From positions 363,302-427,301 of the forward strand of contig JBFWNU010000003.1 in NCBI GenBank assembly GCA_050250895.1: a DNA stretch of 64,000 nucleotides, in the 5' to 3' direction. Every line of letters starts with the position of its first letter. The stretch's first letter is position 1. Both the position numbers and the translations under genes were made by a program. The notes under the pieces were generated by a model, which was given only the letters and a program-made list of their open reading frames with translations, did no database searches and was not told the origin of the DNA. Below, piece by piece: positions 1 to 64,000 of the stretch. Origin of the DNA: Vulcanimicrobiota bacterium (GTDB lineage: Bacteria > Vulcanimicrobiota > Xenobia > Xenobiales > JADMJV01).

Positions 1-330
1 TGGCTAAACCAGACTGTGCGGCGCACACCCACCGGACGATAGCGAGCAAGTGTTCGTCCCGGGGCGGCGGAGGCCGGGACTTCCAGCTGGAAGTGGCCCC
101 GCCTCTGGCTGGGCCAAGCCGCCGCCGCGAGCCGACGCGGGTAGGTTGTGCGCCGCACACCAGCCAACCCACGTTGTGCGGCGCACACTTGCGCCGTACA
201 CTGGCTAAACCAGAGTGTGCGGCGCACCCACCGGAGGATAGCGAGCAAGTGTTCGCCCCGGGGCGGCGGAGGTCGGGACTTCCAGCTGGAAGTGGCTCCG
301 CCTTTGGCTGGGCCAAGCCGCCGCCGCCGA
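1..330. repeat. GC-rich intergenic repeat cluster (family A, GTGCGGCGCAC/GTGCGCCGCAC hairpin units), ~200-bp unit present twice
   Basis: 1-128 recurs at ~202-326; shares GTGCGCCGCAC and GAGCAAGTGTTCG (reverse complement) with the arrays at 21245-21730 and 22875-22975. Confidence 0.85.
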
Positions 331-441
331 GGGCGAGGCCGCGGACCGGGCCAGCGGTAGCCGACGCGGGTCAGGTCAGGCAAGGCTCACGACCTTCGCG
401 CGGAAGTGACCAACCGCCCGAAGCCACCTTCCGGCGGGAAG

Positions 442-1878
442 TTAGGCGACCAGATAGCCGTCTTCGGGTAGGCCTTGATCGAGGGGGTCTTCGCCGCGTT
501 CGACGGCCTGGGCTTGTTCGTATTTGACCACACCCGAGGCGATCGAGTCGGCGATGCGCTGTTGGAAGGCATCGTCGCCCAGCAGGCGCTCTTCGATGGG
601 GTTCGAGACGAAGGCCGTCTCGACGAGAATGCCGGGCATGCTGGTGTTCTTGATGACGTGGAAGTTGGCGCGCTTGACGCCGCGGCCTTCCAGGCCAAGC
701 TGGTCGACCATGTCGCGATGCACTTCCCGAGCCAGGGCCTGGGATTGGCGACTGGCGTCCTTGGACACCCAAACCTCGGTGCCATGGGCGGCCGCGTTCT
801 CAGCTGAGTTGCAGTGCACGCTGATGAACAACTCGGCCGGCCAGCGGTTGGCCAGGGCCACGCGAGCGCGCAGATCCTCGACCTGGCTGGGGTTGCCGGG
901 AGCCACGGTGGCATCGGTCGTGCGGGTCATGCGCACTTCGGCGCCCAGCGCCTGCAGCTTGTCGCGCAGCTTGAGCGACACGCCCAGGGTCACGTCTTTC
1001 TCGTTGACACCGGTGGGGCCGATGGCTCCGGCGAACTTGCCGCCGTGGCCGGGGTCGAGCATGATGCGGGTGCCGGCCAGAGGCTGGGCGGCCGTCTCGA
1101 AGAAGCCGGTCACCCGGTCGGGATAGCTTGCCATTTCACGGTATTTCGCCGCGGCGCGGCTGGCTCCGAAGGTGTCCTCGACGGCCTTGTAGAGGGGGGT
1201 AGTCCTGGGGTTGGCGCGGTCGCCCACCAGGTTGCTCCAGTCGCGGGGGTCAAGGCCGTCGTCGTAGGCCTGGGCCATGGCTCTGACGACCGTGCTGGCG
1301 CCGCCGTTGTAGCCGGCTAGAGCCAGGGTCTGTATCTGCTCTTCGCTGGGCTTGCCGAAGCGTTCGAAGTACTTGGCCACCTTTTCGCCCCACTCGCGAT
1401 TGGTGGGAGGGTTGTAGATGTAGCCGAACTTCTCGCTCAAGACGGCCACGCCCACGGGCAGGCTCTTGTCGGGCGAGAGGCGCTCGTCGCGAGGGCTCAG
1501 CTTGAGCCCGAAAGCCTTGGCGGTGCCGGGCATGAGTTGCACCAGGCCGACCGCTCCTGCGCCGCTGCGGGCGCGGGGATCAAAACCGCTCTCGGCTGCC
1601 ACCAGAGCCTTGAATAGGCGCGGGGGCAGGGGATGATCCGCATGTTCCCAGCGGGCCTCTACAGCCTGGGCGATGCTCTGGTTGAACTGGTTCTCACGAC
1701 GGCCGAAGCCCCAGTTGGTTTCCAGAGGATCGGTGGTGATGAAGGGCTCCCATGGATAGTCGATGGGTCCCGGTTCTTCGGGGTCCGAAGTGACGGCCTT
1801 GCGGGCGTCAAAGCTCGGCGGCTCGAGTGGATCTCGAGCGATACGTTGGTTGAGATTCAAAACTGGCGTGGATATCAC
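442..1878 (-). CDS. Lytic transglycosylase (SLT) + N-acetylmuramoyl-L-alanine amidase (Amidase_3) fusion
   Basis: AESGFDPRARSGAGAVGLVQLMPGTA and ALAGYNGG (SLT); IMLDPGHGG, NEKDVTL, FISVHCNS, ILVETAF (Amidase_3); GTG at 1878 after GGAGG. Confidence 0.9.
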   Translation of the reverse strand: MISTPVLNLNQRIARDPLEPPSFDARKAVTSDPEEPGPIDYPWEPFITTDPLETNWGFGRRENQFNQSIAQAVEARWEHADHPLPPRLFKALVAAESGFDPRARSGAGAVGLVQLMPGTAKAFGLKLSPRDERLSPDKSLPVGVAVLSEKFGYIYNPPTNREWGEKVAKYFERFGKPSEEQIQTLALAGYNGGASTVVRAMAQAYDDGLDPRDWSNLVGDRANPRTTPLYKAVEDTFGASRAAAKYREMASYPDRVTGFFETAAQPLAGTRIMLDPGHGGKFAGAIGPTGVNEKDVTLGVSLKLRDKLQALGAEVRMTRTTDATVAPGNPSQVEDLRARVALANRWPAELFISVHCNSAENAAAHGTEVWVSKDASRQSQALAREVHRDMVDQLGLEGRGVKRANFHVIKNTSMPGILVETAFVSNPIEERLLGDDAFQQRIADSIASGVVKYEQAQAVERGEDPLDQGLPEDGYLVA

Positions 1879-2077
1879 CGCGTCCTCCAAGAATAGATAG
1901 GAACAATGGCCCCTGTCTGTGTGTAGAGAACCCTCCTGCTTGGTGATGAGCTTGGTAGAGAAAAGGTATCCCAGGTGCGGTCGCTGTCTGTTGCCGCTGT
2001 GTTAACAAGTGCCCTTGCCCGCAGGAAGCTCCCATGGGTTGGCAGAATACTTTGCAATGCAAAGTATAGGAGGTCGC

Positions 2078-2554
2078 ATGAATCTCGTAGTCTTTCCCAA
2101 TCGGGTTCATACTCATCGACAAACCTTTTTGACGGACTATCGTCACCAGTTCATCGACGTGACCGATATCGCGGTCGAGCAGTTGGAGCGCACCCAGTTT
2201 GGCTTCGGCAGCCTGGTGGTCTTTTCGCAACACACTACGGCTGGCGTCATCATCAACGAGCACGAGCCGCTCTTGCTGGGCGATCTACGAAGGTGTCTGG
2301 ACGAGTTCGCCAGCCCCAATCGCTACTATGCCCACGACGACCTCACCCAACGAACCGTGAACCTGGTCGAGAACGAGCCGGCCAACGGCCACTCTCATTG
2401 CCAGCAACTGGCGGTGGGCTGCTCGCTGACCGTGCCCATCCTCGATGGCAAGCTGGGGCTGGGTCAATGGCAGCGCATCTTCTTGCTCGAACTCGACAGT
2501 CCCCGTGAGCGCAAAGTGCTCTTCCACTACCAGGAGCTGTTTCGACCAGAGTAG
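2078..2554 (+). CDS. yjbQ: YjbQ family (UPF0047) protein
   Basis: HTTAGVIINE, YAHDD, NGHSH, LGQWQRIFLLELD motifs; AGGAGG before ATG 2078. Confidence 0.9.
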   Translation: MNLVVFPNRVHTHRQTFLTDYRHQFIDVTDIAVEQLERTQFGFGSLVVFSQHTTAGVIINEHEPLLLGDLRRCLDEFASPNRYYAHDDLTQRTVNLVENEPANGHSHCQQLAVGCSLTVPILDGKLGLGQWQRIFLLELDSPRERKVLFHYQELFRPE

Positions 2555-4366
2555 TTAGCGGACGGCGTCGAAGTCGATCCAGCCCCGCTCGACGTTGACC
2601 GAAGACAGTTCGACCTGTAGCTTCTGGCCAACGCGGGCTTTGCGCAGGCCTTCGAGCTTGCCTTCGCAAGGCGGGTTGCCGATGCGGCACCAGACCATGC
2701 CGTCTTTGACGCCGCTGACCACGGCCCGGAAGGTTTCGCCGATGCGATCCTCGAGCATGGTGGCCACGGCCGCCTTGTCGGCCGCGCGCTCGGCCTTCTG
2801 AACCACCCGCTCTTTTTCGGACAGGTTCTCGGCGATGGCGCGGAGTTCATCGGCGCTGTAGGGGCTGGGCTCTCCGGCCAGGGCAGCTTTGAGCAGGCGG
2901 GCGATGATGCGATCACCGCCGCGGCGGATGCTGGCCGTGCACTGGCTGTAGTTGTCGGCGCCCAGAGCGAAGTGGCCGGGGAGGGGCTCGTCGGGCATGA
3001 CCGCCTGGTAAGAGCCGCGACCGATCAGTTTGATGATGGTGAAAGACAGTTCTTCGGACTCTTCGGGGTGGAGCCGGCGCTGCTCGACCAGGAAGTCGTT
3101 GAGGGCGCGCGAGTCGGGCTGGTTGGGCAGCTTGACCTTGTGCTCGGCAGCCACCTCGACGATCTGGTCCCACTTCTCGGGCGGCAGCACCACCCGCTCG
3201 AGGGTCGGGTAACCCTTGGAGCGCAAGAAGCGCGACATGACCGAGTTCGAGGTGACCATAAGATTCTCGACCATGCTGGTGGCCAGATTCTTGATGCCGT
3301 CTTCAACCCGCACCGCATCGCCATTTTCGGTGATGATCTTCTTTTCGTTGCTCTCGAAGTCGACCGAACCGCGGGCGGCGTCGATGCGCTGAGCCGCTTC
3401 GCTCTGGAGCTGCAGGTTCTCGAGCATGGCCTGGCCGCCAATCTGCATGCCGGGCGAGGGCTGGGAATTGCCCTCGAGCCAGCCACCCACGCTGGCGTAG
3501 TCGAGCTTGGCCTGGCTGTTGACGATGCCCTGATAGACATCCTCGTCCTTGATTCTTCCGTCGGCAGAAACGGTGTATTCGATGATGGTGGCCAGCCGGT
3601 CTTCACGCGGGTTGAGCGAGATGACGTCTTCGGCCAGCTCGGGCGGAATCAGGTTGAAGACCTTGTCGGGGGTGTAGATCGACGAGGTATTGACGTCCAT
3701 GTGCTTGTCGACGGCCGAGCCTTTGGGCACGAAGGCATCCACATCGCTCACGGCCACCCACACTTTGATGTCGCCGTTGGGCAGCCGTTGGGCGCCCTGG
3801 AGCTGGTCGATATCACGCGAACTGACGTTGGCTTCGGGATCGGCAGCCAGCTTGGCCGGGTCCATCTTGGTCCAGAGGGTGCCGTTGTCGACCGACATCA
3901 TAGGGATGTGGCGCATGTCCCGTACCCAGGGCTTCTTGGCAGCCTCGGGCAGGTTGTAGACTCCGGGCGAAGGACGGACCTGGGCCATGATGTCGGCCAC
4001 TTGCTGCTGGACATCTTTGGGATAGTCCGCGGCCAATCCGTAGCTGCCCAGGATCTTCGAGGCCAGAGCCTTGAGGTTCCAGCGGCCATCGGGATACTTG
4101 AGCTGGGCCACGGCGACCGAGCCCTGCAGGCCACCCGAACCGGCGGCGGCGATGCTGCCGTAGCTAACCCCGTCGTGAAACTGGGGATTGTCGCGGAGGT
4201 ATTTTCGGCCTTTGGTGTTGGGGCCCTTGGGGCCGTAGACCTTGTGGTTGCCGTGCGATTGTCCGCGTTCGACCCGGTCGTTTTGACCGTGATCCCCTCC
4301 TTTGCGCCGGGTGCGATTTTTGCGGCCGGCCGAATGGACGGAGGGGTTGCGCGGATCGATCTGCAT
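2555..4366 (-). CDS. RNB-domain ribonuclease (RNase II/R family) with low-complexity N-terminal leader and C-terminal S1-like domain
   Basis: SSRDIDQL, WVAVSDVD, ISLNPREDRLA, VENLMV, GHFALGADNYSQCTASIRR, VNVERGWIDF; AGGAG before ATG 4366. Confidence 0.85.
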   Translation of the reverse strand: MQIDPRNPSVHSAGRKNRTRRKGGDHGQNDRVERGQSHGNHKVYGPKGPNTKGRKYLRDNPQFHDGVSYGSIAAAGSGGLQGSVAVAQLKYPDGRWNLKALASKILGSYGLAADYPKDVQQQVADIMAQVRPSPGVYNLPEAAKKPWVRDMRHIPMMSVDNGTLWTKMDPAKLAADPEANVSSRDIDQLQGAQRLPNGDIKVWVAVSDVDAFVPKGSAVDKHMDVNTSSIYTPDKVFNLIPPELAEDVISLNPREDRLATIIEYTVSADGRIKDEDVYQGIVNSQAKLDYASVGGWLEGNSQPSPGMQIGGQAMLENLQLQSEAAQRIDAARGSVDFESNEKKIITENGDAVRVEDGIKNLATSMVENLMVTSNSVMSRFLRSKGYPTLERVVLPPEKWDQIVEVAAEHKVKLPNQPDSRALNDFLVEQRRLHPEESEELSFTIIKLIGRGSYQAVMPDEPLPGHFALGADNYSQCTASIRRGGDRIIARLLKAALAGEPSPYSADELRAIAENLSEKERVVQKAERAADKAAVATMLEDRIGETFRAVVSGVKDGMVWCRIGNPPCEGKLEGLRKARVGQKLQVELSSVNVERGWIDFDAVR

Positions 4367-4465
4367 GGAGACTCCTGAGTTTAGGATGGATAAAGGTTTG
4401 CCATCGGGCCTCGGGGATCCCCCTGGGCGGGCCGGGGCCTGGCCGCTTTGGCGCAATGTTAACTT

Positions 4466-5650
4466 TTAACCGAGGTAGGCTTCGAGGGCGTCAATCAGAC
4501 CCCGGGAATCTCCCTGAAGATGATCCTTGAAGGCCTGACCAAACTCGCTGATGCCGTCGCGTTCGAGAGCCTCGGCGGTGGCGGCCAGATGAAAAGCGGG
4601 CACCCCGTCGGCCAGGGCGGCCAGCGCCAGGTCGCCCACCCAGCGGTGGGGGTTGGCGTCGAGGGGGTCCAGGTCGAGGGCGTTCTCGGCCAACTCGGCA
4701 AAGAGGCCTTCGAGCTCTTCGAGCAGCCTGACTTGAGCCGAGGGGACGGCGCTTTCCAGGCCACGCAGTCGCTCGATGGCCTGGTCGAGGCGGGGCAACA
4801 GTTGGCCGCGAGCGGTCAGATTGACCAGCAATCGGTCCCGGTTGGTGCGCCAGAAGTCGGCCAGGGCAGGCCAGTGGTGCCGGGTCCAGTCCGAGAGAAG
4901 CTCAGGGTCGGCCGGGCCCTCTTCGAGTTCAGCCAGCAGTTCCTGGACGTGGCTGCCAATTACGGGAACATACCCGTGCAAGCTCTGTTCCAACTCGCGC
5001 TCCCAGGTCTGCAGGTGAGCCAGCAGGCTACCGCCCTGGGCCAGCCCCACCAGGGCCGCCTGCAAATCGTCGCCGCCCAGGGCGGCAAAGCCCGAGGCGA
5101 GGCGATCGATACCGGTCAGGATGGCCCGGCGAACCTCGTCGGGCAGTTCGGCTTCGCCGGCCTTAAAGCACTCCACCAGGCGATCGACCTCGGCCACCGC
5201 CTGGTCGCGAAAGGTGTTGAGCAAGCTCGGCTCGGCCCGGCCCTGCAGGACGGCCAATCCAGCCACCAGCAACTGGTTGAGGGGCTCGATGGAACTCTGG
5301 CGATTGCTTTCGCGCAGGCCGCGAAAACGGTGCAGCTCGCGAAAGAGGATAAAGGCCGCTTCGGTGGCTGGGCGGGCCTGCCCGGCCTGGATGTGACTCT
5401 CGAGAGCTTCGAGTTGCGTTTCGGCTAACCTGAGACGCTCGGCCTCGGCCTCGTTGAGGGTGAACTGGTGGAGTTCGCGCTCGAGTCGAGCTTTCCATTC
5501 GGGCCAGTTGCCGGGGCCATTGGGGAGAGCGTCGAGCAGTCGAGCCAGAGCCGGGGGGAGGGGGACGATCTGAGGGTCGCCGGGTGCTTGGAGGCCAGGC
5601 TGGTTGGTTTGGCCTCCAAGCACCTGTTGCAGCATCAGTTCATGGCGCAT
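4466..5650 (-). CDS. Hypothetical all-alpha protein
   Basis: 394-aa ORF with typical codon usage, Leu/Ala/Glu-rich, fits between flanking genes. Confidence 0.7.
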   Translation of the reverse strand: MRHELMLQQVLGGQTNQPGLQAPGDPQIVPLPPALARLLDALPNGPGNWPEWKARLERELHQFTLNEAEAERLRLAETQLEALESHIQAGQARPATEAAFILFRELHRFRGLRESNRQSSIEPLNQLLVAGLAVLQGRAEPSLLNTFRDQAVAEVDRLVECFKAGEAELPDEVRRAILTGIDRLASGFAALGGDDLQAALVGLAQGGSLLAHLQTWERELEQSLHGYVPVIGSHVQELLAELEEGPADPELLSDWTRHHWPALADFWRTNRDRLLVNLTARGQLLPRLDQAIERLRGLESAVPSAQVRLLEELEGLFAELAENALDLDPLDANPHRWVGDLALAALADGVPAFHLAATAEALERDGISEFGQAFKDHLQGDSRGLIDALEAYLG

Positions 5651-5687
5651 AGGCTGGTAGTGTTGGCCAGGTGTGTGCGGTTAGCCT

Positions 5688-6362
5688 TCAGGCGTTGGGT
5701 CGGTTGAAGAGGAAATCGAAGCGGGGGCTGGTCTGGAACGTGTGGTTCCAGGGGTTGAGGAAGTCCAGACGCTGGCCGTTGGGCAGGCTGTCGAGGCGAT
5801 ATGACTGCCAGATGTTGAGATTGGCCGGCAGACCGGCGTTGGGGGGCAGGTCGTGGACATTGATCTTGCCGGGCTGGACCACGGCCCCGCCGGCTCGCTG
5901 GAGTTCCCACTGAGAAAGGATTCCGTCGCGGTCCTGGTCCATCGAGCGCGCCTGGAAATAGTTCTGGAAGCCCTGGAAGAACTCGCCGAAGTCGACGTTG
6001 CCATCGCTGTTGACGTCGAAGTCGCCGCTGAAGGCTTTGAGCAGATTGCGGCTTTGAGCCACCTCCTGGTCGCTGTACTGACCGTCGCGATTGAGGTCAA
6101 AGGCCAGATAGCCATCCTGTTTGGGGTTGAATTTGCCGTTGCCGTCGAGGTCCAGGCCGTAACCCAGGGTGGGACCGTGGTAGTGGGGATCGCGAGGCGA
6201 GAACGCGGCGTCTTCGAAGCCGAAGCGGGTCTGCTGCCAGCCTCCCCAGATCGGGGTGGGACGATCCGGATTGGGAAGATAGTTGGCAACCTGGCCGGGG
6301 TTGGCGGGGGCCGGCTGAGGGGCGATGGGGCTTTGGAAGGTGTAGGCGTTGGCGTTCAGCAT
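5688..6362 (-). CDS. EF-hand-like (DxDxDG) calcium-binding repeat protein with Pro/Gln-rich leader
   Basis: DLDGNGK, DLNRDGQ, DVNSDGN, DQDRDGI loops; GGAGGAG before ATG 6362. Confidence 0.8.
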   Translation of the reverse strand: MLNANAYTFQSPIAPQPAPANPGQVANYLPNPDRPTPIWGGWQQTRFGFEDAAFSPRDPHYHGPTLGYGLDLDGNGKFNPKQDGYLAFDLNRDGQYSDQEVAQSRNLLKAFSGDFDVNSDGNVDFGEFFQGFQNYFQARSMDQDRDGILSQWELQRAGGAVVQPGKINVHDLPPNAGLPANLNIWQSYRLDSLPNGQRLDFLNPWNHTFQTSPRFDFLFNRPNA

Positions 6363-6447
6363 CTTGTGGTCTCCTCCGTGCGGGTGTCTTGTTGACCTCA
6401 AGATACCTCAGGGGTTTCCACCGATCGCCCAAAGGGCCCGAAAGATG

Positions 6448-8097
6448 TTAACGGTTTGTTACAATCGGGAATCGGGCCGAGAAGCTGGCTCCGCCCAGCG
6501 GGCTGGCGCCACAAACCAGCTGTCCTCCAAACTCGGCGGCCGCCTGGCTGGCCAGGAACAGTCCCAAACCGGTTCCTTCCCCTGAGGGACGGGTGGTGAA
6601 GAACGGCTCGAAGACCTGTTCGCGCAATTCGGCCGGCACGCCCGGGCCGCTGTCTTCCACCGTCAGTTGGAGCTGGTCTGGTTGGGCGTGGGCCGCGATG
6701 TGCACCTGGCGTTCATCCGAATCGGCCACCGCTTCGATGGCGTTGAGCACCAGGTTCGAGAGCAGGCTGAAGAACTGATGGCGATTGCCCTCGAGCTGGG
6801 CGTCGGCGTGGCAATCTACGGTCAGGTTGGCTTTGACCCGTTCGATGCGATAGTCGAGCAGGTCGAGAGTGTCCGCGATGACCTCGGCCACGGCAAAGCG
6901 TTCTCGAGCTTCTGGTTCTGCTGGTCGGGCATAGTGCAACAACCGCTGGACGCTCTTGCGAGCATTTTCGGTCGAGCGCACGATGGCCTCCAGGCGCTCC
7001 CGAGCCCGCTCGGGTTGGTCTGGCAGATAGCGCTGGGCCACCTCGGCGCTCAGCTGGATGGCTCCCAGCGGGGTGTTGACCTCGTGGGCCACCCCGGCGG
7101 CCAGCCGACCCATGGCGGCCATGCGGCTCGACTGCACCAACTGGGCCTGAGAACGCCGGGTCTCTTCCAGGGCCTCGACCACTTGCTGATGGAGCTCGGC
7201 GTTCTCCCAACAGGTCGAAAAGATACGACCCAGAATCCGCAGCAACTCCTCCTGGGTGGCGCTGGGCTCGGATTCGAGCAACAACACCCCGCGCTGGGCC
7301 GGCAGTTCCAGGCTTCTACCCTGGGGGGGCTGCTCGCCAGCCAGATAGACCCGGCCGGTCACGCCGCAGCCCTGGATGGCTCTGGCCAGGGCCGAGCGCA
7401 GTTTCTCGGGCTCGAGACTGGTCGACATCAGGTTGGCCGCTTTGAGCAGCACCGAAAGTCGCTGGGCCCTCTGGCTGGCTTCTTGCTGGCGCAACTGGCT
7501 GTGTTGCAGGGCCCGGCGCAGTTTGCCCAGCAGCGGACCCGCCTCGTCGCGGCCCCGTCCCGCCGCCACCAGCAAGGGAAAGACCAACAGCAGCAAGAGC
7601 AGATGGAGCTCGACCAGTTCGAGGATGGCCAGGGCCAGACCGGGAGCGCACACCAGAGTCAGCAGGTTGAGCCGCAGTAGAGGGCGGCGCGGTTCCAGCG
7701 CCAGGGCTGCAAGGGCGAACCCAAGGCAGGCGCTGAGACTGGCCATCAGCCCCTCGAGAGGGATAGCCACCACCACCCCGGCGGCCAGGGGAGCGACGCT
7801 GCGGAACAGATCCGAGGGTAGAGCTCGGGCCTGCTTGCCGGTGCTGAGCAAGGCCAGGGCCCCCACCAGGCTGACCACCAGGCCGGCTACCCCACCGGCC
7901 GGACCGAGCAAGGTCATGGCCAGGGCCACCACCACCGAAGTGCGACTCGACTCGCGGTCTTGCAGCAGCACCAGATCCAGAGCCAGCGCCATCAGGGCGA
8001 AGGCCAGCAACGCGGGAGCGGCGGGGCCCAGGCCGGTTTTTACGAGCCAGGCGACTGCCGCCACCAGCAAACCCAGCGCCGTCAGGTCCTGGATCAC
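6448..8097 (-). CDS. Membrane sensor histidine kinase
   Basis: Multiple N-terminal TM helices; GVAHEVNTPL H-box, NLVLNAIEA N-box, DSGPG, FEPFFTT, GTGLGL. Confidence 0.92.
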   Translation of the reverse strand: MIQDLTALGLLVAAVAWLVKTGLGPAAPALLAFALMALALDLVLLQDRESSRTSVVVALAMTLLGPAGGVAGLVVSLVGALALLSTGKQARALPSDLFRSVAPLAAGVVVAIPLEGLMASLSACLGFALAALALEPRRPLLRLNLLTLVCAPGLALAILELVELHLLLLLLVFPLLVAAGRGRDEAGPLLGKLRRALQHSQLRQQEASQRAQRLSVLLKAANLMSTSLEPEKLRSALARAIQGCGVTGRVYLAGEQPPQGRSLELPAQRGVLLLESEPSATQEELLRILGRIFSTCWENAELHQQVVEALEETRRSQAQLVQSSRMAAMGRLAAGVAHEVNTPLGAIQLSAEVAQRYLPDQPERARERLEAIVRSTENARKSVQRLLHYARPAEPEARERFAVAEVIADTLDLLDYRIERVKANLTVDCHADAQLEGNRHQFFSLLSNLVLNAIEAVADSDERQVHIAAHAQPDQLQLTVEDSGPGVPAELREQVFEPFFTTRPSGEGTGLGLFLASQAAAEFGGQLVCGASPLGGASFSARFPIVTNR

Positions 8098-10376
8098 AGG
8101 CTCATTTTGGCGAGTTGATAGACGCGCATCAACTCGGTACTGGGTTCGGCCTGCAACTCGGTCTGCAGCGCCAGACGAGCCTGCTCGTACTGTCGCAAAG
8201 CAAGCTCGGGCCGCTGCTGAGCGATGTGAGCCTCCATCAGCAAGCGGTGGGCGGGCTGGTGACAGGGGTCGCGTTCGAGCAGCCGTAGCGCCACCTCGAT
8301 CAGCTCGGGATAGTGGCCCAGTTCACGGCACACCCCGGCCAATAGTTCGAAGCATTCGGTGGTCTGGCGCTCGAACTCGCGCCGCTGGGTGTGGGCCCAC
8401 TCCATCGAGCAATCTTCGAGATAGTCTCCGCGCACGAGCGCGTAGGCTGCCCGCAAGCGCTGATAGGCCTGGCGCAACTCGCCCCGCTGTTGCAGTTGGC
8501 GGGCCTTGTCGAGCTCGGTGGTGAAGCTTTCCAGGTCGTGCCAGACCGGCGCCTCTTCGCCCAGGACCACGAATTCGTGCTTTCTCACCACCAGTTCGTC
8601 GACCGTGTCGAGGCCCGCCTCCAACAACACCTTGCGCATGTCCGACAGGGTCTGGGAGAGGTTCTTCTTGCCGGCATCAGGGCGAACCCCCGGCCAGAAT
8701 TGTTCGATGATCGACTCGCTGAGCACCGGTTTGCCCGCGCGCAAGGCCAGGCAGGCCAGCATAAAGCGCGAGCGCGAGGTTCGCCAGACCCGCTCCGAGA
8801 CGCGTTGATCGCCGATCCAGACCTCGAAGGGACCGAGCGAGAATAGGCGCAGGGTGGGGGCACCCACCGGATGATGCCCGGCGATGAGTTGCTCGACTCG
8901 AGCCCGAGTGGTCTCGTCAGGGGCCTGGCCGAAAAGACGCTGCAAGGCCGGCATGAAGGCCGTCGGGCCGGCGCGCTCGATGAGCTCCAGCAACAGGCCG
9001 CAGGCGGCCGCGTCCTGAGTCTCGCCCACCAGGCGCGAGACCGCTCCGGGAGCCTCGCGGACCAGCCGCAACAGAAGCCGGTCTAGCTCGGGCCGAGGCC
9101 GCGACAGCTGCTCGCGCAGGAGAGCTTTCAGCAGCCAGCCGGCGTGGGGTAGCAAGAAGTCGAGGTTTTCTACCGCCAGGGCTGCCTCGAACCGTTCCTC
9201 CCGGGCTCCAGCCGGGTGACCGGCAGCCCGCAGCCCCAGGGTGGCCTGGGCGGCCAGCCCGTCCAAGCCCAGTCGTTCGAGCTTCTCCAGCGAGCGAGCC
9301 AGTAGCTGGGCACCGTCGGCATGGCCCATTCCCAGGCTGGTGAGGCCGGCTTCCAGTTCGAGTTCGGCTCCCGCCTGGGGACCCAGGTTGGGACTCAGGG
9401 CCAGCAATTGGCGCAAACGAGCCATCGACTGGTCGGTGCGGCCAGCGGCCCAATCCAGCTGGCTCAACTCGAGCAGCGCCTGGCCGGCTTCGCGGGTTTT
9501 CGAATTGTCCACCAGCTGGGTGAAGGCCTCGGCCGCGGCGCTGGCCTCTCCTGAGGCCAGCAGGGTCCGTCCCAACGAGAGCAGGTGACGTCGCTCGCGG
9601 CCGGCCCGGGCTAGCTGGGGGTCGTGAGCTGAAAGGCCGGTCAATTCTTCCAGGCGGGCCACCAGGCCGGGCTGGTCGGCCGTTTTCAGGCACAGCGCTC
9701 CCAGGCCGGCCAGGCTCGTCTCTTCTTCTTGTTGCTGGCCGATTTCGTGGGCCAGGGCCAGCACCGTCTCGGGCAACCGGGGCAGGCGGCCGGTCTCGTC
9801 GAGCAACCGATAGAGCACGGCCGCCTGCAATTCGGTGGCCGCGTCGTTGGCGTGGCCCAGGCCCAGGGCGAAGTGGCGGGCCAGGCGCCCGCACTCGACC
9901 AGCTTCTTGTCCTGGCCAAACTCCAGGCCACCTACCAGGAACTCCAGCGACCACACGATCAGCTCCAGGGCTGTCTGTTCTCGTTCTTGCAGGCGTCGCC
10001 GTTGGAAGAGTTCGCGCTCGAGCCGGCGCACAGCCTCGAGCAGCAACTCGGATTTGAAAGGCTTCTTGAGATAATCCCCCACCCCCAGGCGCAGGGCCCT
10101 GAGCGTGTCGGCCTCGGTGGCATAGCCGGTCATGACCACGCTCAGCACGTCGGGGTTCTCTTTTTTGAAGCGAGCCAGCACCTCCAGGCCGTCCGGGCCC
10201 GGAAGCTTGACGTCGAACACCAGGATGTCAAAGGGGTGAACGCTGGCTTGAGCCACCGCTTCGGCTCCGTCGCCGGCACCAAAGACCTCGAACCCTTCCA
10301 ATTGCAACAGGTCGCCCAACACCTCGCGCAATTCAGCATCGTCTTCCAACAGCAGGATTCGGGTAGGGGCCGACAT
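8094..10376 (-). CDS. Response regulator: REC domain + helical region + OmpR-like winged helix/BTAD (SARP-type) output
   Basis: RILLLEDD...FDVKLPGPDG...GDYLKKPF; LRLFSLGPFEV, QFWP, RGDYLED, ERDPCHQPAHRLLM, ALRQYE, ELQAEPS; the ORF-track extension to 11030 is antisense to pilC. Confidence 0.88.
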   Translation of the reverse strand: MSAPTRILLLEDDAELREVLGDLLQLEGFEVFGAGDGAEAVAQASVHPFDILVFDVKLPGPDGLEVLARFKKENPDVLSVVMTGYATEADTLRALRLGVGDYLKKPFKSELLLEAVRRLERELFQRRRLQEREQTALELIVWSLEFLVGGLEFGQDKKLVECGRLARHFALGLGHANDAATELQAAVLYRLLDETGRLPRLPETVLALAHEIGQQQEEETSLAGLGALCLKTADQPGLVARLEELTGLSAHDPQLARAGRERRHLLSLGRTLLASGEASAAAEAFTQLVDNSKTREAGQALLELSQLDWAAGRTDQSMARLRQLLALSPNLGPQAGAELELEAGLTSLGMGHADGAQLLARSLEKLERLGLDGLAAQATLGLRAAGHPAGAREERFEAALAVENLDFLLPHAGWLLKALLREQLSRPRPELDRLLLRLVREAPGAVSRLVGETQDAAACGLLLELIERAGPTAFMPALQRLFGQAPDETTRARVEQLIAGHHPVGAPTLRLFSLGPFEVWIGDQRVSERVWRTSRSRFMLACLALRAGKPVLSESIIEQFWPGVRPDAGKKNLSQTLSDMRKVLLEAGLDTVDELVVRKHEFVVLGEEAPVWHDLESFTTELDKARQLQQRGELRQAYQRLRAAYALVRGDYLEDCSMEWAHTQRREFERQTTECFELLAGVCRELGHYPELIEVALRLLERDPCHQPAHRLLMEAHIAQQRPELALRQYEQARLALQTELQAEPSTELMRVYQLAKMSL

Positions 10377-10448
10377 GCCAGCCCACTTTGAAGTTCTGAC
10401 GGCCGATTCCCTGCCAGGGCCAACCACCTCCAGCACGAAACCAGAGGG

Positions 10449-11495
10449 GTGACTACCGACCGCCGCCTGGAGCTCGAGCCAGAACCGTTGATTCTGGCCG
10501 AACGGCGCGATTTTTTCGTGCAGATCGCGGTCATGTTCGCGGCCGGGTGCCCGCTGTCGAAAGCCTTGTTCACCCTTTCGCAAGGCAGCGAGTTGCCGCG
10601 GTTGGCGGGTGGGGCCGAGCGCGTGTTGCGCCGGCTCGAGCACGGCGCCAGCTTTTCGGCGGCGCTGGCCCAGGAGGGCTCTTTTAGCCGGGCCGAGGTG
10701 GGGCTGGTTCGGATGGGCGAAGAAACGGGGCGCCTGCGAGCCGTGCTCGAGCGACTGGGCGAGAACCTCTCGGACACTCTGGGCTATCGCCGCCGCCTGG
10801 TCGAGGCGGGCATCTATCCCGTGTTTGCGGTCGTTTTCTCGAGCCTGTTGATTGGGCTGATGGCCTTTGTCTTTCTGCCGCGCATCTTGCCGGTGGTGAT
10901 CGGTTTCGGGATCGAGTTGCCGTGGCCCACCCGGCTGGTGGTGGGATTGTCTCGTCTGGTCCCCTGGCTGGTACCGGTGGGACTGGCCGGCTCCATCGGG
11001 TTTTTGCTGCTGCTGCGCGAGCCCAGGCATCAGGAGCGATTGCTCTTCTCGCTACCGCTCGTGCGCGGGGTCTTGCGCGCGGCCAGCCTGGCCGAAGCTT
11101 CCGCGGGTCTGGCTTTGCTCCTCTCGGCCGGAGCCACCCTGGATCGGAGCTTCGAACTGCTGACGCCATACCTGGCCGACCCCCAATTGCGGGCCGTGCT
11201 GGGACGCTTGCAAGCCCGCTTGCGTTCGGGCGAGACGCTGACTCAGGCGTTGAGTCACGAGCCGGAACTGCCTCCTCTGTGGCGCCAATTCATGGCCAGT
11301 GGTGAAGAATCGGGCCGGCTCGAGTTTTTCGCCCAGCAGGCCAGTCTCCACCTGCGCCAGGAGGTGGCGCTGCAAACCGACCGGGCCATCACTCTCTTCG
11401 AGCCCTTGCTATTGTTCTTTCTGGGCGCTGTGGTGGGGTTTCTCTTGCTGGCCTGTTTCTTGCCGTTCTATAACTTGCTAAACGTCGTGGTTTGA
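10449..11495 (+). CDS. Type II secretion system F / PilC-family inner-membrane platform protein
   Basis: Two GspF domains (MGEETGRL, SGEESGRL), IYP, ELPWPTR, FEPLL...LPFY. Confidence 0.88.
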   Translation: MTTDRRLELEPEPLILAERRDFFVQIAVMFAAGCPLSKALFTLSQGSELPRLAGGAERVLRRLEHGASFSAALAQEGSFSRAEVGLVRMGEETGRLRAVLERLGENLSDTLGYRRRLVEAGIYPVFAVVFSSLLIGLMAFVFLPRILPVVIGFGIELPWPTRLVVGLSRLVPWLVPVGLAGSIGFLLLLREPRHQERLLFSLPLVRGVLRAASLAEASAGLALLLSAGATLDRSFELLTPYLADPQLRAVLGRLQARLRSGETLTQALSHEPELPPLWRQFMASGEESGRLEFFAQQASLHLRQEVALQTDRAITLFEPLLLFFLGAVVGFLLLACFLPFYNLLNVVV

Positions 11496-11538
11496 GAGTC
11501 TACCCAGGGCCCTCGGGACGAGCCTCGAAGAGGCCAGA

Positions 11539-13035
11539 ATGCGAGCTCCCCTGTTGACCATGGAAGGCATTTCCAAGTTCTTTCCGGGGGTGCGAGCCCT
11601 GGAGGGCGTGGGTCTGCAGCTTTACGCCGGTGAGTTGCACGCCCTGATGGGCGAGAACGGGGCCGGCAAGTCGACCCTGATGAAGGTGCTGGGCGGAGTC
11701 CACCGGCCCGACCAGGGCCAGATGACCTTGCGCGGCCAGCCTTACGCGCCGAACTCGCCGCTCGAGGCGCGCCAGAGCGGCATCGGGTTCGTCCATCAAG
11801 AGCTCAAGCTGGCCACCAACCTCAGCGTGGCCGAGAACATCTGCCTGGGCCGCATGCCGACCCGCGGCTTTGGGGTGGTCGACCGTGTCCGCATGCATCA
11901 GCTGGCAGGACAAGCCCTGCAAGAGCTTGGGGTCGAACTACCCACCAGCGCTCGGGTGGGCGATCTCAATGTGGCCAATCAGCAGATGGTCGAATTGGCC
12001 AAAGCCATCGCTCTCAAAAGCGACATTCTCATCATGGACGAGCCCACCGCCTCGCTGAGCCAGAAAGAAACCCGGCACCTGTTCGAGATCATCGCCCGGC
12101 TCAAAGCCGCTGGCACGGCCATCGTCTATATCTCGCACCGCATGGAAGAGGTGTATGAATTGAGCGAGCGCATTACCGTGCTGCGCGACGGCCAGTCGGT
12201 GGGCAGTTGGGCCACCGCCGAACTCGACCAGAACGCCCTGGTCAAGGCCATGGTCGGCCGCGAACTCAAAGAGCAGTTTCCCGTGCGTCACCCCGAGTTG
12301 GGCCAGGAGGTCTTGCGGGTGGAGGGCCTTACGAGGACCGGTGTGTTTAGCGACGTCTCGTTTTCGCTGGTGGCCGGAGAGATCGTCGGCATGGGGGGGC
12401 TGGTGGGGGCCGGCCGCACCGAGATTGCCCGCGCCATCGTGGGCGCCGACCCCCGTCATTCCGGACGCGTGTTGCTGCAGGGCGAGCCCATCGACACCGC
12501 CACTGTTCGCGAGGGGATCGCCCACGGGCTCGGCTATATCACCGAAGACCGCAAGGGAGAGGGCCTGGTGCTGGGGCTGTCCATCGAAGAAAACGTCACT
12601 TTGCCCAATCTTGGCGCCATCGCCAGGGGCATGCTCATCGACCGGGCCCGCAGCCGGGCCATGGCCGAGGATTGCGTCGAGCGCCTCAAAGTGCGCACGC
12701 CTTCCGTGGCCCAGGCGGTGGCCAATCTCTCGGGCGGCAATCAGCAAAAGGTGGTCATCGGCAAATGGCTGGCCCGCAATTGTCGCGTCTTGATTTTCGA
12801 CGAGCCTACCCGCGGCGTCGACATCGGAGCGCGGGCCGAGATCTACTCCATCATTGAAGAATTGGCCGAGGCCGGGGTGGGCATTCTGGTCATCTCGTCG
12901 GACTTGCCCGAACTGCTAGGCTTGTCGGACCGGGTGCTGGTCGTGCACCAGGGTCGTGTGGCGGGCGAATTCGGCCGAGACGAGGCGACTCCCGAAAAGG
13001 TCATCTCGGTCGCCTTCACGGGGAGGGTAGCCTGA
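11539..13035 (+). CDS. rbsA: Monosaccharide (ribose-type) ABC transporter ATP-binding protein
   Basis: GENGAGKSTL, MDEPT, YISHRMEE, TEDRKGEGL, LSGGNQQKV, DEPTRGVDIGA. Confidence 0.92.
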   Translation: MRAPLLTMEGISKFFPGVRALEGVGLQLYAGELHALMGENGAGKSTLMKVLGGVHRPDQGQMTLRGQPYAPNSPLEARQSGIGFVHQELKLATNLSVAENICLGRMPTRGFGVVDRVRMHQLAGQALQELGVELPTSARVGDLNVANQQMVELAKAIALKSDILIMDEPTASLSQKETRHLFEIIARLKAAGTAIVYISHRMEEVYELSERITVLRDGQSVGSWATAELDQNALVKAMVGRELKEQFPVRHPELGQEVLRVEGLTRTGVFSDVSFSLVAGEIVGMGGLVGAGRTEIARAIVGADPRHSGRVLLQGEPIDTATVREGIAHGLGYITEDRKGEGLVLGLSIEENVTLPNLGAIARGMLIDRARSRAMAEDCVERLKVRTPSVAQAVANLSGGNQQKVVIGKWLARNCRVLIFDEPTRGVDIGARAEIYSIIEELAEAGVGILVISSDLPELLGLSDRVLVVHQGRVAGEFGRDEATPEKVISVAFTGRVA

Positions 13036-14921
13036 AGATCGATCTTGCCAAACTGGGTCCGGCCCTGGGTCTGGCCGGGCTCTGTTTACTGCTGAGTTTG
13101 CTCACTCCCACCTTTCTCACGGCCGACAACCTGACCAACGTGTTGCTCCAATCGGCCATCACCTCGGTGCTGGCGGTGGGCATGACGTTCGTCATTCTCA
13201 CCGGCGGCATCGACCTGGGGGTGGGCTCGGTGTTGGCTCTGAGCGGGGTGGCCCTGGGTCACACCCTCAAGTCGGGAACGCCGCTGGTGGTGGGACTGGC
13301 CGTCGGTCTGGCCGTGGGGGCGGCCTGCGGTCTGGTCAACGGAACCCTGATCACCAAAGGCAAGCTGCCTCCTTTCATCGCCACCTTGGGGATGATGAGC
13401 GCGGCCCGCGGTTTGGGCTATGTCATCAGCGGCGGGCGGCCGTACTCGGGCTATGGGCAGCAGTTTCCGGCTTTTCTGGCCCTGGCCAAAGCGGGCGTGA
13501 TGATCGTCATCATGTTCGCCGTCTTCGCCCTGGCCTGGTTCGTGCTCAGCTCGACCACCTTCGGGCGCTCGGTTTATGCCATCGGAGGCAACCTCGAGGC
13601 GGCCTGGTTGTCGGGTATCGCCACCGACCGGGTGTTGATCGTGGTCTATACCCTGTGCGGGCTGTTGTCGGGCCTGGCCGCCATCTTGCAGACCGCTCGA
13701 CTCGACTCGGCCAATGCTAACGCCGGCCTGATGTTCGAGCTAAACGCCATCGCCGCGGTGGTGATCGGAGGCACCTCACTGATGGGAGGCTCGGGCAGCG
13801 TGCTCGGCACCCTGGGAGGGGCCCTCATCATCAGCGTGCTCAACAACGGCCTGAACCTGCTCAACGTCGACCCTAACGTGCAGCCGCTCGTCTTGGGAGC
13901 GGTCATCGTGCTGGCCGTCTTGCTCGATTGCTGGAAGGCCGACCTGGGCCAGCGGGTAGGCGGACTATGGAAGCGCTGGCCGCTGCTGACGGCAGCGGTG
14001 GTGGCCATGTTCGCCGGCTCGGTGCTGGCCGGAGCTTGGAGCTATCGGGTCTCTCAAGAGCAAGTGGCGGCCAATTCGACCTACACCGTGGCCCTGGTGC
14101 TCAAGACCGTCAACAACCCCTTCTGGGTCGACGTGCGCGAGGGCGCCCTGGCCGAAGCCGCCAATTCGAAGGTGCAATTGCTGGTGCAAGCGCCTCCCCA
14201 AGAGACCGATGTCGAGCGCCAGCGTCAGATCGTCGAGAACATGATCTTGCGCAAGGTCGACGCCATCATCCTGGCCCCCTGCGGGGGCAAAGAGCTGGTC
14301 GGCGTGGTCAAACTGGCCAACCAGGCCAACATCCCGGTGTTGATCATCGACTCCAAGCTCGACGAGCAGGTGGTGGCCTCGCAACAGGCCCGCTTCGAGA
14401 CCTTCATCGGGTCCGACAACTTCAAAGGCGGGCAACTGGCCGGCCAACGGCTCAGCCAAGCCCTGGCCGGGCAGGGCAAGGTGGCCATCATCGAGGGTAT
14501 CACCGGTCACGAGTCGACCGACGCCCGCCGCGACGGCTTTCTCGACGCGCTCGCCCAGTCTCCGGCTATCGAGGTGGTCTCTTCGCAGCCGGCCAACGCC
14601 GACCAGGAGAAGGCCTACTCGGTCACCCAGAACCTCTTCCAGGCCCACCCCGAGATCACCGCCGTCTTCGCCTGCAATGACGTCATGGCCCTGGGAGCCC
14701 TGCGGGCGCTCGAGAGCATGGGCCGCCAGGACGTCAAGGTGGTGGGCTTCGACGCCTCCGACGACGCCCGCAACGCCATCAAGAACGGTAAGATGCTGGC
14801 CTCGGTGGCCCAGTATCCCAGCGAGATGGGACGCCTGGGTGTGGTCAACGCGGTCAAGCTGCTCCAAGGCGAGAAGATTCCCGCCCTGGTCCCTACCAAA
14901 GTCGAGGTGGTCGACCAGTAA
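13032..14921 (+). CDS. Fused sugar ABC permease (RbsC-like) + substrate-binding protein (RbsB-like)
   Basis: [39 protein letters not shown] then [25 protein letters not shown]; probable CTG start at 13032 after GGGAGG (first standard start is TTG 13098). Confidence 0.88.
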
Positions 14922-14939
14922 ATAGCCAATATCTTCCGG

Positions 14940-15710
14940 ATGAGGGATCTGGCGCGGGTGCTGGCCATGGCCGATACGGCTCTTCGCCGAGGGGAGTACA
15001 TGGAGTGTGTGAAGATGTGCCACGAGGCCCTCTCCCAGACCCAGGACGCACGCCTGCATCGGCGGCTCGGCGTGGCTGCCCGCGAGCTAGGCTGGCTCGA
15101 GCAGGCTCTGGCCGCCTTTGATCAGGTCTGCCTGGATGACCCCGACGACCTGGACGCCCGTCATCAACGCATGTGTCTCAATGCCAGTCTCGGCAAGCAC
15201 ATGGCCGTGCTGGTCGACTCTGACCTGTTGAACGACTATCACGACGGCGTCGATTTTCAATCCATGCGGGGTCGAGCCTGCCTCGAGCAGGGCCGCTTTG
15301 AAGAAGCGGCCCAGGCCTTCGGGCGGGCCGGCATGGCCGAGCTTCAGGCCGAGGCTCTCTTTCGGCTGGCTTGCCAGCAGTGGGAGGCGGGCAATTATCC
15401 GCAAGCCTGGTCCAACTTCGATCGGGCCGAGCCCCATGTCGTTGATCCGAAGTCGCTTTTGACCCTCTACTTCCAGCGCCAACGCATTCATGCTCGCCTG
15501 GGGCACCTCGACTCGGCTCTGGCCGACATCGGGCGCGCCCTGGCCCAACCGGACGTTCCTCACCCACTCAAAGTGATGCTCTGGTGCGAACGGGCCGAGC
15601 TGCACTCGCGGCTGGGCCAAATCGAGCTGGCCAGAGCGGACCTCGAGCAGGCCCGGCTGCTTGATCCTGACAGCCCGGTGGTGAGGGCCTATCAGAAAGG
15701 TCTGACGTAG
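14940..15710 (+). CDS. TPR-repeat protein
   Basis: Repeated TPR-like helices (RG..LEQGRFEEAAQAF, ALADIGRAL, ARADLEQARLLDP). Confidence 0.8.
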   Translation: MRDLARVLAMADTALRRGEYMECVKMCHEALSQTQDARLHRRLGVAARELGWLEQALAAFDQVCLDDPDDLDARHQRMCLNASLGKHMAVLVDSDLLNDYHDGVDFQSMRGRACLEQGRFEEAAQAFGRAGMAELQAEALFRLACQQWEAGNYPQAWSNFDRAEPHVVDPKSLLTLYFQRQRIHARLGHLDSALADIGRALAQPDVPHPLKVMLWCERAELHSRLGQIELARADLEQARLLDPDSPVVRAYQKGLT

Positions 15711-16189
15711 AACTCGGTCTTGCCTTCGTAGGTCGAGCCATCAGGCGAGGTGGTCTTGATCCTCAGCACCGTCATGGGCCCCTGGCGCTCGACCTCGAAA
15801 CTGCCCTCGCCCAGCCGGGCCAGCAGCCGGGGGGGCGTCCCCACCGGCTTCTCGAGCAGTAGCTGGTCGCCCACCTGCGAGATCCTGGCCTGCTGAGTGT
15901 AGTCGGGGCGTCCCTCGGCATCCACCACCAGCCGGCGACCCTCGACCCTGGGATAGCGAAACTCGAGCGTAACGGCCTGGCCGCTCAGCGGCGAGATCAG
16001 TCGGGCGCCACGCAGCTCTTCGCGGCTGCGGGCGAAGGCCAGGCTGCCCTGACGAAAGGCTTCGGTCTCACTGTCAAGCTCGCGGCCGGCCCGCCCGGCC
16101 ACCGTCATCAGGGCCCAGCCCATCAACCCCAACAGCACGAAGATGGCCGAGGCCACCAGGACTTCCGGCAGCGTGAAGCCGCGCCTCAT
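15692..16189 (-). CDS. Prepilin-type N-terminal cleavage/methylation protein (minor pilin/pseudopilin)
   Basis: MRRG/FTLPEVLVA class III signal; ATG 16189 overlaps the upstream stop. Confidence 0.85.
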   Translation of the reverse strand: MRRGFTLPEVLVASAIFVLLGLMGWALMTVAGRAGRELDSETEAFRQGSLAFARSREELRGARLISPLSGQAVTLEFRYPRVEGRRLVVDAEGRPDYTQQARISQVGDQLLLEKPVGTPPRLLARLGEGSFEVERQGPMTVLRIKTTSPDGSTYEGKTEFYVRPF

Positions 16190-16572
16190 GGCCGGGCGAA
16201 CCTTTCCATCAGGCGATAGGTCTGATCGCCATTGGCGTCGTGCCAGAAGACGACCACCTCGACCTCTTTGAGCGAGGTATCGGGGAGGCTCAGGCTGGCG
16301 CCAACCCAGCGCTGACTTCGCATCAATCGAAAGTTGCCGTCCTCGGGGTGGGGGTCGAGGGTGGTCGAGACATCCTCGTCGAGGTTGGTCTCGAGTAAGG
16401 CCCGGGCCTGTTCCATCGAGGTCAGACACAGCATCGAAGCCCGTTGGCGCGTGGTTTGCTTGCTCTCGAGACGGCCCGCGAAGATGACCGTGGCCAGCAC
16501 TCCCAGCACGGCCAGAGTCAGAAAGGCCAGCGCGATCAGCGCTTCTAGTAGCGAAAAGCCCCTTTTTACCAC
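16186..16572 (-). CDS. Prepilin-type protein (PilV-like minor pilin)
   Basis: KRG/FSLLEALIAL class III signal; C-terminal LKEVEVVVFW. Confidence 0.85.
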   Translation of the reverse strand: MVKRGFSLLEALIALAFLTLAVLGVLATVIFAGRLESKQTTRQRASMLCLTSMEQARALLETNLDEDVSTTLDPHPEDGNFRLMRSQRWVGASLSLPDTSLKEVEVVVFWHDANGDQTYRLMERFARP

Positions 16573-18428
16573 TCGGCGGTCGGCTCGAAGACGAAGCGAT
16601 CCGGCACCGGCCGCGCTCCCGGGGTCAGGCCGAAATACTCCGACAGACCTCCAGAGGAAGGATCGGGGACCTGGATGGGCTCGCTGAGCAAGCCGCTCAA
16701 GTCGGTGGTGAAGTAGCAATCCGGCTCGCCCATCGGCCTCAGGTCTTGCAAGGTTAGCTTGCCGTCGGGTCGCGAAGCCAGCGACCCGGCCTGGTGAAAA
16801 GTCGAGGTGTTGATCGAGGTAGGGCTCCACTGGCCGTCTTTATACATCAACACCACATCGGGGCTGGCCAGTTGGTAAGTGGGAATACTCACGCTCACGC
16901 CAGCCCCGAATCCAGCCGTGAAGTTCCCGTTTTGAGCAATGTCCTCAGAGGCGCGCCAGAGCACGTAGACCTCTCCCTCGCTACCGATTTCGAGGTCGCC
17001 CCAGGTGTTGGCGAAGCGTCGGGCCTGCACGGTTTTACCGGCCTCGTCGAGAAAGACACCGGGCGGCGGAGGCAGCGCGCTCCATTCGCCGGTGACAGCG
17101 TCGCGCCGGCTGATGGTGTAAAGATTGGAATCGCCGTGGTGGGCATAGAGATTGCCAGCGGCGTCTGCTTCGAGTTCAACAATGCACTGGGATGGGTTGT
17201 CGGACTGTTCCAGAGTGAAATCGGGCTCGGCGCCAAAGGCTCCGCCCGCTTTGCCTGCCGGTGCAGGACCCTCGGGCCCGGCGACCCCTCCGAACAAGAC
17301 TGGACTGCCCGCGTTTCCGCTAAAGGAGCCGCTCGAGGGGGGAGCGCCCGGAAGGATGGGGGACGGCACCTTATAGCGCACTTCCAGGGCGGGTGGAGGG
17401 GAAATATCCTCCCACCGTTCGCTCTCGTAGGTGTAACGGCGAATGGCGTCGGGCCCTCGGCGCAGCACGGGCACATAGACCGATGCCCCGTCGCTGACGG
17501 GCTTTCCAGGCACCTGAGCTACGCGGTCGGTTGTGTCGGGCATCACGATGGGGATGCCCTCCCAGCTTCTGTTCTCGGACGAATAGTGATACAGCTCGGC
17601 CCCCGTGGTCAGGCCGATGGCCAGGTCCTGAAGCGGAAGCCGTCCTTCGGCCGGTCTCGGCGTCGGCGGCGGCATGTGGTTGCCAGAGTTGCCGGCGTTG
17701 CCAGCCACCCCTCCGCCGCTGAGAATCAGGTCTCCGTCGAGGGTTACCTCGTAGTTATACTCCAGCACTTCCGACAAGCGCCGCAGGAAGGCGGTGTTGA
17801 GCGAGCCATCGCGAACGAGCGAGTCGTTCTTGGCCACCACGGTCTGCATGAACTCGGGGGGAATCCCCGGGCCAGGCTGGCCATTGAGCGAGGGCAGAAA
17901 GAGGGCCCACAGTCCCCCCTGATGATCGGCCCTAAGAAAGGTCAGGCCCACCCCGGGAGCGGGCAGGCTCTGCCAGCCGTCCTGAGCGGTAGGCCGATAC
18001 AAGATCGTGTCGGAAGTGCTGACGTCGCCATCACTAAGCTGGGCATAGTCGACCCCCTCCACGGCCGGCTTCTTGTGCACCACCTGCTGGATGCTGACCG
18101 GCTCGCCCAGGCCGCCTTTGACTTCGGCCAGCAAGAACAGCACTTTGTCGCTCTCGCGCTCGACCCAGGCGTGAGCCGTCATGCCACTGGGCGCGTCTTC
18201 GAAGGACAGCTCTTGATGCTCGCTCTCGGTGCCTTCGTGGTTGAGGACTGCCAGGAGCGAGGCGATGGCGCTGCGGGCGAGCGACTCGCGCTGCAGGCGA
18301 GAACTCTCGAGCAACGTGGCTCGTGTCTCTTGACGCACCCGAACCACCATGGCCGAAGCCGCGAAAAAAGCGGCCATGACGAAGAAAAGAACCACCGGAA
18401 TGGCCAGGCCACGAAACTTGGTCGACAC
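16566..18428 (-). CDS. PilX/GspK-like N-terminus fused to a large beta-rich (propeller-like) domain; candidate pilus-tip protein
   Basis: RG/LAIPVVLFFV hydrophobic pilin-like start; repeated WxxLPxP / WEDISPP blades; first gene of the pilin operon; GTG 18428 lies 7 nt after TAAGAT. Confidence 0.7.
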   Translation of the reverse strand: MSTKFRGLAIPVVLFFVMAAFFAASAMVVRVRQETRATLLESSRLQRESLARSAIASLLAVLNHEGTESEHQELSFEDAPSGMTAHAWVERESDKVLFLLAEVKGGLGEPVSIQQVVHKKPAVEGVDYAQLSDGDVSTSDTILYRPTAQDGWQSLPAPGVGLTFLRADHQGGLWALFLPSLNGQPGPGIPPEFMQTVVAKNDSLVRDGSLNTAFLRRLSEVLEYNYEVTLDGDLILSGGGVAGNAGNSGNHMPPPTPRPAEGRLPLQDLAIGLTTGAELYHYSSENRSWEGIPIVMPDTTDRVAQVPGKPVSDGASVYVPVLRRGPDAIRRYTYESERWEDISPPPALEVRYKVPSPILPGAPPSSGSFSGNAGSPVLFGGVAGPEGPAPAGKAGGAFGAEPDFTLEQSDNPSQCIVELEADAAGNLYAHHGDSNLYTISRRDAVTGEWSALPPPPGVFLDEAGKTVQARRFANTWGDLEIGSEGEVYVLWRASEDIAQNGNFTAGFGAGVSVSIPTYQLASPDVVLMYKDGQWSPTSINTSTFHQAGSLASRPDGKLTLQDLRPMGEPDCYFTTDLSGLLSEPIQVPDPSSGGLSEYFGLTPGARPVPDRFVFEPTAEW

Positions 18429-18435
18429 GTAGTGG

Positions 18436-18468
18436 ATCTTACCATGGACTGGTGAAGATGGCCAGAAA
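18436..18468 (-). promoter_or_regulatory. Direct-repeat promoter motif TTTCT-N6-CTTCA-N11-TAAGAT
   Basis: Same spacing as the other copies; 7 nt to GTG start. Confidence 0.65.
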
Positions 18469-18543
18469 AAAAGAGTCCCCGGGGTAGGGGACTCGCGGCC
18501 GGCCACGGGGGAGGTACGGGGTCAAAACGCCGGCCGTCTACGT

Positions 18544-19233
18544 CTAACCCCAGTGGGCCGGAAGAGTTTCGAGGCGCCGAAACTCGCCCTCGGCCAGCCC
18601 TTCAAGCTCTAGACCTCCAAACGCACTGCGATGCAGATCGACGACCTGATTGCCCAGCAGTTCCAGCATCCTCTTGACCTGGTGAAAGCGGCCTTCGACC
18701 AGCACCAACTCGAGATGGTTCGGCGCCCGCAGGCTGGCCCGAGCTGGCAGCAGTCGCGAGCCGTCAAGTTCTAACTCGCCCGAGGTGAGCATGCCCAGGT
18801 CTTCTTCGCTGAGAGGGTCGCGGGTCTTGACCTGATACACCTTTTCCACCTTGTGCTTGGGCGAAGTCAAACGGTGCAACAGCTGACCGTCGTCGGTCAC
18901 CACCAGCACCCCGGTCGTATCTTTGTCGAGGCGACCGACGCTCGACAGTTTGGGCTTGCGTCGCCCATAGCGCTCGGGCAAGAGCGAATAGACCAGAGGA
19001 GGGTGATCGTCGTGACTGCAGGCGTAGCCGGCCGGCTTGTTAAGCAACAACACCAGCGGGGGCGCCGGGTCCAGCGGTTGCTCGTCGAGCCTCACGGTGG
19101 CCGGGTCGACCTTGACGGCGGCGGAGGCCGGCGGCTTGCCGTCGACCGTCAACCGCCCCTGGCGAATCAGCTTGCCAACCTCTTTTCGCGAGCAGTAGCC
19201 CAGGTTTGACATCACCCGATCAAGACGATTCAT
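18544..19233 (-). CDS. rsuA: rRNA pseudouridine synthase, RsuA family
   Basis: S4 domain RLDRVM...SRKE; VGRLDKDTTG; EGRFHQVKRM. Confidence 0.9.
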   Translation of the reverse strand: MNRLDRVMSNLGYCSRKEVGKLIRQGRLTVDGKPPASAAVKVDPATVRLDEQPLDPAPPLVLLLNKPAGYACSHDDHPPLVYSLLPERYGRRKPKLSSVGRLDKDTTGVLVVTDDGQLLHRLTSPKHKVEKVYQVKTRDPLSEEDLGMLTSGELELDGSRLLPARASLRAPNHLELVLVEGRFHQVKRMLELLGNQVVDLHRSAFGGLELEGLAEGEFRRLETLPAHWG

Positions 19234-20171
19234 TTACGGGCCTCCAGAATCTTGTAGGCATTGGTTCGCTTCAATTCGCGCCAGCTGACATAGAAGGTGT
19301 CCAGGACCTCTTCATAGGGCAGATGCTGGTTGGCTACCAGCATGATACGTCCTCCCGGGCGCAGCGCCCGGGCCGATTCGGTGATGAACTTGAGTCCGGT
19401 TTCTAGGCTCTCGGCCTTGCCCTGGTGAAAGGGCGGGTTGGTGACCACCCAGTCGAAAGCCTCGGTCGGTAGCTCACGAGTCACGTCGGCCCAGTAGAAC
19501 GAGGCCGCGCCCGGAACGTTCTCGCGGGCGCAGTCTAATGCCAGCTTTTCGCTCTCATAGAGATGAGCCCGTCCGCCCGGCAGATTGGCCGCCAGATAGC
19601 CGTAACCGGCACCCAGGTCGGCTATGTCACCCTCCATCTCTTCAGGAAAGCACGACACCAACAGCTGCGAACCTTTGTCGATCTTGTCCCAACCGTAGAT
19701 GCCCGGTCGCGAGACGTAGCCGTGCTCGCGCCGGGTCGGCTCTCCCATGGCCAGCCACTCCTTCGGCGGTTCGGCCTTGGCGCAGCCAAATACCCGCGAC
19801 TTGCGCAGCGGATGGCTGACCACTGCCAGCCCGACCTTCTTCAACTCTTTTTCATAGCGGGCCGCCCCGAGTTCGTTGGGCATGGTGCACCAGAAATGTC
19901 CTCCCTCGGCCAACCAATCCAGGCAGCGGGCAAAGTTCCACAGATTCTCCTGACGTTGCTGGGTGCCCAGGTAAAGGCAGGTGGCATAAGGGGGGCTTGG
20001 CTCGCAGATGCCGGGCAAGCGGTCGGCCTGCAGCCGGCAGGTCTGATGGCAGTCGAGTCGCGCAAATTTCTCCAGCGCTGGATGCTGGCGCGCTCTCACG
20101 AAAAGGGTCGGGGCGGCCGGGTCGGCCACCCCGCTCTTGAAAAGCGCCTCGAGGGCTCTGTTCTCGGGCAC
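19230..20171 (-). CDS. rsmC: Class I SAM methyltransferase, RsmC (16S m2G1207)-like
   Basis: PGIYGWDKIDKGSQLL, DLGAGYG, TNPPFH, VANQHLPY. Confidence 0.75.
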   Translation of the reverse strand: MPENRALEALFKSGVADPAAPTLFVRARQHPALEKFARLDCHQTCRLQADRLPGICEPSPPYATCLYLGTQQRQENLWNFARCLDWLAEGGHFWCTMPNELGAARYEKELKKVGLAVVSHPLRKSRVFGCAKAEPPKEWLAMGEPTRREHGYVSRPGIYGWDKIDKGSQLLVSCFPEEMEGDIADLGAGYGYLAANLPGGRAHLYESEKLALDCARENVPGAASFYWADVTRELPTEAFDWVVTNPPFHQGKAESLETGLKFITESARALRPGGRIMLVANQHLPYEEVLDTFYVSWRELKRTNAYKILEARK

Positions 20172-20746
20172 TACTTGTTCTGGGCCTCGTCTTCAGCCAT
20201 CTCTTTTTCGAGAATCGAGATCAGGTGATTGACGGCCTTCTCGAGCTTGCCCTGGCGATTGGGAATCACATAGTCATACATCGCCGCCTTCGAGAATGCC
20301 GCTTCTGCATTGCGAATTCGCTCCTTAATCTGCTCGCTGTCGTGGGCGCCCTTCTCGATGAGGCGTTGCTCGAGCACCTTGAGCGGAGCCATCAAAAAGA
20401 TGGTGATGCAGTCTGGCCAGCAACGCCGGGCCATCTCGGCCGTGCCCAGGTCCATCAGGCTAAAGGCGTGCCGCCCGCTGCTCACGGCTTTCTCGATAGG
20501 CTCTTTGAGGACTCCATAGGACATGCCGTTCTCGAACTGCCGGTAGGCGGCGAAGCGCTTGGTGGTGAGCATGCGTCCGAAGGCTACCTGGTCGATGAAA
20601 TCATAGTTCTTGTCGTCCGGCCGCCGCGGGCGGGTGGTCACCCGCCGGCAATGAACCAGACGATCCCCGAAATGCTCGAGAAGCTTGACGGTGATGGTCG
20701 ACTTACCCGATCCGGCCGGGCCGTCCAATAGAAAAATCTTGCCCAC
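20171..20746 (-). CDS. gmk: Guanylate kinase
   Basis: DGPAGSGKST, VTTRPRRP, SYG, LEQRL, YDYVIPN; GTG 20746 (upstream ORF extension is repeat DNA). Confidence 0.8.
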   Translation of the reverse strand: MGKIFLLDGPAGSGKSTITVKLLEHFGDRLVHCRRVTTRPRRPDDKNYDFIDQVAFGRMLTTKRFAAYRQFENGMSYGVLKEPIEKAVSSGRHAFSLMDLGTAEMARRCWPDCITIFLMAPLKVLEQRLIEKGAHDSEQIKERIRNAEAAFSKAAMYDYVIPNRQGKLEKAVNHLISILEKEMAEDEAQNK

Positions 20747-20819
20747 CTGGCTGGACTTCCCTCTTCGCGATTTGCATCCCTTCGGGTTCGCCCCCGCTTT
20801 CGCCGGACTCTGGCCTGGC

Positions 20820-21225
20820 CGGCGATCGCCCACTCCGGCTGGGGGATCTCGCCCACTCCGGGTGGGGCCAAGCTCGGCGGGGTAGCCGAGGCTGGCGATC
20901 GCCCACTCCGGCTGGGGGATCTCGCCCACTCCGGGTGGGGCCAAGCTCGGCGGGGTAGCCGAGGCTGGCGATCGCCCACTCCGGCTGGGGCCAAGCTCGG
21001 CGGGCTGGCCGAGGCTAGCGATCGCCCACTCCGGCTGGGGGATTTCGCCCACTCCGGGTGGGGCCAGGGCGGGCGGGCTGTCCGAGGCTGGCGATCGCCC
21101 ACTCCGGCTGGGGGATTTCGCCCACCCCGGGTGGGGCCAGGGCGGGCGGGCTGTCCGAGGCTCGCGATCCCCCACTCCGGCTGGAGGATTTCGCCCACTC
21201 CGGGTGGGGCCAAGCTCGGGAGGCG
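20820..21225. repeat. Tandem repeat array (family B, ~73-bp unit GCGATCGCCCACTCCGGCTGGGGGAT...GGGGCCAAGCTCGGCGG)
   Basis: About six imperfect tandem copies, no unique spacers. Confidence 0.9.
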
Positions 21226-21244
21226 GCCCGAATGGCATGCCCGC

Positions 21245-21730
21245 CAGCCAGGTGTGCGCCGCACAACCAGGTTTCGTCGATGTGCGGCGCAAGTGTGCGC
21301 CGCACAGCCGGGTTTGGCCAGTGTGCGGCGCACCACCGCCGCGGCCCGCCAAGCTCGGCGAGCCCGCCAAAGCCGGCCAGTTCGCCGGGCCAGCCAAGCC
21401 CGGGAGGCGGGGCGAACACTTGCTCGTGTCCGCCCTGCCAGGTGTGCGCCGCACAACCAGGTTTCGTCGATGTACGGCGCAAGTGTGCGCCGCACAGTCG
21501 GGTTTTGCCAGTGTGCGGCGCACCACCGCCGCGGCCCGCCAAGCTCGGCGAGCTCGCCGAGCCAAAGCCGGCCAGTTCGCCGGGCCAGCCAAGCCCGGGA
21601 GGCGGGGCGAACACTTGCTCGTGTCCGCCCTGCCAGGTGTGCGCCGCACAACCAGGTTATGTCGATGTACGGCGCAAGTGTGCGCCGCACAGCCGGGTCT
21701 TGCATGTGCGGCGCACAACCGCCGCACCCC
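21245..21730. repeat. Tandem repeat array (family A, ~190-bp unit with several GTGCGCCGCAC palindromes)
   Basis: About 2.5 copies starting GCCAGGTGTGCGCCGCACAACCAGG. Confidence 0.9.
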
Positions 21731-21785
21731 GAAGCGGCTCGGCAGGCCGCCGCGGCCCGGTCCGGGGAGGCTGGCCGCGCGAGCC

Positions 21786-22454
21786 TCAAGGCTCGTGCCA
21801 GTGGAAGCCGTCGGGCAAAGGCTTGTTAGTAGCCCATTCCAGGTGCAGCACGCGCCGCGCCCGCGATGAGTTGGGCTTCGCTGAGGCGTGGAGCAAGAGA
21901 GGGCGCAGGAGCAGGGCATCTCCTGCCTCAGCTCGACACAAGGTCGATGGACGTTCCTGGCGCGACTCCAGGTCACGGTGGCTGCCGGCAACGACCTCTA
22001 GCGCCCCGTTGTCAGAGTCGGCCAAGTCCAGATGAATTCGTGTGGTCACCATGTCGGCCAGGATCTGGGGCGGGGCCTTGACGTGGGGCACGCCGTCTTT
22101 CACCGATGGGGCCAAGAATACCGCGCTGGGCAGGTGTTCGCGGACCGGGATCATCAGGTCGCGATGCCAGGGGACGCTCCAGCTAGTGAGCTGGTTCTTC
22201 ACGAAGAGGATGGCCCGCACCACGCGGAAGGTGTCGCTCAGTTCCTGGCTCAGGCGGGTCTGGCAGCGAGCCACCACGGTTTCGAGGCCATCGAGCCCGG
22301 CCAGGCGCAAGCCGCCGGCCTTTTCGGGCAACTCGCCTGGCAGGCGACCGATGGTCTCGATGATGTCGCTCTCCGAGAGAAAGCCCCGCCACCAGGCAAA
22401 GCCGTCCCGTTCCAGGGCGCGCGAGATAGTGTTTGGCACCGGGTCACGGTTCAC
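21786..22454 (-). CDS. Phytanoyl-CoA dioxygenase (PhyH) family 2OG-Fe(II) oxygenase
   Basis: WSVPWHRD, RIHLDLADSDNGALEVVAGSH, LLLHAS, RRVLHLE. Confidence 0.85.
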   Translation of the reverse strand: MNRDPVPNTISRALERDGFAWWRGFLSESDIIETIGRLPGELPEKAGGLRLAGLDGLETVVARCQTRLSQELSDTFRVVRAILFVKNQLTSWSVPWHRDLMIPVREHLPSAVFLAPSVKDGVPHVKAPPQILADMVTTRIHLDLADSDNGALEVVAGSHRDLESRQERPSTLCRAEAGDALLLRPLLLHASAKPNSSRARRVLHLEWATNKPLPDGFHWHEP

Positions 22455-22544
22455 TCCTTCTCACCGAACCCCTCCGCCGGCCCACCAAGAAGCTTGGCTT
22501 CACCCTGGTGTCGCCGTATCTCGCCTCGCCTGGTCGGGGCTGCC

Positions 22545-22975
22545 GGTCGCCCACTCCGGCTGGGGCCAAGCTCGGCGGGCTGTCCGAGGCTAGCGATCGC
22601 CCACTCCGGCTGGGGGATTTCGCCCACCCCGGGTGGGGCCAGGGCGGGCGGGCTGGCCGAGGCTCGCGATCGCCCACTCCGGCTGGGGGATCTCGCCCAC
22701 TCCGGCTGGGGCCAAGCTCGGCGGGCTGTCCGAGGCTCGCGATCGCCCACTCCGGCTGGGGGATTTCGCCCACTCCGGGTGGGGCCAAGCTCGGCGGGCT
22801 GTCCGAGGCTCGCGATCGCCCACTCCGGCTGGGGGATTTCGCCCACCCCGGGTGGGGCCAGGGCGGGAGGCGGCCCGAATGGCGTGCCCGCCCTGCCAGG
22901 TGTGCGCCGCACAACCAGGTTTTGTCGATGTACGGCGCAAGTGTGCGCCGCACAGCCGGGCTTGGCGCACCACCG
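22545..22975. repeat. Family B array (22545-22865) followed by a partial family A unit (22875-22975)
   Basis: Same units, order and orientation as 20820-21730. Confidence 0.9.
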
Positions 22976-23099
22976 CCGCGGCCGCCAAAGCCCGCCAAGC
23001 CCGAGCCAAGCGGGCCCGCTCACCAGGAAACGACGCCCCCGCAGGCACCCTGGGAACTAAGTTGGAAGGAGCCTGTTGCACAGGAAGTGGAGGTGCTCA

Positions 23100-23753
23100 A
23101 TGAAGAAGCTCGTCGCCTTGCTCACCCTCGTGGTGCTGGCCGCCTGCGCCAGCAAGCCCGAAGTGGTGGCCCAGACTCAACCGAAGGAAACCCCGCAAAT
23201 GGTAGCTGAAACTGACAAGAATTACGAAACCGCGATTCTCGCGGGCGGTTGCTTCTGGTGCACCGAGGCCATCTATCAGAACCTCAAAGGCGTGGTCGCC
23301 GTCGACTCGGGCTATACCGGCGGGCCGGTCAAGAACCCGACTTACAAGATGGTCTGCAGCGGCGACACTGGCCACGCCGAGGGCGTCAAGATCACCTTCG
23401 ATCCCAAAGTGATCAGCTACGAACAGCTGCTGGATGTCTTCTGGCACACCCACGACCCCACCACCCTCAATCGCCAGGGCAACGATGTCGGCACGCAGTA
23501 TCGATCCGCCATCTATTACCTCAACGACGAGCAGAAAGAGAAGGCCGAGAAATCGAAAGCCGAAGTGGGCAAGAGTGGTCTATGGGACGACCCCATCGTG
23601 ACCGAGATCACCGCCGCCGGGCCGTTCTACTCGGCCGAGACCTATCATCAAGACTACTACGATAACAACCAGAACCAGCCATACTGCAGTCTGGTCATCT
23701 CGCCCAAGCTCAAGAAATTCCGTCAGAAATACTCCGACATGCTCAAGCAGTGA
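23100..23753 (+). CDS. msrA: Peptide methionine sulfoxide reductase MsrA, lipoprotein form
   Basis: GGCFWC, HDPTTLNRQGND, AETYHQDYY; lipobox LAAC. Confidence 0.95.
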   Translation: MKKLVALLTLVVLAACASKPEVVAQTQPKETPQMVAETDKNYETAILAGGCFWCTEAIYQNLKGVVAVDSGYTGGPVKNPTYKMVCSGDTGHAEGVKITFDPKVISYEQLLDVFWHTHDPTTLNRQGNDVGTQYRSAIYYLNDEQKEKAEKSKAEVGKSGLWDDPIVTEITAAGPFYSAETYHQDYYDNNQNQPYCSLVISPKLKKFRQKYSDMLKQ

Positions 23754-23782
23754 TTTCGCCCCGTTAGCCAGAATGCAGCCGG

Positions 23783-25366
23783 GTGGCGGTCAAGTTCACC
23801 CACGCCCAGGGGGGCGAATCGCAAGTCAACATCCCACCCACGGGCCTGGTCGTCGGGCGATTGGGCGGTGGGGCCGACCTCGAACTGTCGGCCGACACCC
23901 ATATGTCGCGCCGCCACGGCCGGCTCTGGCGCGAGGGAGACGAGGTCTGGTACGAAGACCTGGGCAGCTCGAACGGCAGCTGGTGCGACGGGGCGCGGCT
24001 GGCCGGTCCGGTCAAACTCACTCCCGGGGTGTCCCTGCGCCTGGGCAGCACCACCCTGTCGCTGACCCTCGATGACGACCCGCCGGCCCAGCCGGTCGAG
24101 GCTCCACGCATGACCATCATGCTCGACGAATCGGCCGCCGGCGAGGTCGGTTCGCTGACCCAGGAAGAGCAGATGGGTCTCTACATGATGGCTCTCTACG
24201 ATTTCGTTCAGGGGCTGTTGGGCTCGACCCGAGAAGAGTTGATCTCGATGACCCTCAAGCGGCTGCACGAGGTGGTTCCGGCCGCCCAGCGCATTTCGCT
24301 GGTGGCCTGGCCGCCCGACCCCGACCAGGGCTGGCGTCCTTTGCTAGAGGACAGCGGCGAGGCTCCCGAGGGACCTATCAGCCAGAGCATGGCCAGCTAT
24401 GCCGTCGAGAAGCGTCGTGCTTTGCTGCTCTCGGAGGCCAGAGTCGACCCCAAAATCGAGGTCAGTGCAGCTCTGCATGGCATTCGCAGCGCCGTCTATG
24501 TGCCACTGTTCACGCGCGAAGATGAGCCCTTCGGCCTGCTGTGCGTCGACACCCCGGCCGCCTCGGTCCCGTTCACGCCAGGCGACTTCAGGCTCATCCG
24601 GGCCGCCGGGGGCTTGTTGGCCACGGCCCTGGCCAGCGAGCGGCTGCGCGAGATGGCCCGGCAGAAAGAGCTCGAGGCCGAGCAGCTGGCTGCCCGCCGG
24701 GAAGCCATGGTAGCCTTCTTGCGCATCGCCAGCCACGATCTCAAGAACCCGCTAACGGCGATCCATCTGGGGGCGGAGATGATTCGCCGGGTGAAGACGC
24801 TAGAACAGGCCGTCAAAGCTGCCGAAGGCATCATGGATTCGGGACGCCGGGCCCAGATGCTGATCCGCAATTATCTGCAGGTCACCGAGCTAGAGGGCGA
24901 GCATCAGCTCCACGTCAACTGGCAGAGCCTGGATCTGGCGGCGCTGTTGGAGGAAGAGTTCGCCTTCATCGCCCGGGCCGTCGACCTCGAGTCGAAGTTT
25001 CGATTCGAGGCCGAACTCGAGGTAACCGAGGTATGGGCCGACCCCGAGAAGTTGCGCCAGGTTCTCACCAATCTGCTCTCCAACGCCGTCAAGTATTCCC
25101 CTAAGGGAGGCCTGGTGCGCGTGGGTGCTCGGATGGTCGAGGAAGACCTGCGCATCGACGTCAGCGACCAGGGAGTCGGCATGTCCGAAGAGGATCAAAA
25201 GCGCTTATTCAAGCCGTTTGAACGCCTCGGCGACGTCAAGCTGGCCACCGGTACCGGTCTGGGCCTATGGCTGACCCGAGCCCTGGTCGAAGCCCATGGA
25301 GGCAAGATCTGGGTCGAGTCGAGTCCCGGTCAGGGCACCACCTTCTCGTTCCAATTCCCCCAATAG
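23783..25366 (+). CDS. FHA-GAF-histidine kinase
   Basis: VGR...MSRRH...DLGSSNG (FHA); GIRSAVYVPL (GAF); ASHDLKNPL, NLLSNAVKY, GTGLGL. Confidence 0.9.
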   Translation: MAVKFTHAQGGESQVNIPPTGLVVGRLGGGADLELSADTHMSRRHGRLWREGDEVWYEDLGSSNGSWCDGARLAGPVKLTPGVSLRLGSTTLSLTLDDDPPAQPVEAPRMTIMLDESAAGEVGSLTQEEQMGLYMMALYDFVQGLLGSTREELISMTLKRLHEVVPAAQRISLVAWPPDPDQGWRPLLEDSGEAPEGPISQSMASYAVEKRRALLLSEARVDPKIEVSAALHGIRSAVYVPLFTREDEPFGLLCVDTPAASVPFTPGDFRLIRAAGGLLATALASERLREMARQKELEAEQLAARREAMVAFLRIASHDLKNPLTAIHLGAEMIRRVKTLEQAVKAAEGIMDSGRRAQMLIRNYLQVTELEGEHQLHVNWQSLDLAALLEEEFAFIARAVDLESKFRFEAELEVTEVWADPEKLRQVLTNLLSNAVKYSPKGGLVRVGARMVEEDLRIDVSDQGVGMSEEDQKRLFKPFERLGDVKLATGTGLGLWLTRALVEAHGGKIWVESSPGQGTTFSFQFPQ

Positions 25367-25368
25367 GC

Positions 25369-25401
25369 TTTCACGACCCTTTCAGGCCATGGACCTAGAC
25401 T
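25369..25401 (+). promoter_or_regulatory. Direct-repeat promoter motif TTTCA-N6-TTTCA-N11-TAGACT
   Basis: Exact consensus copy upstream of 25417. Confidence 0.75.
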
Positions 25402-25416
25402 GTCATCGAGGTCCTT

Positions 25417-26523
25417 ATGAAAATCGTCAACACGCCATCGCCCATTATCGCCCCCCCGGCCGAGCGCAAGAAAGCGGCTCAAGAGCTGGGTTTTGACGAC
25501 ATCGACGACTACACCGGCCCGGTTGACGGCAAGTCGCATCCGGCCCATCGCGAGCTGTTACGGCCTCTCACCAAAGCGCTGGTGGCGCTGGAGTATCGCA
25601 CCGAGATCGAGGGGGCCGACAAGCTCCCCACCAGTGGGCCGCAGGTCTATTGCCCGACCCATCCCAGTTTTTTTGACCCGGCCGTGGTTTCGACGCTGTT
25701 CGACCGGGATGTGCGCTTTATCGCCAACTATCAGTTTTTCGACGGGGCCCGGGGCAAAATGATGACCTGGGGCGGAGCCTTTCCCGTCGATCTCGAGCGC
25801 GGCTCGCCCAGGGCCGTCAAGCATAGCCTAGAGATCGTCAAGGACGGACTGGGCTTCGTCATCTTCCCCGAAGGCAAGATCAGCGACCGGCCCGATCAGG
25901 TCGACCCACTCAAGAAGGGCGTCGGAATGATCGCCGTGCGCGGGGGGGCCGAGGCAATCACCCCCATCAGCGTTCATTACGTCAAGAACGACAAGGCTCG
26001 CTGGGGCGAGCTTGCGGCCGGATTGGCCACCAGCCTGGCCGTCGGAGTCGGCGCCACCCTGGCCGCCGTGGGGGATCCGGTGCTGCGCACCGTGGCCGGG
26101 GCTGCCACGGGAGCCCTGGCCGGGCTCTATTCAGGCGCCGCCCTGCTGCGCGCGAACACCGAACTCGAGAAGTCCTACGATCAGTTTCCCAAGTTTTTTG
26201 CCGGTCTCAAAGGTGGCGCCCTGGGGGCGGCCGCCGGAGCGGTGGCGGGCGCGGTCGTGGCTGGCTCCTTGCCGTTCGGCGGATTGGTGATGGCGGGGGT
26301 GGGAACCGTGGCCACCGCTGCCCTGGCCGATGCCTGGCGCACCCGCGACGTGGTCAAGGTGACGGTGGGCGATCCGCTGGTGGTCAAGGATTACGTCGAC
26401 AAGTATGGCAAGCGCGAGGCCGATCAGCGCATCAACGAAGACCTGCACACCGCGCTGGGTCACCTCAAAGCCGCTGCCTCTGGCACACCCTACGACGAGA
26501 ACGGCCCCAAAACCCGCGATTAA
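25417..26523 (+). CDS. Lysophospholipid acyltransferase (PlsC-like) with MKI leader and Gly/Ala-rich membrane insertion
   Basis: THPSFFD, GAFPVD, IFPEG motifs. Confidence 0.85.
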   Translation: MKIVNTPSPIIAPPAERKKAAQELGFDDIDDYTGPVDGKSHPAHRELLRPLTKALVALEYRTEIEGADKLPTSGPQVYCPTHPSFFDPAVVSTLFDRDVRFIANYQFFDGARGKMMTWGGAFPVDLERGSPRAVKHSLEIVKDGLGFVIFPEGKISDRPDQVDPLKKGVGMIAVRGGAEAITPISVHYVKNDKARWGELAAGLATSLAVGVGATLAAVGDPVLRTVAGAATGALAGLYSGAALLRANTELEKSYDQFPKFFAGLKGGALGAAAGAVAGAVVAGSLPFGGLVMAGVGTVATAALADAWRTRDVVKVTVGDPLVVKDYVDKYGKREADQRINEDLHTALGHLKAAASGTPYDENGPKTRD

Positions 26524-27103
26524 GGGCGCGTCGGCCCGGCCGCGGCTTGACGGGATCGCCGCGGTTTATAAACGAGCGGGCGGTCACGAGCCGTCGGCGC
26601 AAGCTGGAGTCTTGACGCAGGGTGGGCGCAAGCTGGTGTTTTAGCGCGGAGTTCAGCGGAGGACGCAAAGGCCGCGGAGGGGCTGCCGGCTTGGGGGAGT
26701 GGGCTCTTTAGCGATTTTTATGGTTGAGGCCGGTGCGGCTGGAAGGTCTTTCCACCATAGTTCAAGACGCCGCCGGCCCGATGGTGCCGTACGTGGTAGC
26801 GCCGTCCTCGGCGAGGTTGCTCTTCCGTGCGGCAGTCGGCTTGCCCCGCGACCGTGGTCGAGCCACCCAGGCTGCCGGCGGCGGTACGGCGGTACGGCAC
26901 CAGGTGGTGCCGGATTCGGCACGTGGTGGTGCCGGACTCGTACCCAGGCGAGTTTGCTCTTCCTTCCGTGCTTGAGAGTGGTCTCCATATTGATCGGGAT
27001 CGGGCAAAACCCTAACCCATAAATTCGCCAGGACGCTCACCCCACGCCCCCCACCAACCCTCTCCGTGCCCTCCTCCGCGGTTTATTTCTCAGGCGCCCC
27101 GCC

Positions 27104-27412
27104 GGCGTTCTCGTCGCTCCCTTCGGCGCTTCGCGCCGCGCCGCTGGGCCGACTCCTTCTGAGCGTCGGCCCGGCCGCGGCTTGACGGGACCGCCGAGAA
27201 CGTACGGTCAGGCTGCTAAACTGGGCCGGGGGCGGCGTTCTCGTCGCTCCCTTCGGCGCTTCGCGCCGCGCCGCTGGGCCGACTCCTTGTGAGCGTCGGC
27301 CCGGCCGCGGCTTGACGGGATCGCCAAGAACGTACGGTCAGGCTGCTAAACTGGGCCGGGGGCGGCGTTCTCGTCGCTCCCTTCGGCGCTTCGCGCCGCG
27401 CCGCTGGGCCGA
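27104..27412. repeat. Family C repeat, 130-bp unit, ~2.4 tandem copies; partial copy at 26527-26562
   Basis: GGCGTTCTCGTCGCTCCCTTCGGCGC recurs at 27104, 27234, 27364. Confidence 0.9.
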
Positions 27413-27910
27413 CTAGAGCCGTTTGAGTTCGGCCAGCACGTCCTGGGCTTGTTTCTTGGTCGAGGCGTGGGAGTCGTGCCAGACGACCTTGCCGTCTTTG
27501 ATGAGAAAGGCCTCGCGGTTGGCCACTCCGACCAGGGTGGGCACGCCGAAGGCCCGCAGCACGGTCTGGCCGGGGTCGGGGATGAGCCGGAACGGCAGCT
27601 TATACTTCGCTTTGAACGCCTTTTGGGCCTCGGCTTTGTCGGTGCTCACGCCAATCACCGTCAATCCGGCCTCGGATAGGTCGGTGTAGGCGTCGCGCAG
27701 GCTGCAAGCCTGAGCGGTGCAGCCCGGAGTGTCGGCTTTGGGATAGAAGTAGACCAGTACGATCCCTTCCTGATAGAGCTTGGCCAACTCCACCGGCTTT
27801 CCGTCCTGGTCGACGGCCTCGGGGGTGGGGGCAGAGTCGCCTACCTTCAGGTCGCTGGCGGCCAGGGCGGCCACCGTCAACAGCAATACTAGCAGAATGA
27901 CTTTTTTCAC
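27413..27910 (-). CDS. Peroxiredoxin (BCP/PrxQ) with signal peptide
   Basis: YFYPKADTPGCTAQACSLRD; KKVILLVLLLTVAALA signal. Confidence 0.9.
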   Translation of the reverse strand: MKKVILLVLLLTVAALAASDLKVGDSAPTPEAVDQDGKPVELAKLYQEGIVLVYFYPKADTPGCTAQACSLRDAYTDLSEAGLTVIGVSTDKAEAQKAFKAKYKLPFRLIPDPGQTVLRAFGVPTLVGVANREAFLIKDGKVVWHDSHASTKKQAQDVLAELKRL

Positions 27911-27936
27911 GTGGACTGAGTTCTCTCCGGATCCGG

Positions 27937-28320
27937 TCAAGCCTGCCGGTCCACCTCGGTTGTCTTGTCCTGGTCGGTCTCGGGTCGGGCCAGGGCGTCG
28001 AGCGCTCGCTCTTCCAGGCGCCGGGCTCGGGCGGCGATGGCCAGATCGCCCACCGAGGGGTAGGGCTTTTGGGGAGGAGTGTAGGCTTTGCGCACCTGGG
28101 CGGCCTGGCGGGCAGTGGCGGCGGGATTGCCCTGAATCTCGACCAGTTGGCGGGCCAGCGCCGCCTCGAAGGGAGGCTCGGGCTTCTCTCGTTCCTGGCT
28201 GAGCCGAGCAGCTCTGGCCCCTTCAGCGGGCTCGGGATCGTCCGACAGTGTAAGGGTAGGATTCACAGCGGCCGGAGACGGAGCCGGGGTGGGCCTATGG
28301 GCGACGCTGCTGAGATACAC
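27937..28320 (-). CDS. SprA-related family small protein
   Basis: PAATARQAAQVRKAYTPP..PSVGDLAIAARA resembles the SprA-related C-terminal motif. Confidence 0.6.
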   Translation of the reverse strand: MYLSSVAHRPTPAPSPAAVNPTLTLSDDPEPAEGARAARLSQEREKPEPPFEAALARQLVEIQGNPAATARQAAQVRKAYTPPQKPYPSVGDLAIAARARRLEERALDALARPETDQDKTTEVDRQA

Positions 28321-28341
28321 AGAGACCTTCTTTCGCCCTGT

Positions 28342-28368
28342 CTATCGGCCGAAAGGCGCAAACCTTAA
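28342..28368 (-). promoter_or_regulatory. Sigma-28 (FliA)-like promoter TAAGGTTT-N10-GCCGATAG
   Basis: Close to TAAAGTTT-N11-GCCGATAA, ~20 nt upstream of 28320. Confidence 0.55.
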
Positions 28369-28895
28369 CGGCAGCGACCCCCTGGAAAGCGGACTTGAAT
28401 CACCGGGGCTCGGTAGGGGAGGGCAATGGGATTGGGCGTGAAGCGCTGGACGGGCAGATTCTGGTAGGCGCGGGGAACGACCACCCGATAAGGCCCGGCC
28501 GGGTAGCGATAAGAGTAGGGATAATAGGGGAAGCCGAAGCCGTAGCCATAGTTGGCGAAGCCGCTGGAATAGCCGGCCCCGTTGGCGGCCATCCCTCGAT
28601 TGGGGCCGGGCGAATAGCTCTGGCTGTAGGTCTGCACCGGGGCTAGCCGGGTTGACTGGGGCTCGGGACGAGGCTCTTCCAGGTCATAGACTCTGAAGTC
28701 GACTTCTTCGGCCGTGGGCACAGGAGCAGGGGTCTCGTGAACCACCTTGGGGCGAGGCTTCTTGCGATAGTCCTTGTAGATAATGGTGGTGTGGTTGCCG
28801 CGGCGCTCGATCGATTCGATCACCTTGGCTTGCTCGGCGGTGGCCGCCAGGCTCAACAACAGGAAAATCGCCAGAATTCTTTGCACGCTAATCAC
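28365..28895 (-). CDS. Hypothetical secreted protein with Tyr/Pro/Gly-rich tail
   Basis: Sec signal RILAIFLLLSLAATA. Confidence 0.65.
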   Translation of the reverse strand: MISVQRILAIFLLLSLAATAEQAKVIESIERRGNHTTIIYKDYRKKPRPKVVHETPAPVPTAEEVDFRVYDLEEPRPEPQSTRLAPVQTYSQSYSPGPNRGMAANGAGYSSGFANYGYGFGFPYYPYSYRYPAGPYRVVVPRAYQNLPVQRFTPNPIALPYRAPVIQVRFPGGRCR

Positions 28896-28951
28896 CTCGC
28901 CCTTATTCTACGCCAGCTGGGCCGGGTGGTGTCAAGCCGCTCAGGTTAACT

Positions 28952-29482
28952 TCAAGCGCCCAGCAGACGAGCCGCCAGCAGGATGCCCATGGTCGACTTG
29001 GCATCGCCCAGGCGTCCGTCAAGGGCCATCTCGACGGCTTCGGGCAGACTGACCCAGACGTTTTCGATGAACTCGCCCTCGTCGGTCTGGGGCTCGCCCA
29101 CTTCGACGTCTTCGGCTAGATAGAGCGTCAGCTTCTCGTTGCAGAATCCGGGCGAGGTGTAGAAGTCGGTCAGTTTGCGGATGTTGCCGCTGAGATAACC
29201 GACCTCTTCGCGCAACTCACGCACGATGGCCGTGTCAGGCGACTCGCCAGCGTCGATCTTGCCCGCCGGGATCTCTAGAATCGCGCGCTCGAGTGGCTTA
29301 CGGTACTGCTTGACCAGGGCCACCTGCCGTTCGCGGCTGACCACCACGGCGCAGACCGCGTCGGGATGGAGGACGATCTCGCGGTTGGTCTGGCTGCCGT
29401 CTTCGAGTTCGACCTTGAGCACGTCTACCGAGATCAGCTTGCCCTCGAAGACACGCCGCGACTCGAGGGTCCGTTCGGACAT
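28952..29482 (-). CDS. nudF: NUDIX hydrolase, ADP-ribose pyrophosphatase type
   Basis: EIPAGKIDAGE...AIVRELREEVG Nudix box, YTSPGF, DAKS. Confidence 0.8.
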   Translation of the reverse strand: MSERTLESRRVFEGKLISVDVLKVELEDGSQTNREIVLHPDAVCAVVVSRERQVALVKQYRKPLERAILEIPAGKIDAGESPDTAIVRELREEVGYLSGNIRKLTDFYTSPGFCNEKLTLYLAEDVEVGEPQTDEGEFIENVWVSLPEAVEMALDGRLGDAKSTMGILLAARLLGA

Positions 29483-29483
29483 G

Positions 29484-31409
29484 CTAAATCATCAACGGCA
29501 TGGCCGGTCCAGACAAGAACATCATGAACGGCATGACGGCGGTCGAGAGCATCGAGACCATCATCATTCCCTGCGTCATCTTGTTCATCTGCTCCATCTG
29601 GCGCATCTGGGCCATCATACCCGGGTCCATGTAACCGGCCTGCCCCTGACCCATCATGGGATCGTAGTAGCCACCCGGCATCGGTCCCATTCCTGGCGGC
29701 GGGGGGCCGCCGGCCTGGTAGTAGCGAGGGTCCATTTGACCAGGACCCATCGGGCCCATCGGGCCCATGCCTGGACCCATCGGTCCCATTTGGCCCATGC
29801 CTGGGCCCATCGGCTGTGGGTCGCCAAAACCGAAGGCGCTCTTGATGCGCTGCCACATGCTGGGCTTGATGCCCTGCTGTAGCTCGCCCGGGTTGTTGGT
29901 GAAGCTGCCCTGGTTCTGGGCCTGATTCCAGCCAAACGCGTTGGGGATGTAGCCCGACTCGCCAGCGTGAAGGTCAGGAGTCGGAGCGGGCCCCCCCTGG
30001 GTGGGGATGGCGTAGGGCAGCTGGACCACCGGGCGCTGGCTACCCTGAATATACATGCGGTCGGGTTGCTCGTAGTTGATGAACACCCCCGGCGACCCGT
30101 TCTGCTGACCGATGACCGGGTTGACTTCAGAGTAGTGAGTGGTATGGCCGTCGCGCACGGCCGTCATGACTCGACCATCGGGACGCACGACCTGGGCTAC
30201 GTCCCGGTTGGGCGACTCGACCGTGAAGTCGAGGCTGTTCGAGAACATGCTGTAGTGATTGCCTTTAGAGTCGGCAAAGAGGTACTGGGTTTCGGGTTCT
30301 TGACCCGGGCGCTGCCAGCTCTTCTCTTGCACCTGCAGCGGCTGGCCGCTGCCGTCATAGGCGGCCGTGCCGTTGGGTCCGGTCGTGAGTTGCACGCCGT
30401 TGAGCAGTTGGGTGATGTTGGTGCCGTCGCTCATGGCCACTCGGGTAACCCCGGACGGGGTGGTGTCCTGGTGCATCACCTCGGGCTGGGGTGGGCGCTG
30501 GGTGCCGGTGTTGGACCGGTTGCCGGTGTTCGGTTCGTTGATTTCGCCCAGGCCAAAGGGCGGGAACTCTTCTTGGAGGATGGGTCCGCCCTCGTTGGCC
30601 TTCTTGGGTTCGGCCTTTTGCTCGTGATGAGGGGGCGCCTCGTGGTGATTGGGGGCGGCTTGATGTTGCGGCTTGGGTCGACGGGCCCTGGGGGCGCCGG
30701 CGCCCGGCAGCGGGAACATCAACTGGCGAGTGGTCGATAGCCCCTCTTTGAGGTCGAAGCTGACCTCTCCGTCTTGAATGCCAAAGCCGGGAATCTTGCC
30801 TTTAGTCTGGACTTCGCCTTCGGGACTGATCTTGACCGCGTGCTCGATGTTCTCGAACTTGCCCGGGCCCGACTGCAGGGTGCCCGACATATTGAGCACC
30901 TGGGTCCCGTCGGGGAAGACGTGCTGGGTGAAATTGTCGTGCTTGGAGGTGATGGCGAAGTCGAGGCTGTCGAGTCCGACCTCGACGAAGCTGCCCTTCT
31001 TGTCGACAAAGCCCACCGAGGCGAATTCGCCGTCGTCGTGGAGTTCGGGCTTGAACTGTTTGCCCTCGCTGTCGAGACCGGTGAGGCGACCCTCAGAGTC
31101 GCTGGCGATGCGGTGACCGGTGGGCAGGCTGAGATCGAAGGTGCCGTCTTCAGAGGTGGTCATGCGCACGCCCGAGTCGGTCTCGTGGGTGGTCTTGCCG
31201 CCCAGTTCGCGGGTGGTGATGCCTTCGGAGGTGGTCGAGTGGACCGAGCTCTGGGATTCGAGGCGCTCGCTGCCGGTCTCTTTTTCGACCGCTTTCTTGA
31301 CGTCTTTGTTAGCGGTGGCCGCGTTGGTGGTCGCGTTGCGCGCGGCGTTCGTTTCGAAGTTGAATGCCAGTTGCTGGGCACCGGCCGGGCCGGTCGGTTT
31401 TATGGCCAT
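29484..31409 (-). CDS. Hypothetical protein: duplicated beta-rich domain, GPM-rich low-complexity region, hydrophobic C-terminus
   Basis: 641-aa ORF with SD AGGAG and a sigma-70 promoter; internal duplication (DSLDF..S...Q.V.PDG). Confidence 0.8.
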   Translation of the reverse strand: MAIKPTGPAGAQQLAFNFETNAARNATTNAATANKDVKKAVEKETGSERLESQSSVHSTTSEGITTRELGGKTTHETDSGVRMTTSEDGTFDLSLPTGHRIASDSEGRLTGLDSEGKQFKPELHDDGEFASVGFVDKKGSFVEVGLDSLDFAITSKHDNFTQHVFPDGTQVLNMSGTLQSGPGKFENIEHAVKISPEGEVQTKGKIPGFGIQDGEVSFDLKEGLSTTRQLMFPLPGAGAPRARRPKPQHQAAPNHHEAPPHHEQKAEPKKANEGGPILQEEFPPFGLGEINEPNTGNRSNTGTQRPPQPEVMHQDTTPSGVTRVAMSDGTNITQLLNGVQLTTGPNGTAAYDGSGQPLQVQEKSWQRPGQEPETQYLFADSKGNHYSMFSNSLDFTVESPNRDVAQVVRPDGRVMTAVRDGHTTHYSEVNPVIGQQNGSPGVFINYEQPDRMYIQGSQRPVVQLPYAIPTQGGPAPTPDLHAGESGYIPNAFGWNQAQNQGSFTNNPGELQQGIKPSMWQRIKSAFGFGDPQPMGPGMGQMGPMGPGMGPMGPMGPGQMDPRYYQAGGPPPPGMGPMPGGYYDPMMGQGQAGYMDPGMMAQMRQMEQMNKMTQGMMMVSMLSTAVMPFMMFLSGPAMPLMI

Positions 31410-32095
31410 GAATCCCTCTCCTGTTCGATCCTCCTGCCAGTATAGTCAAGCCCCCCAGGGGAGTCAAACAGGCACAAGAGGCTGTTCTTTAACTTTTGGC
31501 AAGATCCGTCAAATGGCATGCTCGAGGCCCACTTTCTGAGGTCTTCAAGGCTATCGATATCGGCCAGGGTCTCGAGCAGGTGCCAACTCAGACCGGCCTG
31601 TTCGGCGGCCTCGAGGGTCTGGCCGAGAACCTGTTCGGTCGACCAGGTGATCTGCTCGAAGAGCGGGCTCGGGGTGGGGCCCTCCAGACCCAGCAGATAG
31701 TAGCCTCCGTCCTCGCTTGGGCCGACCACCAGCGGCCGGTCGGTCAACCGCTGATAGGCCTGGCGATAGTGGGTGGGGCCGGCTGCGGGACAGTCGCTGC
31801 CGATGACCAGACGAGCGCCGGGACCAAAGGCCTGGAGGGTCTCGAGCAGGCGCTGGCCCAGATCGTCTCCGTGTTGCGGCCGGGCAGGAAGCTCTCCGAG
31901 CCATTCCTGGTACAGTTCGAGGGGCCAGGCCGGGTCGTAGCAGAGGGTGAATTCCAGCCCCGAGTCTTTCAGTTGCTCGAGGACGGTTTGGGCCAGCAGT
32001 CGATAGACCTGAGCGGCCGTCTGCGGGTCCAGGTCTTTGGCCAGGCGCGTCTTGACCCGGCCGGGCTCGGGATATTTGCAGAAGACACAGATCAA
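31400..32095 (-). CDS. DUF2064 / TIGR04282-family glycosyltransferase-like protein
   Basis: FCKYPEPGRVKTRLA, QHGDDLGQRL, IGSDCP, GPSEDGGYYLLG, DIDSLEDL; TTG overlaps the upstream TGA. Confidence 0.85.
   Translation of the reverse strand: MICVFCKYPEPGRVKTRLAKDLDPQTAAQVYRLLAQTVLEQLKDSGLEFTLCYDPAWPLELYQEWLGELPARPQHGDDLGQRLLETLQAFGPGARLVIGSDCPAAGPTHYRQAYQRLTDRPLVVGPSEDGGYYLLGLEGPTPSPLFEQITWSTEQVLGQTLEAAEQAGLSWHLLETLADIDSLEDLRKWASSMPFDGSCQKLKNSLLCLFDSPGGLDYTGRRIEQERDSWP
31439..31467 (-). promoter_or_regulatory. Sigma-70 promoter TTGACT-N17-TATACT
   Basis: Near-consensus hexamers with a 17-bp spacer upstream of 31409. Confidence 0.75.
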
Positions 32096-32871
32096 AGAGT
32101 GAACAACAGCCCGGTGTCGCAGGGCGGAGGGTCCAGGCGAGCCACCGTCTCGACCAACAGCGGCTCGAGGACCTGGCTCGACAGCTTCAGGTTGGCGCCT
32201 AAATCCTCGGCGCTGGTGGGCGGGATGCTGATTCCGTTGGCGTAATCGACCGGGAAGCCCACCAGTGTATAAGGAATCTGCAGTTCGCCGGCCAGCACCG
32301 CCTCGGGTCCGGCGGTTTGGCTGACAGCCGTGATACCGAGCCCGTAAAGGGCCGCGATCTCGATGCGAGTGTTGAGGCGGGGACCGTAGACGTGGCCGTA
32401 GGTTCCACCGGTTTCGACCTCGAGGTCGAGTCGCTCGGCCGCCTGGGACAGGGCCGTACGCAGGGCAGGGCTGAAGATGTTGGTGGGAATGAAGTGGCCC
32501 CTTCCCGGCTGACCCGGAGTAAAGACGCTGCACAGTTCGCCGTTGGGAAGGCGATTGTCAGGGAAGTAGAGTTCGTCGAACAGGATGGGTTGGGCCAGGG
32601 GCAGATTGGGCGCCAGCAAGCCCACCACCGAGGTGGCCAGGATGGCTCGTACTCCGAGCTGGGCAAAGGCCGAGAAGGCAGCGCGATAGTTGATGTGGTT
32701 GGGCAGGTCGGCGTGACCGGGGCCATGGCGAGCCCAACAAACCACCGGCTTGTCGGCCAGCTTTCCGGTCACCATTTCGGCCGTCCCAAAAGGCGTCTCG
32801 AAGGATTTGGGCCCGGCCTCGCTCAGCCCCTCGAGGCGATAGAAACTCGACCCGGTGATGAGGGCGATCAT
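32092..32871 (-). CDS. MTAP/purine nucleoside phosphorylase family protein
   Basis: ITGS, TPFG, ARHGPGH..PNHINYRA, GPRLNTRIE, PEAVLAGE, VDYA. Confidence 0.85.
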   Translation of the reverse strand: MIALITGSSFYRLEGLSEAGPKSFETPFGTAEMVTGKLADKPVVCWARHGPGHADLPNHINYRAAFSAFAQLGVRAILATSVVGLLAPNLPLAQPILFDELYFPDNRLPNGELCSVFTPGQPGRGHFIPTNIFSPALRTALSQAAERLDLEVETGGTYGHVYGPRLNTRIEIAALYGLGITAVSQTAGPEAVLAGELQIPYTLVGFPVDYANGISIPPTSAEDLGANLKLSSQVLEPLLVETVARLDPPPCDTGLLFTL

Positions 32872-32940
32872 TGCTCAACCTTTTTGCTCGGGCCGTGGCT
32901 CCCTGCAGGAACCCCCTGCTCTGCCCGAAATTAGGGCGCT

Positions 32941-33879
32941 GTGACCGAGGAAATGGAACCGGTGGTGGCCGAGGTGCTCGAGCTAGAGGTCGAGCCCGAA
33001 TCGGCCGGCCTGCGCCTCGACGTGTATCTGGCCGGGCGTCTCGAATACTCGCGTTCGCTGCTCCAGGACTGGATCCGCGACGCCCGCGTGGTGCTGGGTG
33101 GCAAGCCCACTAAGGCGTCGACCAAGGTCAAGGCCGGCCAGCAGGTGCTGGTCGAAGTGCCGCCGCTCGAACCGGCCGATCCTGTGCCTGACCCCACCAT
33201 TCCCCTCGAGGTCATCTACGAGGACGAGTCGATCCTGGTCATCAACAAGCAACGTGGCCTGGTGGTCCACCCGGCTATCGGCAATCCCGACGGTACCCTG
33301 GTCAACGCCCTGCTCGCCCATGAGACGACCTGGTCGGGCATTCGCGGGGTCCAAAAGCCGGGCATCGTGCATCGCCTCGACAAGAATACCACCGGCTTGA
33401 TGGTTACGGCCAAGAACGACCGGGCCCACGTAGGACTGCAGAACCAGTTTCGCGATCGCATGGTGCTCAAGGTCTATCGAGCCCTGGTGCATGGTGTGCC
33501 CTCGCCGCGTGAAGGCCGCATTCACCAACCGATCGGTCGCCATGTGGTCGATCGCACGCGCATGGCCGTGCTACCCACCGGCAAGCCGGCCTTCTCGGAC
33601 TATAAAGTCCTGGAAGTGTTCGAAGAAGATTATGCCTACGTGGAGGTCCACATCCATACCGGTAGGACCCACCAGATTCGCGTGCACATGGCCTGGCTTG
33701 GCCACCAGATCGTGGGCGACCCGATGTATGGCCGCCGCAAGAATCCCTTCGGACTGGTGGGGCAGGCCCTGCACTGCTTTCGGCTGGGCTTTGTCCACCC
33801 CACCCGCGGCGACTCGCTCGAATTCACCTGCGACCTGCCCGAGGACTTCCAACGCATTCTCGACCGCCTGCGCCGCTAA
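32941..33879 (+). CDS. rluD: RluA/RluD-family pseudouridine synthase
   Basis: S4 RLDVYL; NKQRGLVVHP; HRLDKNTTG; TGRTHQIRVH; GQALH. Confidence 0.9.
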   Translation: MTEEMEPVVAEVLELEVEPESAGLRLDVYLAGRLEYSRSLLQDWIRDARVVLGGKPTKASTKVKAGQQVLVEVPPLEPADPVPDPTIPLEVIYEDESILVINKQRGLVVHPAIGNPDGTLVNALLAHETTWSGIRGVQKPGIVHRLDKNTTGLMVTAKNDRAHVGLQNQFRDRMVLKVYRALVHGVPSPREGRIHQPIGRHVVDRTRMAVLPTGKPAFSDYKVLEVFEEDYAYVEVHIHTGRTHQIRVHMAWLGHQIVGDPMYGRRKNPFGLVGQALHCFRLGFVHPTRGDSLEFTCDLPEDFQRILDRLRR

Positions 33880-33883
33880 GGCC

Positions 33884-33916
33884 GTTCAAAAATCTTTCAG
33901 GCCGGCCGGCTAGAGT
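33884..33916 (+). promoter_or_regulatory. Direct-repeat promoter motif GTTCA-N6-TTTCA-N11-TAGAGT
   Basis: Same spacing as the other copies; upstream of 33949. Confidence 0.7.
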
Positions 33917-33948
33917 GGCGGTATAGCACCTGGAAGGACACATCGACC

Positions 33949-34320
33949 ATGATCAACGCCGGCATCCCCAATTTTCGGGTTCCCTCTCATACCGCCTGTG
34001 GCGGCCAATGCAAATGCGGTGGCAGCTGCTCTCGCAGCAAGAAAGCCGGCGACGGCGCCGACTCGGCCGCTCCCGTGAAGTTGTCCGGACCTTCGTCGGC
34101 CGGCAAAACGGCCACCATCCAAGCCCTGGCAGAACAGACCGGCCAGCCGGTGCGCAGAGTCAACTTGTCGAGTGATACCCCGATGGCCGAACTGACTGGC
34201 CAGCCTCCCGCCTCTTCGGCCTGCGGCGGCGACTGCTCGAGCTGCGCTATCAAACATCTTTTCAAACCCCCGGCCGGCATGGCCGAGATTCGCCCCCCCG
34301 TCAAGTGGGCTCAGGACTAG
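33949..34320 (+). CDS. Small Cys-rich protein containing an AAA_5/midasin-like P-loop fragment
   Basis: CGGQCKCGGSC and CGGDCSSC flank GPSSAGKT...VRRVNLSSDT..ELTG. Confidence 0.7.
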   Translation: MINAGIPNFRVPSHTACGGQCKCGGSCSRSKKAGDGADSAAPVKLSGPSSAGKTATIQALAEQTGQPVRRVNLSSDTPMAELTGQPPASSACGGDCSSCAIKHLFKPPAGMAEIRPPVKWAQD

Positions 34321-34439
34321 CCGACCCAGCGGCGCGCCGCGAAGCGCCGTAGGGAACGACGAGAACGCCGCCCCCGCTGTAGTCTAGCAGCCTGACCATA
34401 CGTTCTCGTCGTGACCGTCAAGCCGCGGCCGGGCCGGCG
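34321..34439 (-). repeat. Single inverted copy of the family C 130-bp unit
   Basis: Reverse complement matches the 27104-27412 units. Confidence 0.85.
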
Positions 34440-34500
34440 TTCCTACGGAGCCGGCCCACCGGCGCGGAACTCGATTTGTCCCTGGCTGGTTGGCATGGGC

Positions 34501-35172
34501 ATGAAGAAGTTCCTGGTTTTGTTGTGTCTGTTCTCGACCCCTGCTCTGGCCGACGGAGTGGCCGTCATCGAGCTGTTCACCTCGCAAGGTTGCAGCAGTT
34601 GCCCGTCGGCTGACCGGCTGGTCAGCGAACTGGGCCAGGACCCTCGGGTCTTCACCCTGTCTTTTCATGTCGATTATTGGAACCGCCTGGGCTGGGTCGA
34701 CCCTTTCAGCCGGCCCGAATACACCGAGCGTCAGAAGGCCTATTCGCGGCACTTCAAGCAGCGCAACATCTATACTCCCCAGGCCGTAGTCAACGGGCGC
34801 TGGGAGTTGGTGGGCAGCAATCGGGCCGGTCTCGAGAGCTATCTCAAACAGGCCTTCCAAAGCCCGGCCACCGCCCTCAAGTTGGGCTCGCGGGTCGAGA
34901 AGGGCAAACTGTTCGTCACCGTTGAGGCGCCCACCCTCAAGAAGGCTAAGCAGCTCAACCTGGCCCTGGTGACCCCTCACGCTCAGACGGCCGTCGAGCG
35001 CGGCGAGAATAGCGGGAGACGGCTCGAGCACACTAACGTAGTGCGAGCGTTCAAGCAGGTCACCCTCGCCAAACCGGCTCAGCAGTTCTCGCTCGAGTTG
35101 CCGAATTTGAAAGGGCTGCAACTGGTGGCCTATTTCCAGGACGGGTCAGGAGCGGCCAGCCTGGATATCTGA
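34501..35172 (+). CDS. DUF1223 family secreted thioredoxin-like protein
   Basis: Signal peptide; ELFTSQGCSSCPSAD, FHVDYWNRLGWVDPF, YTPQAVVNG. Confidence 0.9.
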   Translation: MKKFLVLLCLFSTPALADGVAVIELFTSQGCSSCPSADRLVSELGQDPRVFTLSFHVDYWNRLGWVDPFSRPEYTERQKAYSRHFKQRNIYTPQAVVNGRWELVGSNRAGLESYLKQAFQSPATALKLGSRVEKGKLFVTVEAPTLKKAKQLNLALVTPHAQTAVERGENSGRRLEHTNVVRAFKQVTLAKPAQQFSLELPNLKGLQLVAYFQDGSGAASLDI

Positions 35173-35396
35173 CCTGGCCCGCTCTTGCGCACGGAAGTCG
35201 CCCGGCCCAGCGAGCCCAGGCCGGCGGGTCACCCCCCGCCCAGCCAGCCGAACAACGGCCCGGAGTGGTTGTCTTTCCCCGCCGCCCAGGCCAGCCCCGC
35301 CAAGCAGGGATACCACCCCGGCAGCCAGCCCAAGCCTGGCCAAGCCGGGATGCCACCCCGGCAGGAACCTCAAACTTTGGGCCTAACAGGGCGGCC

Positions 35397-36998
35397 ATGC
35401 AAGCGTGGTTGCTGGCCGCCCTGGCGGGACTGCTGGGCTTCTTGGCGACTCCACCCTACGACCAGTTTTATCTGGGTTGGGTAGAGTTCGTGCCTTTGCT
35501 GTGGGCCTGCCGAGAGGCCAGCCCCCGGCTGGCCTTCTTACTGGGCTGGCTGAGCGGCACTTTGATCAACCTGGGCGCTTTCTACTGGGTCTATGAGCTG
35601 ATGGTGACCCACTCGGGCATCCCGCCCCTGGGGGCGGTGGGATTGACCCTCTTCCTATCCGCCCAGCAAGGCCTGCGACTGGCTATCTGGATGGGCCTGG
35701 CGCGCGCCCTCGAAGAGCGGGCTCCGCGCTGGCTCCTTTATGCGGTGGTCTACACCGCCTGCGAGTTTCTCTATCCGACCATCTTCCCGTTGCACCTGTC
35801 CAACTCCCAACACAACTGCCTGTGGACCAGTCAGGCCATGGACCTGGCCGGACCGGCCGGCCTGAGCTTTCTGATGATCGTCTTTCAAGCGGGACTATGG
35901 AGCCTGCTCGAAAAGCGCAAGGCCAATCTCGACACTGCGGTGGGCCTGGGAGTGCTGGTGGCCACCCTGGTCTACGGTGGGGTGCGGGTGCATCAGGTCG
36001 AGGCGGTGATGAACGCAGCTCCCGTCCTGAGGATGGCCATGGTCGAGAACAATGTGGGGCTGGTCGAGACCAGCCAGGACGTGATGGGCGGCATGCAACT
36101 CCTGCAGACCCTGGCCGGTCGCGCCACCGCCGACCTGATCGTCTTTCCCGAGACCTCGGTCAAGACGCCACCCCCGCTGCATTGGGTGCGGGGCCGTAAC
36201 GACCCGGTCCTCGAACCGGTGTTGCACTATCCCCTGGGCCTGGCCGCCCTGGCCCAGAGCGGTCCCTACGCCCCTCAGCTGGGTTATCAAACGCCACTTC
36301 TTTTTGGCACGGTGGCCATCGACGAAGAGCATGAGGGGCCCATCCCGGGTCGACCCGCCCTCTACAACGCGGCCTTTTTGGTGGATGCCCAGGGTCAGGT
36401 GCTGGGCACGGCTCTCAAGAACAAGCTGCTGTTGTTTGGCGAGTTCATCCCCGCCGCCCGCTACTTTCCCTGGATCTACACCTCTATCCTCGACCGGGCC
36501 TCATGCCTGGTGCCCGGCACCGAGCCGGGAGTGCTGCCGTTTGACGGCCACCGCATCGGCGTCTCGATCTGCTACGAGGACATCCTGCCCAATTTCAACT
36601 ACCGCCTCGGGCGGGGGCAGCCTGAGTTGCTGGTCAATCTGACCAACGATGCCTGGTTTGGGAAGACGGCCGAGCCGGCCGCCCATCTGGCCCTGGCCAA
36701 GGCCCGCGCCATTGAGCTGCGCCTCTATATGGCACGCTCTACCACCACCGGAATCTCGGCCTTTATTGACCCGCTCGGTCGCGTGATGGCGCAAACCACC
36801 ACCGACGAGCCCGAATCGCTCGAACAGGACCTGGCCTGGATGCCGGGTGGCACTCTGTTCTCGGTCATCGGGCCTGGCTTTGCCTGGCTGTGCGTGGTGG
36901 TCTGCCTGGTCTGGATGGTTCAGGCCCGGCGGGCTAGGTCCCTAAACCCGACGGATACTCGATCTTCTCGATCGGACCGCCGGGCTGCCGCTGAATAA
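35397..36998 (+). CDS. lnt: Apolipoprotein N-acyltransferase
   Basis: TM N-terminus; VFPET, KNKLLLFGEFIP, ICYED, NLTNDAWFG, RAIELR. Confidence 0.92.
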   Translation: MQAWLLAALAGLLGFLATPPYDQFYLGWVEFVPLLWACREASPRLAFLLGWLSGTLINLGAFYWVYELMVTHSGIPPLGAVGLTLFLSAQQGLRLAIWMGLARALEERAPRWLLYAVVYTACEFLYPTIFPLHLSNSQHNCLWTSQAMDLAGPAGLSFLMIVFQAGLWSLLEKRKANLDTAVGLGVLVATLVYGGVRVHQVEAVMNAAPVLRMAMVENNVGLVETSQDVMGGMQLLQTLAGRATADLIVFPETSVKTPPPLHWVRGRNDPVLEPVLHYPLGLAALAQSGPYAPQLGYQTPLLFGTVAIDEEHEGPIPGRPALYNAAFLVDAQGQVLGTALKNKLLLFGEFIPAARYFPWIYTSILDRASCLVPGTEPGVLPFDGHRIGVSICYEDILPNFNYRLGRGQPELLVNLTNDAWFGKTAEPAAHLALAKARAIELRLYMARSTTTGISAFIDPLGRVMAQTTTDEPESLEQDLAWMPGGTLFSVIGPGFAWLCVVVCLVWMVQARRARSLNPTDTRSSRSDRRAAAE

Positions 36999-37911
36999 TC
37001 GACTTGCCGGCCGGGAAGGTCTCGACCGGATCGGGTCCATTGCCCGGCGTCTTGAGCTTAGGCTCGACGATCTTTCCGGTATCGGCCTCTCGATAGGCGT
37101 GGGTGCGGGTGCCTCGATGCGAGAACTCCTCGGGGGTGTTGACCTTCTGCCACTTTTCGCCACCGTGTTGGGCTTTTAGTCGAGGTGTGTCGCGCAGTTC
37201 GGACTTGGTGCCGTGGCCCGACTGGACCTCGACCTTGCCGTCTTTGAGAGCGCCGCGCTGCTGTTGGTCGCGCAGGTCCTGGGCCAGGCGGCGTCCGTTG
37301 GCGGCGTTCTGGGGGTTTTCGCCGGGGCTGGGTTGACGAGGGCCTTGCGGTCCCCCAGGACCTTGGGGCCCCTGCGGCCCGCCCGGACCCTTGGGCCCGT
37401 GAGCCCCTGGGCCGCCGGGCACTTTCTTGGGCCCACCGGCGAAATCTTGCAACCCTTTGCCCAGCCGGCGCGACAGGTTGCCCACCAGCTTGTCGCCACC
37501 GAGCCGGTTGAAAAGTTTGGCACCGAGCTTGGCCCCTTTAGCCTGGGGAAGCACGTTGAGCAGGCCCATGCCGGCGTGCAGGGCGGCTGAACCGTAGTTG
37601 CCCTTCTTGAAGTCTCCCACTGCATCTTTGACGTTGCGGATCGAGTCGCCGATCACGAAGTCATAGACTCCTTTGCCGAAACTTTGAGCCATGGCCGCCG
37701 CCTGGCTCTGGGCTCCCGGGCTAGGCTTTTCGTTGCGACTCTTGTCGGTGGTGACGCGATCTCTCGGCTGGGCCTGAGAAGGCCTGGCCGTGCTGCTGCG
37801 CGGCGAGGGGTTGGCCCGGCTGGTGCGGGCGGGTGAACTGCGGGCCGGAGCGCTGCTTCGGCTGGGCGGGGCCTTCGGTCTGGTGCCCGAGGCTCGAGGT
37901 GCTTGAGGCAT
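36934..37911 (-). CDS. Polymorphic-toxin-like protein: Ser/Pro/Arg leader, pre-toxin-like helices, GP linker, C-terminal putative nuclease
   Basis: GVYDFVIGD...GNYGSAALHAGMGLLNVLP.AKGAK; C-terminal GHGTKSELRDTPRLKAQHGG..WQK...THAYR...GKIVEPKLK. Confidence 0.6.
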   Translation of the reverse strand: MPQAPRASGTRPKAPPSRSSAPARSSPARTSRANPSPRSSTARPSQAQPRDRVTTDKSRNEKPSPGAQSQAAAMAQSFGKGVYDFVIGDSIRNVKDAVGDFKKGNYGSAALHAGMGLLNVLPQAKGAKLGAKLFNRLGGDKLVGNLSRRLGKGLQDFAGGPKKVPGGPGAHGPKGPGGPQGPQGPGGPQGPRQPSPGENPQNAANGRRLAQDLRDQQQRGALKDGKVEVQSGHGTKSELRDTPRLKAQHGGEKWQKVNTPEEFSHRGTRTHAYREADTGKIVEPKLKTPGNGPDPVETFPAGKSIIQRQPGGPIEKIEYPSGLGT

Positions 37912-38034
37912 TGGTTTCTCTCTCTTTGGAAGTGCTGACCTACTTTCGAGTGTGCCGTCTTTGGGGCGCCAAGATCGTTACCGTCAGGTTGCCGATGTTA
38001 ACGACATGTTTCCGCGTTTCGGCGGCGGTGTTAA

Positions 38035-38067
38035 TTTCAAGCATGTTTGAGGCCAGTCGGCTAGGCT
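38035..38067 (+). promoter_or_regulatory. Direct-repeat promoter motif TTTCA-N6-TTTGA-N11-TAGGCT
   Basis: 8 nt before ATG 38076, no SD. Confidence 0.72.
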
Positions 38068-38075
38068 GAGAGTGT

Positions 38076-39182
38076 ATGGTCATTCGTCCTCTGCAAAGGG
38101 CATTGCTTTGGGCTCGGCGCGAGCCGGCGCCGAGGCATGACGAGCGCGACCTGATCGAGCGCTCGCCCAGCGGTCTGGTCCAGGCCGGGCGCACGGCCGC
38201 GGCGTTCGTATTACAGAAGGGTCTACCTCTGGCGGGCGTGGCGGTCGGTGGGGGCGCCGGATTGGCCGCGGGCACCGTCGCCACCGGCCTGTTGAGTTAT
38301 CTGGACGCACCCGAGCAGACCCCTCGACAGCGACTGACCGGGGCCCTGATCACGGCTGCCGGGGCCGGGCTGGTGGCGGGTGCGGCCGGGCTGGTTCACC
38401 CCGCGCTTGCCCTTGGCCTTTTGGGGGTCGGGACGGCCCTGGCGGCTGTGCTCGAGCTTGACTCGCGGCCTCACCAGAATTGGCGGGTCGACCTGGGCGG
38501 GTTCGCCGAGGCTTACGCCCAGCGGGCCGGCCAATTGCTGGCCGAGCGCGGTCTGGAGTTGCCGGGCTCGGGCCCAGGGTTTTCGCTTTCCGAGACGGGG
38601 GCCAACTTCCGGGCCCAGCGACGGATCGCCGAGATCACCGCTTTCAGCTGCCAGCATCTAGGGCCGGCGGCGGTGGTGGGACTGGTCGAGCAGTTGGGAC
38701 GGGAGCGGTTCGACTCGCAATTTGTCGACTGTCCTGAGCCGGTTCGCGTCACTTCGCGCCAGCAGCGCGATGGGGTCGAGATCGTGCGGGTCGAGGATTT
38801 GGCCGGCACCACCGCCCTGGCCGAGACCACCCGGGTGCTGGTGGACAGTTCGCTTGCGCCGGGCACGCCGCTTCACGATTTCGTGCTGGGTCACGAACTG
38901 AGCCACGTGCATCATCAGGACTGGGCGGCTCGACTGGCGGTGCTGACAGTAGGGGATAGCCTGTCGGGTGCGCTCGCTCGGCAATGGAAAGAGGCCGTTA
39001 AAGCAGCGACTCATCAGACCGAGCTACGCAGTGATGCCGAGGGAATGGGCTATGCGCTCAGGCAGGGTCACTCCCGGTCGGCCGTGCTGGAGGCGGCTCG
39101 GGGTCTCTTGGGTGAGGATCAGGCCTCGGCCCAGCACCCTGCCGGGCCGGAGCGTCTAAAGGCCCTGACTTTGGTTCTCTAG
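38076..39182 (+). CDS. Membrane-associated M48-like zinc metallopeptidase
   Basis: FVLGHELSHV, ELRSDAEG, QHPAGPERL; Gly/Ala-rich TM segments. Confidence 0.75.
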   Translation: MVIRPLQRALLWARREPAPRHDERDLIERSPSGLVQAGRTAAAFVLQKGLPLAGVAVGGGAGLAAGTVATGLLSYLDAPEQTPRQRLTGALITAAGAGLVAGAAGLVHPALALGLLGVGTALAAVLELDSRPHQNWRVDLGGFAEAYAQRAGQLLAERGLELPGSGPGFSLSETGANFRAQRRIAEITAFSCQHLGPAAVVGLVEQLGRERFDSQFVDCPEPVRVTSRQQRDGVEIVRVEDLAGTTALAETTRVLVDSSLAPGTPLHDFVLGHELSHVHHQDWAARLAVLTVGDSLSGALARQWKEAVKAATHQTELRSDAEGMGYALRQGHSRSAVLEAARGLLGEDQASAQHPAGPERLKALTLVL

Positions 39183-39676
39183 AGGACCGCGGCCACGTAG
39201 GCTACGGCCGCGGCCCCGCCGAGGCCCGCGCTGGTGGCCACATCCAGGCCCAGCATGTGGGCGGCCACCGTGGTTCCAACTCCCACCGGTACGCTGAGCG
39301 ACGAGAGGAGGGGGGAGAATTGGCTTTTCGAGGTGGCCACCCTGGTGGCCACCACCGCCCCTGCCGTCAGGCCTACCGCCAGCGACACGGGACCAGCCAG
39401 TTCGCCCGCCAGGTGGCCCAGGGTTTTCGATTGATCGAGCAGGGTCATGGCTACCGGAAAGGTGTCGATCGCTCCGCGCAAGAGCAAGCCCGTCCCGACG
39501 GTGGCTGCCCCGGCTGTTACCGACCCTAAAGAAAACGCCGCCAGCGAGCGACCTGCCGAAAGCGCTACCGTATCCTGCGGCTCCGCCGAAGAGCTCTCGG
39601 GCTTGGCACCGCCGGGGTTATGACTGACGGCCGCTCGGGTGGCGGCGGTATTGGGGTTCTGGGCAAAAATCTTCAT
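39179..39676 (-). CDS. Hypothetical membrane protein with MKI leader
   Basis: MKIFAQNPN...PQDTVALS then Gly/Ala-rich hydrophobic helices. Confidence 0.7.
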   Translation of the reverse strand: MKIFAQNPNTAATRAAVSHNPGGAKPESSSAEPQDTVALSAGRSLAAFSLGSVTAGAATVGTGLLLRGAIDTFPVAMTLLDQSKTLGHLAGELAGPVSLAVGLTAGAVVATRVATSKSQFSPLLSSLSVPVGVGTTVAAHMLGLDVATSAGLGGAAAVAYVAAVL

Positions 39677-39682
39677 GCCCAG

Positions 39683-39714
39683 AGCCTATTGGAGAACTCT
39701 TAAAAATCTTGAAA
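39683..39714 (-). promoter_or_regulatory. Direct-repeat promoter motif TTTCA-N5-TTTAA-N11-TAGGCT
   Basis: 6 nt before ATG 39676 (leaderless). Confidence 0.7.
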
Positions 39715-39756
39715 TAACTGGCGCCAAACGTTAATAAAGCGTTAAACGCCTTGGCG

Positions 39757-40578
39757 TCAGGTAGCCACCTTTTCGCAGTTGGGGTAATCGGGCCGGCTGA
39801 CCTGCTCGGGGTCGGTGATCTTCCAGACTTCGTTAGTCATCGGATTGTAGGGCAACGAGATGTGTTCGTGGGCGATCATCCACTGGCCGTTCACCCGGCG
39901 AAAGCCCACCGTGACTCGAAACCAGCTTTGGCCGCAGGGGTGACCTTCGGCCACGAAGTGGTGCAGGCAGAAGACATAGGCCAGGTTGCCCTCGACTTCG
40001 ATGGTGAGGTCGCGATGCTCCGAGCCGAAGCCTTCGGGGAAGAAGGGCAGACAGTGTTCCCAGGCCGCCCGAATGGCCTCGCGACCCACTGTCTTGTACG
40101 GCGGAATCAGGTCGTATTGGACGGCCTCGGGCAGGTAGAAATCCATCAGGGCGCCGACATCTCTGGTTTCGAGGGCCCGGGACCAGGCGGCGATGCGCTC
40201 GCGCAGGACACCCTTCTCGTCGACCACCGCTGGCAGTTTGATGGTGGCTCGGATTTCGAACGGACCCATGCGTACGCCGGGGTGCTTCTTCATCAGCTCG
40301 ACAGCCTGGTCCAAGCTGTCGGCTTCCAGTTCGAGAATACCGCCGAGGGTCTCCTTGGTCTCGGCGAAGGGGCCGTCGGTGACCATGATCTTGCCGTTCT
40401 TCCACTGCAACGTCCGGGCCACCCTGGCCGAGTCGAGACAGGCGCCTCCGGCCACATGGTTGCCAGCCTTGAGCACCTCATCATACTCCAGGCACTGGGT
40501 CATCCGCTCGGAACGCTCCTCCTCAGATAGGGCATTCCACTGGTCTTCATCGATAAAGCCTAAACAAACGAACTTCAT
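39757..40578 (-). CDS. YciI-domain + SnoaL/NTF2-like fusion protein
   Basis: TDGPFAETKETLGG...FEIR (YciI); RVTVGFRRVNGQWMIAHEHISLP (SnoaL_3). Confidence 0.88.
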   Translation of the reverse strand: MKFVCLGFIDEDQWNALSEEERSERMTQCLEYDEVLKAGNHVAGGACLDSARVARTLQWKNGKIMVTDGPFAETKETLGGILELEADSLDQAVELMKKHPGVRMGPFEIRATIKLPAVVDEKGVLRERIAAWSRALETRDVGALMDFYLPEAVQYDLIPPYKTVGREAIRAAWEHCLPFFPEGFGSEHRDLTIEVEGNLAYVFCLHHFVAEGHPCGQSWFRVTVGFRRVNGQWMIAHEHISLPYNPMTNEVWKITDPEQVSRPDYPNCEKVAT

Positions 40579-40666
40579 AACAAACTCCTTCTCGTTGGCT
40601 TGAGGGGTGACCCTCTTTCATGAGTTGGCCGAACGAGAACTGGCTGGATCGACAGGGCCAGCGAAA

Positions 40667-43306
40667 TTAGTCGCGGCGAGAGAGGCGGCGCTCGAGCAGG
40701 CCCTCTTCCAGGTGCTCGGCCAGGTCTTGACGAGCCTGACGTGCCAGGCGGGTGGCTTCTTCAAAGCTATCCTCACCCACCTCGAGGGGAGCCAGAAAGG
40801 ACACCGTCACCCGCCCTCGGGCCGGCACCCAGTGACCCTGCGGCATCAGTTCGCGACTGCCGGCGATGGCCACCGGCTGCAGCACCGAGCCGCTGGCGGC
40901 GGCGGCTCGAAAGGCTCCCGTGGCAAAGCTGCGCAAGCCGGTGGCGGCCTCGATGCCGCCCTCGGGAAAGACCGCCATGCAAGCCCCCGACCGCAGTGCC
41001 GAGGTCATCTGGGTCAGGGCCTGATCAGCCTCGCCCAGGCCCCGGCGCACCAGGATGTGGTGGTCGACCAGGCCCCGCAAGAGAGGATGACGGGCTGCCG
41101 TCTGCGCCATCACGAAGCGCAGGTCGGGCTGGGCCGCCAGCAAGATCAGCGGGTCGAGCAGGCTGGCGTGGTTGGCTACCACACACAGGTTGGCGGCAGC
41201 AGCGGGGCAGCCACGCACTTCGAGCTCGATACCCAGGCGCCCAAAAAGGCGCGGCACGGCCTTTTCGACCGGCTGCCCGAGCTTGAGTTCGGCCCAGCAG
41301 GCCAGGGCGCAGCCCCAACTGTGGGCGGCCCGCGCCGCCCTCGACAGGCGGGGTAAAGAGCCTTCGAGCCAGGCCAGGCCGGCTCGGGCCAACCACTTGC
41401 CCGACAATCTGGGAGGGCGAAGCTCGTCTTCAAGATAGCGTCGCCTCGACTCGGCCCGGCGCACTTTGCCGCTGGGAGTCTTGGGCAGGGTGCGCGGGGG
41501 CAGCACCACCACCTCGGCGGGCAACCCCACCGCCTGCTGGACCTGAGCGCGGATGGCTTCCACCAGATTCGGCTGGGCCGCGCGGCCCTCGGCCAGCACC
41601 ACCAGCCTTTGACTGCCGTCGTGTTCGACCCCGAAGGCCACCACACACCCCGGACGCACACCCTCGAGGGTGGCCACCGAGGCCTCGATGTCGTGGGGGT
41701 GCAGATTGCGACCGGCCACGATGATCAGGTCTTTCTGGCGACCGGTGAGAAACAGCTCGCCGTCGAGCAGAAAGCCGAGGTCGCCGGTGTCATGCCAGGG
41801 ACGCTCGCGCCGCGGCTCGCCGAAGTAGCCGGCCATGACCGAGTCCCCGGCCACTTCCACTCGCCCCTGCCGGCGTTCGGGCAGGGCCGCCCCATTGGCG
41901 TCCACGATGCGCACTTGCATGTTCTCGAGCGGCAGCCCGCTCGAAACGAAGCTATTCTGACCGGCTTCGAGATGACCCTCGGAGGTCAGTTGCAGCTGCT
42001 CGACCCGCGTGCCCCGGCCGATCGGATTGAAGCTGACCGCCAGGGTGGCCTCGGCCAGGCCGTAGGCCGGAAACATCGTGCCTGGGCGAAAACCATAGGG
42101 CTCGAAGCGCTCGATGAAGGCCCGGGTGGTCTCGGCCAGAATCGGCTCGGCTCCGTTGAGGGCGATGCGCCAGCTGGAAAGGTCGAGCCCTTCCAACTCG
42201 TCGTCGCGCAGCTTATGGGCGCAGATAGCATAGGCGAAGTTGGGAGCCGCCGTCATGGTGCCGCGATAGTCCGAAAAGGCCCGTAGCCAGCGCACCGGCC
42301 GGCCCAGAAACTTCTCGGGCCCCATCACCACCAGCGGCAGGCCGTGCGAGAAGCTGCCCAAGGAGGTGCCGATCAGGCCCATATCGTGATAGAGCGGCAG
42401 CCAGCTGACCATCACATCGTGGGAGTCCATCGCAAAGCCAGTGCCGATGTCCCAGATGTTGGTCAACAGATTGCGGTGGGTCAGAGGCACGCCTTTCGGC
42501 TTGCCGGTGCTGCCCGAGGTATACTGCAGAAAGGCCAGGCTCTGGTCGGTCAGTTCAGCCATGGGAGCCACTCCGGCCCCGTGCAGGTTGCGGGGGCTGG
42601 TGATGGTGTGAAGGCTGGAACGTCGTCGCAGCAGCTCGGCCATGGGCCCTAGCGCCGGCAGAGTGACCAGCACCCGCGCTCCGGAGTTTTGTAGAATGGC
42701 GTCCTGGCGCAGGATGAAGTCCTCGGCCTGATCGAGGCGCAAAGGCGGATAGAGCGGCACGCCCACGGCCCCGATCCAGAGGCAGCCATAGAAGACGGTG
42801 AAAAAGTCGAGGCTGGTGGGCAACATGATGGCCACTCGCTCGCCGGGACGAACCCCCAGCGCCAGCAGGCCCGCGCCCATCCGGCGGGCCTGGGCCACCA
42901 GTTCGCTATAGGAAGGAGCGGCCGCTTCGGCCTTGCCGTCGAGCAGCACCAGGGCGGTCTGGTCCGGTTGCTGTTCGGCCTGATACACCAGCGCCTCGAG
43001 CAGGGTCTGGCTGTGGAGAGGGCGGGCCGGCATCTGGCGCCCGCTGACCACCGTCTGCTGATGACTCTCACGGGACGGGCTTTGGCCCAGCAATTCGCTC
43101 ACCTGGCGAGCCGTAAAGACGGCCCGTTCATCCACCGGCCGGCCCAGCCGCTCTTCCAGGCGGCGCACCAGTTCGAGCCGTTCCAGGCTACCCAGCCCCA
43201 GGTCGACTTCTAGCTCTGAGGCCAGGGTGGGAGGGGGAAAGTCTTCCGAGAGCTGGTGGGACAGCTCGCCCACGACCTCCAGTACGATATCCTGTTCAGC
43301 GCGCAC
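40667..43306 (-). CDS. ACP - fatty acyl-AMP ligase - acyltransferase fusion
   Basis: DLGLGSLERLEL (ACP); QYTSGSTGKPKG, SWLPLYHDMGLIG, YGLAEATL, PKTPSGK (FAAL); NHASLLD, FPEG (PlsC). Confidence 0.9.
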   Translation of the reverse strand: MRAEQDIVLEVVGELSHQLSEDFPPPTLASELEVDLGLGSLERLELVRRLEERLGRPVDERAVFTARQVSELLGQSPSRESHQQTVVSGRQMPARPLHSQTLLEALVYQAEQQPDQTALVLLDGKAEAAAPSYSELVAQARRMGAGLLALGVRPGERVAIMLPTSLDFFTVFYGCLWIGAVGVPLYPPLRLDQAEDFILRQDAILQNSGARVLVTLPALGPMAELLRRRSSLHTITSPRNLHGAGVAPMAELTDQSLAFLQYTSGSTGKPKGVPLTHRNLLTNIWDIGTGFAMDSHDVMVSWLPLYHDMGLIGTSLGSFSHGLPLVVMGPEKFLGRPVRWLRAFSDYRGTMTAAPNFAYAICAHKLRDDELEGLDLSSWRIALNGAEPILAETTRAFIERFEPYGFRPGTMFPAYGLAEATLAVSFNPIGRGTRVEQLQLTSEGHLEAGQNSFVSSGLPLENMQVRIVDANGAALPERRQGRVEVAGDSVMAGYFGEPRRERPWHDTGDLGFLLDGELFLTGRQKDLIIVAGRNLHPHDIEASVATLEGVRPGCVVAFGVEHDGSQRLVVLAEGRAAQPNLVEAIRAQVQQAVGLPAEVVVLPPRTLPKTPSGKVRRAESRRRYLEDELRPPRLSGKWLARAGLAWLEGSLPRLSRAARAAHSWGCALACWAELKLGQPVEKAVPRLFGRLGIELEVRGCPAAAANLCVVANHASLLDPLILLAAQPDLRFVMAQTAARHPLLRGLVDHHILVRRGLGEADQALTQMTSALRSGACMAVFPEGGIEAATGLRSFATGAFRAAAASGSVLQPVAIAGSRELMPQGHWVPARGRVTVSFLAPLEVGEDSFEEATRLARQARQDLAEHLEEGLLERRLSRRD

Positions 43307-43451
43307 GGCCGGGCTTTCCGCGGGGGGCGGTCACTTCCTTCCGTGACTGGCTACAAGCCTCAGGTCTCGAGGCCGAAACCGCCGTCGGGCCCGAATGGGT
43401 GGCATTAGAAGGCGAAGGGCCGTCAGCCGGTTGGAGTCGTCCCTGAAGTAG

Positions 43452-44306
43452 TTGGTAGTCGTTTGCGTACGGCCCGGGTCGAGAACCCGGGCGATCGCCG
43501 GCCATCTCGAAGAGCTGCCGCTGTTTTCCAAAGCCTGCGAAGAGAACCGAATCTGCTGGTCCAATCTGCGCGTGGTCACCCGCATCGTGACGCCCGAGAC
43601 CGAAGAGGCCTGGCTTGACCTGGCGGTGCGCCTCAAGCCTCATCGGCTGGCCCGCCTGGTGGCCGGGGCCAATCGCGGTGACACTCCGGCCGAGGCGGCC
43701 CTGAATATGGTAGAAGAGGTCGAGCTTCGTTTTCGGGTGACTCCCGAGGTGTCCGAGCTGTGGTCGCGAGCGGTGACCGTAATCTCGAGAGACAATGGGG
43801 GTACGGTCAATCCGGCCGAGGCGTTCGAATGGATCCTGGCCGACTTTCTGGGTGGCCAGGTAGAGCAGCTCAAGGTTGAGGCCGCCCAGGAGCTGGTCGC
43901 TCCGGTCGAGGCGCTGGCAATGCAGACACACGTGTGTCAGGGCGAGTCGAAGTTGCAATTGGCCGGACGGTTGAGGTTCAATCCCAGCAAGCGGCAGGCG
44001 ACTGCCGCCCAGCGCCGGGCAGTGCTGCGGCGGGATGGCTATCGCTGCTCTTGTCCGGGTTGCCCCAATCAACTCTGACTCGATGTGCATCACGTGGTGT
44101 TCTACTGTCGCGGCGGACCGACGGTGCCCGAGAATCTGGTGGTGGTGTGCTCGCGCTGCCACAAGAACATCCATCAGGGCATCCTGCGCGTGAGCGGGGT
44201 GGCTCCCCAGGGGCTGGTCTGGCGCGATCGCCGCGGACGTGATCTCGAAGGCCAGCGCGAGAGCGGGCTATTGGAATGGCTGCTGGAATGGGCTCGAGCT
44301 GGCTAA
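43452..44306 (+). pseudogene. 5'-truncated DUF222-like/HNH endonuclease pseudogene with in-frame TGA at 44076
   Basis: RRDGYRCSCPGCPNQL*LDVHH...PENLVVVCSRCHKNIH; the paralog has W at the stop position. Confidence 0.8.
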
Positions 44307-44350
44307 GTTGCGGCGACGGTTCGTACCGAGCAACGCGCTCTTCATCCCAG

Positions 44351-44470
44351 CTATGCCATTGAATCGCTAAATTCGCGTTCGAACTCGAGAAGCTGAGATT
44401 CAGAGGCTCGGGCCACACGAAAGTCGGTTGACCCAATCTCAACAAGCTTCTTTTTGACTTCGTCCCTCAT
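44351..44470 (-). pseudogene. Truncated SMI1/KNR4-like immunity gene fragment
   Basis: Manual translation MRDEVKKKLVEIGSTDFRVARASESQLLEFEREFSDSMA*; ASESQLLEFEREF resembles the SMI1/KNR4 N-terminus. Confidence 0.35.
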
Positions 44471-44548
44471 CGTTTGAGCCCAGCCATCCTTCGGAGAAGT
44501 TCTCGCGACGGCCAGCGCCCCGGCGGGTTTCGGTTGAAGCAGAACCGA

Positions 44549-44800
44549 TCACTCGTAGATTTTTCCTACAAGAAAGATCCTCGCAGCCAATCTCCAGGGC
44601 TCCGTGGACGGATCGACCTCTTTCGTATTCTCGAAAAACGGCATTTTCAACCAGGCGGATACGGCGTCCAAATAATTTTCTACCTTCCAATGCGCCCAAT
44701 CATCCGGAAAGGTAGCACAATCGCGCGAAAGAACTTCCAGAAATTTGGCAAGGTCTTCACGTGAAGCGACTGCATCTGCCATTTTTTCAAGATCATTCAT
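44549..44800 (-). CDS. Small low-GC protein, probable polymorphic-toxin immunity protein (DUF7660-like)
   Basis: VASREDLAKFL..L..D....PDDW....VENYLDA.SAW...PW..AARIFLVGKIYE; GAGG SD; AT-richer DNA. Confidence 0.7.
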   Translation of the reverse strand: MNDLEKMADAVASREDLAKFLEVLSRDCATFPDDWAHWKVENYLDAVSAWLKMPFFENTKEVDPSTEPWRLAARIFLVGKIYE

Positions 44801-44938
44801 GATACCACCCCACTCCTCGTTCTTGGATGGATCCCCCCTCCATTTGTCAATGGAAATATTTCGCCTTCGATAGCAAAGATCCTAATCGGTGGTGTATCCT
44901 AGGCGGTAAGGCGTTCCGTTCGAAGGTCCCTCAGCTCG

Positions 44939-46055
44939 TCAACCTCCGAACCTGCGACCCTCGCGGTCTCGGAAAGTCAGGTCGTCGGGGGCAGTCCCAT
45001 CGATGAAGAGAAAGCCGTCGTGGACGTTGCGATGGCAGGCCGTGCACAAGAAAATCAAGTTATCCGGCACGGTCAGGCCGCCCAGGGCGAAGAAGCGGAT
45101 ATGATGGGATTGCAACCAGATATGGTTCGGGCAGTCGGGAGTCTGGCAGCAGTAGCAGTCGCGAATCTTGAGGGCTTCGGTCTGCGCCGGAGTGAGGCCG
45201 CGGGCGTCGGGGTTGAAGCGGAGCTTCGATGAGACCTCCCAGTGGGGCTCGGCCCGACAGGCCAACTCGACCGCGGAGTTGCCGGGGCACTCTTGGCCGT
45301 CGACCGCGGTGGTGGCCATGAAGAACTCGTCCCCCGGGGGACGAACGCCGAGCTCTTGAGCCAGTTCGTGAGCCTTCCGGATGGGGTCGGCCAGTTTGCG
45401 CCGGCGCGAAGCCGCCACCGCGGCCGCTCGGGCCCGCATCCCCTCGAGGTCCTTGTCGGTGACCGGAGCGGTCTGCAGACGTTGAGCCAACAAGAGGGCC
45501 AGAGCCTCTTTAAGCTCGACCTTGCGCCCCAGTTCGAGGGAAAGCGAATGCAAGGCCAACTTCAGCAGTTCGGCCGTCTCGGGGTCGAGGTGGAGGGTGA
45601 TCTCTTCGGTCTCCACCTTGGTGGGAGAAAGCTCACCGGGCAGGCCGCCTTTGGGAGTGGCGGCCACCAGGCGCCGGATAACCGAAGTGGAATATAGCGA
45701 GGCCAATTCGAGCCAGAGTTTTTCGGTTTCGGGAGTGGCTTTGCTGGCTCTCGCGCAGCTTGGCCCAACCGATGTCGCCTCGTTCGGCGGCCGCGGTGAG
45801 TTGGGGCAGGGCTTCGAGTTGGCGGGCCACGCGACGACAGGCGTTGGCCTCCTTCTTGGTCACTCCCAGCAGCCGGATGGCATAGTGGATCGGGCCGCTG
45901 CAGCCAAAGTCCTGGTAGCGACCGGTAACTTGAAGAGCCAGCAAACAGCGGCCGAGGATGATGCGATGGATGACCAGGCCGGTGCTGGCGCGCCGGGCCA
46001 TATGATGAAGGGCTTCAGGTTCGAGGGCATGAGTGTTTTCTTGAAGTGGTTTCAT
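44939..46055 (-). pseudogene. Frameshifted DUF222-like/HNH endonuclease gene
   Basis: 46055-45750 frame (..GDIGWAKLRE) continues in another frame (ASKATPETEKLWLELA...RDCYCCQTPDCPNHIWLQSHH...DNLIFLCTACHRNVH); shift near 45750. Confidence 0.8.
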
Positions 46056-46597
46056 ACGCCTATTTTACCGTGACAACGGCTGTTCGAGCAAAAGGAAGAA
46101 CAGGAGAAAACGGCTTGGGTATAGGGTTTTTCGGTTGTCTGGGTGATGATGTGCGGGCTTGGAGTGAGCGTTGATGACGCGAAAGTCAGATTTCTGATTG
46201 GAGGCTCGCATAGGGGGCACGAGGCGGCTCTATGGCGCTGTTTGGGAGCGAGATCGCCTGGGCCCGTGTGGTGAGCGAATCGGTTTTTTTTTCAGAAAAT
46301 CCCCCGGGGGACCGGCGCGAGACACCCAGGTTCAGCTCGGGTGACCGCTGTCGCCGACCTTCCCCCGACCGGGCTAAACGACTCACCTCGACCAGGGTTT
46401 GTGGCGGATGATGTCTTCTCGTTGCATCTACGACAAAGGATACGCGGCGGAGGCTCCTTCAAACCCCGCGCCGAGTAAGAAGCGCTCGGAAGCGGTTATT
46501 CGGATCTGTCGTAGTCTCCCAAATCAAAATCTAGCCACCTGTCCAGCTTCGGCAACCTGGGGCAGTCTTCCGCCAGGAAGTCCCCCTGGGACGCGCG

Positions 46598-47053
46598 CTA
46601 GCGAGGGCGCTTCTTGGCGCATAGAGACCGCCAAGTCCCCGGCGGCGTCTCGGCTAACCAGTCGACCTGGGGATGGAACTTCTGCAGTGTCTCGATGAGC
46701 CATGGGAAATTGTGTTTGGCCAGGCTATCCGGCTCGAGACTGCAGAGCACTCGGAATTGTTCGCGCAAGGCAGAGAGCTCGGCATCCTGGGCCAGCATCA
46801 AGGCGGTCAACCGAAGCCTGAGCAGGCTGCTGTCTGGCAGTTCAGACACCCCTTCTTCTAAGACTGTCCGCTCCAACTCTCGGTTGCCAGTAATGGCTTC
46901 GACCGAAGAGAGATAAGACCACAACAGAGGCTCGCGCCGACATTCCGGCCGTTGCAGGCCTTGTCGTAAGACTTCACGGGCCTCTAGGTAGAGCTTTCTC
47001 GAACCCAGTTCGGTCGCCCGGCTAAGGACCTTCGACGCAGTTTTCGGTTTCAC
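46598..47053 (-). CDS. Hypothetical TPR-like protein, lower GC
   Basis: Helical EAREVLRQGL...LWSYLSSVE...VLEEGVSELPDS; C-terminus possibly decayed. Confidence 0.5.
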   Translation of the reverse strand: MKPKTASKVLSRATELGSRKLYLEAREVLRQGLQRPECRREPLLWSYLSSVEAITGNRELERTVLEEGVSELPDSSLLRLRLTALMLAQDAELSALREQFRVLCSLEPDSLAKHNFPWLIETLQKFHPQVDWLAETPPGTWRSLCAKKRPR

Positions 47054-47118
47054 GTCTGGTGGCCAACCGGCATGGGCGTCGCCCTTCTTGCTCGAGCCAT
47101 TTCAACTCCGGCCAGCTC

Positions 47119-47694
47119 TTAGTAGTATTGGCGCCGGGGCATCAGTAAGGCCCGGCGCAAATCGTTCTCGGCGGGTCTCTCCAACGGGATTCTGCCGGGA
47201 TAGTCGAGCCCCACGGCGTCCAATTCCGACTTCTCCACTTGTTCCCGTTCACCTGGGCTCGGATTCCATGCATGTCCAGTCGCCATCGTGCCGGTCGCGG
47301 CGTCCACCGCGTGAGCTAGCTCATGCCCCAGGGTCACCGCCGTGGGAGCGATCACACCCGCGTCGGTATCAGCCCCATCAAACATCTTGATAGAGCTATC
47401 TGAGCCGGCTCCGGGCCGGCCGTCCGGGCGTCGGTGACCGGTCTCCTCGTCGTAGTCCATCTCCGGGTCGTTCTCCATGGTCTCGCGGACGGTGACCCGT
47501 TTGCCGCTGGCGTCGAGGCGGCGGAGCAGGTCTCGCCCCTCGGGAAAGGAGCGAAGGGCGTCGATATCAGCCTTGACCCGATCGAGGAACCTCTTTCTGC
47601 CTCGCAAGGTCAGGGAGTGGCCGAGGCCGTTGGAGCCGGGAGGGAGCGTGACCCTGTGGTCCTCAGGTCTTCGGCCATGCCGGTATTCTGGCAC
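47119..47694 (-). CDS. M91 (NleD-like) zinc metallopeptidase domain protein
   Basis: PEGRDLLRRL, GRPGAGSDS, VTLGHELAHA, ELDAVGL, ENDLRRALLMPRRQYY. Confidence 0.75.
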   Translation of the reverse strand: MPEYRHGRRPEDHRVTLPPGSNGLGHSLTLRGRKRFLDRVKADIDALRSFPEGRDLLRRLDASGKRVTVRETMENDPEMDYDEETGHRRPDGRPGAGSDSSIKMFDGADTDAGVIAPTAVTLGHELAHAVDAATGTMATGHAWNPSPGEREQVEKSELDAVGLDYPGRIPLERPAENDLRRALLMPRRQYY

Positions 47695-47803
47695 TACGGC
47701 TTTGGGTGTGATTTTGGATTGAACGGGCCAAAGGTTAAGAGTTTAGTTTTGCAGCCACCGCGTCTCCGCCAGGGGCCGGGACGAGCGACGCGAATTGAGA
47801 GCT

Positions 47804-48205
47804 ATGAATTTCTCTCAAGGTGAGCTGGGGGCCGCGCTGGTGGGCATGGTCAGCGGACTGTCGCTGGCCTGGTTGGCCTTGGGCCTGCGCTATCGGCTGA
47901 TGATCTCCAAGCTGGTGGCAAAAGCCCGCGGCCAGGCGCTCAAAGCCAGCGGGGCGGTGCTCAAGGGACAGGCCGCTGAACAACTGGCGCCTCTAAGCGG
48001 GGGCTTCCCGTACCTGCCGGCCGACGCTCGCTTCTTGGGCAGTCCCATCGACTATCTGGTCTTTGATGGACTGTCCGAGGAGGGCCCGCTCGAGATCGTC
48101 TTTGTCGAGGTCAAGACCGGGCAGTCGCGACTCACGGCCCGCGAGCGGCGGGTGCGCGAGGCCGTCGAGGCCGGTCGCTGCCGGTGGGAAGAACTGCGAC
48201 TATAG
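47804..48205 (+). CDS. Holliday junction resolvase-like endonuclease (Endonuc_Holl family) with N-terminal TM helix
   Basis: SGAVLKGQAAEQLAP, DARFLGSPIDYLVFDG, FVEVKTG. Confidence 0.85.
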   Translation: MNFSQGELGAALVGMVSGLSLAWLALGLRYRLMISKLVAKARGQALKASGAVLKGQAAEQLAPLSGGFPYLPADARFLGSPIDYLVFDGLSEEGPLEIVFVEVKTGQSRLTARERRVREAVEAGRCRWEELRL

Positions 48206-48604
48206 CCAGCCTTCGTCGGTCAGGATTTCGACCGCGGCGGCGATGAAGTGGCGGCTCTTGGCCAGGGCCTCGTCGGCCATCGATTCGTTGAACACGGCGG
48301 CCGCATCGTAGTCGGCCGATTCTCGGTGGGCCTGCAACTCGCTTAGCCAGCCGACCATCTCGGCCGGTAGCCGGCCGGTGCGAGCAAAATCGCGATGCAG
48401 AACGTGAATCACACCGCGGTGAGTGCGCACCTCGATGCCTTCCATCAGGAGCAGCGCCCGAGCATGGTGGAAGGCCGCGTAGTAGGCATGGGTCATGGTG
48501 CCTTCGAGCAATCCCGAAGCCCGCAACAGTCGCGCGCTCTCGAGATCGCGGCCGGCGCGCTCGACCTCGAGCCGGATGTTAGAGCGGCGATTGGATTCGG
48601 TCAC
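48200..48604 (-). CDS. HEPN domain protein
   Basis: AYYAAFHHARALL, RTHRGVI, RESADYD. Confidence 0.88.
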   Translation of the reverse strand: MTESNRRSNIRLEVERAGRDLESARLLRASGLLEGTMTHAYYAAFHHARALLLMEGIEVRTHRGVIHVLHRDFARTGRLPAEMVGWLSELQAHRESADYDAAAVFNESMADEALAKSRHFIAAAVEILTDEGWL

Positions 48605-48930
48605 ACCGGAATCCCCTCGCGTTGAATGTCTTGAGCTAAACGGCGTTCGAGTTGCAGCAGGCGCTCGAAGTGACTTTCGGCCATGACCATGGGAGCGATG
48701 GGGAAAGCATAGTCGAATTCTTCGTAAAGCGGATGGAGCAGGCTAAACAGCCTTTCATGCAGTTGGGGATCGACCTCATCCACCAGTACGCAGAGGTCGA
48801 GATCCGAGTCGGGGCCGGCCTCTCCGCGGGCCACCGAGCCGAAGACCACGACCCGCTTGAGCCGCGAAGGAAACAGCTCGAGGGCCCGGCGTTTGAAGCC
48901 CTCGGCGGCCCGGCGAAAGGTCTCGTTCAT
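48601..48930 (-). CDS. Minimal nucleotidyltransferase (MNT) partner of the HEPN gene
   Basis: VFGSVARGEAGPDSDLDL, IQREGI; overlaps the HEPN start. Confidence 0.88.
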   Translation of the reverse strand: MNETFRRAAEGFKRRALELFPSRLKRVVVFGSVARGEAGPDSDLDLCVLVDEVDPQLHERLFSLLHPLYEEFDYAFPIAPMVMAESHFERLLQLERRLAQDIQREGIPV

Positions 48931-48986
48931 CGGATCTGGGTTCGGGTTCGGGTGGCTCGGCGCCTGCGCAGACAGGCCCACCCGGG

Positions 48987-49430
48987 TCAGCGCTGGCGGC
49001 ACATGAGAAAATAACGGTTGCGTTCCTCAAAGCCGAGGCGGGCATAAAGCTCGCGAGCCCGGTGGTTGGTATGATCCACTTCCAGGTGCATCACCCGGAT
49101 GCCGAGCTGGTCGGCCTGTTCGATGGCTAGCTCGAGCGCCCGAGTGCCGATGCCCTGAGAACGGGATTGTGGCTGGATATAGAGGTCGTCGATGAAGGCG
49201 TCGCGTCCCCCCAGCTCGAGACTAAAGCCAAAGGTCATGGCCAGATAGCCGACCGGCTCGCCGGCGCGCACCAGCCAGAGGCGACCCAGAGCCGGCTCGG
49301 CCAGAAGCTGGGCCAGGGCGGCGCGGGCCTGACGGGGTTCGAAGTGCGACTCGACCTCGGCATAGAAGGCCTGCATCGCAGTCGTCAGCCAATCGAGATC
49401 CTCCCGGTTGGCCGGGGTCAGTTCGATCAC
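48987..49430 (-). CDS. GNAT family N-acetyltransferase
   Basis: FIDDLYIQPQSRSQGIG, NHRARELYARLGF. Confidence 0.9.
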   Translation of the reverse strand: MIELTPANREDLDWLTTAMQAFYAEVESHFEPRQARAALAQLLAEPALGRLWLVRAGEPVGYLAMTFGFSLELGGRDAFIDDLYIQPQSRSQGIGTRALELAIEQADQLGIRVMHLEVDHTNHRARELYARLGFEERNRYFLMCRQR

Positions 49431-50113
49431 TGACCGAAGTAGAAGTTGGCTAGATTCTCGACCTGTCGCCCGGCCGGGTAGGTGGCCAGAGCGGCGGCTT
49501 TAGCGGCCTCGAGGGGAGTGGCTCCTTTGGCCACCTGGGCTTCGGCCTGTCGGGCCGCAGACACCAGGTCTCGCAGACTGAGCGGTTTGCCTCCCAGCGA
49601 ACCCTGCGCTTGCAGGTCGGCACAGACGCTGTGCAGTTGGACGAGCTGGAAGGACGGCCGACCCTGCAGAGAGGGAGCCACCTGGGCACAAAGGTCCGCC
49701 TTCTCGAAGAGCGACAGTTCAGGCGCGTCCAAAGGCTGGCTGTGTTCGTGGCTCAGCACGGCGATGAAACGAGCGCTCGGGTTGGCTTCCATCAAGACTT
49801 CCAGATCCAGTTGGCGCGAGGGTGTAGCCTGGTCGAGGTTAACGCAGATGACCACGCCGCCTTCCTCGGCCACGCTGGCCGCTGCGGTCGGCTGAAAAGT
49901 CACCTGCCCCTCTGGCGTTAAGCTGTATTGGCCTAACACTTCGTCGGCGGGAAAGTGGATTTGGGTGTAGGGCTTGCCCAGGTCTTTGGCGTGGGCCTGA
50001 GCCGTCGCCACCGTGTCCTGCGGACCCGTCAGCACCATGTCAAGGCGGGCCGGCAGTCGCCCGGGACCGGCCGTGAAAGCTTGGCGTGCAGCCGCGTGTG
50101 AGATAGCGTGCAT
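49427..50113 (-). CDS. Degenerate AAA_5/midasin-like domain protein (catalytic motifs lost)
   Basis: VLTGP, EVLGQY...TFQP......EEGGVVI..NLDQATP, PLSLRDLV; no GKT or DE; AGGAGG SD. Confidence 0.65.
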   Translation of the reverse strand: MHAISHAAARQAFTAGPGRLPARLDMVLTGPQDTVATAQAHAKDLGKPYTQIHFPADEVLGQYSLTPEGQVTFQPTAAASVAEEGGVVICVNLDQATPSRQLDLEVLMEANPSARFIAVLSHEHSQPLDAPELSLFEKADLCAQVAPSLQGRPSFQLVQLHSVCADLQAQGSLGGKPLSLRDLVSAARQAEAQVAKGATPLEAAKAAALATYPAGRQVENLANFYFGQ

Positions 50114-50135
50114 GGATGGACTCCTCCTGATGGAT

Positions 50136-51119
50136 TCAGTCTACGGGTTGGGCGAGAAAAATGTCTGAAAGCTGATGGGCCAGTCGGCGGATGCGTCCAG
50201 GGGGGTAGTCTTCTTCTCGCACCCGGGCCAGCCAGGCTTTGGGAATGGCTGCCTCCCCCAGCAACGCTCCCGCGATGGACCCGGCCATGGCCGCGATGGT
50301 GTCGGTGTCGCCCCCGGCAAAGATGGCGGCCTCCACCACCCGCTCGAATTCGTGAGGATGGCTAAGAAAGCAGTAGATGGCCATGGGAACCGCCTCGAGC
50401 GCCGCTACCCCCGTGCCCAGGCGAGAGGCCATGGCCGGCAGCTCGAGCTGGCGGTCGAGGCCGTCCCGGAGCTGTTCGAGCCGGTCCAGGTAGGCGTCGG
50501 CCCGAAGATGCTCGAGAGTCCGCTCCAGCGAGAGCAAGAAGGCGTCGCGGTCCAAGGGTGGCTGCATTCGCAGGGCGGTGGCCACGGCCGCCGCCTGCAG
50601 GGTCGAACCGGCCACCGCCAGCGGATGCGAATGGGTGACCGTCGAAGCCAGGCGAGCTACCTGCACCAGGCGTTGGGGTTGGCGATGGAAGGCCAATCCG
50701 ATGGGGGCCACCCGCATGGCCGAGCCGTTGCCGTAGGAGCCGCCCGGAAACATCAAGGTGGACAGGGATTTCCAGTGGTGAGGGCGTTCGGGAAAGGCGC
50801 GCAGGATCCAGGTGACTCCCGAGCCGTAGCGGCGGGCCGGTCGGTAGGCCTCGGAAAATCGTGCCAGCAGGGCCTGGCCGTCGTCGACTTCGCCGGCCAA
50901 CAGCCATTCCGCCACGCACAGGGTCATCTGGGTGTCGTCGGTGTAGCGACCGACGCGCCAGCGACGGCCCAGGATGTCGGGCACCCACTCCGTGGCCAGG
51001 ATGTCGTTCACCTGGCGATAGTGTTTGGCGATGTAGCCTGGCGATTCGGACTCGACCACCGCGCCCAGCATGTCCCCCACCAGGCCTCCCAAGAGGCAAC
51101 CAGAAAAACGATTTCGCAT
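50136..51119 (-). CDS. ADP-ribosylglycohydrolase (DraG/ARH family)
   Basis: YTDDTQMT, SYGNGSAMRVAPIG, VTHSH, GGDTDTIAAMAG. Confidence 0.92.
   Translation of the reverse strand: MRNRFSGCLLGGLVGDMLGAVVESESPGYIAKHYRQVNDILATEWVPDILGRRWRVGRYTDDTQMTLCVAEWLLAGEVDDGQALLARFSEAYRPARRYGSGVTWILRAFPERPHHWKSLSTLMFPGGSYGNGSAMRVAPIGLAFHRQPQRLVQVARLASTVTHSHPLAVAGSTLQAAAVATALRMQPPLDRDAFLLSLERTLEHLRADAYLDRLEQLRDGLDRQLELPAMASRLGTGVAALEAVPMAIYCFLSHPHEFERVVEAAIFAGGDTDTIAAMAGSIAGALLGEAAIPKAWLARVREEDYPPGRIRRLAHQLSDIFLAQPVD
50138..50170 (-). promoter_or_regulatory. Direct-repeat promoter motif TTTCA-N6-TTTCT-N11-TAGACT
   Basis: Embedded in the 3' end of the upstream gene; same spacing. Confidence 0.7.
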
Positions 51120-51138
51120 AAGTGTATTTTATACACTT
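51120..51138. promoter_or_regulatory. Perfect palindrome AAGTGTAT-TTT-ATACACTT, NrtR-box-like operator over the -10
   Basis: GT-N7-AC core abutting the ATG of the ADP-ribosylglycohydrolase gene. Confidence 0.65.
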
Positions 51139-51206
51139 GTCGACAGGATCCCTTCCCGTAAGGATCTACTAAAGGGGGGCCGTGGGTGGGCCTAGAAGAT
51201 GTGGTC

Positions 51207-51428
51207 ATGAGTCTCGCAGTCCTTCTGGTTCTGGCCCTCACCCTGCCCGCCTTCGCTTATCTCGACCCCGGTAGCGGTAGCATGCTGGCTCAGGCGCTGG
51301 CGGCGGGCTTCGCCGGTTTGGGTGTGCTCATCAAGTTCTACTGGGTTCGCATCAAGCGCTTCTTCGGCTTCGGCAAGGCCACCGTGCCTGCGGTCGAGGC
51401 TCAAGAAGAAAGCGGCGCCACGGAATAG
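51207..51428 (+). CDS. Small membrane protein with AYLDPGSGS motif
   Basis: Signal-like segment, AFAYLDPGSGSMLAQAL, TM helix, basic tail. Confidence 0.7.
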   Translation: MSLAVLLVLALTLPAFAYLDPGSGSMLAQALAAGFAGLGVLIKFYWVRIKRFFGFGKATVPAVEAQEESGATE

Positions 51429-52786
51429 AGAATCCGGCTGGCCAACTCCAGCCGCTCCACGATTTCGAAGCGTTCCCTGAGGGCCTGTTCGAACGGTTCC
51501 ACGTTGTAGTCGTCGTACTGGTCTTCACGATTGGCTAACAGACGCTTCACCATCGAGTCGTCACGAGTGACGAACTCGATGACGGCCGAGGTCTCGAGTT
51601 CGGCCAGCCAGTCGAGCACCGACGCCACCGGCAAGTTGGCGCTGATCACCAGGTGATGCATCAGGGCCAGACACAGGGTCAGTTCGGGCCGGCCGCGTTC
51701 GGCCAGACTTTTGCGTTCGGCCAATCGCCAGCCCTGGTTCGGCGAGGGGTCAGAGAGATCCATGACCAGCGGCAAGACGTTGTCGACTTTCTGCTCGCGC
51801 AGGCGGTGATAGAGTCGGTCGATCACCAGGGGATCGCCGTCCATCGAGACCACCGTGTCCGCCGACTCGGCCGCGAGCAGCGAGTATTGACCCAGGTTGC
51901 AGCCAAGGTCCCAGACCAGCTTCCAGCGCTTGCTGGTGGCCACCTTGCGCACGAACTCGCGCTTTTTCTCTTCATCCTCGTGGCTGTAGTTGTGTCCGGT
52001 CTCGTAGTCTGACCACGTCGAGGTGGCGGCCTTCCATTGCAGGCGCCGCAAGAGCTTGCCCAGCCCCTCGACGTTCTTGGCGATCAACTCCGAGTGAAAG
52101 CCTGCCTCGGCCATCTCCTGGCGCAGGTCTTCCTGCCGTGCTCCCTGAGATTGCTGCAGCGACGAGTGGAGCACCACATGCGTGAACACTCCCGGCACCA
52201 GCAGGTCCTTCCAGCTCAACAGACGCCGGGTGTGCTCGGCCGTAATTCCTTCCAGGCTGCCCCGCAGCCATGGGGCATAAGGCACGTCGCGGCGGGCCTG
52301 CAGCAACAGCGGGTTGAGAAAGTGCTGGCAGAACTGGCGATAACCCTCCCACGGCTCGCCCGGAGCCAGGCGCGCGAAGGTGGGAATGTCGATAAAGATC
52401 GGGCTGACGCCCCTCCACTGCACGTTATAGGCCGAGGCATCCCGCATGATGAAGCCCTGTTTTAGCGCTTTCTGCAGCAACTCGAGCTGCAGCAAGCCGG
52501 CCTGGCGCAGCATGGAAAAGGGCCATTCGTAGGGATACGAGACGAACGGCACCTTCTCGTGCCAGAGCACGCCGGTCGCGCCAGCGGCCGGCTCGGGCCA
52601 CTCGTCCTGGGGCACCAGCCGGGTGTTCACGATCTGGCCGGCCTGCACTGCCTGAGTGTAGAAGTTGGCTTTCTGCAGGGCCTGCCACTCGTCGAGGGCT
52701 ACCTGGTTGAGGGTGCGATAGACCTCACCCCGGTGATAGAACACGCGGCCGCGCCGGTCCCGAAAGGACCCCTGGTCAAAGGTCAT
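51401..52786 (-). CDS. SAM-dependent methyltransferase with kinase-like N-terminal region
   Basis: GSFRD, SYPYEW, RDASAYNVQ, FIDI; WDLGCNLG, LALMHHL. Confidence 0.8.
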   Translation of the reverse strand: MTFDQGSFRDRRGRVFYHRGEVYRTLNQVALDEWQALQKANFYTQAVQAGQIVNTRLVPQDEWPEPAAGATGVLWHEKVPFVSYPYEWPFSMLRQAGLLQLELLQKALKQGFIMRDASAYNVQWRGVSPIFIDIPTFARLAPGEPWEGYRQFCQHFLNPLLLQARRDVPYAPWLRGSLEGITAEHTRRLLSWKDLLVPGVFTHVVLHSSLQQSQGARQEDLRQEMAEAGFHSELIAKNVEGLGKLLRRLQWKAATSTWSDYETGHNYSHEDEEKKREFVRKVATSKRWKLVWDLGCNLGQYSLLAAESADTVVSMDGDPLVIDRLYHRLREQKVDNVLPLVMDLSDPSPNQGWRLAERKSLAERGRPELTLCLALMHHLVISANLPVASVLDWLAELETSAVIEFVTRDDSMVKRLLANREDQYDDYNVEPFEQALRERFEIVERLELASRILYSVAPLSS

Positions 52787-55179
52787 GGGTGGGACACTCC
52801 TTCGCCGAAGGTCGGAGCCAGGCTGTAGTGCTCTTTGAGGCTGACCTGACCGGCTTGTTGGCCGATGACGAAAAGCCTGATCCGGGCTGGGTCGGGTAGG
52901 GGACTTGGTCGCGGCAGCTCTTGCGAGAACTCGATGCGGCCGCTGCCCGAAAGCGGCCACGAGGCCAGGTAGCGGCCGTCCCAAAAGAGCACCAGGCGCT
53001 GGGCCTGAGTGACTTCGGCCCAGCCTTTGAGGGTGACCCGCGAGTCATCCACGGTCAGCTCTTCTAACAGCGAAGAACCGAGCTTGGTCACGGAATAGCT
53101 CTGGCCGTCGCTGCTCTTGACCAGACCGTCGGCCAGGGTGTAGCTCTGGTGTTGATAGTCGGGCAGAGGATGGAGCTTGCCGGCCTTGAGCGCGTAGAGC
53201 TGCACCTGGTTGGTGCCGGCTTGGAGCCGTTCAGGGTCGACCATGGCGCTGAAGGCGTTCTCGGCGTTGACGAAGGTGGTGGCGGCGACTTCTCCGTTGA
53301 GTGACACGACCAACGGTGTGCGCGGCTCGAGGCCGTGAACCCAACCGCTGAGGCGGGCCGGCAGTAGCTGGCTGGATTTGTCGACGTTTTCGAGTAGCTC
53401 GGGCAGGCGCATCTCGACCGGTGCCTCGAGGGGTTGCGAGAGCTTGAGTTCTGAGTTGGCGTGACCCACCAGGGGCAGCAGTGGACCGATGGCATAGAGT
53501 CCTTCAAGTCCCGGCTCAGGAAAGAGCTGGCGGGCTCGCCGGGTGCGCTCTTGATAGCCCTGGACCCAGTTGGTGATGCCCACCCAATGGGGGTTGGACG
53601 AATAGATGTGGGCATACATTCGCTTGGGGGTCTCGGCGAACGGTTGGTCCAGCAGCGAGTGCCCCTCTACCGGCCACGGCAGCTCGACACCGAGCAGGCT
53701 GGCGATGGTGGGTAGGATATCCAGCGAGTTGGCATTGGCCTCGGAGATGGCTCCCTGGCTCTGTCGAGGGGCTTTGATGAAGAGCGGCACGAACAGCTCG
53801 TCAATAGCGTTTTCGGGGGTCAGCGAGCGATGGGGTATACCATTCTGAAAGCTGGCTCCGTGGTCGGCCGTGACCACGATGAGCGCCTGGTCGTACAGGC
53901 CGCTCTTTTGCATCTGGTCGAGCATCTCGCCCAACAATTTGTCGACAAAGGCGACCTGCAGCAGGTGACGCTGATAGGCCTGGTGGGCGGCCCACTCGCT
54001 CTGCCAGACGTTGTTGGCAAAGCCTTCACACACCTCGGCCCCGCCGTTGTCATACTGATGTCCATCGGGCAGATAGACGTAGGGATAGTGAGGCAAAAGT
54101 AGATGGATGAAGTGGAGCCGCGGGCGCTCGGAAGGTTCGAGGCCGGCGAGGAAGCGGCGGAAGTCTTGGGAGCGGCCCTCCATCTCGAAGCGGCGATGGA
54201 AGAAGCCCTGCCAGGCGTGCTCGGTCGAGGGGAGCCAGCGGTCGCCGAGTTGGTCGGGCAGGGCGATGTGGCCGTAGATCACCAATGCATCTTCGAGCAA
54301 GGTGCGAAAGCGCTCGCCGAACTTCTGCTTGGCGTTCACGGTTTGCCCCTGAGGGCTCATCATGGTGATGTACTCGCTCACCCACAGCTCGTAAGAGCCG
54401 CCCAGCCAGGTGAAAAGATTCTTGGGATGTTGGACCAAGAACGGCCCCAGGTTGGGCTGAGGAGGCTGGCCGGTCAAGATGGCAGGAATGGCCAGGGTGG
54501 TATCATCGCACACCCCCGAAGCGTAGCGATACCAGGTGGATTGAGAGGCTAGCCGGGCGAAGTTGGGAAAGCGCTTTTTGTCGATGCCGCCCTGCGCGTC
54601 GAGCAAGGAGGTGATGGGAAACTCGTCGAGGGTGACAAACACGATCGGCGTCGTGCTTGCGATCGGAGCGGCCAGCGCACCGGCGTTGATGCGGCGAAAG
54701 ACGATGTTGCTGGCCGAGCCGAAGAACAGAAAGTTGATGGGAAACCAGAGGCAAACGATGGCCAGAATCGATAGAAAGCTGCTGACCACGGGGCTGGTGG
54801 CCACCAGCCATAGACCGAGGGCGGTCAGGGCCAGGCTCACCAGCAAGGCGGGGAGGGTGTGGGTGAGGTGCATCAGCCGGGCCAACTGCGGCCCCAGGCA
54901 GAGCAACAGGCCACCTAGCAGAAGGAGGTGGACGAACCAGTGGATCTTCTCGCCGGCTTTATAGGCAGCCGCCTCGACCAGGGCCAGCACGCCCGGGAGG
55001 AGCAGGCACAGCACCAGCGTCAGGCCGATGATATCGGCCGGTTCTGACGGACGGGCCAGAAAGAATTGAGGCTGGCGCGAGAAAGTGTCGAACAGGGGTT
55101 GGGCCACCACCAGTGTCCACAGCGCGCCGATATGTAGGACGCTGGTGCCTAGCGTCAGCCTCTGCGTGTCAGAACTCAA
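52783..55179 (-). CDS. Membrane-anchored sulfatase/alkaline-phosphatase-superfamily protein
   Basis: About five TM helices; VTLDE, FPNFARL, HLLLPHYPY, VTADHG, VPLFIK, DILPTI. Confidence 0.85.
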   Translation of the reverse strand: MSSDTQRLTLGTSVLHIGALWTLVVAQPLFDTFSRQPQFFLARPSEPADIIGLTLVLCLLLPGVLALVEAAAYKAGEKIHWFVHLLLLGGLLLCLGPQLARLMHLTHTLPALLVSLALTALGLWLVATSPVVSSFLSILAIVCLWFPINFLFFGSASNIVFRRINAGALAAPIASTTPIVFVTLDEFPITSLLDAQGGIDKKRFPNFARLASQSTWYRYASGVCDDTTLAIPAILTGQPPQPNLGPFLVQHPKNLFTWLGGSYELWVSEYITMMSPQGQTVNAKQKFGERFRTLLEDALVIYGHIALPDQLGDRWLPSTEHAWQGFFHRRFEMEGRSQDFRRFLAGLEPSERPRLHFIHLLLPHYPYVYLPDGHQYDNGGAEVCEGFANNVWQSEWAAHQAYQRHLLQVAFVDKLLGEMLDQMQKSGLYDQALIVVTADHGASFQNGIPHRSLTPENAIDELFVPLFIKAPRQSQGAISEANANSLDILPTIASLLGVELPWPVEGHSLLDQPFAETPKRMYAHIYSSNPHWVGITNWVQGYQERTRRARQLFPEPGLEGLYAIGPLLPLVGHANSELKLSQPLEAPVEMRLPELLENVDKSSQLLPARLSGWVHGLEPRTPLVVSLNGEVAATTFVNAENAFSAMVDPERLQAGTNQVQLYALKAGKLHPLPDYQHQSYTLADGLVKSSDGQSYSVTKLGSSLLEELTVDDSRVTLKGWAEVTQAQRLVLFWDGRYLASWPLSGSGRIEFSQELPRPSPLPDPARIRLFVIGQQAGQVSLKEHYSLAPTFGEGVSHP

Positions 55180-55274
55180 ACCCTGGCGACCTCTCCTTGC
55201 TCAACCGCATTCCCGTCAGGCCGCGAGCGACCCTGCCCGGGAAGATACGTTGTCCTGAAGGCGACGGTTCGGTC

Positions 55275-55562
55275 ATGCGAACCAGAGATGTTGTGGTGAT
55301 GCTGAGCGCAGTGGCGGTCCTGGCTCAGTTTCGACCCACTACCGAGTCAACCCCGCCACCGCAGCCACTGCCGCCACCATCGGTGGCGGTTTCGCCTCCC
55401 GAGCCTCGGCCCGACCCGCCCCCTCGGGTGGTGACGGGCCCAGACCCCGACGAGGAGAACGTCACCTGGGTAGTCAGTCGCCAGGCGCCCGCAACACCTT
55501 GCGAATCGCCCAGTTCCATTCCGTCTCTCGATGCAGGGCCCGAAACTCCGGCTCGCCCGTGA
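55275..55562 (+). CDS. Possible small Pro-rich membrane-anchored protein
   Basis: Hydrophobic N-terminus, but overlaps the convergent gene by 89 nt. Confidence 0.3.
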   Translation: MRTRDVVVMLSAVAVLAQFRPTTESTPPPQPLPPPSVAVSPPEPRPDPPPRVVTGPDPDEENVTWVVSRQAPATPCESPSSIPSLDAGPETPARP

Positions 55563-56151
55563 ACGAAAAATTGTCGACGGTGGTCTGACCGAAGCCGCGG
55601 TGCAGATTGAGGCGATTGCCCACATAGATGCCCACATGATTGGCTCCGGTTTGGTTGTGCTTCCAGATCACCACGTCGCCCTTGCGGATATCGTCGACAT
55701 CGACCTTCTTCCAGCCTTTGCCCTGAAGGGTTCCCTCCAGACCGACGACGGTATCGTGAATACCGGTCTTGACTCCACCCTTTCTGAGAATGGCGCTGGC
55801 CACGCGGGCGCAAGAGTTATAGCCGGGGTAGTTGCCTTTGCGGGTGCCGTCGGTCCAGGTCTGATCGCCGAAGACATGGGCTCGCCCGTCCTTATAAGTC
55901 ACGCTGCTGGGAGCATCCAGGGCGGCCCGATAGACGCGGTCGCTCAGGGTGTTCTTCGAGCCGAACCCCAGAAAGCCGGCCGCCTCCACCTCGTGGTCGA
56001 GAAATCTGCCGACCAGGTTGGTGGCGTCGGCTCGCCGAGGCGATTGACTCTGGGCGGGGGTGTAGTGGGCCAGGCGTAGCTGGGGCAGGCCTGGCTGGGC
56101 CGGGCTGTCGGTTTGGATGAGAGGGGCATTGGTGACAGCTCGTATGGACAT
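55474..56151 (-). CDS. NlpC/P60-superfamily (CHAP-like) cell-wall peptidase/amidase with low-complexity leader
   Basis: NSCARVASAIL, RKGDVVIW, NHVGIYVG; AGGAGG SD; no Sec signal. Confidence 0.75.
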   Translation of the reverse strand: MSIRAVTNAPLIQTDSPAQPGLPQLRLAHYTPAQSQSPRRADATNLVGRFLDHEVEAAGFLGFGSKNTLSDRVYRAALDAPSSVTYKDGRAHVFGDQTWTDGTRKGNYPGYNSCARVASAILRKGGVKTGIHDTVVGLEGTLQGKGWKKVDVDDIRKGDVVIWKHNQTGANHVGIYVGNRLNLHRGFGQTTVDNFSFTGEPEFRALHRETEWNWAIRKVLRAPGD

Positions 56152-56343
56152 AGACTCCTCCTGATCCCACTGTAACCTGGGAAGTTTGTAAGGAAGTTTG
56201 GACCGCCCACCGTTCAGTTTGCCGCGCTGTTACCAGGCGGTCACTTTGGTGACTCGGGTCACCTTGAGGTCGTGCCGCTCCTCACTGAGGTTGGGGCTCA
56301 GGCTCGCTATGCTGGACACATCGAAACACACCAGGAGGAACCG

Positions 56344-56577
56344 ATGCCCATCCAATCTACCCGTCAGCCTCAACCCCAGTCCACGGCCTGGGAAAGATTC
56401 AAGCGCGCCATGCTGGGTGAACAGACTGAGGCCGAGAAAGCCGCGGCGGCCCGTGTTCGTAGCCGTTTCAAAGGGGGAGACGCGGATGACTTGCAAGACG
56501 AGTATACCCGCGTCGATCGCTTCGAGCGCTCTCGGCCACCGGAGCCACTGATCCCCCGACCCGGACAGGATCACTAA
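56344..56577 (+). CDS. Small hypothetical protein
   Basis: AGGAGG SD, TATGCT upstream, followed by a terminator. Confidence 0.65.
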   Translation: MPIQSTRQPQPQSTAWERFKRAMLGEQTEAEKAAAARVRSRFKGGDADDLQDEYTRVDRFERSRPPEPLIPRPGQDH

Positions 56578-56583
56578 CCCTCA

Positions 56584-56608
56584 GCGCCTCGACGAGAGGC
56601 GTTTTTTT
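56584..56608 (+). terminator. Intrinsic terminator
   Basis: GCGCCTC-GACGA-GAGGCGT stem followed by a T run. Confidence 0.7.
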
Positions 56609-56611
56609 AAC

Positions 56612-57376
56612 TTACTTTTGGCCGGCGACCAGTTCCCGGGCGGCCTCGCGCAGGTCGGCCAGACCGTTGTCGAGATAGCTGGCATCTTCGGTTTCGAAGG
56701 CCCGGAGCATCTTGGCGAGAGCCTGCAAGCTGGCTTCGAAGGCGGCCAGACAGCGCAGGCGCAACTGGAAAGTGGCCGGGTCTTCGGTGTGAAAGTCGTG
56801 ATAGCGGTCGCGTTGGCGTTCCAGCGAGTCTCTCACCGACTCGACTGTCTTCTCGAAGGCTTCTCGTCCGCTGCCCTGGCGCCAACGCTCCAGGGCCGTG
56901 GCCACGCGAACGAAGTCCTCGGTGAGCAACTCGGGCTCGGGGGGCGCGCTCTCGCTCAGGCTGACCGTAGACTGGCGGGGGGCGTGCCAGCTGGGTAGCT
57001 GCACCGAACACGAGCCGCAACGGGGCGAGCCCACCGGGTTGGGTTGGGCGCAGCGCGGGCATAGGGCTTTGGCCACTTCTTCCAGGCTGTGCTGGGCCTC
57101 GACCATTTGGGCTACGGCCGCCTCGATGCGAGCCAGGCCGGGGGCGGGCTGCTCGAGGTGATCGGCCAGCCACTCGAGCGCTTCCAGGTGTTCGTCGAAG
57201 GCCTCCACCAGCTGATCACAGCCGGGCTCGTCGTCGGCGCTGGCTTCGAGTTCTTGCAGGTAGCCGGTGACGATATCGGCCACCTCTTCCAGTGTCGCCA
57301 ACAGGTGCTCGGCTTCGATCTCACCGGCCTGATAGGCTGCGAAGGCCTGGCGCAGCAGCTCCAGGGTCGGGGTCAC
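56612..57376 (-). CDS. Helical protein with central zinc ribbon
   Basis: CPRC..N......CGSC between two helical bundles. Confidence 0.75.
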   Translation of the reverse strand: MTPTLELLRQAFAAYQAGEIEAEHLLATLEEVADIVTGYLQELEASADDEPGCDQLVEAFDEHLEALEWLADHLEQPAPGLARIEAAVAQMVEAQHSLEEVAKALCPRCAQPNPVGSPRCGSCSVQLPSWHAPRQSTVSLSESAPPEPELLTEDFVRVATALERWRQGSGREAFEKTVESVRDSLERQRDRYHDFHTEDPATFQLRLRCLAAFEASLQALAKMLRAFETEDASYLDNGLADLREAARELVAGQK

Positions 57377-57378
57377 GT

Positions 57379-57939
57379 CTACAATCCCGAAGGCCGGCCG
57401 GCACGGTTGGCGGCTTCGTGGGCGGTGCGATAATCGGTGTGGAATAGCGCCTCGAAGCGAGCCTCGAAATACTCATGCCCGAGCAACTGCAGATCGCCCG
57501 GGCCGTGGGCACCCTGTTGCAGCCGTGACCAGGCGTTGGCGATCTGCGGGTCGGCGTCGAATCGGCGCTGGCCGTCATCGAGTTGATGGGTGTTGTAGAA
57601 AAGGTGGGCTTTGATGCGGGCTACTTGCTGAGGCGAAAAGGGGGTGTTGGCCGCGATCAGCTCGACATCCCCCGAGGTCGTGCGCACGCGCTCATAGTAG
57701 CCCTCGGCCCGGTCCCACGAGTCGACGGCCGTCGGCTCGAGTTCTCGAGCCAGCACCGCGCCGATCGGTCCGGGGATGGCGCCAGCCACCAGGCCGGGGT
57801 TGAGGTTGGCCGGCCGGACTTGAGGCCGGGCTTGAAGCTCCACCGAATCCACCGGGGCATAGGGCTCGGCGGCGCTAGGAGTCGAGGCCCTGCGAGCAAC
57901 AAGAGGGACGGGTCGCCAGCCTATTCCGATGGGCTTCAT
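57379..57939 (-). CDS. Short leader fused to a polymorphic-toxin-type C-terminal domain
   Basis: AEGYYERVR...DVELIAANT...RIKAHLF...RFDADPQIANAWSRL...DLQLLGHEYFE...YRTAH. Confidence 0.7.
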   Translation of the reverse strand: MKPIGIGWRPVPLVARRASTPSAAEPYAPVDSVELQARPQVRPANLNPGLVAGAIPGPIGAVLARELEPTAVDSWDRAEGYYERVRTTSGDVELIAANTPFSPQQVARIKAHLFYNTHQLDDGQRRFDADPQIANAWSRLQQGAHGPGDLQLLGHEYFEARFEALFHTDYRTAHEAANRAGRPSGL

Positions 57940-57945
57940 GCCCTC

Positions 57946-57967
57946 AGTCTGGCAGATCGGTCTTAAA
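57946..57967 (-). promoter_or_regulatory. Half copy of the direct-repeat promoter: TTTAA-N11-CAGACT
   Basis: 6 nt to ATG 57939; distal repeat absent. Confidence 0.55.
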
Positions 57968-57972
57968 GATAC

Positions 57973-58176
57973 CTATCCCGTGCCGAGGGTCGCTTCCAGA
58001 GTGGTCTGGCGCTCGTCGAGTTCCTCGAGCAAGCAGCGTAAATAGTGCAGGTCGTTGAGGTGGTCGGCCTGCTCGTCCTCGTCCTCGGTGGCTTGCAGCG
58101 CCGCCTCGAGTTTCTCGATGTGGACTTTGACCGACAAGACCAAGAAATGGAGAGCTTTGGACGAGAAGGGTTTCAT
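57973..58176 (-). CDS. Small acidic helical protein
   Basis: 67 aa; AGGAG SD within the upstream stop region; co-oriented with 58179-61718. Confidence 0.6.
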   Translation of the reverse strand: MKPFSSKALHFLVLSVKVHIEKLEAALQATEDEDEQADHLNDLHYLRCLLEELDERQTTLEATLGTG

Positions 58177-58178
58177 GG

Positions 58179-61100
58179 TTACTCCTGGACCGGCACGTTG
58201 AAGTCGCCGATGATGACCTGCTCTTCTTCGCGCTCAAGCGAAGGGTTCGAGCGGGGTTGGGTCGAGACGTAGAGGTTGACGGCTGTCTTGATGGCTTCGG
58301 CGATGGCCGGGTCGGCGGCCCCGCGGGCCCGCTCGCGACTGACCAGGGCGGTCAAGAATTCGGTCGCCTCGGCTTCGCTTTGACCGTGGCCGGAAAGAGC
58401 CAGGTGAGCCACGCACAGAGCGCCGGCCAGGGCGGGCGAGCCGGCCACCGCCATGTAGGTCTCGCCCAGGGCCGGGTTGGCTCCGCTCGAGACCAGCTCT
58501 ACCGCGCCCACGAACTGCCCCTGGCCGGCCATCTTGACGAACCAGTGGACCTGTGGCCCAGTCCAGTTTTCGATCGCACTCAGCTCGGCCAGTCCAGCCA
58601 CTAAATGGTCGCCCTGACGGTCGCGCATCGCGTCGCGGGCGGCCTCCACGACGGCCATGGCCTGATCTGGCCCGAGCCGTCGCTCGACCAGGCCGGCGAA
58701 GCTTGCATAGAGTCCCTTCATGACCGCATACTGGTTCAAGGGAGTTGGCAGCTTTTCATACTCGACCAGCTGTTTGTAGGCTTCCACTCGCTGGCCGAGA
58801 TCGAGCTGGGCCAACGGTTTGGCCAGGAGTTCTTGCACCTCGCTGGCGGCTTTGGCGGCAAATCCATGCTCGGTCATGGTCACCGACAATTCGGCCAGAG
58901 GGGTGCCCTGGCTTTTGGCCAGCAACCCCAGCAAGCCTTCGATCTCGCTCGACTCGAGCCCGCGCCCGATACCGCCGGTCACTAACCGAGCCAGGTCGGC
59001 TGGCTCGAGGGCCGGCTGCTGGCTCCAGGTCTTGTAGGCGCTGGCCACGTCGGCGCCGTGGCTCTCTACTCCGGCGAAGGCCTCCCGCAGCGAGGTCAAG
59101 CGCTGCATGGTGGTGGCCCTGTCGTCGCCGGCTTCGAGACGCTGGCTGTAGGCGGCGTAGGCGGCATCCATGACGGCATAGGTGCTAAACGGAGGCTTGA
59201 GGTCCTCGAGCGCGAGCATACTGGCGAAGTCCTCGGCTCGCTGGGCGAAGGTGGTGGAAGCTCTGGGTTTTTCTAACTCTTCGACGAACTTCTTGGCTTG
59301 CTCGGCGCTGTAGTGCGGTTTGGCCATCAGGGTCAAAAGGCGCACCCGGGCCGGGTCGTGGTCGAGCAACTCGATGAAGCTTAGCCTGTCGTCGCCTAGC
59401 TTCTGAAAGGCCTCGTAGGTCTCGGTGAGGTCAAGCGTTCCCAGACTGGCCGCTTTGGACGCGAAGGCGAGATCCCAGCCCTTCGAGAGCAGCGGAGCAA
59501 GCTTGGGCACGGTCTCTTCCATCTTGCCCTGGAGTTGTTCAAAGACGGTGACATACTCCTGGAATCCAGCTCCGCGCTCGGCCAGCGACCCCCTCAGGGT
59601 GATGGCGTTTTCGAGGGCCGTGTCACCGTGGCCGGCTTTGACTTCTTCGCCAAAGGCGTCATAGAGCGCATGCATCACGGCGTACTTGTTGAGCGGGTCT
59701 TTAAGATCGTCGAGTCCGATGAGGCGAGAGAAGGCCTGGTTGCGCTCGGCCAGAGTGGTGCCGGGCAGGTCGGCGTGGATCTTGGTCATCAGCTTTTTGG
59801 CCTCCTCGGCTGAAAAGCCGGTCTCGACCATTCGCAAAGCCAACTCGCCCGTCTCGGGGGCCTGGCCGTAGAGTTCGGCAAAGACGATCTGGTCGGAGCC
59901 GTCCGTCTTGAGTTTTTCGAATCCGGCCGTGAGCCTGCTCAGGTGCTCGGGCGGTGGCGGGTCCTTCAGCAGGCTGGCCAGCTTGACCCCGAAGTCGACC
60001 GGCACCCCTTCCTGGAGGAAGGCCAGCAGATGGTCGAGTCGGGTCGGGTCCTGGACCATCTCTTGATGATAGACGGCCATGCCCTCCTTGCCGAACTGCT
60101 CGCCGCGGGTGAAGGCGTCGCGCAGTCGGATGGTGCGCTCGAGAGCCTGAGGTTGCGGTCGACCGGCTTTTAGCTCGGCCCGATAAGTAGCCAGCAGTTC
60201 TTCCATCACCCCGTATTGATTGAGCGGCGGCTTCAAGTCGTCGAATTTCAACAGCTTGCGAAAAGCGTCGACCTCCTGGCTTACCGAACTCGAGGCCGGT
60301 GGCTTACTTAAGGCTTTCGAGAACTGCTCGGCGTACTTGGCGTCATAACCGACCCTGGCCATGTCCACGAGCAACTCCCGCGAAGACGGCTCGGCCAAGC
60401 TACCGGCCAGCTCGATCCAGGTGCCGGTGTCGCCAAGTTGTCGGGTTTTCAGTGGCTCGAGCAGGGCGTTGACGGTATCCAGCTGGTCAGGAGCCTTCTC
60501 ATAGGCTCGCTGTGCCCAGTTGTAGGCCCACCCGGCCTCGAGTTGGGCGGTGATGGTGGCCACGCTCTCGGGATGCTGGGTGCAAAACTCCAGCCCCTCT
60601 TTGAGCGAGTTTGCGTCGGTGAGCAAGACATTGCGAAGTTGCTCGACCTGGTGCAGGTCGCCATGGACGGCGTAGGCTGAATAGAGCGCCTCCATGACGG
60701 CATACTGGTTGAGAGGGGCCTTCAGGTCTTCGACCTTGATCAGCTTTTCAAAGGCGGCCACGCGCTCGTCGAGGCTGGTGGCAGCGACCGGCTCCTGGAT
60801 GCGCTTGAGGAACTTCTCGGTGTGTTCAGCATCAAAGCCCGTCTCGACCATTCTGGTCAAAAGCCCGACCTGAGCCGGGGGCAGCTGGTCGAGCAGCTCG
60901 AATCGTTGGAGCTTCTCGTGATCCCTTAGTTGCGAGCCCTGTAGGGCCTCGTTGAGCCGGGCCATGGCCGGTACCGAATGGCGAGACTGCAATCGTCTGG
61001 CCGCTTCCGCCAACCCGTTTTCGGGTTGGCGACCGGGCACCAGGCCAAAGCTCATGAAGAGGGCGGCGTTGGAGGGAAAATCTCCGCTGACCAGGTGGTC

Positions 61101-61718
61101 GAGAACCTCCGGGTCGCGAGCCCGGTTGGCGCAGTCGAGAAACAGCTTGCGAGTGTCGTCGGGCAGTTTCCAGCTTAATTTGGCCAGGGTCTCGGTAGAT
61201 TGCCCGTGCTGGTGGCAGTGGCGGTAGAGTTGGGCCATCACCCAGGCGGGCTCTTCCTCGGCCCGCCCTTTAAGTTGCTCGAGTTGGGCCAGTTCGCCCG
61301 GCTCGAGTTCGAGCCCGTCAAAGTGATACTCCAGGGGAGCCGAAGCCTCGGGCCAGCGGTTCTCGACCTGCAAATACGCCTGGTAGGGAGCCAGCGACAG
61401 CTCGACTCCATGTTCGGCCAGATTCAGCAGGCTTTCCGCGGCCGGCGGGGGGTCGGCCTTGAGGCCGTGAAACGCCAGCAGGGCAGCCAGATCGCCAGGG
61501 GTGGCCACGGGTGCAAAGCTCTCTCCCAGCTTGGTGAATAGCTTTCCGCCGCTGAGTTTGTCTCCGGCCTCGTCGGTGGTGACGGTTCGGTAGGGCGACA
61601 TCAGGCCGGGCACATAAAAACTGCGCCGTTCAAATAGCTCGACCGGGCCTTCCTCGAGGGGCGGCCTGGCTCGACTCGGGTTGGCTGAGTGCGAGACTGA
61701 GAGAGGACCGATTTTCAC
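58179..61718 (-). CDS. Large helical repeat protein (five ~165-aa repeats) with MKI leader
   Basis: Five copies of M...G(F/Y).A....L..P......R..AF..L....DLK.PLNQYAVM. Confidence 0.85.
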   Translation of the reverse strand: MKIGPLSVSHSANPSRARPPLEEGPVELFERRSFYVPGLMSPYRTVTTDEAGDKLSGGKLFTKLGESFAPVATPGDLAALLAFHGLKADPPPAAESLLNLAEHGVELSLAPYQAYLQVENRWPEASAPLEYHFDGLELEPGELAQLEQLKGRAEEEPAWVMAQLYRHCHQHGQSTETLAKLSWKLPDDTRKLFLDCANRARDPEVLDHLVSGDFPSNAALFMSFGLVPGRQPENGLAEAARRLQSRHSVPAMARLNEALQGSQLRDHEKLQRFELLDQLPPAQVGLLTRMVETGFDAEHTEKFLKRIQEPVAATSLDERVAAFEKLIKVEDLKAPLNQYAVMEALYSAYAVHGDLHQVEQLRNVLLTDANSLKEGLEFCTQHPESVATITAQLEAGWAYNWAQRAYEKAPDQLDTVNALLEPLKTRQLGDTGTWIELAGSLAEPSSRELLVDMARVGYDAKYAEQFSKALSKPPASSSVSQEVDAFRKLLKFDDLKPPLNQYGVMEELLATYRAELKAGRPQPQALERTIRLRDAFTRGEQFGKEGMAVYHQEMVQDPTRLDHLLAFLQEGVPVDFGVKLASLLKDPPPPEHLSRLTAGFEKLKTDGSDQIVFAELYGQAPETGELALRMVETGFSAEEAKKLMTKIHADLPGTTLAERNQAFSRLIGLDDLKDPLNKYAVMHALYDAFGEEVKAGHGDTALENAITLRGSLAERGAGFQEYVTVFEQLQGKMEETVPKLAPLLSKGWDLAFASKAASLGTLDLTETYEAFQKLGDDRLSFIELLDHDPARVRLLTLMAKPHYSAEQAKKFVEELEKPRASTTFAQRAEDFASMLALEDLKPPFSTYAVMDAAYAAYSQRLEAGDDRATTMQRLTSLREAFAGVESHGADVASAYKTWSQQPALEPADLARLVTGGIGRGLESSEIEGLLGLLAKSQGTPLAELSVTMTEHGFAAKAASEVQELLAKPLAQLDLGQRVEAYKQLVEYEKLPTPLNQYAVMKGLYASFAGLVERRLGPDQAMAVVEAARDAMRDRQGDHLVAGLAELSAIENWTGPQVHWFVKMAGQGQFVGAVELVSSGANPALGETYMAVAGSPALAGALCVAHLALSGHGQSEAEATEFLTALVSRERARGAADPAIAEAIKTAVNLYVSTQPRSNPSLEREEEQVIIGDFNVPVQE

Positions 61719-61724
61719 CCTTAG

Positions 61725-61794
61725 AGTGTAAACAAGCGGTCCTAAAAAACCCTGAAGCCCATTTCAGGAAACTTTCAACCCGGTAGAATAACCT
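61725..61794. promoter_or_regulatory. Back-to-back divergent copies of the direct-repeat promoter
   Basis: Minus: CTTCA-N6-TTTAG-N11-TACACT-N6-GTG (61725-61757); plus: TTTCA-N6-TTTCA-N11-TAACCT-N7-GTG (61762-61794). Confidence 0.78.
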
Positions 61795-61801
61795 CAACCT
61801 T

Positions 61802-64000
61802 GTGAAGATCTCTCCCGTGGGTCATAGCCCCGTCACCCGAGCGGCCGCTGCCGCCCCGCCCGACGGAGTCGACTTTTTGATGAAACGCCAATTTCAGCTG
61901 CCCTGGCAAGACGAGTACTATCCGGTCACGCGCGAGCAAGCGCAAGCCCACTGCCAGGAGCGTCCGTGCGTGGTCAAACTGCCCGATGGACCATCACCGC
62001 TGCCGGTCGCCTCGCCGCAAGATGTGCAAGAACTCGACGCTCTGTACGGGTCCACCGCCGCTAACGATCTGGCCGGCAATCTTCGCCAACTCGCCAGCGG
62101 CGGCGCGCGTTTTTACGCCGATCTCGACGGACGCCGCAGCGAGGTGGGCCTCTATGGAGCTTACAACGGCTTGACCGGGGACCTGGGCTTGACCCGGGTC
62201 GAGATGACAGACCGCTGGGGCAGCCTGGCGCTCACCGAGGCCGCCCAGGTCGCCCAGCTGGCGGCCTTCGCTCAAGATTCGCAGGGCGAGTTGCAAACGC
62301 TTGCCAATCAAGACTTCCAGTTCTTCAACACCCAGGGCGAACAGGTGCACCCCTGGCTCGCCTCGACCGGTTCGTCGTTCTCGGTGGGTCGGGGTGGGCA
62401 TAACTGGGTCGGGTCGGGCCCTGAGCTGACCGCCCGTTGCCAGCGCTTTGATCGCATCTGGCATGAGTTTGACCGGGACATCGAGCCGGCCAGGGTCGTC
62501 TTTGCAAAACTCTCGGGCCAGCCTCCGACCCTCGAACAGGTGGCTGACCTGATCGAAGGCACCACGGGTCCGACGGCCGAAAGCCTGCTCGATTACGGTC
62601 TGGAGAAATGCCAGCATCCGGCTGCGGCCTTGCTGCGGGCGGCCGCCCGAAACGGCGATGTCTTCCCGTATTTGCAGGGTGATCCTCAGCCCCGCCAGTT
62701 GCTGAGCGCCCTGACCGAGCAGCTGAGCGACCACGACTTCTGCCGCTTCGCAAAAGCCGAATTGAACTCGAAGTTTCTCGACAAGCATGCCCCCGAAGAC
62801 GTCTCGGTGGCGCGTCCTTTGCTGTCAGCCGTTCTCGAGAAGAGCGAACTGCGCGAGGCTTTCGCCGATGCCTTCACCGCCTGGGGCGAGCAAGAGGACC
62901 GTTCGCTCGACGATGGAATGATTGCCTTGTGGGCGCTGTTCTCGCGTTCACCGGCGGGTTCGAGCGACAAGCTGCTCAAAGGCGCCTTTCAAGACGGCCA
63001 GACCCTGCTGGGATTCGAGCAGAATCAGTCGCTGGTGGCCATCGCCCAGACCCTGCTGGCCGCCCCGCCCCAATCCGACAATTTGCAGATGGTCAAGGCC
63101 TGCCTGACGGCCATCGACTCGGCCGAGGACCGCGGTACCTTCGCCCGGGGTGTGCTGCCCGTCCTCAAGCGGCTGGTGCCGGCCGAGAAGGCTCGCCTTG
63201 AAGGCCTCTCGGAATGGACCTCCGAGATCGACGAAAGGGCTCAGGGAAGAGTGCTGGCCTATGCCCTGACTCATCTCGACGAGAACCCCGCCAAGTTGGT
63301 TCAGGGAGCCGTGGATAGCATCGCCGCCGATTATCCCGAGGCAGCCGGAGACCTGGCCCAGAATGTGCTCGAGCAGAGTTCACCCGAGCGCTACCAGCTG
63401 TACAGTCAATACTTCCACAACGAGGACGGTGGCTCGATTTTCTCCGAAGAGGCCTCGCGAGCGGTGGTGCTGAGCGCCTTTTCTCAGGACCGGCCGCCGG
63501 CCGAGAGCGCCCTCCAAGCTAGTGCCCAGCTCGAGGCCCTCGACCTCGAAGGCAAGTGGGAGGACCGCAGCGCCCTGCTCAAAGCCACCTTACGGATGTA
63601 TGACGAAGGGGAGTCGACTCGGCGCGTGGCCGAGTTTGCCCGAGGCTTCTTAGAGGGCGTGACGCTGGAAGACTGGGCGAGCGAGAATGGCTTTCTCGAG
63701 GCGGCTCTGCGCCATCGCGAGGCTCGTAGCTACGACGACTGGCTGGGGCTGACCCGCGAGTCGGTGGCGGGCGCCGTCCATGATGCCGACTCGGCGCGCC
63801 TGGGCAAGGCGTTGCTAGAGCGCCTGGACAACTTTGCCGAGGCTCCCGCCTGGATCGGTCTGCTGCGCCACACCGCCTTCGCCGCCAACCTCGACGAAGA
63901 GGCTGGTGGTCGCATCGTGGCCGCTGCTCTGGCCGGGCCCGCTCCCACTCGACCCGAGCAGTTTCCGGGGTTCGTGGCCCGCCTGACGGCCTCGATTGAG
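61802..64000 (+). CDS. Large hypothetical protein with MKI leader, runs off the window end (>=733 codons)
   Basis: Manual translation of both ends, MKISPVGHSPVTRAAAAAPPDG... and ...FPGFVARLTASIE, in the same frame; absent from the ORF track, consistent with no stop in the window. Confidence 0.8.
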   Translation, partial: MKISPVGHSPVTRAAAAAPPDGVDFLMKRQFQLPWQDEYYPVTREQAQAHCQERPCVVKLPDGPSPLPVASPQDVQELDALYGSTAANDLAGNLRQLASGGARFYADLDGRRSEVGLYGAYNGLTGDLGLTRVEMTDRWGSLALTEAAQVAQLAAFAQDSQGELQTLANQDFQFFNTQGEQVHPWLASTGSSFSVGRGGHNWVGSGPELTARCQRFDRIWHEFDRDIEPARVVFAKLSGQPPTLEQVADLIEGTTGPTAESLLDYGLEKCQHPAAALLRAAARNGDVFPYLQGDPQPRQLLSALTEQLSDHDFCRFAKAELNSKFLDKHAPEDVSVARPLLSAVLEKSELREAFADAFTAWGEQEDRSLDDGMIALWALFSRSPAGSSDKLLKGAFQDGQTLLGFEQNQSLVAIAQTLLAAPPQSDNLQMVKACLTAIDSAEDRGTFARGVLPVLKRLVPAEKARLEGLSEWTSEIDERAQGRVLAYALTHLDENPAKLVQGAVDSIAADYPEAAGDLAQNVLEQSSPERYQLYSQYFHNEDGGSIFSEEASRAVVLSAFSQDRPPAESALQASAQLEALDLEGKWEDRSALLKATLRMYDEGESTRRVAEFARGFLEGVTLEDWASENGFLEAALRHREARSYDDWLGLTRESVAGAVHDADSARLGKALLERLDNFAEAPAWIGLLRHTAFAANLDEEAGGRIVAAALAGPAPTRPEQFPGFVARLTASIE

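Follow-up and report, generated by a model that had tools for sequence, protein, structure and literature searches.

The locus analysed here raises the question of whether a short direct repeat that recurs in front of otherwise unrelated genes marks a promoter class of its own, and what the genes behind it have in common. In the window (the whole stretch of DNA that was analysed, 64,000 nucleotides), the first-pass annotation had described nine upstream regions with the architecture TTTCA-N6-TTTCA-N11-TANNNT and had taken them for a dispersed, mostly leaderless regulon linking pilins to orphan genes. All nine sites were found where it had placed them. They are given below with the downstream genes; bit scores refer to a weight matrix which, like the tag matrix used further below, was derived from the hits themselves, and gene calls came from our own codon-usage caller, so that start codons are approximate.

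25369..25403, + strand: box plus -10, TTTCACGACCCTTTCAGGCCATGGACCTAGACT, 27.6 bits
25417..26523, + strand: cargo gene, 368 aa, start codon 15 nt past the -10; tag MKIVNTPSPIIAPP..., acyltransferase domain from residue 62
33884..33918, + strand: box plus -10, 32.6 bits
33949..34320, + strand: cargo gene, 123 aa, orphan (MINAGIPNFRVPSH...), 32-nt leader
38035..38069, + strand: box plus -10, 33.4 bits
38076..39182, + strand: cargo gene, 368 aa, leaderless, start 8 nt past the -10; tag MVIRPLQRA..., weak M48-like C-terminal region
39681..39715, - strand: box plus -10, 21.6 bits; distal repeat one base nearer the proximal one than in the consensus
39179..39676, - strand: cargo gene, 165 aa, leaderless; tag MKIFAQNPNTAATRAA...DTVALS, then a Gly/Ala-rich hydrophobic stretch
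50136..50170, - strand: box plus -10, 26.5 bits
49427..50113, - strand: cargo gene, 228 aa, orphan, 24-nt leader
57944..57978, - strand: half box (only the proximal repeat) plus -10 CAGACT, 17.2 bits
57379..57939, - strand: cargo gene, 186 aa, leaderless; tag MKPIGIGWRPVPLVARRAS...DSVELQ; not a pilin
56612..57376, - strand: next gene in the operon of 57379..57939, 254 aa, acidic (pI 4.5), no family
61723..61757, - strand: box plus -10, 26.2 bits, back to back with the box at 61762..61796
58179..61718, - strand: cargo gene, 1179 aa, leaderless, orphan; tag MKIGPLSVSHSANPSRARPP...
57973..58176, - strand: 67-aa protein, acidic (pI 4.7), encoded immediately downstream of the 1179-aa gene
61762..61796, + strand: box plus -10, exact pattern match, 29.1 bits
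61802..64000, + strand: cargo gene, 820 aa on the contig (exceeds the window), leaderless; tag MKISPVGHSPVTRAAAAAPP..., 5-member family
18434..18468, - strand: marginal site, 12.0 bits, repeats with 2 mismatches
15692..18428, - strand: operon behind the marginal site; 620-aa membrane protein without tag, 128-aa protein, 165-aa protein with prepilin N-methylation motif

With up to two mismatches, the window contained six pattern matches versus 0.12 expected, and none of 100 shuffles gave more than one, confirming that the shared architecture is not random. Eight of the nine sites scored 17-33 bits, the ninth (18468, - strand) 12.0 bits. A start codon 6-8 nt past the hexamer, as had been reported for six sites, was found at 38035 (8), 39715 (6), 57978 (6), 61757 (6), 61762 (7) and 18468 (7); at the remaining three the distance is 15, 24 and 32 nt. 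The proposed link to pilins found little or no support. The genes at 56612-57939 are not pilins, and a prepilin N-methylation motif is encoded by a single gene (15692-16189), the last of an operon whose first protein lacks the tag and which lies behind the weakest site. Genome-wide, the band of 12-16 bits holds 146 sites, 55 of them within called genes, with an estimated false share of about 45%, and membership of the site at 18434..18468 in the regulon is doubtful.

In the 9.5-Mb genome, the pattern was matched 51 times exactly, 110 times with one mismatch and 135 times with two. Altering the first spacer (3-9) or the second (8-14) left 0-2 exact, 1-12 one-mismatch and 30-75 two-mismatch matches. 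Among repeats with an 11-bp period, TTTCA forms by far the largest class (51 exact; the next two have 6 and 11). Strong sites (at least 16 bits) numbered 382 and occurred on all 14 contigs >50 kb, in agreement with a dispersed regulon; 94% are intergenic and only 23 lie within called genes, though 83% of the genome is coding. They are oriented towards a gene at a fixed distance to its start, the start codon being 5-9 nt past the -10 in 200 of the 382 (about half leaderless) and 10-60 nt past it in 124. For the whole genome we estimate about 430 true sites, roughly one per 18 genes. The absence of the box before housekeeping genes also stood: the 300 nt upstream of each of the 64 tRNA genes are free of sites, and no window gene with a housekeeping-type Pfam domain is preceded by one. 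In a further 682 leaderless candidates that lack the box, an extended -10 G is present together with a weak -35 of the ordinary kind (T/T/G at 17-bp spacing). Box promoters are thus a subclass, not the general promoter of this genome, and given the rigid spacing, position and conservation this promoter class is real.

Assuming that transcription begins 7 nt past the hexamer, the box spans about -39 to -18, and two TTTCAG repeats, 11 bp apart, would occupy approximately -39 to -34 and -28 to -23 and replace the -35 element. A winged-helix activator of SARP or OmpR/PhoB type would probably bind them as a tandem dimer and keep the housekeeping RNA polymerase at an ordinary -10 (TAGnCT). For about half of the genes, transcription would begin at the start codon itself, giving a leaderless mRNA. 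Activator binding and transcription start are deduced here from motif statistics and position; a search for RNA runs containing the locus found none. The geometry is that of SARP/AfsR and PhoB-type activators replacing the -35, as the first-pass annotation had proposed; the direct repeats of 11-bp period stand in for the -35 in the arrangement published for SARP/AfsR (PMC10936776). Regulators of both types are encoded, as it had also implied: about 30 receiver-SARP hybrids (HMM) and 19 of OmpR type, one of which is matched at 65-80% identity in each of the four relatives that were compared. Trans_reg_C plus BTAD occurs on ten large proteins. BTAD matches number 32 here, 4-24 in related box-rich genomes and 1-3 in box-poor small genomes. 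The window contains such a regulator next to a histidine kinase:

8094..11030, - strand: receiver-BTAD (SARP-type) regulator, 978 aa, one of about 30 genome paralogs
6448..8097, - strand: histidine kinase, adjoining the regulator

Receiver-BTAD regulators are a candidate class for the box-binding activator, the copy at 8094..11030 not being singled out. None of about 45 SARP-model hits has a box upstream (top score 9.2 bits, under the 12-bit threshold), and strong boxes are likewise missing immediately upstream of the OmpR-type genes. HD-SARP, a conserved candidate regulator, turned out to be patchily distributed.

About 400 genes scattered over the genome share the box and an N-terminal tag on otherwise unrelated, mostly unknown proteins. 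Clustering of 328 box-driven proteins gave 260 clusters with 228 singletons; the largest cargo family (10 paralogs) includes the product of 25417..26523. The orphan character of the cargo was upheld: a Pfam domain is absent in 53 of the top 80 box-driven proteins and present in 27 (E<=1e-4). Among 45 box-less window genes, of which 33 were judged at E<=1e-3 and 12 at 1e-4, 35 have one. None of 61 orphans tested exceeded an NCBIfam cut-off. For the 1179-aa protein, 1.84 billion representative proteins yielded nine matches at E<=0.001, including itself. In sum, the first-pass interpretation stands as to the dispersed sites, leaderless genes (about half), repeat geometry, regulators and orphan cargo, and has little or no support as to pilins; a single activator and an attack, predation or host-contact programme would be hypotheses of that reading.

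The tag opens with Met-x-Ile/Val, is free of acidic residues over its first dozen positions and continues as a Pro/Ser/Thr/Ala/Arg-rich stretch, often closing with D-x-V-x-L-S near residue 30; there is no Sec signal peptide, and a hydrophobic N-terminus is found in 3.7% of box proteins versus 21.6%. It occurs with leaderless and leadered mRNA alike. Ile/Val at residue 3 was counted in 124/200 leaderless and 55/124 leadered box genes and in only 116/689 leaderless genes without box. At gene level, the association of tag and box amounts to 101/246 versus 427/6976 (odds ratio 6.7), and a cross-validated N-terminal matrix score of at least 4 was reached by 48% of box proteins versus 3.7% of others. 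The tag is loose, with only about half of the box proteins scoring and >100 genes tagged without box. Known domains begin late behind it (DAO at 129, adenosine deaminase at 93, GDPD at 73, Endonuclease_1 at 187, SecA at 170); the tag is an add-on to them.

Exact boxes were present in 15/15 genomes of the same family, 5/5 of a second family and 2/3 of a family in another order (11-12 each), with 0-1 matches for reversed-pattern controls. Across families the box precedes unrelated genes. Box and tag are both kept in two related large-genome families, a third is enriched for the box alone, and small-genome relatives have few sites or none. The tag followed the box at 8/10 sites in G010, 10/20 in G018 and just 1/10 in G040. 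Correlations across relatives are confounded by shared ancestry and genome size.

Several explanations of the box were weighed. That the sites are chance matches or small mobile repeat copies without promoter function has next to no probability: only the weak score tail, with its many sites inside genes, speaks for it, and it is refuted by the spacing counts, by the site positions and by the spacer and flanking columns of the aligned sites, which hold no information, so that the box is not a copied repeat element; conservation before unrelated genes adds to this. An alternative sigma factor might instead read the bipartite element and its own -10 directly, with no activator. The distance to the -10 is fixed as strictly as in sigma-dependent promoters, the box -10 (TAGnCT) is more biased than that of other leaderless promoters (G at position 3, C at position 5, C just upstream), and an ECF-like sigma gene adjoins motor genes. 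However, the hexamer shares the TANNNT class with other promoters, half sites with only the proximal repeat exist, and, with spacers of 10 or 21 bp, neither repeat is at the 16-19 bp distance from the -10. Moreover, the upstream blocks repeat the same sequence in direct orientation at a distance of one helical turn, as is typical of a tandem dimer and not of sigma region 4, and we regard a sigma factor as very improbable. Somewhat less improbable, yet still unlikely, is that the box is the phosphate-starvation (Pho) box of this phylum, bound by a PhoB/PhoP orthologue, the regulon being a greatly enlarged Pho regulon and not an export programme. Box genes include a glycerophosphodiester phosphodiesterase, Endonuclease I, glycerol-3-phosphate oxidase and the 10-member acyltransferase family, classes that are Pho-regulated in other bacteria. 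A conserved box of small-genome relatives precedes a lipoprotein gene, which in one genome is followed by a Phosphoesterase-family gene, and the conserved OmpR-type regulator would fit. The TTCA core with its 11-bp period also resembles published PhoP sites, described in the excerpts as 11-nt direct repeat units at over 100 S. coelicolor genes (PMC2275107) and as 7-bp repeats with a 4-bp spacer (PMC4832192). Against this, PstS (PBP_like_2) and PhoU gave no match in the 99.6% complete genome, so that no canonical Pho gene anchors the box; three genera keep OmpR-type regulators in genomes without box enrichment, and a nutrient regulon does not account for a cargo of two thirds orphans with a common tag.

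The tag leaves more room for doubt. Whether it is an export or targeting signal, and the regulon a co-induced set of exported proteins, we judge to be about evenly balanced. With the same promoter reading, the tag might act inside the cell, for instance by addressing proteins to a membrane or compartment, by serving as a docking peptide, or by controlling degradation or translation for a developmental programme, which is possible though clearly the lesser prospect. Some tagged proteins look cytoplasmic by family (SecA paralog, peptide deformylase, PrmA, ADP-dependent kinase, PilZ proteins), 22% have an anchor-compatible hydrophobic stretch at residues 25-110, the flagellar substrates of this genome fail the tag matrix (flagellin -1.8, FlgK -2.0, FlgL -3.2), and a search for an injectisome, T6SS sheath or contractile-tail sheath found none. 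On the other hand, rules 2 and 3 of the three published for P. syringae type III substrates (excerpt of PMC3338616) hold jointly for 207/365 versus 1470/7247, far above background. Cysteine is down to 0.61-0.66 of background. InhA-like MAM proteins, Endonuclease_1 and PQQ_2 propellers, whose families are mostly extracytoplasmic, carry the tag where a signal peptide would be. A second SecA is also co-regulated and co-distributed with the box: in this genome its box scores 29.5 bits, and five relatives have it downstream of sites of at least 16 bits. Most box-bearing genomes have a second SecA-domain match, usually a long ORF (>1000 aa); three genera without the box, represented by 14 genomes, have none. 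In the second family and in one genus the SecA paralogs have no box, and G005 and G007 are box-bearing but have one SecA only. This box-driven SecA is the better-supported candidate for an export route. The flagellar type III gate is a weaker one; the operons of the two flagellar clusters have no strong box in front, and the box-rich G016 and G020 have only one full FlhA.

On balance, an activator-dependent promoter class driving a tagged, mostly unknown and possibly exported protein set is the explanation that we consider probable, if by no means certain. It builds on the observed motif statistics, site position, conservation, tag association and cargo diversity; export of the cargo would be a prediction from sequence. 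Box and tag together point to a large, centrally controlled and probably exported protein set, apparently undescribed in this little-studied lineage.

Genes of the genome studied (G000; 9.5 Mb, 17 contigs, 63% G+C, 99.6% complete) were predicted with our own codon-usage caller, which yielded 7752 genes and a coding fraction of 88%; therefore, start codons are approximate. The nine upstream regions to which the first-pass annotation had assigned one promoter architecture (25369, 33884, 38035 and 61762 on the forward strand; 18468, 39715, 50170, 57978 and 61757 on the reverse strand) were all found in the window sequence, in which the pattern with up to two mismatches occurs six times versus 0.12 expected. 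The rigid spacing claimed for TTTCA-N6-TTTCA-N11-TANNNT also held genome-wide, with 51 exact, 110 one-mismatch and 135 two-mismatch matches, whereas any other first spacer (N3 to N9 were tried, with 0–1 exact matches) or second spacer gave 0–2, 1–12 and 30–75 matches, respectively. The extended consensus of 161 sites is TTTCAG-nn-(T/A)tt-TTTCAG-N10-TA-G-n-C-T; the seventh base after the hexamer is a purine, and from there a faint ATG-AAG-ATC trace is visible. Columns outside these blocks carry no information, which shows that the element is not a copied repeat. With a weight matrix derived from the genome-wide sites, 528 sites scored at least 12 bits and 382 (strong sites) at least 16 bits; eight of the window sites reached 17–33 bits and the ninth, 18468(−), 12.0 bits. 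Assuming random placement of false sites, roughly 28 of the 382 strong sites and 66 of the 146 in the 12–16 bit band would be spurious, so that about 430 true ones remain. Every one of the 14 contigs above 50 kb has strong sites, their density never exceeding 7 per 30 kb, as expected for the dispersed regulon that had been proposed.

The distribution of the sites is that of promoters, since coding DNA makes up 83% of the genome, yet only 23 of the 382 strong sites fall within called genes. At 200 of them a start codon follows within 5–9 nt, at 124 it follows at 10–60 nt, and 17 have no ORF downstream; in support of the leaderless reading, about half of the genes would thus have no leader. The commonest distance from hexamer to start codon is 6 nt (142 of 528 sites), and in the window the start codon is located 6–8 nt after the hexamer at six of nine sites, as stated before. 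Leaderless candidates are numerous in G000, TANNNT standing 6 nt ahead of the start codon in 592 genes compared with about 140 at 5, 8 or 9 nt. The 682 leaderless candidates lacking the box show a faint −35 of the ordinary kind (T 0.37, T 0.29, G 0.44; 17-bp spacing) together with an extended −10 G. A search of the 300 nt upstream of the 64 tRNA genes revealed no site, in agreement with the remark that the box was not seen before the housekeeping genes examined. When all pentamers repeated at 11 bp ahead of TANNNT were compared, TTTCA led with 51 exact occurrences, followed by CAAGG with 11 and GTTGA with 6. The predicted box promoters are a subclass and not the general promoter of G000. The two minor direct repeats, both at a fixed distance from TANNNT genome-wide (GTTGA with 6 exact occurrences versus 0.2 in the control, CAAGG with 11 at a 9-bp gap), may be boxes of other activators, but are minor.

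Promoter positions were counted from a predicted transcription start at the seventh base after the hexamer. This places the repeats at −39 to −34 and −28 to −23, within a 22-bp box that extends from −39 to −18 and has its centre at about −28.5. Neither repeat is at a usable −35 distance, because the spacers to the hexamer are 10 and 21 bp, and the columns at the −35 place (17–18 bp spacing) read A-G-n-n-T-T instead of TTGACA, leaving no functional −35 hexamer. The conserved part of the 3′ repeat is 8–10 bp from the hexamer, TTTCAG itself 10 bp; in pho boxes the distance to the −10 is also 10 bp. In the available excerpt of PMC10936776, SARP/AfsR promoters carry 11-bp direct repeats across the −35 and spacer with the 3′ repeat about 8 bp from the −10, and the afs box of AfsR consists of two 11-bp repeats centred at −29.5. 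The excerpts available of PMC2275107, PMC4832192 and PMC11825685 describe for PhoB/PhoP tandem head-to-tail winged-helix sites with an 11-bp period and a large regulon. Hence, the assignment of the 11-bp-period repeats replacing the −35 to activators of the SARP and OmpR/PhoB kinds is supported by the predicted geometry, which would match both the afs box and PhoB/PhoP sites.

Both known systems resemble the present one in part. The SARP/AfsR promoters of Streptomyces ("sigma adaptation") share the 11-bp repeats, predicted here to overlap the −35 and spacer, a normal −10 and the lack of a usable −35. They differ in that the repeat here is TTTCAG, in that Streptomyces SARP boxes number a handful per antibiotic gene cluster while here one class of box has about 400 sites, and in that the host belongs to the Vulcanimicrobiota and is not an actinomycete. 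Moreover, the SARP module is N-terminal in the drawing seen from PMC10936776, whereas here it is C-terminal behind a receiver domain. The Pho boxes of E. coli, S. coelicolor and M. tuberculosis are similar in their tandem 11-bp repeats adjoining the −10 and in the size of the regulon, but G000 has no match to the PstS or PhoU family, and the proteins behind the box (cargo) are mostly orphan and share an N-terminal tag. The searches with PstS (PBP_like_2) and PhoU gave no match in this 99.6% complete genome, while the controls matched 13 of 14 reference genomes. G000 seems to lack the usual high-affinity phosphate system or to have a very divergent one. By analogy, a SARP-type protein is a candidate for the binder of the box.

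G000 encodes 19 OmpR-type response regulators as well as receiver-SARP hybrids, 10 of which were confirmed by Pfam and about 30 detected by a home-made HMM. The hybrids form a large paralogous family of 700–980 aa proteins; from the N- to the C-terminus they comprise a receiver, a middle region and a winged helix with BTAD. One is encoded in the window:

8094–11030 (−): receiver-SARP hybrid, adjoining a histidine kinase gene

BTAD matches number 32 in G000 and 4–24 in related box-rich genomes, compared with 1–3 in box-poor small genomes. Some SARP-module proteins of G000 have AAA/NACHT-TPR or HD_5 ahead of the module. No box was found ahead of the SARP-model matches in G000, the best site reaching 9.2 bits and thus staying under the threshold, and no strong box directly upstream of its Trans_reg_C genes, those of OmpR type included; one OmpR-type operon (C3:280.7–282.3k) has a half site only. 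Three OmpR-type genes (C1:106829, C8:295619 and C11:57906) are nearer to their counterparts in box-bearing than in box-free relatives; their match to the phyletic pattern is loose, and nothing else singles them out. An HD-SARP protein (L271) was rejected, since most members of one genus, like the second box-bearing family, lack a full-length orthologue.

The proteins behind the box are poorly known. A Pfam domain was found in 27 of the 80 best-scoring box genes of at least 100 aa versus 35 of 45 window genes without box. The orphan character ascribed to the cargo was supported by 61 such proteins, six of them from the window, which gave no NCBIfam match over the cut-off. When 1.84 billion representative proteins were searched with a 1179-aa protein of the window, 9 matches at E ≤ 0.001 were obtained, the query included, which were too few for an alignment. 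After removal of the first 70 residues, 328 box-driven proteins fell into 260 clusters including 228 singletons; the largest one consists of 10 acyltransferases, among them the product of window gene 25417. Known domains, where present, begin well behind the N-terminus (DAO at residue 129, adenosine deaminase at 93, caleosin at 97, GDPD at 73, flavin reductase at 54, Endonuclease_1 at 187 and SecA at 170). Two small or mid-size acidic proteins without family, encoded at 57973–58176 (−) with pI 4.7 and at 56612–57376 (−) with pI 4.5, follow directly after tagged cargo in the same operons and could be dedicated chaperones.

The link to pilins drawn by the first-pass annotation is weak. An N_methyl match (E 2.6e-5) was obtained for 15692–16189, the last gene of its operon, but this operon stands behind the marginal 12.0-bit site, and its first protein carries no tag. 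The genes at 56612–57939 lack a prepilin N-methylation motif, the sole such match being that in 15692–16189. Elsewhere in the window, G+C dips to 0.61 over a stretch that may be an acquired island, with no box ahead of its genes:

44000–49100: HNH gene; Peptidase_M91 "effector protein" gene (47119–47607); resolvase-like endonuclease gene; HEPN/nucleotidyltransferase gene pair

To the architecture described before, this analysis adds a tag at the protein level. The cargo N-termini tend to begin with Met-x-Ile/Val, to lack acidic residues over the first dozen positions and to continue with a stretch rich in Pro, Ser, Thr, Ala and Arg. In a subset, D-x-V-x-L-S occurs near residue 30, with a hydrophobic stretch rich in Gly and Ala behind it; the strict motif D-x-[VIF]-x-[LIV]-S is present in only 6.6% of box proteins versus 1.0% of others. 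Ile or Val occupies position 3 in 124 of 200 leaderless and 55 of 124 leadered box genes compared with 116 of 689 leaderless genes without box, so that the tag goes with the box and not with leaderless translation. An untrained rule (Ile or Val at residue 3, no Asp or Glu at residues 2–12) applied to all called genes selected 101 of 246 box genes versus 427 of 6976 others (odds ratio 6.7), and a cross-validated position matrix gave a score of at least 4 for 48% of box proteins versus 3.7% of others. More than 100 genes encode a strong tag without having a box, which makes the tag a protein feature in its own right; its alignment was too gappy for an HMM. Three N-terminal compositional rules have been published for type III substrates of P. 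syringae (PMC3338616, in the excerpt available). All three apply to 50 of 365 box proteins versus 138 of 7247 others and rules 2 and 3 to 207 of 365 versus 1470 of 7247, while the serine rule alone fits only 75 of 365 box proteins. Furthermore, a hydrophobic N-terminus is rarer in box proteins (3.7% versus 21.6%), a hydrophobic stretch at residues 25–110 is more frequent (22% versus 8%), cysteine is depleted, and the net charge of the first 25 residues is +1.7 versus +0.2.

For the conservation of the box, relatives and the phylum were searched with exact boxes and reversed-pattern controls. All 15 genomes of the same family (7–48 boxes each) and all 5 of a second family (16–40 each) contain exact boxes. 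A family belonging to another order has them in two of its three genomes (11 and 12 boxes), and the controls were 0–1 in all three families. In a third family of the same order, which has small genomes, three genera show no excess over the control and one genus keeps a few sites (7 versus 0 in G033, 3 versus 0 in G037). Among 201 genomes of the phylum, no further family was enriched except an AT-rich one in which the controls were raised as well; this set takes in one unpublished genome (G127), on which no claim rests. The largest family (f15) comprises 114 small genomes, each with none to two recurring boxes:

L279–L287 (nine loci in eight genomes): boxes of the form TTTCAGAnTTTTTTCA-N11-TAnnnT

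At these nine loci the box precedes the gene of a lipoprotein of about 370 aa without Pfam family, its ORF being broken at one of them. The upstream side was checked at two loci, where the box is located downstream of an FtsW/RodA-like gene, and in one genome a Phosphoesterase-family gene comes after the lipoprotein gene. The lipoprotein may be the ancestral target of the regulator. The tag was found behind 8 of 10 sites in one relative (G010), 10 of 20 in another (G018) and only 1 of 10 in a third (G040). This distribution of box and tag across families suggests a small ancestral regulon that has been greatly expanded in the large-genome clades.

The putative export route is the weakest part of our reading. 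In the excerpts of PMC2957411, PMC3879358 and PMC6913199, the hrp box (HrpL) and the PIP box (HrpX) are short promoter boxes which mark scattered secreted effectors and serve to detect these genome-wide. These regulons of plant pathogens are alike in that a box marks a scattered gene set; their N-terminal compositional signal (PMC3338616, as far as excerpted) would be a further, partial resemblance. They differ in that no injectisome was found here and the box does not precede apparatus genes, in that the present regulon is several-fold larger, and in that its box consists of direct repeats one helical turn apart. The search of G000 for an injectisome revealed just two secretin genes, neither within about 340 kb of the two clusters containing the full-length FHIPEP genes. 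Both clusters are of flagellar type (FliE, FlgB/C, FliF, FliG, FliH), one also having FliI, FliM/N and FliK. No strong box stands ahead of flagellar operons within or beside either cluster; the sites there are weak (12.8–13.9 bits) apart from two (32.5 and 24.5 bits), which are directed at an orphan gene or have no ORF ahead. Contractile injection was discarded as a route, as Phage_sheath_1 is missing from G000 and from 38 of 40 relatives; likewise, no T6SS sheath (VipB) was found.

Non-flagellar export through the flagellar type III gate is described for the Cia proteins of Campylobacter jejuni and the FT3SS-like system of Lysobacter enzymogenes (PMC2764114 and PMC7688988, in excerpt). By analogy, hypothetical export of the cargo would share with them an N-terminal signal, the lack of a Sec peptide and a flagellar gate, and some tags start like flagellin, e.g. 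MIINQNLSAINY. However, the flagellar substrates of G000 are not recognised by the tag matrix, and flagellin is encoded behind the sigma-28-like promoter GCCGATAA instead of the box. Two genes near it presumably encode CsrA and FliW, judged by their N-termini. The respective features of G000 are:

C1:571160–571320 and C1:554283–555895: flagellin gene region, GCCGATAA about 150 nt upstream of the flagellin gene
C1:585667–587631 and C1:1458935–1461040: flagellar-type export gates, complete, only 45% identical
C1:1126976–1127566: FlhA cytoplasmic C-terminal domain only (type III docking ring)
C1:2008860–2009774: same domain only
C1:2013982–2014740: same domain only
C1:2475431–2476438: same domain only
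C6:529401–530381: same domain only
C7:117253–118194: same domain only
C7:121919–122905: same domain only
C8:31716–32150: same domain only

Of the two gates, that at C1:1.459 Mb is ancestral, with 76–80% identity in the small genomes. The second gate (45% identical) exists only in some box-bearing genomes and was rejected as a general route because this extra FlhA is missing from the box-rich genomes G016 and G020. A third gate type, 62–66% identical, occurs in one genus of relatives. FHIPEP matches number 3–19 in related large-genome families versus 2–3 in small-genome relatives, where one is a C-terminal-only copy in those listed. The eight C-terminal-only genes of G000 encode proteins of 366–1001 aa; having neither box nor tag, these paralogs were set aside.

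A second SecA would be a better export lead than the flagellar gate. In G000 this protein has 1194 aa with a tag-like N-terminal extension of about 170 residues and is encoded behind a 29.5-bit box; a site of at least 16 bits precedes its gene also in five relatives (G001, G002, G006, G008 and G010). No box was found ahead of the SecA orthologues that were examined from the second family and from genus g3, eight of them from seven genomes scoring below 4 bits and one 12.7 bits. Three box-free genera (14 genomes) have one or no detected SecA, while most box-bearing genomes and the few-site genus have at least two, with G005 and G007 showing one. Accessory SecA2 proteins export some proteins lacking signal peptides. 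In Gram-positive bacteria, SecA2 is a non-housekeeping SecA beside SecA1 (PMC4457860, in the excerpt available). The paralog described here is likewise a second SecA, predicted to be box-driven and co-distributed with the box, but it differs by its tag-like extension.

Taken together, the sequence data describe a real, conserved and very large regulon of a predicted activator type, and the architectural reading from which the analysis started holds. Beyond this, we tentatively consider, as a possibility with the odds against it, an effector-like arsenal in one clade of an uncultured phylum, made up of hundreds of mutually unrelated, fast-evolving proteins under one SARP-type box, whose new N-terminal export tag would be read by the co-regulated accessory SecA or by a re-purposed flagellar gate, and which would go back to an ancestral regulon, limited to one or a few genes and still extant in small-genome relatives. 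If so, box and tag would provide a ready catalogue of the secreted attack or host-contact proteins of the lineage. Families of Eremiobacterota with 8-Mb genomes are discussed as possibly predatory in the excerpt of PMC9259500, and literature searches combining the phylum with secretion or flagella gave no description of the box or the tag.

Effector catalogues of plant pathogens were opened up by promoter boxes such as hrp and PIP, and the same logic applies here to about 400 promoters, with the tag as a second, independent mark on the proteins themselves. For a lineage that to our knowledge has no cultured close relative, several thousand "hypothetical" genes in at least three families of genomes thereby become a defined, testable set. 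The regulator class pointed to is that of the receiver-SARP hybrids, and the tag suggests an undescribed N-terminal targeting signal; we know of no study of such hybrids outside actinomycetes. With one or a few sites in small genomes and hundreds in large ones, the regulon also offers a clean case for the study of regulon growth.
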